The notes: generated by a model not told the origin, from the sequence alone. A stretch of 59,644 bases of DNA from Chara braunii (GCA_003427395.1 BFEA01000032.1:224206-283849), one strand, 5' to 3'; shown: positions 1 to 59,644, numbered from the stretch's first letter. Numbers and translations: made by a program.

Positions 1-560
1 GTGCTACTAGGAGCATTAAGCAGCCCTGAGATGCGAGGCTGAATTCATACAGATTCGAGTCTGACATGCCTTCGTGTTCTTCTTCCAAATGCTAGCCACG
101 AACCANGCGAGCAGACGCAACCACCCCTGATGATCGAATGAGCGGAACTGGGGCCCGCTTAGTCCTAGTCATGTGGGCTAGTTCCAGAGANGGGAAAAGA
201 GAGAGAGAGGATACATCCAAAGTGNACTGATCACCTAGCTTGTCAGTTGTTTGCTCCAACTCTGCTGTCTTGTGAACTCGTCACTCTTCTGAGTGACTGT
301 TGAAACACGTAGCTACTCGAGTTTCCCNCTTTATCAGTTCTGCACTGAAACCCTTAGCTGTGTGAGAGTGTGGTTCTCACGGTTGTCTGCTAAGGCTACC
401 GTTGCATGAACTTTGTGACTCACCTNTGGGCGATTGAAACCTACCCCGGCGTGAACCTGCTGGTCGCTGAGGACCTCAGAAGCGGGGACAGTGAAGTGAC
501 AGGCACTGTACCCCCCTGGCTTCAGTGACGAACAGGCGCCCCTCCCCGGGTTTCCTAACA
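1..560 (+). mobile_element. 3' part of an LTR-like element (family E), 5' end outside window
   Basis: Ends ...cctccccgggtttcctaaCA followed by gcgt. Its last ~105 bp (456-560) are homologous to 1030-1132, which also ends in CA at a demonstrable insertion site. Confidence 0.5.
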
Positions 561-1007
561 GCGTGCCACTGTTGCNAGAACAGCTCCGACACTCGCCGCT
601 CCTTGGGAGAATTGTTCCCCACTACAGTTCAGACACTTGCTGTTCACTGGCAGCGCAGTCCTATAGCGCTCACTGGGGAATCAGACCCTCGTTGCTGGTT
701 GACCGATCANGTAAACTTGAACGATGAATGTGATGCGAATGTGACGTGAACGCTGGTCATCTAGAATTNTGGGTTAGCTCTATATTTTAATCGCTATTGT
801 ACTGCTCTCCCTGGTGCTTATTTTTCAGTGAAAATACCTTTGCTATCTATGTTCATTCCGGTGCGGTTAAACTTGAGTTAAACACGGACATGGACTTGGT
901 TTCAGAACTGCTGACCGGAACATATCAATTCATTTTATTTATTTTATTATTTATTTTGGTTATTCAGAAAGTCAGTTTAGACACTCATGCTAAAGAGGGG
1001 GCGTGAC
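561..1007 (+). mobile_element. 3' end of a Ty3/gypsy-like LTR
   Basis: Ends in gggggcgtgaca, a terminus typical of plant Ty3/gypsy LTRs. No PBS follows, so it is a 3' or solo LTR. Confidence 0.5.
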
Positions 1008-1132
1008 AGGCAGCGCAAACCCCGACACCCTGCTGGTCGCTGACGACCTCGGAAGCGCGCGCAGCGAGTGACAGGCGTTGTAGCCCTTTGCTTCAGCGAA
1101 CGGTAGGCAGCCCCTCCCCGGGTTTCCTCACA
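1008..1132 (+). mobile_element. 3' terminal remnant of a second family-E element inserted at ACGT
   Basis: Homologous to 456-560 and ends ttcctcaCA|acgt. The paralogous empty site at 47741-47750 reads ctc-acgt-taa. Confidence 0.55.
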
Positions 1133-3510
1133 ACGTTAAGGGGGGAATTGTCATAGCATACCCCTCTAGTGGCCATTTTAGGAGCCGCTCGCGCATGGGG
1201 AACTGAGCCACAAGAAGCTCGGTTCATGGCTATAAGTCGGAACAGAGTGTGGCTAGGCACTCTTGTCGTGGTTGGCCTCACCACAAGAAGCGAGGAACAA
1301 TGGGGTCGATGTGGCGAGCAAGGCTTGGATAGCTAGACCCCGTGAACGACCCTTCTCAGCAGGGTCAAGGAAGGCCACAAGGATAAGGCATTTTGTCTTC
1401 TCTACACCGCAGGAAACCGATGACGTAGGCTGCGAGATGATTAACCCATTTTTTTTAATCGAACGCGTAGATGCCTACAGCGTGGCGAGACTTGATGGTT
1501 CCGAAATACCTACTGGTGCGAAACACCATGGAAGAGGAGGCCATTGCGCGGGCGGAAAGGTTATCGATGGTCTTCGACGGAGCACCTACTAGGTGGGTTG
1601 GTTTCATTGGAATGGTAAACAACAACCACACGTTTTTCCCCTCGGACTATGCCGCCATCCGCGTCATGGTGCCACGACGGTCGGACGAGCTTCATGGACA
1701 TATATTGTACTTTCATTGAATTATGGACATGAAGTTGTTGGCACAAGTTGTGGTTGGGGTCCGGATTCGCCCTTTTATTCGGATATACAACACTACTACG
1801 GAGAGACTGCTTCGGATGAATCGACAGTTCAGAGCGATTGTTTGGAGGATGGCATATCAAGCGGCATCTCTTTACGATACGAGCGAGGTACACGTACGAC
1901 GAAGCACGTGGACGACGACTTTGACCTTCGATGCAGGCGAGCTTGCGTGGCTGGATGATCTTGAGGCGAAGGCGCGAGTTGGACCCTATCTCTACCATGA
2001 GTAACGGTGGTATGTTTGTCATCTACTCTACACCCCGAGGCTTGGGCAAGTATTGGCCATGGTCTCGCAAAAGGGGTTAAAAAAAAAAAAAAAAAAAAAA
2101 ACTCCTTGTAAACAGGACCAACTGGATGGATAGTATCCATATTGCCTCAATGATAACAGTATTATGCATTGCATTGAGGGATAATCAAGTGAAAGTGACT
2201 TCGTGTTAAGAGTTAATCTGACCAGGAACCTTTAGAAAGCTCTCCGCGGCCAAGGAAAAATGCATATTCCATCTTTTTGGGGGGGACTCACAGGGTTGCT
2301 ATTGCCCAGGAGGACAAGGCAACCAACAAAATTTGAAAGCGGATCCTCATCTTTAATCGGGTATCCAGTATTTCGGTTGTTCACGTCGGCCTCTAACATG
2401 TAGAGTGGTAGCCGGATTACTTGCAGATGTCATTCACAGCTATGTTATAGTGAAAGCGAAGTCATCACTAGAGCGATAACATCTTAGCCCTGCTTGGAAG
2501 TTGGGATGTCAGTATTTGTTTGCTAGTAGGCAGTGTGGTATGGACTGAAAGAACTTGGCAACCCGTCTCACCGAGTTAAAGGTTATGTCGGCTTAGCCAT
2601 ATGGCAGATGAAATGGAGATGATTTGATCAGACGTTATTCAAGCGTTGCTTTGCATGTTAGTCATGCTTTTATCCTTTTGTTGATAAGTGTTATTTAAAG
2701 TCAAGTCAACTCATGTTGGCTCGTCGTTGGATGACAAGTCAAGTCAACCTTTGTCGATTTGATCTGAACGATTGATATGCATGATTGTATTATATATGAG
2801 TTGATTTCAGAAGATAACTTACATTGACCGTAGTCTTCTTTATTTGAAATTGTTTTGTCTGAGTAACTCCTGATTGTTTTTGAAAGAAGGGACTAGGATT
2901 GATTGAGATTTCCTTATGCTTAGGTTATCACGTCCTAGTCGACAGACGTCGATCCGATTCCAAGGAGATCAACGCCCCAAGGATGAACGATGCTTGGGTC
3001 CACTTTGGCGTTCAACCTCATGTACCTATGTTACAGTGAACGAGCAAACGCCCACGGTCGGCCTACCTCTGCAATTGCATCATAAAAGCCTTCACACGTG
3101 GGCCGGTAGCTCGGTAGGGATACGCTTCTGAGGGTGGTGACAAGCTTTTAGGGAAGGTAAGTTATGCCCCGCGAGAACCTATCCTGTCGTAGGAGACCGC
3201 GGGATGTACATCTGGCGCACTCGGTCAGAGCGGCGAAGGATCGGCACGGGTTATCGTGTCGTCCCTGAGTTGTCTCACAAAAGTTGAAAGCCTAAGTTTG
3301 TTCTGCGTGATGTGGACGAGAGGGCTCTCGCTTGCGCGAGGGCCGATGCCCTCGACAGCGTGACCATGTCCTGTCGTAGGGGCACGTGAGAGGTACAACT
3401 GATGCACTTACCCAGAACGACAAAACGCTTTTCACAACAATGCTTGCAAAATCTTGTGTGACGTGGTCGGGAGGGTCCACCTGCGGGACTGGTGCGCTCG
3501 ACAACAAATG
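1133..3510 (+). repeat. ~2.4 kb duplicate of 47744-50125 (3' part of element C plus 3' tail of element B1)
   Basis: Colinear, high identity by eye from acgttaagggggg to gcgctcgaca plus a few flanking bases, including the poly(A) tract and both terminal modules. Confidence 0.92.
1148..2004 (+). pseudogene. Degenerate orphan ORF carried by element C (copy 1)
   Basis: ORFs 1263-1592, 1471-1719 and 1723-2004 are frameshift/stop pieces of the reading frame seen at 47484-48614 (CGA>TGA at ~1717). Confidence 0.5.
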
Positions 3511-4820
3511 TTTCCCAATCTTTCTTTTTTGTCATTGTATCATGGAACTTGATATTCGATTTGTGATAAGAAGATGATTGTTGTGAATTGTTATTCATTG
3601 ATATCGACTGCTGACTTGTAGTCATATCATCAGAAGTTGTAAACTTTGGTTTTATAAACAATTAACCAATGATCTTCAACACATCAAAACAAAACACAAA
3701 ATGTTTGAAATTGATTAGTTAGTCAAGATGTGTATCTAAATATGTAACATATTTAATTTTAAAAAGTTTTTGTAAAATTGTTTTCATACGTATTAGCTTG
3801 TTCCTTTGGTAGTATTTATTTTCCTAGCTTTAAAGGCTAAGTGAAAAACCATCACTTAGAGCCATTGTTAGATTTATCCTAAACTACGGTCTTCGCTTAT
3901 GGCCATATTCATATTCATTGCTTCAAATACAAACGTACTTAAGTCTTTCCTTACAACCATTTTAATTCAGTCTTTCGCGTAAGGACTGTTTCTCGACTAT
4001 AGAAAAATGGCATTTCGTATGGCTTTCACTTAGAGTAATTGCTTACTACCAATAGTAGTTAGGTTTTTGCTTAAAGTTTGTTTGTTGACTTTAAAAAAAT
4101 GTTATTTCGTATGACTTTCAATTAGAGTAATTGCTAAATTTATCGTAAACTATGGTCACTAACCTTCGCATATGGGCATATTCTTGCCTCAAATAAAAAT
4201 GTAATTAGGTTTTCAAAAACTATTTGTAAACTTTAGAAAAATGACATTTCGTTTATGAATTTTTTCTGGACTTTAAAACAGTGGTATTTTGTATGACTTT
4301 CAATTAGAGTCGTTGCTTACTGCTATTTGTAATTAGGTTTTTGCATAAATTCTATTCTTTGACTTTAGTTTTTTTCTTAGGAGTTTTTTGTGGACTTTAG
4401 AAAAGTGGCATTTCCTATGACTTTACTTAGAGTCATTACTTACGACTATTTTTAATTAGATTTTTGCATAGAGTCTACTCTTTGACTTTAGAGAAATGTC
4501 ATGTCGTATGGCTTCCACTTAGAGTCATTGCTACATTTATCATAAATTGCGGTCTTCGCTTAGGGCCATATTCATATTCATTGTTTCAAATACAAATGTA
4601 CCTATGCCTTTTCTTGCAACCATTTAAAATTAGTCCTTCGCTTAGAAACTTTTTGCCGACTTTAAAAAAGTGGAATTTCGTATAGGTTTCATTTACAGTC
4701 ATTGCTTATTGTTAATTGTAATTAGGTTTTTGTTTAAAATGGGTTTGTTGACTCTAGAAAAGTGTGATTTGGTATAGTTTTTACTTAGAGTCATTCATAT
4801 ATTTATCATAAACTTAAAAC
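3511..4820. repeat. AT-rich repeat block with degenerate subunits (gactttagaaaagtggcatttcgtatgactttcacttagagtcattgc), copy 1
   Basis: Repeated subunits. 3511-4260 is colinear with ~5873-6700. Confidence 0.8.
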
Positions 4821-4922
4821 TTACATGAGAGTATATGAAGAAAATTATCATTGTAAAATCAAAAAGAAATAATGAAAAAAAAATAAAAAATTATATATAG
4901 TGTTTGATATTATTGTCATTGT

Positions 4923-5629
4923 CAGGGTTACCTGACCGAACGTTCGGCGGCCCCCGAGCTGGCCCCCGAACGTTCGAGTGTTCGGTATCCTGTTCGGGGG
5001 CCGAACACCTCCAGGTTCGGCCCTCGCCAAAAAATGTTTCGGGGCCTAAAAGTAAGTTTTGTTTTCTGACTTTTTTTTGTGAGTTCTCTATGATATAGCC
5101 TACACTTTTATAAATTTTAAATCCATTTTGCTAAGCCAAAAAACATTAAAAATCTTCAAAGATGGGGGTGTCAAAACGTGCTTGCCCACTCACTATTTTG
5201 TTTTTTTTCATTTTTAACTTTTTGTTTTCACTTTATTTCGGGGCCTAAAAAATTTCATTATTTTTTGAAAATTTAAAATTAGTTATTGATTATGTAGGCT
5301 ACATATCTGTAAATGTTGAGGGCAGTTGTCAATACCAAAAAATAATTAAAAATCGGCAAAGATGGCAGTGTCGAAAAGGTGCTAGCACACTCACTCATTT
5401 TAATTCTCTTTTTATGTTTTCTTATTTTTATCATAGTGTTTATTTTCTGTATTTGATTTGTAATTCAAATTCGGTAAGGAATTTGGATGTAGTGCCCNNN
5501 NNNNNNNNNNNNNNNNNNNNNNTTTTTTTTCGAGTTAGGCCCGAACGGCCGAACGCCTTTCGAAGGGGTCCCGTACGTTCGGGCGTTCGGGTTCGGGCGT
5601 TCGGCCCGTCCCGAACGCCGGTAACCCTG
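4923..5629 (+). mobile_element. Non-autonomous hAT-type DNA transposon (MITE)
   Basis: TIRs cagggttacc / ggtaaccctg, 8-bp TSD gtcattgt / gtcattgc (1 mismatch), subterminal gttcgg/ccgaac repeats. Confidence 0.88.
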
Positions 5630-5872
5630 GTCATTGCAAAAAAAAATTACAAAATATAAAAGAAAGTGAAATTTTATGATGATCATTTTACATATAGTCT
5701 TTGATATTGGTGTCAATTACTAATTATTGAAATATATATATATTTGTTACTGCATTTCGAAAAACATCTAAAGATTTATCTTTGAATGGGTTATATGTTC
5801 TTTTGTTTTTGTTATTTGATCTGAAAAGTGAATTATAATTTCATTTATCTTTACAAAATTGAGTTTATAATG

Positions 5873-6805
5873 CTTCTCAATCTTTCTTTTTTGTCATTCT
5901 ATCATGGAGCTTGATATTTGATTTGTGATAAGAAGATGATTGTTGCGAATCGTTATTCATTGATGTCGACTGCTCGCTTGTAGCCATATCATCAGAGATG
6001 TCGACTGCTGACTTATAGCCATATCAACAGAAGTGTCAATTGCTGACTTGTAGCCATATCATCAGAAGTTGTAAACTTTGGTTTCATAAACAATGAAGCA
6101 ATAATCTTCAACAGATCAAAACAAAACACTAAGTGTTTGAAATTGATTAGTTAGTCAAGATGTGTATCTAAGTATCTAACATATTTCATTTTTAAAATTT
6201 TTTGGAAAATTATTTTCTTAAATATTAATTTGTTCCCTTAGTAGTATTCATTTTCCTAGCTTTAAAGACTAAGTGAAAAACCATCACTCCGAGCCATTGT
6301 TAAATTTATCATAAACTACGACCTTCGCTTATGGCCATATTCATATTCATTGTTTCAAATATAAATGTACTTAAGTCTTTCCTTACATCCATTTTAATTT
6401 GGTCCTTCGCTTAAGGACTGTTTGTCGACTATAGAAAAGTGACATTTCGTATGACTTTCACTTAGAGTGATTGCTTACTACCAATTGTAATTAGGTTTTT
6501 GCTTAAGTTTGTTGACTGTAAAAAAATGTTATTTCGTATGACTTTCACGTAGAGCCATTGCTAAATTTATCGTAAACTATGATCACTGACCTTCGCTTAT
6601 GGGCATATTATTGCCTTAAATAAAAATGTATTTAGGTCTTTGCTTACAAGCTATTTGAATTTAGTCATTCGCTTAGGAATTGTTTGTTGACTTTAGAAAA
6701 ATGACATTTTGTACCACTTTCACTTAGAGTCATTGCTTACGGTTTTTGCATAAAGTCTATTCTTTGACTTTAGAGAAGTATCATGTCGTATGACTTTCAC
6801 TTAGC
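5873..6805. repeat. AT-rich repeat block, copy 2
   Basis: Homologous to 3511 onward. Contains a local triplication of gtcgactgctgacttgtagccatatcatcaga (5965-6070). Confidence 0.8.
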
Positions 6806-7636
6806 AATCCCGATCTTCCTCTTCCCTCGCAATCAGTCACCTCATGTAGACATCGTGGACAATGTCACGTCAGCAATCAAGACACTTGGCAACGCCACAT
6901 CAGAAGACCAATAGTAGCACCACGTAGACCAAGAGCAGCATCACATACACCAGACGCAGCGCCACGTCAGCAAGCCATGTAGACCAGAGGCAGCGCCACA
7001 TATACCAGAGGCAGCGCCACATCAGCATGCCACGTAGACCGTAGGCAACGCCACATCAACATGCCACGTAATCTTGAGGCAGCGCCACATCAGCATGTCA
7101 TGAAGACCATAGGCAGCGCCACGTCGGCATGTCTGGCGTACGATGTCAGCGTGTTGCTTCTCCCACATGTCGTCGTCCACAACTTTAAAGCACGACCAGT
7201 GTCTAGCTAGCATAATGCCAGCGTCAAGTCAAAGTCAAGCCAGCGTTGAACCAGCATAGCAAGACTGAATGTTGACCACCTCGACGCCAGACTTTAAGTA
7301 GTGTTTGACGAGGCTCTCTGGCCTCGAGTCTACTCCCCTCAGTCGTCCAGATTGAGTCACAACCGAAGACCTGGATTGTACAGTTGCAGAGTTTCCCTTT
7401 GGATTTGATGTTGTCTGGGTACCTGCATACAAACAAGTGTGTGTGCTTGACCGGTGGCCTGGACTAAGTACCTTTGGACTTTTACTGTTGGGGTTGTGAT
7501 AGTTGATAAAAGTCAACTATGGCACGCCCAGGCCCTGAATCCCTGTGTGGGGTCCCTTACCTCGTTTTTGGCCTGGCTGAGGGCGGCCAGGTCGGCCCTC
7601 AGATTTCCAAGAGGCATATGGCATGGGGTATTGCAG
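6806..7636 (-). mobile_element. Inverted LTR fragment of the chromovirus at 14694-17297
   Basis: 7376-7636 is the reverse complement of ~17036-17297. 6860-7140 holds ~20-40 bp gcagcgccacatcagcatgccacgtagacc tandem units. Confidence 0.7.
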
Positions 7637-8239
7637 GTAGTTGCAGGTAGCTTGTAATTAGAGAGAAAGAGAAAAAAAAAAAAAAGAGAGAGAGAGAGGG
7701 AGAGAGAGAGAGAGAGAGTGGACAAACATACATTTACATGATAAGAGTCATTGAAGTAGAAACAGTAAAGAAAGAGGTATATATCGCAAAATATAATTAC
7801 GAATTACTGTCGCATTGTAGTGTGTTGTTGTCTTTGTTGCTGAACTTGATCAGGTGCAGTGATGGCAGGTTGATCCATAGGAAAAGTGTGGCAATTGGTC
7901 GTTAAGTCGTTTGTCTTATAATCAGAGTTTGACTCTCTCTCTTTCTCACAAGATGCAGCGTCTTTGTACTTTTGATGGCTTAAGTCTTCGTCGTTACTCG
8001 GTTCTTCATCAATCACTTTCTAACGATTGTTTTTTTTGTCGTACTTAGTCACTTTTCAAAAATCCAATGTCTTTTTCTCTGTTTTTTTTTTTTTTTTTNN
8101 NNNNNNNNNNNNNNNNNNNNNNNNNNNNNNNNNNNNNNNNNNNNNNNNNNNNNNNNNNNNNNNNNNNNNNNNNNNNNNNNNNNNNNNNNNNNNNNNNNNN
8201 NNNNNNNNNNNNNNNNNNNNNNNNNNNNNNNNNNNNNNN

Positions 8240-8285
<46 letters not shown>

Positions 8286-10229
8286 TAGGTAGCATCAATC
8301 ACTTTCTAGTAATAACTTTTTCCATTGCACTTAGTTATTTTTACAAGAATCTAATCAGCGACTTTGTAATTTTGATGTGTCAATTCTTCATCAATTAGTT
8401 TGTAGCGACTACTTTGTCTGTTGCACTTAGTCATTTTTACAACCATCCAATCAATTTTTTCTGCATCGTCCGCAGTAACTATTGCTGGAACTTGATCAAC
8501 TTCAGTGATGGCAGGTTGATCTATAAGAAAAATGTGGCAAATGATCGATCGTGATCTTCCTTATTTGGGAATAGTATAATAGAAGATTCAACGACTTTGT
8601 ACTGCTAATGACTTAAGTCTTCGTTGTCATTCGGTTCTTCATCAATCACTTCGTAGCGATTAACGATTTGATCTTGATCTTTCATCTTTGGGAAAAATAT
8701 AATACAAGATGCAGCGACTTTGTACTTCTAACGGCTTAAGTCTTCGTCGTCACTTGATTCTTTGTCAATCACTTTAAGCGATTGTTGTTTCCGTCGTATT
8801 TAGTCACTTTTCAAGAATCCAATTATCATTTTATACATCGTTGGCAAAAACTGTTGTTGAAACTTGATCGCTTATTGCGATGGCAGGCTGATGCATGAAA
8901 AAAGTTTGTTGAATGGGCTTTGAATTTTTTGTCTTATAAATTGAGTTTGGTTTAACTAAATATAAAAAACAATTATTGTAAGCGCTTTATTTTCGTGGTG
9001 GCGGTACTGATGGTGTCTGTGGCGTTTCTTATAAAGGTGTTGAATATAGGGGATATGATGTTTTATTTCTATGTTGTTGTTTTTGTGTATTTCTCTTTCA
9101 TTTTCTTTTTGTCTGTCTCTCTTTCTGTTTTTCTGTCTTTCTTTTTCTATCTGTTTTTTCTTCTTTCTTTCTATCTTTTTTTTTTTATTATTATTATTAT
9201 TTTTTTTTTCCGTAATCTATCTCTATGTTTATCTCTCTCTCGTTAAAGGGAAGACTGTTCATGTGTTTTTTGTCATTCTAGTGACTAAATTATTTTTTTC
9301 TTGTCTTTGTTGTTATTATTGTTGATTGTGGTGGTGTTGACGATATTGATGGTGGTTGTGGTATTTTTTGTATAGGTGATATCGATGGTGGTTGTCGTGT
9401 TTCTTGTGTTGGTGTTTGATGCATGGGATGTGATGTCTTATTGCCTATTAGTAGTGGTGGAGTTAGATTGTTTGATTTTGTATTGAATGTTGGCATTTCT
9501 TTGTTAAAAATGTCATTGTAATTGTGACTTGTTGTTCAATTTAAATATAAGGAGGTTTTAATTGTTTGTGGTTGATGGTTTTCTTTAACGTTCAAGACTG
9601 TTGTTTTTCTAAGGTATTTGAATATCATTTTTCTAGCATTGTTAATGTTTTTCACATCTATTATGTTGTCAAGTGTTTATGTGTTTAATAAATTTGTGTC
9701 TGCTAAATAGATATTTAAAACACTATCTCCTTGTGCTGTTTTTTTTTCTTTCTTTATACACAACTATGCCTTATTGTCCAATAGATAGATCTGTGTTCTA
9801 ACTTTTGACACGCAATTGTGTCATCCAATCCCTGCAACTGTCAACTGTTGTAAGGATTGTTTGTGAAATATCTCGAACTTCTTATATGTCTTTGTCGATT
9901 TGATCGCGCTTCCTTTTGAGTGTTTGAATTTCGGACAATACAAATGATTAGTATTAGTATCAAATTCTAAAATTTATAAATGTATTTGTTTTATTGTTTA
10001 TAAAATTACGAAAACGTTTTTTTTTTTTTAACATCATATTTTTTACATTTTGTGGTAATTGTTTTACTTTGTTAGCAAATATGTTTTTTTTAAGTTTAAA
10101 AAGACGAATACTTACAAAGTATTATTATTGTTTTGTTGATTGTCTTTGTCTCTAGATATTTCTCCAACTTCCATTATGCTGTAAAAACAAAATAGACAAA
10201 AGAGAATTAAGAAATATATTAGTTGTATT

Positions 10230-10318
10230 CAGGGTTGCCGGCGTTCGGGACGGGCCGAACGCCCAAACCTGAACGCCCTAACGTACGGGACCCCTTCGGA
10301 AGGCGTTCGGCCGTTCGG

Positions 10319-10360
<42 letters not shown>

Positions 10361-10997
10361 TCAAAACATTCCGCAAAACAAATATGTTATGGAAAACAAT
10401 AAACTAAACAACATTTGCCTCGGCACTGTATCCAAAGTTTTTACTAAATTTGAATTAAAAATCAAATACGAAAAATAAACACTATGATAAAAATAAAAAA
10501 AAATAAAAAGAGAACTAAAATGAGTGAGTGTGCTAGCACCTTTTTCACACCGCCATCTTTGCCGATTTTTAATTATTTTTTGGCATTGACAAATGCCCTG
10601 AAAATTTAGAGATATGTAGTTTACATAATCAATAACTCATTAATTTTTTTTTCAAAAAACAATAAAATTATTTAGGCCCCGAAATAAAGTGAAAACAAAA
10701 AGTTAAAAGTGAAACAAAACAAAATAGTGAGTGGGCGAGCACGTTTTGACACCCCTATCTTTGACGTTTTTTAATATTTTTTTGACTTAGCAGAATGGCT
10801 TCAAAATTTTTAGGTGTGTAGATTAAATCATAGAGAACTCACAAAAAAAAACTCAGAAAAAAAACTTATTTTATACCTCGAAATGTTTTTTGGCAGGGGT
10901 CGAACCTGGAGGTGTTCGGCCCCCGAACGAGACCCCGAACGCCCGAACGTTCGGGAACCAGCCCGGGAGCTCCCGAACGTTTGGTCAGGTAACCCTG
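10230..10997 (-). mobile_element. Non-autonomous hAT-type MITE, same family as 4923-5629, opposite orientation
   Basis: TIRs cagggttgcc / ggtaaccctg, perfect 8-bp TSD gttgtatt. Interior is the reverse complement of the first copy. Confidence 0.92.
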
Positions 10998-11699
10998 GTT
11001 GTATTAATATTTTGAAGAAGAAACAAACATAGTATAATTTGTTGTCGTTCGACATTGTTTTTTTTAATTACCTATTTGTTGGAATTATTTGTCCAGTGTA
11101 TTGTATTTAAACAACGTTATAAATTATGTTAAATTTATGTTGTGATCTATTGCATTTCAATTTGCTCTTTGTTTCTGTTTTCTTTTTCTTTTTTTTTCTC
11201 CTTNNNNNNNNNNNNNNNNNNNNNNNNNNNNNNNNNNNNNNNNNNNNNNNNNNNNNNNNNNNNNNNNNNNNNNNNNNNNNNNNNNNNNNNNNNNNNNNNN
11301 NNNNNNNNNNNNNNNNNNNNNNNNNNNNNNNNNNNNNNNNNNNTCTCTTTCTCTCTCTCTCTCTTTCTCTGTTTGTTTCTTTCTCTGTCTGTTTATCTTT
11401 TACTTTGGGTATTATACGAATATGCTGCTTGCATTTATGCAATAGACAATGCAAGAAGGAAAGCTTAAGACATTTGGCGGCAAAGTAGTCTATGATTTTA
11501 GGGGTTTGTTTTTAAAGTCCGTCGGAAAATGTATTTTGTTTTTACGCCTTAAACTCTATATTTATACTCTTTTGCAATTTTTTTTTTTTTTATCGCCATA
11601 TATATATATATATATATTTTCAAGAAACATGGTTTTTTACGTTGACACATTAATTTGGGGGGGGGATAATAAAATTTGTTGTCGTATTTGATTTTAATT

Positions 11700-14690
11700 T
11701 TTTGTAATTATTTATTTGTTGGAAGTATTTGTAAAGCATATTGTAAATACAGAGGTATTTTTTTTTTTTTATAAAGCTTCCGAATGTTGAAATTTGTAAT
11801 AAATATTTGTCCGTAGTCGAATGGACAGTCGCGAAAGTTTTTCAAAGACAATATTCTTATTATTGTTTGTTATGTTTTTATTTATATTTTTTAAATGAAT
11901 GTTTATCAAATGTTGACGTTATTTTAAGTGAATTTGTTTTGTTTTGACTGTATTTGTTATGTGCATAAATAATTGCAATTATATTTTTTTTGGTATATAT
12001 TTGATATTTGGATGTGGATATATTTCTTGCAGTTGGTTTGTTCGTAATTCGTTATGTAATAAAAAATTGTAATATAATATATCTTTTTCAGTGAAGTCAT
12101 TAATATATTGAAATGAATTTGAAAGTAACATATATCGTATCATTAATAGTGTAAATAATTCACAATCAAATTGATTGTATTGATAAGGTTCTTCAATATA
12201 GATTGATTTTTTGTTTCAATAGAAAGTCATCCTTGTATTTTTTTAAAGTATTGTTTTTTTTTTTTTTTTACTATTATAATAAGTTATAAAAGGTTCTTGT
12301 CCAAAATGATGGAAGGTGGATAAAGGTTTATTGTTTAGTCTTATTGCAAGATACTGTTGTGTTGTTGTAAAATCACTAGGTTTCATGCAACATGTATAGA
12401 AAAAATCATCAGCTGTAAGCACTAATTTATAGTTTTGCATTATTAAATTCATATATTTTTATATATTTTCACCATCTAACCATGCAGTTGTGTGAAATAA
12501 AACTGCAATTACTAGAGAATTTAGTATTTCTCTTAGTACTTTATAAGATGTTGTATACGAATGAGAATTGTGATGGGCGTAAGGTACATGTTACAGGTTG
12601 GTTATTTATATATCCTAGTATAAAAAAATTTGATTTTTGTTTATATTTTAAAATTAAAACGGGATAAATATTATAAGGCATATTTGTATTGTCTATAGAA
12701 AGTTTATTGAATAATTGTTCAGAAAGAAGTTGAACAAATGTTATTTTTCGCTGTTGGTTTGGTATTATTACTATAGTATTCGATCCAATATCGTTGACAT
12801 GAGTGAATTTTGTTGATTCATTGAATTGTGTTGAGTGTAAAAAAGCAAACATTCCGTTTGCTATACCTCTTTTCGGATCAATATTTTGTGTGAACATTAT
12901 TGACATTCCTACTATTATATCAATATATAGTGGATATCGATTAAATTTGTTATTTGGAAGTAACATTATAAAGTTTATATCATCGTTAGTTTTATTTTGA
13001 AGTATTTTGCCGAATTTGCTAATATTCGGATTGGGTAATGGTGTTTTGGATGGTTTTGACTTACGTGTTGAGTGTATGCACGAATGAGTACAGTACGTGT
13101 TTCGTTATTTAGAGTAACATATATTGGAGTTATTGTTATTATTTCGTTGTTATATACATATTTGCCTTGTAAAACATTATGTATGCTTTCTTGTTCTTTT
13201 AACCGAATATCTGTAATTCAATTTTTGTTTGAAGAAGTAAAAAACAGTCGTGTATTTGTTGTATTTATAAATATTTTTTTCCATAATATTTTTCTAATAT
13301 TATTACATATTTTTTCCCATTCAGGATCTATTTTAAATCGAATGTTTTTATTCAATATCACTACTACTTAAATAATAACCTCAGCTCATATGCTGCAATA
13401 CTATAAGGTTTGACTGTTAATTGAAGAGATTATTTCTTATATAGTGGAATTCCAAGGACATGTGACATTTGAAAATGATCTCCTAAACAAACGATATCTA
13501 AACCACCAAATGACAAATCAACTTACCGAACTTTTCTGAGTGGGTAATCTATTTGCACAAACATTTCTTTGCCTAGCATACTGACTTCATCTATAAGTAA
13601 TAATGTTAGTTTTGTGTTGAATCGTATAATTGCTTATGTAGTTGTTTGATTATTGACATTTGATTTATCAAGATTGTGCATGTCTATCCAACTATGTAAA
13701 GTTTCTTCCTTCAATTGAAACTGCTGTTTTTTCTGTGAAAGTTGTTTTTGCAATTCTTTTTTCTTTTTTCCAATGTTCACAAGATGTCTCTATTGCATTT
13801 ACTACGTGTGATTTTTTGGTTTCACCTTCTCCAGTAAGGTACATGAGTAATTGTTTTTTTTTAATTTTTTTTCCATTTAATCTAATGATAATATTTCATA
13901 TGTTTCTTAGTCAATTGTTTGTAATTGTCAAGTTGATTACAATGATTTTGCGATTAATGCAATTGTTATTTGTTGTTGTTTTGTAAGTTTAAATTTTGTG
14001 ATAAGTCAGCGACAGATGGATAATCGTTTATACCGTTATTATTGATACATATGTGGTATTATTGGTACATATGGATATTTATACTGTCCTGTACATTTTT
14101 TTTCATATTGTGGGTGTTCTTTGAAAAATTGGGGTTCTTTTGGTGTAGTTGTTCGGTCTGCACGAAAATGTAACTTTGAGAATTCGTACAAACAAATATG
14201 TGATAGTTTTAATGGTTTGTCGACATAATCATCTAGTGGTTTATTAATAAAATATGCATTTTTTAATTTTTTAATTATACAAATGATTTAAGTGTCGTTT
14301 GCTAGTTATTAATTTTTTAAATGAATGACTTTTGTATGCACAACAATGTCGTAAAATATATAGTGCACAAAGCGGTGCAGCGATTTCTTGTTTGTTTGTA
14401 CATTTACGATGAAATTCGTCTTTTGATTTTTGCTTCGCTTGTAAGTTGTTCGTTGTTTTTTTTTTTCATTTTCTCGTCGTATTCGAAAATCGGATGCAGC
14501 AAGAGCAAGAGTTGTATTACTATCGACTTGATGTTGATCTTTCGATATACAACTGATTATATAAAAAACTTTTTCGGCATTCTTATGTCCTCCTGTTAAA
14601 ATTAGGATGTCATGATTTGCTTTGAATGTAGATAATATTATGTTGTTAAAACCATTTGTTTATTCATGACCAAATGCTTGACATATTTGT
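11700..14690 (-). pseudogene. Decayed Helitron-type Rep/PIF1 helicase (RepHel)
   Basis: Minus-strand translations: ANHDIL and FYIISCISK (Rep-like NHDI / YITxYxxK), LDDYVDKPL..CLYEF, degenerate Walker A YLTGEGETKKSH (~13830), LLIDEVSMLG (~13590), FGGLDIVCLGDHFQ (~13490), VGMSIMFTQNIDPKRGIANG (ORF 12541-12966). Many stops and frameshifts. Confidence 0.8.
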
Positions 14691-14693
14691 ATT

Positions 14694-16812
14694 CATATAG
14701 TGAATGAAGAAGGTCTAAGACCAGAAGAAAAGAAGATTACAGCAATCCAAGATTGACCACGACCTAAAACTATAACCGAACTCAGATCTTTCCTAGGACT
14801 TGCTATTTATTATAGGAAGTTCGTCAGAAACTTCTCCTTGATAGCTGCTCCTATGAGAAGACTGCTAAAAAAAGAAAAGTCTTGGTTGTGGGACAACGAT
14901 TGTAAGTCATCGTTTAGGAAGTTAAAACATACTTTGACTCACTACCCTGTCCTAAAGATTGCTGACCCTTCTCTTCCTTTCATTGTCACGACTGACGTAA
15001 GTCAGTATGAGATTGGCGTTGTGCTAGAGCAGGACAACGGTAAGGGATAGACCTATTGAGTTTATGTCCAGATGACTTCCGTCAGAGAAAGTTGCCAACT
15101 CCACATATGAAAGGGAGTTGTACGCCTTAGTCGTTGCACTGGATACTTGGAAGCAATACTTGTTGGGAAGACATTTTACTGTCTACTCTGATCACTCTAC
15201 GTTGAAGTGGATCAAGACTGAGCCTAAGCTCTCCGACAAGTTGGTAAGGTGGTCCGCTTTCCTTTATACCTTTGACTTTGAGGTGAAAACCATCAAAGTT
15301 AAGTCTAACGTGGTTGCGGATGCTCTGTCCAGGCGTGCAGATTTCTTTGGAACGATTGTCTCTTATCTCGATATTGGGAATGAATTGAAGGAACAGATAA
15401 GGAAGGGTTATGAAAATGATTCCATATGGAGTTCTATCATTGAGACTCTTGGAAAGAACCCTGAACTATTCCCAGAGTATCGAATGACTGATGCCTTACT
15501 CTTCTTTATAGACAAAACCGAAGAAAGACTGTGTATTCCTTATCAAGAACCAATTAAGAGTTTGATTATTGGCGAATGCCATGATACGGAAGGTCACTTT
15601 GGTTTCAAGAAGACGTATGCCGATGTAAGAGAACGTTTTGAGTGGAAAGGAATTAAGGAAGATATACTAACGTATGTGCGGGATTGTTTTTTCTGTCAAA
15701 AGAACAAACCCTCACATGAGAATCCAATAGGACTACTGAGACCGATGCCTATTCGAAATGAGTCAGATGAGTCTATCTCTATTGACTTTATGAGTCTCAT
15801 GAAGAGTCGGAATGACAACAATCAAGTGATGGTCATCGTGGATAGATTCTCAAAGTACGCTATGTTCATTCCTTTGCTTAATTAAAACAAAAAAATCATT
15901 GTCTCTGATAGGGATGTTCGGTTCATTAGTCTGCAATGGCCGAAGTTGATGGAAGTCTATGGGACCAGGTTGACCATGTCGTCAGACAGACATCCTGGAA
16001 CGAATGGCCAAACTGAGAAAATGAACCGTCTATGCCAACAACTTCTGCGAATGTATGTCCGACCTGATCAAATTGATTGGGATGAGAACTTGCCCAAAAT
16101 GGTCAGTGCTTACAATAACCATATCCATACTGTCACCGGTAGAACTCCTAACGCACTACATAAGGGTTGGAAGCCTAGGCGTCCCATCGACGCACTGACC
16201 AGAGACCAGATTCAGAAGCTACCCCCAGGTACGCGCGCGTTTGCAGTTCTGTATGAAGAAGACATAAAAAAAGTAAAGGAAAACATTCAAAAGATCCAAT
16301 TACAAATGATTGAACAGGCGAACAAATATCGTCGACCTTCAAAGTTTCAAGAAGGGGATTTTGTTTGGGTCAAATCCAAAGAGTTCTCCTTAGAAGAGAA
16401 TGTGTCTCAGAAACTGCTACCTGTCTATTACGGACCTTGGGAGGTTCTTAAAGTAATTGGCGATTCAGATGGACCTTCGTATCGCATTGATGTACCCCCA
16501 CACCTACGGACATACCCTGTCTTTCACGCGTCTAAACTGCTGCCTTATATAGAAAGTGACAACTTTCCTAATAGACCGTCAATGTTCCCACCTTCTATGA
16601 ATGGAGGCTACGAAGTTAAGAAAATATTAGAACATGGTTATTTCTCTATAGGTGGCAGAGGACGACCGCAGAAGCAGTACAAGGTGAAGTTCAAGTCTCA
16701 ACCTCCATCTGAAGCCAGATGGTTTAGTCGGAAAGAACTCCTACCTACTACTCCTGACATTGTTGTTGCATATGAACGTGGGTTAGGATGTAAATTGTTG
16801 TATTTTTTGTAA
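14694..16812 (+). pseudogene. pol: Ty3/gypsy (chromovirus) pol remnant: RT thumb/connection, RNase H, integrase, chromodomain
   Basis: LRSFLGLAIYYRK, VTTDVSQYEIGVVLEQ, YSDH, NVVADALSR; integrase zinc finger CHDTEGHFG..CFFCQ; ISIDF..VDRFSK; HPGTNGQTE; YYGPW..PVFHASKL; chromodomain YEVKKILEH..YKVKF..EARW. In-frame stops (e.g. ~14754, 15048) and a deletion near 15885. Confidence 0.95.
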
Positions 16813-17297
16813 TGAAACTCGAAAACTGGGACGGCAGGAATGCAATACCCCATGCCATATGCCTCGTGGAAATCTGAGGGCCGACCTGACCGCCCTCAGC
16901 CAGGCCAAAAACGAGGTAAGAGACCCCACACAGGGATTCAGGGCTTAGGTGTGCCACAGTTGACAAAAGTTGACGCGACCCCAACAATCAAAGTTGTATT
17001 TTCTGTGATGGAACTCAAAAACTGGGACGGCTGGAATGCAATACCCCATGCCGTATGCCTCGTGGAAATCTGAGGGCCGACCTGACCGCCCTCAGCCAGC
17101 CCAAAAACGAGGTAAGGGACCCCACACAGGGATTCAGGGCCTGGGCGTGCCACAATTGATTTTTGTCAACTGTCGCGACCCCAACAATCAAAGTCCAAAG
17201 GTACCTAGTCCAGGCCACCGGTCAAGCACACACACTTGTTTGCATGCAGGTACCCAGACAACATCAAGTCCACGGGGAAATTCTGCAAATGTACAAT
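16808..17297 (+). mobile_element. Truncated 3' LTR of the chromovirus with ~197-bp tandem duplication of its start
   Basis: Begins tgtaatgaaactc at the end of pol, is repeated at ~17004 (tgtgatggaactc), and matches the inverted copy at 7376-7636. Confidence 0.65.
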
Positions 17298-18454
17298 GCG
17301 TTGTTTTGTCACACTTTCATTAGCCACAGACACAAACAGACACTACTATGGGAAGAAACCACACAAACGTACGACACTTTTTTTTCCCCCAACAAGAAGT
17401 GCAATGTTCAACAATTGGTCAATAAATTTCCAACAAATTTTCAACAAGTTTTCAACAAATGAACCAATAGTTGGACACACTATATTCTGTTTACGACATC
17501 TGTGATCAGCGTTGAATTCCTTTAATTCTGGTGGACCACATGACACCTCCCCCGCCAAACAGTTTATCAACACAGTTCCAATGGTTTATAAATGGGGGCC
17601 ACATGTGATAATCCTACCCCAAAAATTGCCACAATTTTTCTATTGATAGGGTTGCTGCGATGGTGTTGTCGTTGCAACCAAAACTCGATTTCTACTGCGG
17701 TCGTATTGTTGTTTCAGCAGGGTGTTGTAACGATGACCCGGTTACTACAGTTGACCTGCAGTTGCCCCTTTGAAGTTCAAGTTGCGCTTTTGCATGTGTT
17801 TTAAACAGTTGTTGCTGGTACAATTGTTGCTGGCCGGATAGGTGTAGTTGAGGTATTGAGGGTTGTTGCGCACGAGGCCGGAGATACGCTGTGTATTTGA
17901 ACGACGTTGTTGTTGTTGTAATCGAACAAGGAGGAACCACATGTGTTTTTAAATCTCCTGCTGCATTTCTGATTGCTGTTTTTTTTTGTGTGTATATCGA
18001 CTGAACGTTTCGTTATGCACTCGTGCACTTTGTGCACTTATTGTACGCTCACTGTGCAATTGTCACGCACTTAGCGGGCATTCCACGCCACATTCTGGAT
18101 TATCCAGACGTAGGGAAGTTGACCACCAACTTCACTTCGCGCCTTCGGACTTGTATTTTACTACGACTGTGTGTGCTCGTCGCTGTGCTTGCAATGTTTT
18201 TTTTTATGCGTAGTGCAGTATCTCGCTTACAATTCGAATTTCGAATGAAGCACAGAGGGTGTGGTCTATTCAGACACAACCTTTCTAGGTTGTGTAGCGG
18301 CAATTCGGTCAGGAAAAAAACAATGTAACTTGAGGAGGTGATCAGGTTTTGCAAGGGGGTTACTGTTGCAGCTTGGGGATCCGTCAGGAGATCGTTACAC
18401 TAGGTTTTGGTCGTGATTAGGTGGTCTTCCCTACATTTTGGCCACCATTGTGGT

Positions 18455-21400
18455 GTCCTCGTGATGTCAAGGCGCCAAGACGTTCTCCATACGAGTTTGA
18501 GTGAATCTTTTTTTTAATCTTGAGAGACTGACCTTTCTTTCGCTACACTTCTTACTCTCAATTCAGTCTGTTGTTCGGGAGAGGAAGGCGGCAAGTAAGA
18601 TTGCAACCCACAAGACCGCATCAAGACCCTATGGGAGGTCAGCCCACTGATTGCGGAAGCTCTGTGGGAGTCCAGGAGGGGTTCTAGAGGCAGGGAACAG
18701 TTAGGTATAAATTCGTTTTACACATATAATCCCGTAATCCTTCAGTTTTACTACCTTTTTTTTATTGAGACTGTGATTGAAATTACTTACTCATAGCTGT
18801 ATTTTATTTTATTTTATTTCTTATTTCATGTTTGGTTATGAACTGAAGGAAGCGAGATTTGCGTGAAATTCATGTCTTTTATCTATTTAAACTAAAAAAA
18901 AACAAAAGGAGGAAGGCGAGAAAAATACGTTTTGCTTGCGTCGAACCGGTTCAACCAAAGTTTTGACGTACCGAAAAGATGGGGCAGTCCTGGGCTATGT
19001 TTATTTTTTTGTATACTGGATTGTTTGCTTGATCTTCAGAGGTTGTACACATCATGTTTTTTTTTGTTTTTAGGTTTCTAAAGGGAGGATGGGAATATAG
19101 GTTGGGCAATCCAGAATCTCTGCTTTCTTTTGGTTTTTAAAGGAAATGGGTCGACGCGAGCCGTGAAACCTAATTGAAACTGAAGTATACAAATTGATCT
19201 TATATACTTTAAATATATTGATTTAGCAAACTACACGTATCCCTAAGATGAGGCGGTCTAGTCAATGAGTCAGTTAGAAGATAAAGCAAAAAAAAATAAA
19301 TTGGATTATAATATTCATGGTCATCCGAACAGATTGGGCATACCCCTAGGATGGAGCGGTCCAGTCATATGCCCGTAATAACATGAAAAGACAGAGAGTT
19401 AGTACAAAATTGGTTATCTGAATTTAAACATGGTTAAGGCAGGTTTGGGCATACCCCTAGAATGACGTCGTCTAATTGTCTGTCAAAAGAGAGAAGGAAT
19501 TTGTGCATTGCATGTTGAATGTTGTTATTGTTGCGAAAAGTTTAATGTACCCCGAGGATAGGGCAGTCCAGTCATACGTTAGAAAATTGCTACTGGGCAT
19601 ACTAAACGTACCCCTAGGATGAGACGATTTAGTCTTATGCCACAAGTGATTGTTTGGGCGGTCAGGCGCACCCCTAGGATGGGGCGCCCTGGTTATATGC
19701 CTTATGTCATTTTTAGGCAGATACTAGACGTACCCCTAGGATGGGGCGATCTAGTTACCTGTCTTATGTCAATTGTTTAAGCTCGCTAAGCGTACCCCTA
19801 TGATGGGGCGGCTTAGCCGCACGCTTTTGTCGATCGTCTAAACGGGCTTTGCGTACCTCTACGATGAGGTGGTCTAATCATATATTTTATTTAACCCCCT
19901 GGGATGGGGCGGTTTGACCTTATGCCACGGGTAAGGAAAGGGTATAAGAGTTTAATCTAACAGAGAGACAAATGAACTATGTGTTTGATAAATGACTTAA
20001 GGGCTTAGTGAGATATATGATTGTGCTTACTTGTGTATGCTTTGTGGGTTATCTCTTGGGGGCGTTTTTTTTCTTTTTCTTCGATAACTTAGTTGCTTAG
20101 AAGCTCGTCAAGTACTAGAGTCATAGGCAGACTATAATGGACGATGAGAAGGAAAACTTGGAAGAAGATAGGACTGCCCTTACTAAAAGTTATGACTAGT
20201 GCTAATTCGTGAACCAAATTCAAAGAAGAAACGTGTAGATTATCTTTAGTTCGAACTACTGGGTAAGTATCAAAAGTTAGTCTTAAGTGTAGTTGTACTT
20301 TACTTCTGCATTTTCTGCTTTGTATAAATTTTGGCAGCCTTCTTCTTTTACCTGAAGCAGTGCTGAAAGTTTTACAAATCTGAAAACATTTAGTCATTTT
20401 GGAGTTTATAAAACTTTTTGAAGTACATTTTTACTACAAGAAGCGCTACCGTTTTTTTTTTCTGAAATTTGAGGAGTCAGTTCATTTTCTGCTAGGGAAA
20501 GTTTGACAATCCATCCTATATAGGGGAGATGCTGCCAAAAGTTTTGGTTGATACCGATTTTCATAGATGAGCTAGGCTACTGTATGGAGCATGTCCTTCA
20601 TTTATTCTTAAACATAACATTGTTCGTTTAGCCTGTATTGTGATGCCGATTTACACATTCGATGGAAGACTCGATTTGTTCAGCTTGATCATATGAAGCA
20701 TCGCTTTTTTGTTATATTTTAATAGTAGGTCGGTTTATGACACAACTTATCTTCTTCTACATCTCCACCTAAGGCCTTAGCCCCTGTGGGTTTTAATGTT
20801 TCTTAGGATTTTCACCCATACTTCTTTTTTAATGGTAATTTTTAAAGATTGGATGTCTTTATTGTGGGATGTAAAAAATAGTTCGGGCTAAGTGTGCATG
20901 AGTTGCAGGGAACGGTAAAGTGAACTCTCTGTTGTTGTTCAAACTTTGTCTGATCGCATATATACGTGGAAAATTTTATATTATATCTTGATGATTGTCT
21001 GTGTGTTGCGTGTATGATGATGGATAAAACATAATATCTTTGTGAGAGTGATCACCTGACGCTACACAACCTCTTTTTTGTTTGAGTGATTGGACTATTT
21101 TATGTTGTGTGGTTTCTGAGTCCAAGGGCACTCGTGTATATCCGCACATGATACCCACAACGATGTACGCGCATATTTTCGCTATTTGAGTTAGTTGGTC
21201 GGACGTTGGTCTTGAAAACTGAATCTGAGGTCCTTGTTCATGACATTTCAGGTTTCAGTTCAGCACCAATGGATTTCCCCCATGCTCTGAATATTTGCTT
21301 TTCACCCATCGAAATGCTCTACCTAAGGGTTAGAGGGGTCGCGAGGGTTGAACATCTGATCCTTCAACCATTCTATATCGTGAAGTAGATTTCGTTCACA

Positions 21401-22505
21401 ATACTTCATTTATAACACTTGAGTGTCGTGCGCAACTCTAAAGCCCGTGAAGGGTCGAGGGACTATGGGCAACGGGTGAAGGCGTCACCATGACAACTGA
21501 TTGCGAGAGTTCGTATAATTGGATATTGTGGTTTCCCCTCACATCCACAATCACTTTTAAACTTCCTTGTGTGCGCTTCACGTGAAGTTCGCAAGCAAAT
21601 TAAGTTATGGGTCGGAACATTCACAAAGGGAACGAGATGTGAATCAACCACTTTCTTGAACACGGTTGTCGTGGTCGGCACACACGTGTTTAGCATAAGC
21701 TAAGACCTATTAATATTACACGTTCGAACACGCGCGACGAGTTCATTTTCATTGTTTAAAATGAAAATCTTCGTGAAACGGTAGAGTTTGGGGTAGAAGG
21801 CCTAGCGTATTATCGGGGATATGCCAGACAACTCACCACCACTCGAAGTTCCCTTTTGCCCTAAATGCCATCCTACCTTACCCCGCTTTGGGGCACAACA
21901 TAGTGTAGAAGATGGTAGTGTGCTCGGTCTATTTCTGCACTCATTAAGGGATCAACCTTCACCGCGCGCGTCAATTGACACATGAGCGTCTAATTGTGAG
22001 GTCATGTTTCAGAGGGGGGCACATGTTTATTGGCACCACATAGTACTCCATCATACCGACTGCTTATGAATTTGTGCAGCCAATCAATATGACTAAGGTT
22101 TGCGACACGATGAACATTTATGCGAAGTTCAACCCACTATCTTTGCCACTCAAGGGTAAAAACAGTTAAAGGTTGAGCGAAAAAAAATGAATAAACACGA
22201 TTTGCACATAGACTCGAGTTTTAGTTGAAAGATGTATCGCGTGGTTAGAATGGTCGTCCTCCTCAATAGGTGTAGGATCACGTTCGAAAGATCAGCACCT
22301 CGGGCGAAGATTCACTCTCGGGTCTGATTCGGGCGTTAATCACGCCTACCCCCTATGCTACAGTGAATGAGAAATGTCCTCGATCGAGCCACCTCTGCTA
22401 TTGCATACGAAAATGTTTTGCATGTGGTTCGATAGCTCGGCGGGGATACGCCCACCTAAGGGAAGGTGACAACTCCCGTAGGTGGAGGTGAGTTGTACCT
22501 CCCGT
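18455..22505 (+). mobile_element. Element B1 (most diverged copy, 5'-truncated); its 3' tail is displaced to 49973-50118
   Basis: Colinear blocks homologous to B2/B4 (GC block, hairpin array, gaagc..gctgcc repeats, terminal module). agttgtacctc at ~22491 pairs with gaggtacaact at ~50005, so the terminal hairpin is rebuilt across the insertion. Confidence 0.8.
19228..19922 (+). repeat. Array of ~10 bulged hexaloop hairpins (cg-ta-cccc-TAGGAT-gggg-cg core) in B1
   Basis: e.g. actaga-cgta-cccc-taggat-gggg-cga-tctagt and gctaag-cgta-cccc-tatgat-gggg-cgg-cttagc. Spacing ~60-110 bp with distinct spacers. Confidence 0.85.
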
Positions 22506-24019
22506 TGTCGGAGCAAAAATCCTGGTAAGGGTTCCTGCCCAAGTTTCTTAAGATCAGACGTTGTCCGATCTTTTCGTACAATTGAGGGATTTGTGTCGGA
22601 CACTATCTGGCCTTTTTTGTTGGATTGAGAGACTTGACGAGGTTTACGTTGCTAAAGTTTATTCAAACCAACCCTATGACCGAGAAATTTGAATTTTGTT
22701 TTTAAGAACATGACGTCCTTGACGTCCAATTGAAACAGCAGGAGTCGGTGGTACGACCTGTCATCCACGGTGTCTGACAAGGTCGTGGAGGCACTTGGTC
22801 ATGAGCATGTTGAAGCTCGACTTCCTTTACCTAAAAGGTGGCCATGGTCGCACGACTTAGGACCTTAGTAGGCCAGATAGGTGATCGTGCCATCTACGTT
22901 GTCAGTGCGAATACCCTTACAAGGGTATCCGCCCTGTTTTTTTGCAAGGGACAGAAAATAATTTGGTTTAAAGTCTAAGTATACCGCGCTAGGCGCGGCT
23001 GTGTTTGTGATTACGTTGACTCGATGGCCGACTAGAGTAAAGAGTGCGTGGGCGCGCAGGTTTAAGGCGCGCGTGATTCATCCCCTGATGTCAATTACAA
23101 AACCAGCGCGGGCGACGGTCTATTTATTTTTATTTTTTATCCTTAAGTTTTATTTTTGTTTATTGTTGATTAAACTAGGACGTGGGGGATGTTGTTCGTT
23201 GATTGGTACGTTCGCCCGAGACGCGCGCGCGGAGAACGACCTCGAGGACGACTTCGACGACGGTGACGGCGGCAACGGTGTGACTGCGGTAGGTCTTGGC
23301 ACGCGGGGTGGCGCGAATGGCGGCCGTGGTACAGCTTGGTAACTCTGCGCAGACGCTGGGCAGTTGCGCGCACGGTTATAGGCAGGGAGGAGGCTCGGGC
23401 CAATTTCCCTGGCCCCGAGCGCAGCGCCGCACCGCCTCATATAGCACTCCACAGATGTGGGTCCCAGGCTTGGGCTTAGCCTTATAGGTTACGACATTGG
23501 ACTTACACTACGGAGGTTTGGGGATCGAGGTTGGCAAGCTTCGATGCAGCGGCAACGGAGCATCGAGGAGGAAGCTGATGGGGTTGAGGGTCGTGGGGCT
23601 GTCCCCCTCGGTTTTGATGGTGGTTGCGTTTTCTGAATGATTTTATTGCTATTGTCGTATTTTTTTTTATATACCCCTGGCAGGCCGTTGATTTGGACGA
23701 AATGCCGGACCTAATGACCATCACGATGGTCGAGGACCTTGAGTGCGTGCCCCGTTTGTAGGGTTCGTAGGACTGGGGCGTTGGCGGAAATCCTACCGTG
23801 CCGCTACCAAAGGAGCGTGGCCTGGTCAAAAACCTGAGTTAAAGCTCTACTTGGAGGCCTAGGGTTGTGCGGCGCAGGGGAGGCAACGCAACGGCCCCCA
23901 ATTTCGTTTACTGTTTATGTTTTTGTTTTAATTTTTATTTTTATTATTTTACCGTTGCAGTAATTGGGGGTCATGAGCATGCGCCTCTTTTGACGGACCG
24001 ATGGATTCCTCCGTATTCG

Positions 24020-24208
24020 GGATGCCGTCGAAATTCCTTTATTCCACCCGCCTTGAAAAATATGGACCAGGAATTTTACATGCATACAAGTCGGTGGGTG
24101 ATTAGCCCACGAGACGGAAGGAACCTGAGTGGTGGGAACGTCGGCGGATGCATCATCCGCCAACCACGATCTGCTGTGTGAGGTTTGGGTGTGAGTATGC
24201 CCGCGGGG
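24020..24208 (+). pseudogene. Degenerate 25S/28S rRNA fragment (end of D2 through D3 region)
   Basis: acccgccttgaaaaatatggaccaggaattttacatg.. resembles the conserved LSU ACCCGTCTTGAAACACGGACCAAGGAGTCTxACATG. It continues to gggtgtgagtatgccc, which is partly repeated at 24357-24392 (..ccgaaaga). Confidence 0.75.
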
Positions 24209-24411
24209 TTTTCCCCTGTATCGGGCTTCAAGGCTCTCATTTGAAAAAGTTACTACGGCCATCAAGATTTGCGTCGAGCCCGCCACCACTTTGGCCCACG
24301 TTTCAGGCAGGGTAGCAAGACCGCGCTTTGATTCCGCGGTCTGCTGCTAAAGGGGCGGGTGTGAGTATGCCCGTTGGGGGCGCCGAAAGACAGCACAGGC
24401 AGGTGGGTTGA

Positions 24412-24429
24412 GTCCTTCGGGACGTCCGT

Positions 24430-24461
<32 letters not shown>

Positions 24462-24492
24462 TGCCCCTGCACAAGGATGATACGTATAAATT
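24412..24492 (+). pseudogene. U6: U6 snRNA copy (3'-truncated) inside B2
   Basis: gtccttcgggac..aaaattggaacgatacagagaagattagcattgcccctgcacaaggatga closely matches plant U6, including the ACAGAG box and ISL. No USE/TATA context and no U-tail. Confidence 0.93.
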
Positions 24493-24591
24493 GGGGGCGG
24501 GGCTGAAAAGTCGAGCTTTCTGAGAAAAGGGGTACTCTCCGACTGTGGGCAGGACGCGGAGTGCTACGGTAGCGGGCGTTGGGGTTGTGGA

Positions 24592-24700
24592 GCGAGGCCA
24601 GAGGAAACTCTGGCGGAAGCTCGCAACGATACAGACGTGTAAATCGTTCGTCGGACTTGGGTATAGGGACGAAAGACTAAACGAATTGTCTAACAGTGGT
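24592..24700 (+). pseudogene. 25S/28S rRNA fragment
   Basis: gccagaggaaactctgg..gacgtgtaaatcgttcgtcggacttgggtatagggacgaaagactaa matches the conserved LSU GCCAGAGGAAACTCTGG..GCAAATCGTTCGTC..GGGTATAGGGGCGAAAGACTAATCGAAC. Confidence 0.9.
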
Positions 24701-26936
24701 ATTGCGAATTGGCAGACCGGTCAGACTGCTGCCTACCTGGGGCTGCGGCGGTGTAGGAAGGAAGGAGCGCGGGGGTGAGTGTTAGAGAGAAGAGGCGATA
24801 GGGGGTGTGAACCAGGACGCAAATTCACGCTGGGTACACTCTACAGAGGGAAACAGAGATGGCGGATAGCAAGCTCGAGCGCAGCACGGAGGCGGGAGCG
24901 CATGTGATTGAGGGTGGATCTGGATGAGTGGGAGATGGCTACGGGGTTTTTCGGCCATGGTAAGCATGATGGCGTAGTTAGATTAGTGAGAGGGTTAGTA
25001 GAAAACGGGCTAATACAGAAAACTATTGCGCGGAGCTATGGCGGGAAGTGAGGGAGAAGGAAGACAAAAATGAAGATCTCGCTCGTTTCTTAGCGAAAAC
25101 GAGCGAGGGAGGAGGCGAATCCGGGGTTCTAGCCCCCGACGAGTACGTTAGTGTTGTTAGTTTTAGTAGTAGATGAGTAGAAAACGAGAAAAAGGAGAAA
25201 GAGGCCGCGCGAAGGTGGCGGGAATGGCTATGGGGAGAACGATCCCTCGCTCGGTTGGTAGTGGAATCGATTGGAATAGGCCCGGCGAGGTAGATTATAG
25301 TTTTAGATGTGGAGTCAGCATGTTAGTGTTAGTACTATAGGGGTCAAAGATTGCATTGTGCGTGAACTACGAGGAGGAGACTGAAAAAAAAAAAAAAAAA
25401 AAAAGGAAAGGGTGAACGAACCCGGACGCGTTTCTGCATCAGATTCCTTCGCAGGTTCTGATGGGGAAACAACGAGTATGGCGAGTCAGAAATTCTGTAG
25501 TTCACCCGATCCTTGACGGAATCAGGCGAACCAAGAGTCGCTCCGTGGGTATTGGGCTGGGGTGAACACATTTTTGAAGTTAGATTAGGAAGCGGGTTAA
25601 TAGAACTAGAGTTAGTGGAGGAGGTGGTGCGCAGCTATGGCAAAGTGAGGGAGCGGGCAGTGAGACCAGGGGAAGGGGGCTGCAGGCTATTTGCCTAGCC
25701 GGAGTACTGCCCGCAGTATTGAATACGGTGGTGGGGGTCAGCCACGGGATGACAAAGGCTATCGTGCGGAGTGGAGCGCTGCCTTTCTCAACGGGGGAGC
25801 AGCCGGGGAGCTTGCGGGCCTAACTACTGAATAAGGTACTACATATCTTATCCGTCTGCACGTGTGGGAAAACTAGTCACAGAAAGTTGCGGGTTCACAT
25901 GTTGGCCGCAAGCTGTTGGCCGCAAGCTGTTGGCCGACAGCCTGCGGCTCATTTGAGCCGTTTTTCACTAAGGTATCGCTAATGGGACCACGCATGTAGT
26001 TATTCGTTGTATGCCATTGAGCATTCGGAGTGGCACTGACCACTATTGCGCGCTGTATGCTATACTGGCCACAACTACCGTGGCAAACCAGATTCGGCAA
26101 GACTACAGTTACCATTACTGCTTGTTGACGGTGTGGTTCGCTGTCTTGTGTCAGCTGCATATGCTTCTGCGCTGGTATCGTGCATATTACTACTCATTGA
26201 GGTTGAGTGTCCTGCTGCGGCAGCTACTGGGCCTATCGTAGGCTACGGCGTTGGTCCGAAGTTTGACTGTTTGGGCCAACGTGATTGCGGGGGGGGCGAA
26301 AGGCGTAACATGAAGGAGTAGCCAACCTATGAGAGAAGAGTGGGGCTAGAGTTCGGAGGTTCGTCCGGGGATTAGAGTTCAGCAGTTTGACGTCAGGCTG
26401 ACTGAGCAGCTGACACATGGCCGCCATTGCGGGGCCCTCAGGCACGTAAAGGTCTCAAGGCCCTCTCCTGCGAGTCGGGAGCACCCTCCTTGGATCTAAG
26501 AGACTGAAATCTTCTACCTCTACCCTTCTTACTCCAACTCTAGTCTATTGGTTCTGAGAGGAAGGCGGAAGGCGGGATTGCAACCCGTAGGTTCGCGTCA
26601 AGACTCTGTGGGGAGTCCACCCACCGATTGCGGGAGCTCTGCCGGAACTCATGAGGAGTTCTGGAGGCAGGGAATCGTCAGGTAAACCATTTCCATATGT
26701 ACAACCTACGACCACCCATGTTTTGCCTATCCCCCTGTAATATGACTGCTGTATGCATGAGATTATCCCTATGGTTTTTTTTTTCCCTTCAAGACCCAAT
26801 CAGACTGAATGGAAGGAACGTGTGAAAGTGAAATTTAAGTTTCTTTTTTGTTTTGACTGAAAGCAGACTAAGGTATGAATTGGGGGAAGGTGGGAGGAAG
26901 GCAGTTTTGCATGCGTTTGGAAGGGTCAACCAAAGT

Positions 26937-27619
26937 CTGAGCATTGTTTCTACTGTGAATGGCTCAGGGCTATGTTTATTTGGCTATTTTCTGAAGGACC
27001 ACACATTGTTTCTACTGTGAATGGCCTGGTTGCTATGTTTATCTAGTTGTTTTCTGGAGGACCAGGCATTGTTTCTACTGTGAATGGCCTGTTTACTCTA
27101 GTTAACTCTGGGGGTTTGCCTAATTGAAGGGGTTTAAATTCTTGGTTTATTCTGAGGGAGGATTTCTGGTCTAAGGCTAAGCATTGTTTCTACGGTGAAT
27201 GGTTTAGCCTGAAAACCACGCACATAAGTTAAACTGAGTATAAAGGGAAAATACTTTATATATATTTGCATGTGAACTGGCAGCTGGGCATTGTTTCTAC
27301 TGTGAATGGTGCAGCGTTAAGCCATATCATTAAGAAGAGAAAAGGAAAAATACAAAGTATAAATGAAAATAGTCTGGGCAAGCTGAACATTGTTTCTACT
27401 ATGAATGGTTCAGCCCCCTGCCCATATTTATTTTTCTTTTGAAAACAAAGTCAGAGGAATACTAAACTTTGGATGTTAAACATCTCAGGGCGACTAGGCA
27501 TTGTTTCCATGGCGAATGACCTAGTCATCTGCCCAAAAGAAGAGGGAAGTAGTTGTGCAATCTGTTCGTGTGTATCTTAAAGACAAGTTGGGCATTGTTT
27601 CCATGGCGAATGGTCCAAC
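26937..27619 (+). repeat. Array of 8 bulged hexaloop hairpins (cattgtttc-N6-gaatg core) in B2
   Basis: Copies at ~26937, 26997, 27061, 27175, 27282, 27382, 27492 and 27587. Flanking stems differ but pair (ctgag/ctcag, ggctaag/tttagcc, gctgaa/ttcagc, gactagg/cctagtc). Confidence 0.92.
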
Positions 27620-27929
27620 TCTATGTCTTATGTAAGTTGGGTATAAAAGTTAAAGGACTTGAAGATTCATTAACTATTTATATGGAATAAACTTGGGTTG
27701 GTGAGAGTACTTACCTTTGTGGTCTGGTTTGCATGTGGCTGAGTGATAACACTACTTATCTGAGTTCCAGTTTGATAGGTAGTTGCTTTAGCTGCTCGCC
27801 GTGTGCTAGAGTCATAGGAGTTAGTGTCAATTCCTACATTTTCTGTAGTAACTTTTTTTACTTAGGTCAATTCTTGCATTTTCTGAGATATTTTTTTATA
27901 CTTGGCTTTGTATAAATCTTAGCAAGCTA

Positions 27930-28535
27930 CTTTCCCTACGGGAAGCGCTGCCGAAATTTCTACAAATCCAAGGAGTTAGTCGAATTTTGACTTATCAAAA
28001 GTTCAACTTTGTCTTTCTTATATCTGACTTAGTAAAAATCTGGAAAGTCTTATTTTCTAAAGGGAGTGTTGTACAAATTTTTGCTAATTCAGGGAGTTAG
28101 ACAAAATTGGACTTTGAGAAGTCAAAGTTACTTTCAAAATTTGGACTTAGCTTTGTACAAATTTTGGAATAACACTTTTCTAGAGGAAGTGCTGCCGAAA
28201 TTTCTACAAAATTAAAGGAGTTAATTAAATTATGTCTAAAGTTGAGGTCGAGCTGTATTTCGAATTCATATATGACTTAGTATAAATCTAGGAAGTCTCC
28301 CTTTCTAAAGGGAGTGCTGCCCAAATTTCTGTTATTTCAGGAAGTTAGACATAAATTTGACTTTCCAGAGTTTGAGATTATTTCTATTTTCATATTTGGA
28401 CTTATATAATTTCTGGAAAGACACTTTTCCTATGGGAAGCGCTGCCGAAATTTTCTTAGTTTAGAGAAGATATATTAGATTTTGACAGGTGACGATTCTG
28501 GCGATCCACCCTTAATAGGGGAGATTCTGCCATTA
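27930..28535. repeat. ~123-bp period repeats (ggaagcgctgccgaaatttct..ggagttag) in B2
   Basis: 5-6 units. Homologous arrays at ~20330-20545, 35755-36235 and 43165-43525. Confidence 0.8.
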
Positions 28536-31500
28536 GTCTACCTTTATTTTGGGCACTTGCTTAGAGGTAGGCTTAGATAAAGTTAACTAGGATGATTTGG
28601 GTAAAATCATGATATGGAGTTGTATTCTCCATGCGCTTATGATTTTAGTTTGGGGATTGACTTGTCTTGTGTTACAGGTCTTCTTGATCGATTGAGTCAG
28701 AATTTTGACTAGTTTCAGCTTGATCCTACAAGGATCATCTTCTGTTATCACTGATAACAGGTCGGTTGCCGATTCGTCGGTTTACGATTCAACTCCAATC
28801 CACTTATGTCACTCAACCTAAAGACTTTAGCCTTGTGATTGAACTGTTTTGTTATGTTTTCACCCGAACTTTATTAAATGGTCATCCAACAAAAGTACTG
28901 AGTATTTATTTAAGAGTTGCATGAGTGAGGCTTGTATGGCTAAAGCAAGGGGTATGAGTGCAAGGAATGGTTGAAGTTAACCCCGTGTAGTGCGTGAACT
29001 TCTGGATGAATCTTTGATGTGAATGCAGGTATGGTTGTGGTTCGGACTCTGAATGTGATTGCTTGCGATTTCATACATATATGGCTGAGAGGAGTCTTAC
29101 TGTGACTGTGAGAAGTGATCGTCCTATATAATTAACCCTCATATATTTACGAGTACCTTGAGTATTTTGAGAGACCTGCCGTATTTGTGCATAAGGGCTA
29201 TTCAGATTCGTCCATGTATAAATAAGTCTTGTATATATATATTTATATGTGCCTTGGGTAGGCGCGAGGTTTACTGTGATCGTGCGCAAGGGTTAGCCAG
29301 ATTGTCTCTTGAGAGAAAATGGGGATTCCCTTTTTACCCTTGCTTTTTAAAGTTTGTATGGTTGCACGTTGTAGTCCGTGGCAGCCGTCAAAGTCAAACC
29401 CCTCGACTTCTGTTCGGACCCGGAGTGAGACTCATCTCCATGGCAGTAAGAAACGACTGTCACCACAGGTATGGACCTGTGTACCATCCACTGTGCACAG
29501 AGTGCAGGAGAGGGTGTGTGGTCCTCAACCGCTCATGGCGGTTGTCCAGCGTCGAGAGATTAACCCTCAAGGCGCGTGTCATCCTACACTTGAGTGTCGA
29601 ATACGACCCTCGAGATTAAAGAGGACCACGTGAGTATGGGTACTACAGAGTACACCATCATTGCGACTGCTTGCGTACGCCTGCATTGCGAGTCGATATG
29701 AGTTAGCCCTGCGTCCGCGCGGTTTTATCTTAAGTTTCACGCGCGACGCCTATCCGATTTTCGCATCAGAGAGTTATGGGTTGGCTACCGAGGGGCTAGG
29801 AGCGTTGTCGCGTTGTTCGTGTTGTGCCGTGTTGTATGCGTGTGTGTGTGTTTTATTTTTTTGTTCGTAGAGTGGTGTGCGCGTGGTGTGTGGGATGTGT
29901 TCTAGTCGACCGGCGACGAACCGCGCTTGGGACCTCAGCCCCCCAAGATGTCGGTTCGCATGCAGGTCCGATAGAGGCGTACTAGAGCGCGTACCCCCTA
30001 TGCTACAGCGAACGAGAAACGCCCTCGACTGGTCCACCTCTGCGATTGCAACTGATTAGCCGTCGTACTGTGGACTGGTAGCTCGACGGGGATACGCCCA
30101 CCAAAGGGAGGTGACAGCTCCCGTAAGGTGAAGGTAAGTCGTGCCTCGTGTAGGCCCTATCCTGTCGTAGGGGCTCGCGAGAGGTATGGCTGGCGCACTC
30201 GGTCGGAGCGGCTTGTGGAAGCTCCATGTATATTTGTGACGAAGGATTTAGATCTAACTCCTCCGTGAAGCGGCCGGGAGGGTCCCGCGCTGCCCTGGTG
30301 CGGTGCCACACAGATGCGCTCGACAACGTGGCCCGACATGCATGCCGTGTCACGAAACAGTCACCGTGTTGGCGGCAGCAGGGCTGGCCAGCGGTAAGGG
30401 CTGATGGGGTATGCAGGCGTAGCCTGAGTGAGGTCATAGGCGATACCGTATTGGGCTAAGCTCTTCATAAGGGAAAGTTGCTCCTATTCAAGTGTGGAAT
30501 AGGAGCTAGCCCAGTGGGATATCGTACCAGACTCGTGACCAACACCTCAGAACAAAACAAGAAAACTCTTCACATCAGACAACCCTCAGAAAATAAACAT
30601 AGCAACCAGACCATTCAGCTTAGAAACAATGTCTGACCCTTCAGAAAATAGCCAAATAAACATAGCCCTGGGCCATTCAGCTTAGAAACAATGCCCAGTC
30701 CTGGGTTGACCCGGTTAAATGCATGCAGTCTACCTTCCTCCCACCTTCCCCCTGTTCACCCCTTAGTCTTCTTTCAGACAAAAATAAGGATGAAACTTAA
30801 ACTTCACTCTCATGTATTCCTTCTATTCAATCTGATTATATCCTGAACAAAAGCAAAATCATAGGAACAATCTCATGCATACATCAGCCAAACTAAAGGG
30901 AGATAAACAAACAGGGGTATAATGGGGTCATACAGATAGAGAATGATATACCTGATGGTTCCCTGCCTCCAGAACCTCTCCTAGATTCCGGCAGAGCTCC
31001 CGCAATCGGTGGGTGGACGCCCCACAGAGTCTTGCTGCGGTCCTACGGGTTGCAATCCCGCCTGCCGCCTTCCTCTCGTAACCGGGATTAGACTGAGATT
31101 AAGAAAGACAGAATGAGGGGTTTCAGACGCTCGAGATACAAGAGAGGGACAACTCAACTCTCAGGAGAGGGCCTTGACACCTTCACTCGCCTGAGGGCCC
31201 CGCAATGGCAGCCAAAACGCAATCGCAACTTGTTGACTCTCTGACAACCCTTCAACTCGCATCAGTAATTCTCCTTTCAACGATCTCAAGTCCTTCCGCA
31301 AACTCGAGATCTGAAAGAGTCCGCCCGTAACCCAAAACACGGATCGTGGATCAAAGACAGTCAGGTTTCTCTCCCTCTCCATAGTGAAGCAACAATGCGA
31401 CCTAACGAGCCATGCAGCGAGCAGAGTCTGCGCAGATACCGGTTATACAGTCGCCACCAAGTCTCAACAAGCACCCTGTTCACAGCCAGGCCCCGTTGCT

Positions 31501-33393
31501 TCACTTGATCGGGTAACCAACATGGCCGATCAGCAAGTGAGTCTTCAAACTCGTTGTCCTTTCCTCACTACTGGGTACGTCGGAATATGCAGTGTGCTGG
31601 CTGAACAGATTAGCCCGCCTTTGCTTTCCCGTACTGCAGAAGGGGCGGTGACACTGGTAAATGGCTAGGCATGCACCTTTGCGGCTAGCCTGTTGCTGCG
31701 CAGGCTGATGGGATGAGTGACACTCTGATCAAACGCGAGATTTGCAGTCTCACAACTGATCTTTGAACACAATAACCTCTTGAGGACCATCAACAACAAC
31801 CAGTCTCTAACAGCGCCGTCTCTGCAGAGTTAGTGACACCTTACTATGTTAGTAGACTTGGCCCCAATGCCAACCGTAGGCCCCTTACTCAGTCAGCGCA
31901 CCGTTAAGCACAGTAGCCTGACTTCCGGTTCATCCTCGCGTTGCTTGCCCTGCCTCCAGAGGCCAGCTCCGATGACAAGGCGTAAGCAGATCCTGCCCTG
32001 CAACTTCGTCAGCCTCGACCTGGTAAGTATAACGATCATTCTTATCACATGCTACAACCCCCAGGGCATAACCATATCTAAACAGCGATCCCGACTAGCA
32101 GAATGGCGATCCAAATACGAAGGTTAGGCTAGCAGCAGGGTTGAGCACAACCATCATGGGGCCGAGGACCTACAAGGGAGGAGGAACTGCCAATGTCTGA
32201 CCATGAGAAAATGCACCCGCGACAAACAATTATTCAATCTAGCAGCCTGTCTCACATTACCTTCACCGATACGAGGAGCGAAATCCAACGAATCTATCGC
32301 CAGAACCCAAAAATACGCTCGGCTACTTCGACGCCTTTTCCCTATACGTACGCACCGACCAACAGGTAGGTCTCCAAACCCGCGGCTAGCTTCATAGTAC
32401 CCCTGTCGTTAGAATGAGTTAGAATGGGCGAAATCGAATGAATCTTCCGCTAGAACACGGAGAGATTCATTGCCCATTCTTTCTGAGCGCAGCCCATAGC
32501 TCATGTAGCATCGAAGCTATAACTCTGACGCTGAATCTTACTCCACAAATCATCTCGCGATGTAGAAAGACCTCAGAAACAACCCTCGGTTCGTCCGTAT
32601 TCACCAAGAGGTAGGTAATCACGTGATTTTCGCCGTTGTCATAGCCATCTCCTCCTCTACCTCAGCGCACTTACTTTCCTTACTAACTCTTCTTCTACTA
32701 ACTGCTACGTTATTCTAACCGCAGGTTCGGGCTCGTCAGCCCCTAAAACCCCGGACCCGAGCCCTCGCTTGCGTGATCCCGTTCAAGAACGAGGGAGGCA
32801 CACATTTTTTTATTCTCCTATCTCTTTGCTCCACCATAGCTTAACGCACGTCTTCTTGTCTACTAACTCCTAACTTATTACTAAAACTAATTTTATGTTT
32901 GAAGTCGCCCGACCTCAGGGTCCCGAAAAGGACACTTCCCACGCTCGTTTCTGATAAGTAACGGGTGAGATTTTCGATCTCGAATCTCACCACCACTTCT
33001 CTTTCGACATCGCCACACACTCTATCCTTCAACTAAATCGTCTCCCACTTATCCTCCTCCTAATCTAACTGTATACTTGAAGTCCCCCTGGCCCGGACCC
33101 TCCGTTTCGGATCTTCCCCCGCCTGTTTTCATCAAGAATCGGGCGACCTTCACGTTTTTCCCACTTCATCCCGATTACCATCTCCATCCTTCCGCCATCT
33201 CTCGGCGCACCCCGTTTCTCACTAGCCTCCTACCCTACTAATCTAACAGTCATTCCTACCTTTCCATTGGGGGTGGTGGGGTCCGTAGTTGTGGTTTCCC
33301 TCGCTTCCCGCGTGGCTAGCATCGATAGCCTGAAGTGGGAGAGGAATGGAGAGCATTCCGAGCGAGGCTTGTGAGGCTGCAGTCAGGAGATCG

Positions 33394-33590
33394 TGGGGAT
33401 TGCCGCGGGTGCATCATCCGTTGGCGGTGGTCCGCAGTGAGCGGTTCGAGTGGGACGTGCCCTTGAACCTGGAAAGAGGGGGGCTAGGCCTGACCCAGTT
33501 GACCAGGGGCATCAGGGCAGAAGCCCGCTGCACCACCGTGCAAATCGTCCGTCGGACTCGGGTATAGGGGAGAAAGACTAATGGAGCAAA
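33394..33590 (+). pseudogene. Degenerate 25S/28S rRNA fragment in B3
   Basis: gtgcaaatcgtccgtcggactcgggtataggggagaaagactaat plus upstream ggttcgagtg and gggtgcatcatccg. Same LSU interval as in B2. Confidence 0.8.
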
Positions 33591-33854
33591 CCAGCGGCAG
33601 CTCTCTTCTGAAGCTCTTTGAGAGTGCGTGGCGGGACTGCGCTAGGCATCAACGAACGACAAAGCGGGCTGCGCCGGGCACTGGGAAACTATTGCGGGCG
33701 GAAAGCTGCGTCATCCCTATTTCAACGTGGGCAGGGTGGAGAATTTTTCGTCGGTACGCTGCGTCCGACGACGTAGTAACTGAGCCCGGCCAGTCGGTCC
33801 CGATACTAGCCTCGGAACTGATTCGCGAAGCCAAAACAATAAAAATGCAGTAGA

Positions 33855-33855
<1 letters not shown>

Positions 33856-33914
<59 letters not shown>
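33856..33914. repeat. (TAA)n microsatellite
   Basis: Direct reading. Confidence 0.95.
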
Positions 33915-33916
<2 letters not shown>

Positions 33917-34594
33917 GAACTCGTGGAACTCAACAAAAATAAGGGAGCCAGGGGGCCACGCGCCCCACTGGTCTGCAATGCCGCGCACCACTGAGCCACG
34001 TATGGTTGCGCCTTGCCGTCAATACCCCGTGCGCGCCACTCACCCTTGCGGGGACCTAAGCTTTCTCTCGCGCGCACGCCGACAGACGGGCGAGGCCGCA
34101 CTCGCGTGACTTGCAGAAAAGACGCCAAATACCCTTGTAAGGGTAATTGGGAGGACACCGCCACCCCCATCTAGGTGCAGCTTCGAAGTGGCTGTATAAA
34201 GCCATTTCCAGCTGCTGTTGAAATCAACAATCTGCTGTCACTTCAAGGTCTAGATGCTTCTCTACCCTGCATCTGGACTGAGGTCGCGAACGAATTCGTG
34301 ACCATTTTTTTTTCCCCCCAATTTTTATCCCCCCCCTTAGTCATTTCACAGAGTCGAACAAGAGTCAAGCTCATTAGGGTCTTCTCCCCTCTGGCGCGCA
34401 CGAACCTAGCTCGGTTTAGGTGCCATGTTCGGGCGCCACTTCGAGTAGTTGTTGCCTGTCCAAAACGAACAGGCGCATCTACAATGAGAAGCGACAGAGA
34501 AGAGGGGGGGAACCCAAAAACATATGGCGGTGTATTTTCCTCTGCCTTAGGGCAGATTCATTCGATTTTGCTCACCTTGCACACACACCTACTC

Positions 34595-34649
34595 AGACTG
34601 TCGGGGTGCAACCTCCTGATGAGTCGGTGCAAATCCGATGAAATAGTCT
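34595..34649 (+). ncRNA. Type III hammerhead ribozyme
   Basis: agact-GTC^-gggg[tgcaa]cctc-CTGATGA-gtcgg[tgcaaat]ccgat-GAAA-tagtct: full catalytic core, stems I-III paired, predicted cleavage after C34602. Confidence 0.88.
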
Positions 34650-35032
34650 AACATAGTCATCCCCTACTACGGCCCTTCGTCAAAACAAACGGGGACTTAA
34701 GTAAAAAAACGAACAAGAGGGGGAAAAAATCTAAATCTAAAAAGAATTAAAAAAAAAATCTTAAAACAAAAACTTAGACAAAAGAAAACTTAAAAAAAAA
34801 AAAAAAAAATTTACCTCAGAAAACAATGGCTGCCAATTTTCGATGGGCGCCTGCTGTCTTTCCTAGGGGACACTAAGTCCCCTTACTTCTGCTAGCGCCA
34901 CCTGGCGCATCGTTTCAGTTTAGTTTTAGATTAATTTTTTATTTTTTTCCAATTTCTCATCACGTTCGTGGGCTCATCCAGGAACTGTTGAAATACAGAG
35001 GCTAGTTCGATCCCCCTCCTGGGATCGAGGCG

Positions 35033-35092
35033 AAATTTGGGCTGTCTCTCGATTCATGCGTGTCATCCGTGCGCAGGGGTCATACTAATCTC
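35033..35092 (-). pseudogene. U6: U6 snRNA 3' half
   Basis: Reverse complement gagattagtatgacccctgcgcacggatgacacgcatgaatcgagagacagcccaaattt matches the plant U6 3' half. Confidence 0.88.
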
Positions 35093-35127
35093 CACGCGAC
35101 TGTTTTCAGCTGCGCGATCTCATCAAC

Positions 35128-37725
35128 CTGAGTATAAAAGAAAATATTTTACTTATATTTGCATGTGAGCTGACAGTTGGGCATTGTTTCCAAGTTGAAT
35201 GGTCCAGCGCTAAGCCATATCACTAATAAGAGAAGGGAAAATACAGAGTACAATTAGAAATAATCTGGGCAAGTTGAACATTGTTTCCAATCCGAATGGT
35301 TCAGTCCCCTACTCATATTTTCATTTCTTTTGAGAACAAATTCAGAAAGTTAGTAAATTTTGGATATTAAACAGTTCAGCGCGACTGGAATGGTCTAGTC
35401 ACATGCCCAAAGAAGAGAGAAGTAGTTGTGCAACCTGTGTATATCTTAAGGCACACTGGACATTGTTTCCAAGCCGAATGGTCTAGCGTTATATCATATG
35501 TAAGTTGGGTATAAGGGTTGAATTACCTTAAGGTTCATGAACTATTTTATATAAATGGACTTGGGATGGTGAGAGTACTTACCCTTGTGGTTTGGCCTGC
35601 ATGTGACTGAGTGCGACCACTTCTTAGTCTGAGTTTCAGTTTGATAGGTAGTTGCTTTCGTTGCTCGCCACGTGCTAGAGCCATAAGAGTTAGTTTCAAT
35701 TTCTACATTTTCTGGGATCATTTATTATACTTAGTCTTGTATAAATCCTGGTTAGCTACTTTCCCTATGGGAAGCGATGCCGAAATTTCTACAAAACCAA
35801 GGAGTTAGTCATATTTTATCTTTTCAAAGTTCAGTTCGTCTGACTTTTATATACGACTTAGTAAAAATCTGGAGAGTCTCCTTTTCTAAAGAGAGTGCTG
35901 CCCAAATTTTGCTAGTTCAGGGAGCTAGATAAAATTGGACCTTGAGAAGTCAAAATCAGTTTAGATTCTGAACTTGGCTTTGTATAAATTTTGGTCAGCT
36001 ACTTTCTCTACGGGAAGCGCTGCCGAAATTTCTGCAAATTCAGGGAGTTAGACAAAATTGGACTTTGGAAGGTTAAAGATTATTTCTTTTTTCACATTAA
36101 GGCTGAAATAAATTCTAGAAAGGCAATTTTCCTACATGAAGCGCTGCCGAAATTTCTTAGTTTAGAGGAGATAGATTATATTTTAACAGGTGGCGACTCT
36201 GGCGATCCACTCTGTACGTGGGAGATTCTGTCATAGGTCTACCTTACTTTGGGCAGTGGCTTCGAGATAGACCTAGGCTTGGTTATCAGGGGAATCTTGA
36301 GTGAGAACGTGTCATGGGAATTTGATCTCCACACATTGACGATTTAGTTTGGATATTGACCTGTCTTATGATACAGGTCTTCTTTGGACATTCGATCCAG
36401 GATTTTGACTAGTTCCAGCTTGATCCTACGAGGATCATTTTCTGTTATCACTGATAACAGGTCGGTTGGTTGATCGCCGACTCGTCGGCTCAAGACACAA
36501 CTTTGCTTACACCTGTACCTTTGCTTGATTGCCTTAGCCCTGAGATTTGATACGTTTCTTTGAGGATTTTAACCGGACTTCTTTTAAATAGTCATTATAA
36601 AGAATTTATAAGATTCATAGAAAGTTGAACTATGACTGAGGCTTGAGTGTGTAAGGCGTGGTACGAGTTACAGGGAACTGTAAAGTTGACCACATTGGTG
36701 TATGGCAATGTGGCTATTGTGTGTGCATGTGTTTTATGCAGGTTAGTATTTGGAGCTTGGTATATGAGCCATACTTTGGAGGCAGTGAGAATGACAACCA
36801 TGTGACGCATGATCTGCATACCTGGTGGGTTTATGTTTCTCCCTCTTTTATTTTATCTCGAGTCCTGATTTGATATATGAGTGTTGATAGATGAGGTTAC
36901 TGATTGATTTTGCTTATTAATTTTTATAGTTGGACGTTGAAGTCCGTGGCAGTCGTCAAAGTCAAACCCCTTGACTTCCTTCCAGACCTTGGATGATGGA
37001 GCTGATCTCCAGGGTCATAAGAGATGATTTCCACCACAGGTATGAACCTGTGTACCACCCGCTCTCCTCAGGGTGCAAAAGAGGGTGTGGTTTTCAACCG
37101 CACTTGGCGGTTGTCCAGCGTCGAGAGATCATTCCCTCAAGGCGCGTGTCAACCGACACTTGAGTGTCGAATGCGACCCTCGAGATTAACGAGGACCGCA
37201 CGAGTATGGGTACTACATAGTACGCCACCATTGTGACTGCTTGTGTACGCTTGCATTGCGAGTCGATATAAGTTAGCCCTGCGTCCGCGCGGTTTTATAT
37301 TAAGTCTCGCGAGGGTCGCCTATCCGATTTCCGCATCGGAAAGTTATGGGATGGCTACTAAGGGACTAGGAGTATTGTCGTGTTGTTTGTTCAGAGTCGT
37401 TCTGTATATGTATATGTACGTGGGTGTGTGTTTTATTTTTCTGTTCTTGATAGTGGTGTGCGTGTGGTGTGTGGGATGCGTCCTAGTCGACCGGCGACGA
37501 GTCTCGCTTGGGACCTCAACCCCCCACGATGTCGGTTCGCGTGCGGGTTCGATAGAGGCGTAATACCACGCGTACCCCCTATGCCACAATGAATGAGAAA
37601 CGCCCTCGGTTGGTCCACCTCTGCGATTGCAACAGATCAACTTTCGTACTGTGGACTGGTAGCTCGGCGGGGATACACCCACCGAAGGGAGGTGACAACT
37701 CCCGTAAGGTGGCGGTAAGTGGTGC
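35128..37725 (+). mobile_element. Element B3, 3' half (continues 45771-45954)
   Basis: Colinear with B2 from ~27235. Interrupted by B4 at GTGC; the tail ends gcgctcgaca|gcgg at 45954. Confidence 0.85.
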
Positions 37726-38724
37726 TGTCGGCGCGAATACCCTTGCAAGGGTATCTGCTCTGGGTTTTGCAGATAAGAGGGGAAATGGGTTTGGTCGAAA
37801 TAAGTCGTGCGAGGCACGACCTCGTCCGGGACCCGCCTTGGTTAAGTTAGGGGGTATGTGGGTGTGCAGTCTTATGGCGCGCGTGTGATTTTTTTGATTG
37901 AGTGGGCGGCCTGTCTAGTCGACCGGCCCGGACCGTGTTGCGGATTTGGCCAAAGAATGAAAGTTCGTTCTTGGATTGACGCGCACGACCGACGGTAGGA
38001 CTGGCGCGCGGGATGGCCACGGCGCGGGTTGGCAGGCCGACACGGACATCTAGGGGCCGTGGGTGCAAATGTAGGTCGAAAGAATGGCCAGGGCGGTATC
38101 TTGGCCATGAGCACCGCGCGGTACCACTTTACATGGGTGGTCAAGCTTGTTGGTCGCAAGCTGGGGCATAGCCCTATAGGTTACGGTGTCGGACTACTGC
38201 TATGGAGGGTTGGGGATCAAGGCCAGCGGGCGTCGATGCAGTAGCAGCGGAGCGTCATGAAGGAAACTCAGGGGGTTGAGGGCCCGACGGGGCTATCCCC
38301 CCCCGGTTTTGTTAGTAGGCGCGGCAACGGACCCGATCCACGGGACCGGTAGGGCATCAGCAGCCCCCACACCTTGCTCAAAATTTTATGTTATGTTATT
38401 CTATTTTATCCTTGTTACCTTTTATTTATTAAATTTTTATTGTTATTCGCGGTCCCGTTTTGATTCGGGGCCGTAGCACGGCTGGTTACTTAGGGTTTGA
38501 AGGACCGTGGAAGGGGGTACTACCGCGACTAGGCCTTCGGGACATCCGTCAAAACGTGGGACGGGCTAGCGAGTCGGGGTGCTTGTCACTGTTGTGGTTT
38601 GTACTACATGTTGGGGTACCGGCCTGAACCCGGCCTCGAAGGGGGGCCAGATCCGCGCACAGCCTCATAAGGCAGGGTGGTACTAACGCTTTGCGAGGGG
38701 CTGCGGGGCGTGGCCGCAGCGGGG

Positions 38725-38812
38725 GTCCTTCGGGACATCCGTAAAAGTTGGAACGATACAGAAAATGAAGCTTCGTACCGCCCCGCGCACCATAGGTAGG
38801 TATAAATCGAGA
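38725..38812 (+). pseudogene. U6: Degenerate U6 snRNA copy in B4 (plus a second 5' fragment at ~38532-38563)
   Basis: gtccttcgggacatccgtaaaagttggaacgatacaga, then ataaatcgaga at ~38802. The middle is diverged. Confidence 0.75.
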
Positions 38813-39579
38813 GGGGGGGGTTGTGACGAGGTTTTCTGCTCCTCGTTTTCTACGTTGCATTCGTTTCCGCGGTCCGTTGTGGTCAACCGCCGGCGGGGTA
38901 CGCTGCTGTTGTAGTCGAGTGGAGTCCAGGAACTGGCGGGGCCGCGCTGGGGAACACAGGGAGAGGAGGGTGGCAACGTGAGAACGCGAACCTGGACAGG
39001 GTTCCGACCCGGGTGCACTCGGCAACGGGAGGAAGGCACGGGGCGTATGCGGAGCAGGCCGTACTGTGGAGTGGCGAATAGCAGGGCAGTGAGGCGGGAG
39101 GAAGTGAGGACGCTGAGGTGGGGCGGAGCGCAGTCGGGGAGGAGCTAGTAGACGACGAGGAAGACGAATGAATGTGTCGGGGGTTCTGCAGCAGGTACAT
39201 GTGGAGCAATGCGCAGAGCCCGGCGGCACCAGGCAGCAGCAGGTAGCTAGCGCAGTGGGTGACAGGCAGCGGTGAGCGGGGTTGGGAGGTGGTAGAGACG
39301 GGGTGAACCCGGGCGCGTCTCCGCGCCGGATTCATTCGGGGGAAAAGGGGTTACGACGGAGCCAATGGTAGAGAAGCCCACCGATCTTTAACGCAGTGGG
39401 ACGGGTGAAGGTGTTAGTCGGGGGATTGCGGGCAGGGCGAACGCGGTGGTGAGGCCAGAACGGCGAAAGGAAGGGTGTCATGGAAGGTAGGGGGAAGAGC
39501 AGTGCGTCGGGGCCATGGCCGAACGAGGGAGGGGAATGACGGGAAGACGTGCCTCCCGCTCGTTTCTGAACGGAATCAG

Positions 39580-41163
39580 GCAGGTGAGGGCTCGAAACAA
39601 CGGTTTTCGAGAGGGGCGAGTACGGATCTGTAGTTAGTTTTGATAGGGAGTTAGTAAGTATAGAGCTAGCAAGGGAAGGTGGTGTGGGGACGTGGACGGG
39701 GGAGCGTGTGGAGGAGTCGAGAGGGAGGAGAAAGAGGCCGATGAACCCAGACGCACGGGGAGGCTACAGTCATGGGTTGTAGAGCTTATTGCAGCTCGTC
39801 GTCTTCTTGCAAAACTATAATCGCGTAGCCTCTCGCAATCGAGTCCGGATTTGAAATCGTCGTTCCGGTTTTCCAACTCTCGTTCATGATTTCTCATTCG
39901 TGATGTGCAACATTAATAGTTGAGTATGGTTGGACTATGAAACCAGGAGCGGAGGGACAGCGGGAAGGCAAGGACACAAGAAGGAAGGGGATAAGCAGAG
40001 CTTCCCGATGAATTGTAAGCAGAGAGGGAATGAAAGCCTGAAGACTTGCCCTCTCGCTTGTGTGCTACCCAGTCCGTCGCACGAAGTGGCAGGGGTCGGG
40101 GGCTCACCGATTAGCCGGTGCTCATCCTGTCGGAACGAGGGGGATTGATAAAGTTGGCGGCTTATTTACAAGGAGGGTTACACTCTCATTAGTTAAAGCA
40201 GCGGGGAGCAAGGCAGCGAAAGAATGAAGCTGCAGAGTTGGGACTGGTATTGTACCTTGCTAAGGACATGTCGGGCCATGCCTGAGTATACTGTGTAATG
40301 TGGTGCACAGATGTTGCTGTGGACCGTGGCCGTGGCTGTTGACCTGCATTGCTGTGTACTTGATGCTGCAGGTGAGGGCTCGAAACAACGGTTTTTGGGA
40401 GGGGCGAGTACGGATCTGTAGTTAGTTTTGATAGGGAGTTAGTAAGTATAGAGCTAGCAAGGGAAGGTGGTGCGCGAACGTGGACGGGGGAGTGTGTGGA
40501 GGAGTCGAGAGGGAGGAGAAAGAGGCCGATGAACCCGGACGCACGGGGAAGCTACAGTCATGGGGTGTAGAGCTTATTGCAGCTCGTCGTCTTCTTGCAA
40601 AACTATAATTGCGTAGCCTCTCGCAATCGAGTCCGGATTTGAAATCGTCGTTCCGGTTTCCAACTCTCGTTCGTGATTTCTCATTCGTGATGCGCAACAT
40701 TAATAGTTGAGTACGGCTGGACTATGAAACCAGGAGCGGAGGGACAGCGGGCAGGCAAGGACACAAGGAGGAAGGGGATAAGCAGAGCTTCCCGACGAAC
40801 TGTAAGCAGAGAGGGAATGGATAGCAAGCCTGAAGACTTGCCCTCTCGCTTGTGTGCTACCCAGTCCGTCGCACGAAGTGGCAGGGGTCGGGGGCTCGCC
40901 GATTAGTCGGTGATCAGCCTGTCGGGACGAGGGGGATTGATAAAGTTGGCGGCTTATTTACAAGGAGGGCTACGCTCTCATTAGTTAAAGCAGCGGAGAG
41001 CAAGGCAGTGAAAGAACGAAGCTGCAGAGTTGGGACTGCTATTGTACCTTGCTAAGGACATGTCGGGCCATGCCTGAATATACTGTGTAATGTGGTGTAC
41101 AGATGTTGCTGTGGACCGCGGCCGTGGTTGTTGACCTACATTGCTGTGTACTGTTGACGCTGC
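39580..41163 (+). repeat. ~790-bp tandem duplication inside B4
   Basis: gcaggtgagggctcgaaacaacgg at 39580 and 40368, with colinear units. Confidence 0.92.
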
Positions 41164-41948
41164 GGGCTGGGCGCAGACTACTGCTACTGACAACTATTGC
41201 AAACTGCTACTGCTCGCTGTTGGCTACTGCATATTACGGCATACTATCGTAGGTTGTGGCCAGTTGATATAGCCGTTGTGCGGTGGCGATTGAACTAAAG
41301 GGAAATGCTAGGATTCAGAGGGGTGATTGGACTATGAGGCGAACTGCTGCGAATTGGGGAGTCCTTAGGAGGGTTTGGGTTTCGCGGTCAGCGTTAGTTT
41401 GACCCGACGGGTGTTACTTAGCTTCCATTGCAGGGCCCTCAGGCGAGTGAAGATATCAAGGCTCTCTCCTGCGAGTATGAGTGCACCCCTCTTGTATCTG
41501 AGAGACTTAGTGATTCTTCTTCTGCCCTTCTTACTCTCGATCTAGTCTGTTGGTTCTGAGAGGAAGGCGGCAGGCGGGATTGCAACCCGTAATCCGCGCC
41601 AAGGCCTTTGTGGGAGGTTCGCCCCACCGATTGCGGGAGATCTGCCGGAACTCAGGAGGAGTTCTGGAGGCAGGGAACTAGAGGGTAATCATTGTTTCCC
41701 CTCTATACACCCAAGTATAACCCCTATTTGTACATTTTTCTATGGTTGGCTGAATGTGTTGCATGCGCCCCTACCTTGGCCGTGGTTCGACCTTCAGGAC
41801 ATAAGTCAGACTAAGTAAAGGAATGTATGCATAATGACAGTCTCAGTCTCTTGATTGCCTGAAAGCAGACTTGTTCAGGAAAGGGGGGTGCATCAGGGGG
41901 AAGGGTGGGAGAAAGGCAGTTTTGCTTGAGATTGAAATAGTTTTATAG

Positions 41949-42853
41949 GGTCAAGCATGTTCCATAAGATTGGATGGTCTGACTACTGTATTCATTCTGG
42001 TTTTCTGAAAAGGTCAAACTTTGTTTCTATGATGGATGACTTGGTCATTGTGTTTATTTAATTTCGTCAGGCTTTGTTTCTAAGATGAATGGCCTTGCTA
42101 TTTACTTTGTGGGGTTTTGGCTGTGCAAACTTGAGGACCAGACTTTGTTTCTACAATGAATGGTCTGGTCGTTGTTTATATTTGGGTGGTTTCTGAACAG
42201 CCTTTGGGTATACTCAGAGTGCTCTGCCTTTTTTTTGTGCTGAGAAGAGAGGGTTGAGCTTTGTTTCTAAGATGAATGACTCAACTCTTTCGGTTGTTTT
42301 ATTCTGAGGGAATAAATCATATTGAGGACAAAGCATGTTCCATAAGATTGGATGGCTTTGGACTCATGCCACACACAAATGGATCAGAGAGAAATCAACT
42401 TGGCAAAGGACCAGATATGTTTTATAAGATTGGATGGTCTGGTCCAATGCCTCGCACATGCTGGAACCCAAAAGGTTATAATTTAGCTATATCCTATTAT
42501 TATTCTACTTAAGAATAGGCTAGCCAGGCAAGGGTTCCATAAGATTGGATGGTCTAACTATAGCTTACCATAAGTTGAAGAGAGTACAACTAAGAATATA
42601 ATTGAGGGTAACTTTGGGCAGGCTGAGCTTTGTTTCTAAGATGAATGGCTCAGTCCTATACTCAGTTTTTGAACACTAAGTTCAGTGAGATATATATAAC
42701 TTGGATATTAAACAGTTCAGGGCGACGAGGCATTGTTTCTAAGATGAATAACTTAGTCATGTGTCCAAAGGAAGAGAAAAGTAGTTGTGCAACATGTTCG
42801 TGTATACTTGATGGCTGAGTCAGGCATGTTCCATAAGATTGGATGACCTGACT
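41949..42853 (+). repeat. Array of 11 bulged hexaloop hairpins (mostly TAAGAT loop) in B4
   Basis: Two interleaved cores, ca-tgt-tcca-taagat-tgga-tg and ttgt-ttc-taagat-gaa-tg, each closed by a different paired stem (gaccaga/tctggtc, gttgag/ctcaac, agtcagg/cctgact). Confidence 0.9.
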
Positions 42854-45800
42854 TTACGCCCTATGTAAGCTGGGTATAAAGGGGTTAAATCACTGAAAGA
42901 CTATGAACGATTGTTTGTTCAGGCATACTTTGGGGTGGTGAGAGTACTTACCTTTGTGGTTTGGCCTGCATGTGACTGAGTGAGGCTACTACTTAGTCTG
43001 AGTTTCAGTTTGACAGGTAGTTGCTTTAGAGGTTCGCCACGTGCTAGAGCGATAGGAGTTAGTCTCAATTCCTGCATCTTCTGAGCTAAGTTTATTTTAC
43101 TTAGATCTATTATCGCATTTTCTGGGATCTTTTGTTATACTTGGCTTTGTACAGATTTTGGTAAGCTACTTTCTCTACGGGAAGCGCTGCCGAAATTTAT
43201 GCAAATCCAAGAAGTTAGTCAAACTTTAACTTTTCAAAATTCAACTTGTCTAAAGTTCATACATGACTTAGTAAAAATCTGGGAAGTCTTCGTTTCTAAA
43301 GGAAGTGTTGCCCAAATTTTTGCTAATTTAGGGAGTTAGACAAAATTGGACTTTGGAAACTCAAGGACTATTTCTGGTTTTATATTCAGGTTGGTGTAAA
43401 GTATGGAGAGGCACTTTTCCTACGGGAAGCGCAACCGAAATTTTCTTAGTTTAAAGGAGTTAGATTATATTTTGACAGGTGGCGATTCTGGCGATCCACT
43501 CTGTATAGGGGAGATTATGCCAGAGTCTACCTTTGCTTTGGGCACTGCCTAGCAGTAGATTCAGGCTTAGTCAATTAGGATGATTTATGTGAGATCGTGA
43601 TATGGGGTTTATTCTCCATGGACTTATAGGCTTAGCCTGGGGATTGATTTGTCTTGTGTTACAGGTCTTCTAGACCGTTTGATTCAGGATTTGGACCAAT
43701 TTCAGCTTGATCCTATAAGGATCATCTTCTGTTATCACTGATAACAGGTCGGTCGCCGATTCGTCGGTCTACGACTCAATTCCAACTCACACTTCGAACT
43801 CAACCTAAAAGGCTTTAGCCCTGGTGATCTTATTGTTTTATTAAGGTTTTCACCCGGACTTTTATTGAATGTTCATTTAACAAAGGTGCTGAGTATTTAA
43901 TTATGGTTGGTTGGACTGAAGATTGGGGCTTGCATGGCTAAAGTGAGGGGTATGAGTACAGAGGATGGTTGGGGTTGACTCTGTGTAGTGCGTGAGTCGC
44001 CGTGGACTGTCATTTGATTCGCTGATGTGATTGCAGGTATGTTCTGTGACTCAAATTTGAGATTTGATTGACCTACGATCACATATATACATATGGTTGC
44101 AAGAAGGCCCACTGAGACTGTGAGAAGTGATCGTCACATACTTACCCCTTTATATATGTATATGTGGATGCACCTATGATGAGTGTTCGCGTGACCTAAG
44201 GGGTCCCGTACTATAGGCTTACAAGGACTGAGGGACCTAAGGAAGATCCTTCCCTTTATTCTGACTGCTTCTTGAGGGCTTCTCAGTCGGACGTTGGTCC
44301 TAGGCCGGGGTTCAAGGTCCTTGTCCAGGACACCCCAAGCCCTAGGCTCTGCGGGGAGTGAGCCTCCCCTCGCGCAGAGCCTATTAGCTCTGCCCATCGA
44401 GACACCCAACCCTGAGGGCAGAAGCGTAGCGAGGGCCGAACGGCATGTCCTTCAGCCGTTCAATATCGTGAGGGGTGGCCCCTCGCGATATATTCCTTCA
44501 GCCATTCAATATCGCGAGGCCGAAGCCGCGATCACCACGCATGACTAGCATCGTTAGTTGGTATAGGGTTGGCCTACAAACCGCGCGGCTCTATATTAGA
44601 ATTCTGCGCGCGACGCTTCTCTGCCCTTGTATCTAAAGAGTTATGGGATAGCGGGACTTGCATGTAAGCACAAATGTATGGGACCACTATAGGCCGCTGG
44701 TGCTAACCGAGAAAGGCACCCAGGGGCATGATTATTGAGATAGGGGAGGCCTCCGGCCTACTTTTGCTGCTTTGAGTTATCATGGTTGGACGTTATAGTC
44801 CGTGGCAGCCGTCAAAGTCAAACCCCTTGACTTGGAGTAGGACTTATCCCCAAGGCCGCAAGAAACGACTGCCATCACAAGTGCGGACCTGTGTACCACC
44901 CGCTCTGCACAGAGTGCAGAAGAGGTACAATTTTTTGGAAAAACTTGTCACAGTGTGTGGTCTTCAACCGCGCATGGCGGTTCTCCAGCGTCGAAAGATT
45001 AACCCTCAAGGCGCGTGTCAGCCGACACTTGAGTGTCGAATGCGACCCCCGGGTTTAACGAGGGTCGTGTAAGTATGGGTACTACATAGTACGCCATCAG
45101 TGTGACCGCTTGCACATGTTAGCATTGCGAGTCGATATGAGTTAGCCCTGCATCCGCGCGACTTTATACTAAGTCTCGCGCGTGTCGCCTATCCGATTTC
45201 CGCATCGGAAAGTTATGGGATGACTGCTAAAGGACTAGGAGTGTTGTCGCGTTATTTATTTGTGTTGTTCTGTGTACGTGCGTGTGTATGTGTGTTTCAT
45301 TTTTTTGGGTTCGTAGTGTGGTGTATGCGTGGTGAGTGGGATGCGTCCTAGTCGACCGGCGACGGGCCGCGCTTGGGACTTCAGCCCCCCAAGTTGATGG
45401 TTCGCGTGCGGGCTCTGCAGAGGCGTATTACCGCGCGTACCCCCTATGCTACAGCGAACGAGAAACGCCCTCGGCTGGTCCACCTTTGCGATTGCAACTG
45501 ATTAGCTTTCGTACTGTGGACTGGTAGCTCGGCGGGGATATGCCCACCGAAGGGAGGTGACAACTCCCGTAAGGTGGAGGTAAGTCGTGCCTCGCGTAGG
45601 CCCTATCCTGTCGTAGGGGCTCGCGGGAGGTATGGCTGGCGCACTCGGCCGGAGCGGCTTGCGGAAGCTCCATGTGTATTCGCGGCGAAGGATTAAAACC
45701 AACTCCTTCGTGACGCGGCCGGGAGGGTCCCGCACTGCCCTGGTGCGATGCCGGACCGATGCGCTCGACAGTGCCTCGCGTAGGCCCTATCCTGTCGTAG

Positions 45801-45954
45801 GGGCTCGCGAGAGGTATGGTTGGCGCACTCGGCCGGAGCGGCTTGCGGAAGCTCCATGTATATTCGCGACGAAGGATTAAAACCAACTCCTGCGTGATGC
45901 AGCCAGGAGGGTCCCGTGCTACCCTTCAGTGGTGCCGGGCCGATGCGCTCGACA

Positions 45955-46090
45955 GCGGTCGGGTGCATTGCAAAAAGTTGGGAATTGATGTTCCTAGTGG
46001 AACATCAAGATTCCCAGCCGGGGGTGGCGGTCGGATGCATTGCCAAAAGCTGGGACTTGATGTTTCTAGTGGAACATCAAGATTCCCAGC
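45955..46090. repeat. ~66-bp tandem repeat with strong inverted repeat
   Basis: gggaa-ttgatgttcc-tagt-ggaacatcaa-ga-ttccc, two copies. Confidence 0.8.
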
Positions 46091-46174
46091 CCTCGATCGA
46101 AGTTCAGATCGAGGGTCAAACTAAGCCCCGTTTTTTGGCTAAGTCCCAAGTGGCTAACCACCACTCCAGCCCAT

Positions 46175-46183
46175 CTATAAAAG
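46175..46183 (+). promoter_or_regulatory. Putative TATA box of element C
   Basis: ctataaaag followed by a GA microsatellite (46256-46284), an arrangement common in plant LTR promoters. Inference only. Confidence 0.35.
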
Positions 46184-46251
46184 CAGGGCTGACCAGCAAC
46201 ATCCTCACTTAGTTGAGGTGCTGCCCACATTCTGGTTGAATGTGGAGTGCT

Positions 46252-46289
<38 letters not shown>

Positions 46290-47483
46290 GGTCTGCAGAG
46301 AGAGAAAGGGGGCTAAGGGAGAGACTGTTGGAGATGGTCATAGTTGTAGAGCATAGTCATAGCCACCACCTCGAGGGAAGGGAGAAGCGCTGGAGGTCTG
46401 CAGTGAGTGTGGGAGTGGAGGTTGTCATAGTCACCACTTCATTTGGTGAAGTGTACGAGAAGTGCTGATCATTCAGTGCATCGACGACAACCATTTTTGA
46501 AGAAGTACAGGGGAGGTATTGATCGTTCGGTGGGGCGACGACAGTCAATTGTGGTAAGGTGCAAGGGGAAGCGCTGCCCATTTTTTGCGGCAGCGACAGT
46601 GCGTTTTGGGTATTGGCGCAGAAGCGTTGTCCGTTTTTTTTGCGACGACGGTGATTTTTTTTACAGTGCTGACGTTATTCTGCCCGCATAGCGCGGCGAC
46701 AAGACATCGTTTCAGGGAGATGCCGTCAAAGTGGTGGTGTGTTTTGAGGTGGTGTGGAGGTTGTTTGCATAACGCAACAGTGACGCAGTGACGCAGTGAC
46801 GTTGGTGACGTGTGATGGTGACGCTGAGGCGCCGTGAGACTATTGGGAAGTGATTGTGTTGTGAGAAGGTATCGTGGCGGGCGGTCGTCACAAGAGAGTG
46901 GTGTGGATCACTTTGCTGAAGGTTCGTTGTGATAGTTTCTCATCTGAAGACAAGAGTTTATACAGTTTTCTTGAGTGGGTCATACATCAATTTCACTCAA
47001 GGTCAGTTTGACTCAGGCCCCTTCACACCTATGTGAACCCACACTTGCGTGACCCTGTTCTTTGAATGTTCACTGAAGAGGTAGAGGAAGTTGTGTTTTG
47101 TTTGCACGTATGAATGGAAGTCTGACATGAGTTTGGAATTGCATTGTCTTCTTTTGAACTTGTTGTTCGATTTGATGTGCATGTAGGTAGAAGGATTCCT
47201 AAAAAAAGGACCCGACCATGTTAATGGAAATGAATAGAAAAATGGTTGTCTTTTATTTCTCGCTTGTATGCATGTTGAAAGGATGGAAAATCAGTGGACG
47301 ACGAAAAGGAATTTGATCACACAAAGAAGAAGAAATCAATTGGACATAAACTCTTTCCTGAGGTTACTTGTGTTTTATTGAATGACCCTCTTTGTCTATG
47401 CTCGTCTATCTGAACGATTTTCTCTTCTGTGATTTTTTTTTTCCATCTAAGTTACCATTGACGTCAGGCGACAAGGGATCGTT

Positions 47484-48614
47484 TTGTCTTCCATGGTAGA
47501 CGTTTTTCCCTTTTATATGAGTCATCTGAGGTGGAGGTTCGTTGCCTTCGGAGCCGGCCCTGCTATCGACTCGGAGTTGACCGCTTATGCGGGGGTATAC
47601 CATGCTGTTGTGGTGGAACCAGCCCGACTTCTGAGATACGAGGTTCGTTCGGGCGAGGACGAGGACGAGGGGTATCCCAGACCACCTCCTAGGGGCAAGA
47701 CTTGCGGCAATTCACGGGGAGACCTTGAGTTTCATAACGCCTCACGTTAAGGGGGGAATTGCCATAGCATACCCCTTTAGTGGTCGTTTTAGGGGTCGCT
47801 CGCGCATGGGGAACTGAGCCACAAGAAGCTCGGTTCATGGCTATAAGTCGGAACAAAGTGCGGCTAGGCACTCTTGTCGTGGTTGGCCTCGCACAAGAAG
47901 CGAGGACCAATGGGGTCGATGTGGCGAGTAAGGCTTACATAGCTAGAGCCCAGGAATGACCCTTCTCAGCAGGGTCAAGGAGGACCACAAGGATAAGGCC
48001 TTTTGTCTTCTCTACATCGCAGGAAACCGATGGCGTACGCCGCGAGATTATTAACCCATTTTTTTTAATCGGACGCGCAGATGCCTAGGGCGAGGCGACA
48101 CTTGACGGTTCCGAAATACCTACTGGTGCGAGACACCATGGAAGAGGAGGCCATTGCGTGGGCGGAAAGGTTATCGATGGTCTTCGACGGGGCCCCTACT
48201 CGGTGGGTTGGTTTCATTGGAATGGTAAACAACAACCGCGGGTTTTTCCCCGCGGACTATGCCGCCATCCGCGCCATGGTGCCACGACGGTCGGACGAGC
48301 TTCATAGACATATATTGTACTTTCATCGAGTTATGGACATGAAGCTGCTGGCGCAAGTTGTGGTTGGGGTCCGAATTCACCCTTTTGTTCGGATATACAA
48401 CACTACTACGGAGAGACTGCTTCAGATGAATCGACAGTTCAGAGCGACTGTTTGGAGGATGACATATCAAGCGGCATCGCTTTACGATACGTACGAGGTA
48501 CATGTACGACGAAGCACGCGGACGGCGACTTTGACCTTCGATGCAGGCGAGTTTGCGTGGCTTGATGATCTTGAGGCGCAGGCGCAAGTTGGACCCCATC
48601 TCTACCATGAGTAG
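47484..48614 (+). pseudogene. Degenerate orphan ORF in element C (intact part 48081-48614, 177 aa)
   Basis: Protein-like frames 47484-47750, ~47768-48088 and 48081-48614 joined by stops/frameshifts. Paralog at 1148-2004. Poly(A) at ~48691. No family recognised. Confidence 0.5.
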
Positions 48615-49972
48615 CGGTAGTATGTTTGTCGTCTACTCTACACCCCGAGGCTTGGGCAAGTGTTGGCCGTAGCCTCGCAAAAGGGGTTACAAAAAAAAAA
48701 AAAAAAAAAAAATTCTTGTAGACAGGACCAACTGGATGGATAGTATCCATATCGCCCCGATGATAACAGTATCATGCATCGCATTGAGGGGTAAACAAGT
48801 GAAAGTGACTTGGTGTTAAGAGTTAACGAGACCAGAAACCTTTAGGAAGCTCTTAACGGTCAAGGCAAAATGCGTATTCCATTTTTTGCGGGGGGACAGA
48901 CAGGGTTGTTATTGCCAAGGAGGACAAGGCAACCAACAAAATTTGAAGGGGGATCCTCATCTTTAATGGGGTATCAAGTATTTCGGTTGTTCACGTCGAT
49001 CTTTAACATGTAGAGTGGTAGCCAGAGTACTTGCAGATGTCATTCACATCAAAGTTACAGTGAAAGCGAAGTCATCACTAGAGCGATAACATCTTAGCCC
49101 TGCTTGGAAGTTGGGATGTCAGCATTTGTTTGCTAGTAGTCAGTGTGGTATGGGCTGAAAGAACTTGGCAACGCGTCTCACCGAGTTAAGGGTTATGTCA
49201 GCCTAGCCATATGGCAGACGAAATGGAGATGATTTGATCAGACGCTATTCAAGCGTCGCTTTGCATGTTAGTCATGCTTTTATCATTTTGTTGATAAGTG
49301 TTATTTAAAGTTAAGTCAACTCATGTTGGCTCGTCGTTGGATGAAAGGTCAAGTCAACCTTTATCGATTTCATCTGAACGAGTGGTATGCATGACTGTAT
49401 TATGTATGAGTTGATTTCAGAAGATAAGTCAACTTACATTGACCGGAGTCTTCTTTATTTGAAATTGTTTTGTCTGAGTAACTCCTGATTGTCTTCGAAA
49501 GAAGGGACTAGGATTGATTGAGATTTCCTTATGCTTAAGTTATTACGTCCCGGTCGACAGAGGTCGATCCGATTCCTGGCAGATCGGCGCCCCAAGGACG
49601 AACGACGCTCGGGTCCACTTTGGCGTTCAACCTCGCGTACCTATACTACAGCGAACGAGCAAACGCCCTCGGTCGGCCTACCTCTGCAATTGCATCATAA
49701 AATCCTTCACACGTGGGCCGATAGCTCGGCGGGGATACGCCCCTGAGGGTGATGACAACCCTTTAGGGAAGGTAAGTTGTGCCCTGTGAGAACCTATCAT
49801 GTCGAAGGAGACCGCGGGATGTACATCTGGCGCACTCGGCCGGAGCGGCGAAGGGTTGGCACGGGTTACCGTGTCGTCCCCAAATTGTGTCTAAAAAGTT
49901 GAAAGCCTAAGTTTCTTTTGTGTGACGCAGACGGGAGGACCCTCGCTTGCGCAGGGACCGATGCGCTTGACA

Positions 49973-50118
49973 GCGTGACCCTGTTCTGTCGTAGGGGCTC
50001 GTGAGAGGTACAACTGATGCACTCACCCAGAACGGCAAAACGCTCTTCGCGACAATGTTTGCAAAATCCTGTGTGACGTGGTCGGGAGGGTTCGCCTGCG
50101 GGACTCATGCGCTCGACA
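49973..50118 (+). mobile_element. Displaced 3' tail of B1
   Basis: Continues the B1 terminal hairpin and ends gcgctcgaca. Confidence 0.75.
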
Positions 50119-50480
50119 GCAGATGACAGGAATCGAACCCATATCCCTTGCTGTGGAGTTGACGGATGTCCAAGAAACAAATAAATGAGAAGGCAAGACC
50201 TTCTTTTGGAATAATATAATTTTTACGTCAGCAAATTATTTTGTCATGACCATGGAACATAGATTGCTACTATAAAATAATATGCGAAGTGGATGTAATG
50301 CATCCTTCAGTTCCGATGAGCTTTAGACACAAAGCGCATGCTCTTCGAGCCTTGGTATATTCGAGGATAGTTGTTTCTTCTCATACAATGTTTTCCAAAT
50401 GTTAAAAAAAAAAAATTATACAAATATAAAATTTCGAGCTTTAATCGGTATTTATGGGGTGCGTAAAGTGAGATGTTTGG

Positions 50481-51070
50481 GTTTACTGAGTGTTTTGATG
50501 ACAGTTTTATTGTTGATCAATGATCCTTTAACCAGTGTTAATCGGTTTTATAGTAATCTAATTATATATAATTTTACTAATTTTTATAAAATTTTTATAT
50601 TGATTGGTACTACTGGCACCATTTTGACTAATCTTAAGCCCATACAATAAATTCAAAAAGTTCAATATTTATCATATATAGGGGTCGAAAGTTGTGTTTT
50701 TCTGCCTTCCGAACCACATGTGATAGTTTTCCATCATACGATTCTCCGCCACGAATTATCGTTCAGTAATGTTCTCGATAAACTAGTAGGTTTGTATAGG
50801 GTCACTCTGATCTCAACACATTGAAACTGTTGACCAACTCTCTTCACCGTGCTTCTTTTGAACTTATTGAGATATTTAAGCACTACAGTGGGATAGTTGT
50901 GTTTACTGAGTGTTTTGATGACAATTGCATTGCTGATCAATACTCTTTTTAACCACTGCTAACCGTTTTTTGTAATAATCTAATCATATATAATTTGAAC
51001 TATTTTTGTAAATATTTATATTGTTTGGTATTGCTAACACCATTTTGACCCATCTTGGGCCCACACAATT
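50481..51070. repeat. ~170-bp direct repeat pair (50481-50650 and 50900-51070)
   Basis: gtttactgagtgttttgatgaca...caccattttgac in both. Confidence 0.75.
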
Positions 51071-53059
51071 AAAAAAAAAAATCGTTTTTGAATGAAAACT
51101 CTATACAAATTGTTATTTTTAAAATGCATAGTCCTGTTTATTTATCATAAAGCGAATTTGAGAGTCGAATCGACGGTCTGACTGACTGGGAGGATAATGA
51201 AAGTGAATCTCAAATGCACCACTGCAGGTGTTGCTGACCTTTTTAGTCCACTTGCCACTTGTGGTGGAACTATATAGTATCAAAACGCATATGGAAATGG
51301 TGGCGGCAACATTAGGTCGTCATCGGTGGTCAAGAAATTCAATGGGATGGAAGATGGGGGTGTATGCACTTCTTACCTTTCAGATTCACTACCGAGAGCG
51401 GTTGGGGGTAAAGGGCTCATTTATTGTGCGAGGTCACCTAGAAGGATCACAAGCGGTCAAGATTCCAGAAAAGTCCTCACTCTGATATCAAGATCACAAA
51501 AACGATTAAGCAATGACTGAAAGATGCAATTCGAGTCGGGTGGAGAAGAAGGGTCAGATCAGGAAAAGGCGGTAGAAAGCAACTATTTTGATTTTTTTTT
51601 ACTTTAGCCCAACGAAACAAACTCGCTGTACATCAAACAAATGGATTGGTCATGTTGCCTTCGATCATCGATAGTTAATGTGTTCATAGCATACGACTAG
51701 ATTAGGTATAGGACCGAACCAGGGCACTCGGTTCGACTCTCTTTGAAAGTGGTCGCAATAGACCAAGTAATGGGATAGAGGGTGGTAAGTGTCGCTGAGA
51801 GTCCCAGGAGCATGGAGATAAGTGCTCCCACCGCTCGTATCAAGCTGGTGCTTAGACCGCTTCCTGGCCTGTGAAATAGTCGTAGTAACAACTGAGAGTA
51901 GGATAGTAATCAACGGAGGGGTTTCAACATTAATAGGTTGACAGTTGAATAGTTTCACATTTCCGTTGATAGTTAACAAATGGACAATACTATTGTGTTG
52001 AAAAATTCAAAAAGATAGCTCCGAAAGAAAGTCAATATAAATTACAGTTTAAATCACTAGTATTTCTTAGCGTTGTGCCCGTTAACAAGTGACAATTTTA
52101 GGAAATGTGCGCGCCACTACAGGAGCGCCCAAATTCATCCGATTAGAAATGTTTCTACTTTTTTTTTTCCACGACCGATAGATGAGTCAAGTATTCGCAG
52201 TCAAAACTAAGCTTCAATGACCGCTCATTTCCTTTTTATTTGGAAAGTCGGTAGTGGGGACTATTTGCAGGCCCAACCTGTAAGCTAAGATGATTGATGT
52301 TGTACGATACCCCCGGTTGAATTGTGAGGTCTCGGGCTTCAGTTCTGATTGATTAGTGAAAATTCTCATTTGGTTAAAAAAAATAAAAAAATGGATCCGC
52401 CGCGGCTTTGCACGCGGTGTATAGAGAGGGGGGCGGGATAATCAGCGGACAGCATACATTGCAGTGGGAAAAGTTCGAAAAGAAGGAAAGTCGAGGATAA
52501 TAGTTTTGGATGGAAGGTGTAGCATGCAAAAATGCACAAGCGAAAAGAAAGAGAAAGGAAGGGAAGAGTTTAGCAATTGATATCCCACAAATAAAGTTGA
52601 AGATCGATTTTGTTGACAACCGAAAAGTTCGAATTTGTAGAAGTTGCTTCTACACAGGTGTACGTAGAAGAAGTTGGTACAAACATACCCTCCATGTAAA
52701 GCATCTGGGCTAAAAGTTGGCCTAAATATGAACAGTGGTTGGTCAACAACCACTTCGTTCGAACCTATGATAGAGAGTGCCCATTTTTTTATAATAAAGA
52801 AAAACAACTTTAAGACCCCTTCTCCTTTGCATTCTGGAGAACATCGGTCCGATTCCTAAAAAAAAAAAAAAACAACGATTCTTATTCGATGGGCAAGTCA
52901 GAAAAAATTACGAATATATATAGAGTCAGTTTCCAAGTCCATCAGTCAGTTTCCAAGTCCATCAGACAGATAAGTCCATATAACTGATTTGGTATATTCA
53001 CTCAAAAAAAAAAAACTCACAGTCATTGGTGGAATAATGGCTGCAAAAAGGGAAAAAAA

Positions 53060-54576
53060 AGACACTGTCTGTCCACGATCTCTTCATCTTCCCGTCTCTT
53101 ACACCTATCGCTCATAAATTAAGAAAATATCATTGAAAAAAAAAATCCCTCCCCCCTATCCGCGATCTCCTCATCTTCCAGCTTCCTTCATCTGTCTTTG
53201 ATTCATTCTCCATCCCTCGTTCTGTCCTCCTCCTTTCATATTCTTGTTCATCCTTCCCCTGTAAAAAAAAAAAAACCCTTGCCTGTCGACGACACCTTAT
53301 CTTCTCACCTCCTCTATCTGTCATTCAGAAATCGATAAATGTCACCCCCGCCCCCCCTCACCCCCTCTGTTCGCGATTTCCTCATCTTTTCGCTTCCTTC
53401 ATTTGTCTTTCATTCATTCTCAATCAGTCGCCCATCTCTCCTCTATGTCGCCTTCATCTCTCGTCTCAGGCGTGAAAGAAGGTGAACTACATTCTTTTCA
53501 GATTGCAAGACGATTGAGGGCATACTTACACTAGGACTTTCTCGACTGTATTGTGGACCTGATTGTGGTCAGATGCATCAGGCTCCGACCGTAATCCCAG
53601 TCAGATACACAAAGGAAAGTGTTAGTGTGAGTACGCCCTGAGAATATACGAGCTCTGAATCAAGATGCAAAATTGAAACCTTGTAGACAAAACTAAGCAA
53701 AGGTGACGTACGAAAGATATAGATAAATCGAGAAAACGTCGCAAAAAAAAAAAACAAAAAAACGTTTGTCCGCCATCTCCTCATCTTCCTGCTTCCTTCA
53801 TCTGTCCTTGTGCGAGATCTCTTCATCTTCCCACCTCCTCCTTCATCCATTCTTCATCATTGGACCATCTCTCTTCCATGCCGCCTTCATCTTTCATCCT
53901 ATCCCCCTTCTTTCCTCTCTTACCCTTTCCCCTCTATCTCTCAACCTCCCCCCACATCTCTTTTCCATATTCCATGCTCCCTGGAATAGTCTCTTGCATA
54001 TCTGCTCCGTCTCTTCTCCACCTGTTCTCCATTTCTTTTTCTTTTCTCCTCCCTCTTTCTCCTCCATTTATCCTCCATATCTCTTCCATCTATCCCCCAT
54101 TCTCCTCCTCCTCTCTCCTCCATTTGTCCTCCATATCTACTCCATCTCTCTTGCTTCTTTTCACGATAATGATCATCAATCGTTTTATCCCCTTTCGACC
54201 GCCCCCCCTCTTCCATCTCTCTTTCATATTTCCTCCTTTCAATCCATCGATGTCCTTCTCATGCCTTCATCATCATCTCTTCTCCACACTTTTACCTTTC
54301 TCTTTCATAAATCCATCTCTCCTCCATACCTCTTGTATCTCTGGTCAAATAGCTGAAAGCCCCAAAAAGGGAAAAAATCTATTCTGAAATAGTTGAAAGC
54401 GCCCCCCCCCAAACAAACAAACAAACACACAAAAATCGTAATCTCATTTTGTTATTTCAAACCTCCGCTAGGAAACACAACACACGGATAGCAAACGGAA
54501 CAGCCCGTCCGATCTCTTCGAGTTGCCACTGATGCTGCTCTCCCTTGCCTCTCTCTTTCTTTCTCTCTCTCCCTCC

Positions 54577-54636
<60 letters not shown>
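53060..54636. repeat. Pyrimidine-rich low-complexity tract ending in (CT)n
   Basis: Recurrent ctcctcatcttcc..cttccttcatctgtc units; (CT)n at 54588-54636. Confidence 0.8.
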
Positions 54637-54640
<4 letters not shown>

Positions 54641-55369
54641 CCCACCGTCGATCTCTAGAACGTTGCTCTCCACCAGCGTTGTTCACTGTCCCGTACATCG
54701 GCGCATATGACAATGTGTGAAGTTTGCATGCAAATCGCGTTTACGATAGAGAACCCTGCAGATGGTCCGCGGCAGCCTGAGTACGTAGCGGGTCTGACAC
54801 ACTTCCACGAACCTCCCAGCGATGAATCTTCCGCGAGAACTTCGACATACACAGGGAAGGCGGAGAAAAGGAGGAAAAAAAAAAACCTTGAATGGACACA
54901 CAGACTGTAGTCGGTCACATCGAGAAACCTCGTCGTCTCCTGACTTGTCAATGGGCCCGACCCTGGTTCCTAGCGGGAGATTCACTCTCATTTTGCACAT
55001 TTGGTAAGTTCTGGAGCTGGCGTACGCTGGCAACAAAGTAATTTCATATCTTCGGCCTTCCGAGCACGACCGACCGTGCCACTATGTACCTGTATTCGAA
55101 CATGCAATGCTCCAATGATGCAACTCTTATTTTCGTTGAGCTCGCCTCTTGTCCCGACTATTTCCCAACACTGGAATGCGGGTTTCGTGAGAAAAAAAAT
55201 ATATTGTATTACCTGTTGTGAAGTGTCCTATAGTATTGATTCAATTTTTTCAGTTTTGCATGGATCCAGGTGAAGCTGCGAACTTTAATGCGAAAGAAAC
55301 TCTTTACGCCTGAGTCTAGACTATTATACTCTGCTTTGTTTCTGGGACTAGCTCGTCCCAGAGGACAAA

Positions 55370-57083
55370 TGGCCTCATTAGACTCTCCTTGGAAATCCGA
55401 TTTTTAGGAAATCGGCGTCGTTACACCACGTCCTAATTCACCAAATTCCTTGAATGAATGTAAAATCACTTCCGAGATGGATTCCTCAGAATCCCAACCA
55501 AAATGTCATTGGATTCAAGGGGTCCTTGCGAGGTCCCTTGGGTTCAAGGAGCCGCGATTGACAAAGTGTTCTGGAGCGAGGGGCGCCAAAAAATTTGAAG
55601 CCGATGTTGGTGCACAGGTTGTCCGCCGTCCATTGGGCGGACATCGTCGACCTCCAGTACCCGACGGGCCCCCAACGGCCTTCTACCGTTACTGTTGGCG
55701 TGGAAATGTGTGGGGTTGGTTCTTCAACTGCAAGGTGCTACACGAAGCAGGTTTTTCCATGCGGGCGTCGCCGACTGTGGTGTCCGACGATTATTTTTTT
55801 TTATTTTTCTACAAGCGGTGTTGAAGCACTATTGGTCGATTGCAGTCATCTGCCTAGCGTGCTTTGTCGGCTATTGCGGGGCGCATTGATACAAACTTTG
55901 TTTGGTACACGCCTCGCATGACGTGATTCATGATAAACGTCCTCCGACGATTCTTGCTCCTGCGGATGATCACTCTTCTCCTGCTCCTTGTCGTGTTGTT
56001 CCAAGAGTGCGTCATTGTGCGGGGTCCTAGCAACAAACAAAAACAACGAATGGCGATTAAGACGACAATGGGCCGGCGGAAAACCTCCAGCAGACAGCTG
56101 GCGTGCGCCATTGACGACTCCACTCCGTAGCTTCTCCTTGTAGTAGCCCTCCACCGCGTCGTCGACCTGTCGGAGATCCTCCGAGTCCCATGTCTCTCCA
56201 ATCCTTCTCCTCATCCACCATCTCGGCGTCGCCCGCGGGATCAGATGTCATGGCGCAACAGAATTGCACAATGGATTTCGATAACGACACACAATCAGGT
56301 GCATCAATCACTTGTTGCATCAGCTGCCTCTGCCTGCGAACGAACAATCTCATCCTCAGGTGAGTTGACATTCTCTCAATGCGATAACGCATGGTGACGA
56401 CTGATACAACTGCGACCACCGTGTTTCTCTCCAATGCCGTTAATGCCTTCACACCATCCGGGAGCTATCGTTCCATCATCAGGACTTGCAATGCGCAAGC
56501 ACCCACCACTCGTTTGCCCGCCAGCGCCCTCGCTGCACCTTCGACACGTCGATGGGGACCGCACTCACACTCTCCATGTTTCACAGAAGCGTTACGTTTG
56601 CGCTAAGCTGTGACGGCCCGAAGAGCATGCGGAACACGAAGGAGGCGTCGCAGTAGAGAACGGTTACGCATACACACTACATCACCCAACGTTCCAGTGC
56701 CCTCCTTTTAAGCCATGGCCGCCATCACTCCTCCGCACAGATGTTTTGCCCCAGTCTCCAGCCCAGCCGCTAGGACGCCTCACGTACGGATGTGTCACAA
56801 CGGAGGGTTTGGAATTTGAAATTGGAACGGGGATGTTGGCGCCCTTTTTTTCCGTCAGCCCGGTAGGCCTCCCCGCCGCCGCCGCTGGACCACGCCCGAG
56901 GGCGCACGGACACCCCAGCACGATGACGGACATCCACCCCCGTGGCAGCGTGTATGCGGATGAAGAAATTGGCCGCTGGAGACCTCCAAGGGTTTTCCTT
57001 GGGACCCATTGAATTAGGACGCGGTGTAACCACGGCTTCATCCTAATTCCTGAGGATTTTCCAAGGAGGGTCTAACGAGGCCC
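55370..57083 (-). mobile_element. Internally deleted PIF/Harbinger DNA transposon
   Basis: TIRs (t)ggcctcattagactctccttggaaa / tttccaaggagggtctaacgaggccc, 3-bp flank aaa/aaa. Minus-strand remnant MRRRIGETW..EDLRQVDDAVEGYYKEKLR resembles a Harbinger transposase N-terminus. Confidence 0.75.
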
Positions 57084-58693
57084 AAAGTCCCGCTCCTATC
57101 AGCACTCTCCTACCGGTAGTGGCACACTGCGGCCCTATTTAACCGAGTGCCCTGGTTGGTTCGACCGCACTTGTTGTAAATGATTCTATTCCGTGCTGCC
57201 AAGTTCGGCGGGCCGAGTGCGCTGGCTCCCGTATCTCGCTTTGACATTTTGTGACTGGCGCGGCGAGGTCCCAGACGTTTTCTATGTTTTCATTTCGTTA
57301 AGTGGGATGACGCGGCCGGGTCCAACTAAGGGGGCCAGTACAAGAATCGAACCCGTGTCTTCATTGCTGTCCCAACTGGTACGCACATTGGCTTTTCAGA
57401 CGGGCTTTGGTTTTCTCCGCGCAGCACCGTCGGGATTTCCCGTTCTGCTCGGCGCTACCCTGAGAGGAAGTGGTGTGTGTGTGTGGTGTGTTTGTGTGTG
57501 TGTGTGGTGTGTTTGTGTGTGTGTGTCCGCGTGTTTGTGTAAGTGCGCGTGTGCCCGCGGTGTTGTGCCTGAAGACGTGGAGAGAGTTCGATTCACATTT
57601 GGCCCGAAATGGAGATAGGTGAGTTCGCACGGCGTGGCGAAGTGGACCCTCCGTCCCTCCCTCCCTCCGCCTGTCGGCGGCGTTGTGCGTGAAGCGGTGG
57701 AGAGTCCCGTTCACACTCGGGCCGAAAATAAAATAGGTGTGTTCACCCGACGTGGGGAAGTGCACCCTCCCCCTCCCTCTCTCTCTCCACCTACATCACC
57801 CCTGCCCTCCTCCCTCTGTCGATTTGTTTATTCGTTTAGGGCTGCAACTGCGTTTTTTGTGGGGGGAGGGGGTGCTATGTTGCCAGTGGGACAGGATGTG
57901 TGCGCGGCTGCTATCGGAAGTAGGCGGAGAGGGATGAGGAGAAGGAACGCTGAGGGAGGGAGGTCATGCGTCCGGTCAGGCAGGCAGGAATAGTTCGCCA
58001 TCGAAATCTTGAGGAGTTGGGGGTAGCAGGAGAAGGACGAAGGGGGAGGGCGAGGATGCGGGATCAGGAGGATGAGAGAGTGAGGACTTTGTCGGTCAGG
58101 ATGGGATGCGGAGGAGAGGGTCGGGATTTGCTTGGTCAGGATGGATTAGGGTGAAGCATGCAAGCTAAGTTTGCCGTCGTTAAGGAGGTTGTGGAGGGGG
58201 AAGACGTCGAGGAGAGTTCTGAAGTAAATGAGGGGAGCATATTTGAGACCAAATGTGCGAAGAAGGGTATGGGCATCGCGGACTGGGAGGGGGGCGATCA
58301 GGATGTGGGGTCGATCGAGAGGAGGAGAGGGCCATAATGCCAGCCAGTCAGCGTGAGGATATAGGGACGCGATGAAGGGCAGGGGAAGGAACGCCAAGGC
58401 AACAGGGTGAGGAATGCGGATCGTGTAGGGGAATCTGGACAAGGTGGGGAAGAAGAGATTGCACGGGGGGAGGAGGGGCTCATCGCGGAGGGAGGGGAAC
58501 AGGTTGTAAGGAAAGGAGAGAGCAGGACAATGACGAAGGGCCTGAATCACGAGAGGGATAGGGTAAATGTGGATATGTAGGTGACGGAGAGAGAGCAATG
58601 AAGAGAGCAATGAAGAGAGAAACCAGGTGATGGGGAGATGAAATGAAGAGTGGAAGAGCGACAGACAGAGGAAGAGAGAAAATGACATATTCC

Positions 58694-58696
<3 letters not shown>

Positions 58697-58776
<80 letters not shown>
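58697..58776. repeat. (GA)n microsatellite
   Basis: Direct reading. Confidence 0.95.
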
Positions 58777-58778
<2 letters not shown>

Positions 58779-59596
58779 AACAGAACGGGAAAGTGAGGGA
58801 GGAAGAGTTGGCGAGAGGGACCATCCCAGTGGGATAGTACTCTCCGGGCCACTACCTTCTCTGGAGGCGCGCCCATCCTCACTCCCAAGTTCCGCCCTAG
58901 ATGATTCTAAATGTTATAAGAAAAAAGGGGAAAAAAAAAAGATGCTGACGAAATATTGACTGTGTGATATTACTTATTACATTCTTTGAGCGCTTCTTCT
59001 CCATGATGTGCGCCTTTGTTTCTTTTTTTATGACCTGAATCTCCGTTCTACGTGTGAGCTGTCGTTGTTGACGCTAATGGAAAATGCTGTTGGCGGACCG
59101 GTTGCATCTCCCTCTTTCATACTTCGTGCGTGCTGTCGTTGTTGACGCCAATAGAAAATGCTCGTCAGCTCTGCGTCGGAATCAAATGCAGAATTGATTA
59201 TCGCATCCGAATGATTTTAGTCGGAGTCAGGATGTGCGTCAATTCCGCGACCAATCCTCTCAGTCGAGCCTGCTTCCACTCATCAAGATGGTGGAATGGA
59301 TTGATTGCAAGCGGTGAACGGATTCATTAAAATGAGTGAACGGCGACCGGTCATCGGTTTTATCGTTTCATTTTTCCGCTTCTGTTTCTGCATTGCGCAC
59401 GGCCATCATCGACATGCTGCACACATCATCGTAATTTTATCCTATTTCATCATCTTACTCGGAACAGGTCCACAAAATTGAAGTTGAAAATATCGCTCCA
59501 TTCCTTTCCTCTTTTTCTCGCTCACTGCGGCCCTCTGTCTTGAATGTGCAGAGAGAGAGCTACAAACCGAAAACTCTGAACACTCTGCACAGAGAA

Positions 59597-59599
<3 letters not shown>

Positions 59600-59644
<45 letters not shown>
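59600..59644. repeat. (GA)n microsatellite
   Basis: Direct reading. Confidence 0.95.

Follow-up and report, generated by a model that had tools for sequence, protein, structure and literature searches.

Organisation of the locus

The window, i.e. the whole 59,644-nt stretch of DNA that was analysed, contains a genuine pile-up of TG...CA repeats that are non-coding, 5.6-8 kb in size and flanked by 4-bp target duplications. The closest relatives of these repeats were Chara braunii sequences only. Nested, bounded mobile units in a single locus had been predicted originally, and the ends and duplications of four of them (B2, B4, B3 and C) were observed. The host is a charophyte alga (C. braunii or a close relative) and no seed plant. 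The features are listed below.

1..1132, plus: 3′ part of another TG..CA-type element, E; its end, ...CTCACA, is at 1132 and abuts ACGT, and a twin end within it, ...CTAACA followed by GCGT, lies at 560
1133..3357, plus: another copy of the final 2.2 kb of C; together with the next feature, 90.9% identical to 47744-49972 over 2386 bp
3358..3503, plus: second copy of the B1 tail, with the same GACA-gcgt junction to the end of C
14694..16812, plus: 5′-truncated chromovirus pol (Pfam, tblastn; 75% nucleotide identity to the intact C. braunii chromovirus in locus L002)
16829..17297, plus: PPT GGGACGGCAGGAA and start of LTR-F (PPT+TG junction, three copies of the LTR start)
18320..22505, plus: B1 body, a diverged B-type core without recognisable 5′ end (alignments, head profile)
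22506..22899, plus: first piece of C, with the 5′ end TGTCGGAGC...
22900..30325, plus: B2, 7426 bp, flanked by ACGT; head, G-rich X region (to about 26417), core, 185-nt tail
24412..24511, plus: full-length U6 snRNA relic in the X region of B2 (Rfam, 79.3 bits)
30326..30544, plus: second piece of C, to the left inversion breakpoint
30545..34157, minus: 5′ part of B3 (head and X region), inverted; head at 34157, GCGG before it
34158..35124, minus: third piece of C, inverted along with the 5′ part of B3
34595..34649: sub-threshold hammerhead motif in the third piece of C, antisense to C
35031..35095: 3′ fragment of U6 in the third piece of C
35125..37725, plus: B3 core, to the B4 insertion site
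37726..45770, plus: B4, 8045 bp, flanked by GTGC, inserted where the B3 tail begins
39580..41163: tandem duplication of ~790 bp within B4
45771..45954, plus: B3 tail, with the GACA end and then GCGG
45955..49972, plus: last piece of C, with the C tail at 49786-49972
47744..47775: internal PPT-like run followed by a TG start, in the last piece of C
49973..50118, plus: B1 tail, which, minus one duplication copy, continues the B1 body at 22505

Unit ends, target duplications and nesting

The junctions of B2, B4 and C read acgt-TGTC...GACA-acgt, gtgc-TGTC...GACA-gtgc and ccgt-TGTC...GACA-gcgt, respectively, which agrees with the original assignment of B2 to 22900-30325, B4 to 37726-45770 and C to 22506-49972, the last with a 3/4 match. 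B3 had been described as split by an inversion, and this was also observed: its 5′ end lies at 34157 on the minus strand with GCGG before it, its core is on the plus strand, and GCGG also follows its 3′ end at 45954. The target duplication is exactly 4 bp, as the fifth bases mismatch. It is perfect in three cases (ACGT, GCGG and GTGC) and matches at three of four positions in three others (C and the units in loci L003 and L002). The ends are TGTCG/TGTCA...CGACA/TGACA in B2, B3, B4, C and the L003 unit, and the L002 unit ends ...CGTCA. A 5′ palindrome was found in B2, B3 and B4, and a degenerate version in C, as predicted. The inverted repeat at the unit ends comprises only 5 nt; further in, the two ends are unrelated. 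The units thus display the flanking duplication of fixed length (4-6 bp) and the 5′-TG...CA-3′ ends with a short inverted terminal repeat by which solo LTRs are recognised.

TGTCG/TGTCA ends on both strands and a 4-bp duplication would also suit non-autonomous Ginger-type DNA transposons. However, we consider this origin very unlikely, given the 5-nt inverted repeat between otherwise unrelated ends and the asymmetry of head and tail with one-directional nesting, which fits LTRs better; moreover, no transposase-like ORF was found.

After removal of C, B1 is a continuous B-type sequence, and the same holds for B3 after removal of B4. Both C (into B1) and B4 (into B3) entered at the start of the tail. 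Two of the four nested insertions fall at the same ~8-nt spot, all in the orientation of the host; nested insertions were oriented like the host in 6/6 cases. Also present are tandem duplications, a duplicated block of 2.4 kb and an inversion, as one would expect if there were no mobile units and the locus had arisen by segmental duplications and rearrangements with chance 4-bp matches. Nevertheless, the three exact and three 3/4 matches occur at ends set independently by head and tail motifs, and excision restores the host sequences. Family members were also present on six other C. braunii contigs; this effectively refutes the segmental-duplication scenario, to which we assign almost no probability.

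The duplications ACGT, GCGG, C/GCGT, GCGT/C and CCGT, plus ACGT and GCGT beside the E ends, fit the pattern NCGN; GTGC (B4) and GTCC (the L002 element) fall outside it. Part of this pattern may be explained by GC-rich targets.

Internal make-up of the units

Each unit is built of a head, a G-rich variable region X, a core and a ~185-nt tail. The tails are 84-91% identical and the cores 77-84%, and X reaches only 60-70%, in islands; the outermost 5′ sequence and the final ~185 nt are conserved, and the interior between them is hypervariable. This is the pattern of an LTR and supports the solo-LTR reading, in which the ~185-nt tail would correspond to R-U5. B2, B3 and B4 have ordered modules in common. 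The original prediction called these modules structured; their shared order stood, but one module is the U6 relic, and the covariation test of one 205-column module (core start) gave no signal above controls. One hairpin has three compensated pairs.

The predicted lack of coding capacity was confirmed, as no Pfam domain or similarity to retroelement proteins was found inside the B or C units. A search for captured genes returned no Pfam match among 40 ORFs, and protein searches with ORFs from conserved B DNA gave one match (P0161, which pointed to L003) and one blank. The U6 relic in B2 lacks both a T-run terminator and any recognisable promoter, and has the look of a passenger; B4 contains a collinear relic that starts near 38725. 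The hammerhead-like motif scores under the Rfam threshold, and the repeat around it is also found alone elsewhere. Hammerheads of C. braunii have already been reported in Chlamys Penelope-like elements (PMC8557442).

No terminal direct repeats were found within the units, the first and last kilobases of each being unrelated, and the head and tail profiles matched once each per unit. We rejected the tail as a separate short LTR, as well as relic heads or tails in the cores, since the profiles gave only the expected matches. Also rejected was C as a complete element with 47761-49972 as its 3′ LTR, because the first 2.2 kb of C are unrelated to that block, and a 1.37-kb C-like unit in L009, collinear with C, unites its head, the stretch immediately before 47744 and its 3′ part.

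B1, the inversion and the duplicated composite

B1 had been predicted to start at 18455. This position proved to be internal: the alignments of B2, B3, B4 and L004, a copy outside the window, run past it, and the homology fades only near 18320. The head-profile search found no B-type 5′ end for B1 in the window. The inversion spans about 30545-35124, and an 851-bp C-like paralogue in L002 is collinear across the B2 site and the left inversion junction. The C-in-B1 junction is present twice (in the copies ending at 3503 and 50118, 91% identical), which means that composites get copied. The B1-tail copy at 3358..3503 matches 49973-50118 at 90.4% identity, against only 62-74% for the other tails. 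The two composite copies are alike exactly from ACGT (1133/47744), as expected from an insertion of E there.

We infer that C entered the start of the B1 tail first. The C-in-B1 composite would then have been copied, giving the copies that end at 3503 and 50118, after which B2 and B3 would have entered C, and B4 the start of the B3 tail. Finally, a 4.6-kb inversion would have flipped the 5′ part of B3 plus about 1 kb of C.

The chromovirus fragment and the possibility of paired composites

The pol fragment at 14694-16812 comprises the RT C-terminus, RNase H, the integrase zinc-binding domain, SH3 and a chromodomain, and is collinear with chromovirus polyproteins (tblastn, 160 polyproteins). 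RT_RNaseH, Integrase_H2C2 and SH3_Tf2-1 scored above the Pfam cut-offs. The RT-RNase H-integrase order and C-terminal chromodomain are those of chromoviruses, with Chromo below its cut-off (23.4 vs 25.1 bits). LTR-F begins TGCAATACCCC... directly after the PPT, and the same PPT+TG junction occurs in L001 and L002. A 196-nt tandem duplication (16797-17159, TRF) repeats the end of pol, the PPT and the LTR start. The start of LTR-F was set by three copies with differing flanks (16842, 17038 and, on the minus strand, 7635). The copy at 16842 diverges from the minus-strand copy after 261 nt and from L001 after about 440 nt; the minus-strand and L001 copies are alike to about 440 nt. An alignment of the L002 LTR end, made in search of the end of LTR-F, scored no better than shuffles. 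The L002 chromovirus, the only intact one recovered, has LTRs at 4228-5412 and 10529-11698 (ends TGCAG...TTGCA), a tRNA-iMet PBS and the 4-bp duplication GTCC. Local integrases thus make 4-bp duplications, and this length is normal for the lineage.

B1 could not be tied to the neighbouring pol as its LTR. This pol has its own LTR start at 16842, unlike B-type heads or X regions, so the chromovirus is not claimable as a partner of the B family, and the link is unproven. A wider pairing seems possible but doubtful; here a single, very large element would have the composite ending at 3503 as its 5′ LTR and the one ending at 50118 as its 3′ LTR. The internal region would run from 3504 to about 16841 and include pol, B1 would start at 16842, and the LTR would exceed 10 kb. 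Both copies share a true terminus and diverge past it, the pol fragment and PPT lie just upstream of B1 in the same orientation, and the similarity starts at the ACGT abutting E, where the 5′ copy may extend upstream of the window. On the other hand, 3504-3545 contains no tRNA-type PBS, and the repeat offers no complement to it that would allow self-priming. Neither gag nor PR nor RT was found within 3504-14693, and the LTR start at 16842, besides being unlike B-type heads and X regions, continues otherwise in two other copies (from 261 and about 440 nt). This arrangement is a sub-hypothesis compatible with solo LTRs as the best explanation.

Family members elsewhere in C. braunii

Units of 252 bp (L003), 851 bp (L002) and 1.37 kb (L009) have the same head and tail, which suggests that the giants are inflated versions of ordinary-sized units. 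L005 contains a B copy with an X of ~1.2 kb, and further members lie in L004 and L008. The expectation of further copies with consistent termini was borne out by the shared heads and tails, with 3/4 duplications at the L003 and L002 units.

The C. braunii loci compared are a small sample with many assembly gaps. In the window and about 280 kb of these loci, no paired B or C copies around PBS, gag/pol and PPT were found. All complete units were solitary, short ones included; of the paired and single arrangements considered originally, only the latter was seen in this sample. In the same sequences, about 9 visible 3′ ends were followed by no PBS or TGG-type site, and about 9 visible heads were preceded by no PPT, save host sequence accounted for by duplication. 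The iMet PBS pattern occurred in the window at chance level only, and the ten iMet PBS sites in the loci examined all adjoin other LTR types. The solitary state of all units argues against the solo-LTR reading, since solo formation should be less efficient for short ones. The same is true of the unit ends, none of which lies beside a PBS or PPT, and this leaves room for single units mobilised in trans.

Origin of the giant units

The pile-up most likely represents very long solo LTRs rather than a new element class, and the locus is probably a nest of solitary LTRs of a Chara-specific Ty3/gypsy LTR-retrotransposon family. Of the two origins proposed originally, that from an uncharacterised Ty3/gypsy lineage, as very long solo LTRs, fits best in ends, fixed 4-bp duplication and conservation, although no LTR pair was found in the sequences compared. 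The other, a non-autonomous, RNA-structure-rich element served by an integrase in trans, is kept only for its trans route, the structural richness being undemonstrated.

In that route, each TG...CA unit would itself be mobile, never in an LTR pair, by means of a Ty3/gypsy-type integrase that recognises its head and tail. The complete units are solitary with their own duplications, vary 30-fold in size, from 252 bp to 8 kb, between constant ends, as deletion and expansion derivatives of a terminus-defined element would, lack a PBS or PPT beside any end, and nest in host orientation throughout. Nevertheless, we regard this explanation as unlikely. Established retroviral-type reverse transcription offers no known route to integrase-competent cDNA without LTRs; long LTRs usually end up as solitary copies; and the sample is small and gap-filled. 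We find it rather improbable that the B/C units form a non-coding, LTR-less, terminus-defined class, inserted as single units by a Ty3/gypsy-type integrase, with a preference for one orientation and one spot at the tail start of its own kind, and growing by retention of sequences that land inside.

If the units are solo LTRs, an integrase making 4-bp target duplications would have brought in each element, and recombination between its two LTRs would have left a single one. The LTR interior would have accreted U6 retro-copies, other repeats and whole nested LTRs, which would be copied onward, with the integrase-recognition head and tail staying constant during this growth. The collinear U6 relics of B2 and B4 and the duplicated C/B1 junction indicate that accreted material is inherited. 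On this reading, LTR inflation can be seen directly at the locus, with a U6 retro-copy and a whole nested unit passed on to later copies; this is relevant to the question of how the Chara genome, of roughly 2 Gb, came to be so rich in repeats. The shared spot at the tail start and the 6/6 orientation bias hint at targeted integration. Should the units never be paired, they would represent a novel kind of element mobilised by an integrase.

Comparison with known systems

Retrozymes are 600-1000 nt long; they have a PBS (tRNA-Met), a PPT and a pair of ~350-bp LTRs, both of which contain a type III hammerhead. They share with the B/C units the 4-bp duplication, TG..CA ends, non-coding nature and presumed Ty3/gypsy trans-mobilisation, but the B/C units have no paired LTRs, terminal direct repeats or PBS, and their single hammerhead is sub-threshold and antisense. 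Ginger transposons have TGTNR termini, a 4-bp duplication, inverted repeats of tens to hundreds of bp and, if autonomous, an integrase-like transposase. The termini and duplication are similar, whereas the B/C inverted repeat stops at 5 nt and no transposase domain was found in any ORF. Both comparisons, drawn in the original prediction, were rejected on structure. TRIM and LARD elements have a non-coding internal region, with PBS and PPT, between two LTRs; these were rejected because the first and last kilobases are unrelated and the head and tail profiles match once per unit.

Cassandra, Helenus and Ajax are LTR elements with small-RNA gene sequences in their LTRs (PMC10886601). The U6 module of B2/B4 is likewise derived from a small-RNA gene and inherited inside the repeat; however, those elements are short TRIMs whose 5S or tRNA promoters are thought to be functional, and the U6 relic is passenger-like. 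Modules derived from snRNA go unmentioned in that paper (PMC10886601). The Phygy elements of Physcomitrella prefer NCGN targets (PMC6317226), which most of the target duplications fit, but they are short non-chromovirus elements of a moss. The L002 chromovirus resides in the same genome, has a 4-bp duplication and TG..CA ends, and its pol is the closest to the window's fragment; its ~1.18-kb LTRs have no similarity to B/C heads or tails.

Some plant LTR lineages normally make 4-bp target duplications (PMC6317226), so that this length does not speak for an exotic mobiliser. In a plant-wide survey that is blind to LTRs above 6 kb, the reported maxima are ~5 kb (PMC6317226), and our literature search found no paper on Chara LTR sizes. 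If the B/C units are LTRs, single ones of 7-8 kb exceed those maxima, the composite LTR would be above 10 kb if the pair model holds, and such elements would be systematically missed by standard LTR finders. The B/C units differ from the solo LTRs of plant and algal Ty3/gypsy elements, long-LTR lineages such as Ogre/Tat and Tekay among them, in that no paired copy or partner coding region was found for them, and in the nested insertions that share one ~8-nt spot (two of four) and are all host-oriented. Nevertheless, they resemble these solo LTRs in TG...CA ends, a short inverted terminal repeat, a fixed short duplication and lack of coding capacity, and they are likewise nested and solitary, with a variable U3-like interior between conserved ends.

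Boundaries and nesting of the units

Five giant non-coding TG...CA repeat units (B1, B2, B3, B4 and C) are nested in the window, with B1 as the outermost host. The limits of B2, B4 and C in the original prediction were exact:

22900-30325 (+): B2, TGTC...GACA between acgt and acgt
37726-45770 (+): B4, TGTC...GACA between gtgc and gtgc
22506-49972 (+, in pieces): C, TGTC...GACA between ccgt and gcgt
34157 (-): B3 5' end, preceded by GCGG
45954: B3 3' end, directly followed by GCGG

The target duplication was indeed 4 bp, with the fifth bases matching in no case. The proposed splitting of B3 was also borne out; the inversion spans ~30545-35124 and took along ~1 kb of C. Reassembled, B3 measures ~6.4 kb and C ~5.6 kb. 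Removal of C with one duplication copy joined 22505 to 49973, giving a product that aligned with the B4 body-tail junction, and excision of B4 from B3 likewise gave a continuous body-tail junction. An 851-bp C-like unit at another C. braunii locus aligned collinearly with C through both the B2 site and the left inversion junction. Moreover, a 1.37-kb C-like unit at a further locus contained the head of C, its 3' part and the sequence immediately before 47744 together; because it joins all three, C is a single unit, and the polypurine tract (PPT)-like run and TG start at 47744-47775 are internal to the C family. There, and at 1133-1164, the run ACGTTAAGGGGGGAAT is followed by TG(T/C)CATAGCATACCCC inside the C unit. 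The motif resembles the PPT/LTR-start junction of the local chromoviruses and possibly marks the limit of an older and shorter LTR.

The start assigned to B1, 18455, did not hold. B2, B3, B4 and a copy outside the window (L004) align through this position, and the similarity of B1 to the other B copies fades only near 18320. A profile built from six known heads detected none in B1. In consequence, we describe B1 as a body and tail without a defined 5' end.

Architecture and family members

B2, B3 and B4 were collinear in self-comparison, confirming the shared ordered modules. From 5' to 3', a B unit comprises a head (~45 nt, including an 8-bp palindrome), an X region that is G-rich and hypervariable (~3-3.7 kb; GC 52-56%, GC skew +0.12 to +0.27, no CpG depletion), a core (~4 kb, 77-84% identity) and a tail (~185 nt, 84-91% identity). 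The X region of B4 contains a ~790-bp tandem duplication (39580-41163) with copies 95-97% identical. The units lack coding capacity, as had been stated: ORFs of at least 100 aa inside B and C carried no Pfam domain, and 160 retroelement polyproteins gave no match there.

Against C. braunii contigs, non-coding pieces of the nest gave matches as high as 88-89%. The survey covered ~280 kb of C. braunii loci (coordinates locus-internal) and returned the following members:

L003: 252-bp unit, head and tail, flanks GCGT/GCGC
L002, 40327-39477 (-): the 851-bp C-like unit, between CCAT and CCGT, which sits within a further chromovirus's pol and is oriented like it
L009: the 1.37-kb C-like unit
L005: B copy with a short X region (~1.2 kb only)
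L008: B3-like head
L004: core fragment with a G-rich, unalignable upstream region

The ends thus stay constant while unit size varies between 0.25 and 8 kb. The giant units are inflated forms of ordinary-sized ones.

Growth by inherited insertions

Three pieces of U6 snRNA lie in the nest:

24412-24511 (+): U6 relic in B2, full length, 79 bits, without terminator
38725-38770 (+): U6 relic in B4, first ~45 nt only, collinear with that in B2
35031-35095 (-): U6 fragment in C, 3' 60 nt

Here, what began as a small-RNA retro-copy has turned into an inherited part of the repeat. The junction between the C end (GACA) and the B1 tail (gcgt) was found twice, in composite copies ending at 3503 and 50118 that are 91% identical over 2.4 kb, whereas other tails are 62-74% identical to the composite tails. 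The doubled junction indicates that the composite was copied as one unit; together with the collinear U6 relics, it shows that accreted material was passed on to later copies. The likeness of the two composites starts exactly at the ACGT abutting the ...CTCACA end of E, another TG..CA element represented by its 3' end (1-1132), and the upstream copy probably continues past the E insertion, out of the window. The last ~105 nt of E are repeated 572 nt upstream (ends 560 and 1132, NCGT after each), which looks like another nested pair.

Directly behind the B1 end (50119-50160), we also observed a minus-strand string resembling a tRNA T-arm, where ARAGORN called no tRNA, and a repeat at 50631-50857 that recurs in L009 (83%). 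In L002, a U6 pseudogene and two U2 snRNA matches were present (19746-19859, 18609-18722, 49431-49608); the pseudogene is bounded by a 15-bp direct repeat and an A-run, the pattern of a LINE-type retro-copy. Such snRNA copies seem common in C. braunii.

RNA structure

The description of the units as RNA-structure-rich was not established, as covariation measures for the core-start module (five sequences) did not exceed those of shuffles. This conserved module folds into helices, with one hairpin having three compensated pairs, and the 5' palindrome is conserved but shows no compensation. A type III hammerhead-like motif lies antisense to C at 34595-34649 (+), with its CUGAUGA...GAAA...GUC core intact; it scored 39.2 bits (E 5e-5), under the Rfam cut-off of 48.5. 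These ~60 nt recur in L006 (17785-17846, 84%). Hammerheads have been reported in the Chlamys Penelope-like elements of C. braunii (PMC8557442).

The chromovirus pol and its LTR

The sole recognisable coding sequence in the window is a 5'-truncated Ty3/gypsy pol of chromovirus type (14694-16812, +), upstream of B1, with matches to RNase H, integrase zinc-binding, SH3 and chromodomain. The named proteins related to it (46-76% identity) are without exception C. braunii hypothetical proteins. By these relatives and the non-coding matches, the host is C. braunii or a close relative, and thus a charophyte alga rather than a seed plant. An intact chromovirus in L002 has a pol 75% identical to it at the nucleotide level, LTRs of ~1.18 kb (TGCAG...TTGCA, 97-98% identical to each other), the PPT GGGTCGGCAGGAA, a tRNA-iMet primer-binding site (PBS) and a 4-bp duplication, GTCC. 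The window's pol is followed by a PPT and an LTR start of its own at 16842, a boundary fixed by three copies; this LTR start showed no similarity to the B heads or X regions. Conceivably, B1 continues this LTR start. The composites ending at 3503 and 50118 might also form the LTR pair of a single element, >45 kb long, that contains this pol. We regard such a pair as rather doubtful, and it is compatible with the solitary-LTR interpretation favoured below. No gag, PR or RT was found in 3504-14693, the stretch between the upstream composite and pol.

This stretch is AT-rich (31% GC) and contains 8-bp tandem arrays (8041-8313 and 11146-11418), an inverted repeat pair (4923-5629/10230-10997) and a weak Pif1-helicase-like ORF (12541-12966, minus). 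The LTR start (16842-17297, +) has an inverted copy at 7375-7635 (-), 9.4 kb upstream. The two diverge after 261 nt, and a copy in L001 (14315-14636) tracks the inverted one to ~440 nt. A 196-nt tandem duplication (16797-17159) covers the pol end, PPT and LTR start, and one of 100 nt in L008 (34000-34200) includes flank sequence and the initial 37 nt of the B3-like head. Both short duplications span the 5' boundary of an LTR or unit.

Origin of the units

Of the two origins first proposed, we favour the one in which the units are solitary LTRs, unusually long and probably inflated by inherited insertions, of a presumably uncatalogued Ty3/gypsy family of Chara, although the defining LTR pair was not found. 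Long LTRs readily collapse to solitary ones; this, the ends, fixed duplication, conservation gradient, nesting and missing coding capacity argue for such an origin. Neither the window nor the ~280 kb of loci held paired copies around a PBS...PPT internal region. No PBS followed the visible unit 3' ends, no PPT preceded the heads, and all ten iMet PBS sites in these loci adjoin other LTR types. The units might instead be mobile themselves, as single elements mobilised in trans; we consider this unlikely, mainly because no reverse-transcription route is known to give an integrase substrate without LTRs.

Two patterns in the insertions stand out. C in B1 and B4 in B3 inserted at the tail start, at positions no more than ~8 nt apart (~0.2% by chance for a ~7-kb target), and the five nested insertions and the L002 unit all share their host's orientation (6/6; 1/64 by chance). 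It is possible that integration was aimed at the transcription start of the LTR itself, or that only composites still working as LTRs survived.

Given the GTCC of the L002 chromovirus, a 4-bp duplication is the local norm, and certain plant LTR lineages are known to have it too (6.2% of elements; PMC6317226). The earlier comparison with retrozymes, insect gypsy or Ginger elements has therefore lost its main support. Most duplications fit NCGN, to which GC-rich targets may contribute, and thereby match the target preference reported for Phygy elements (PMC6317226).
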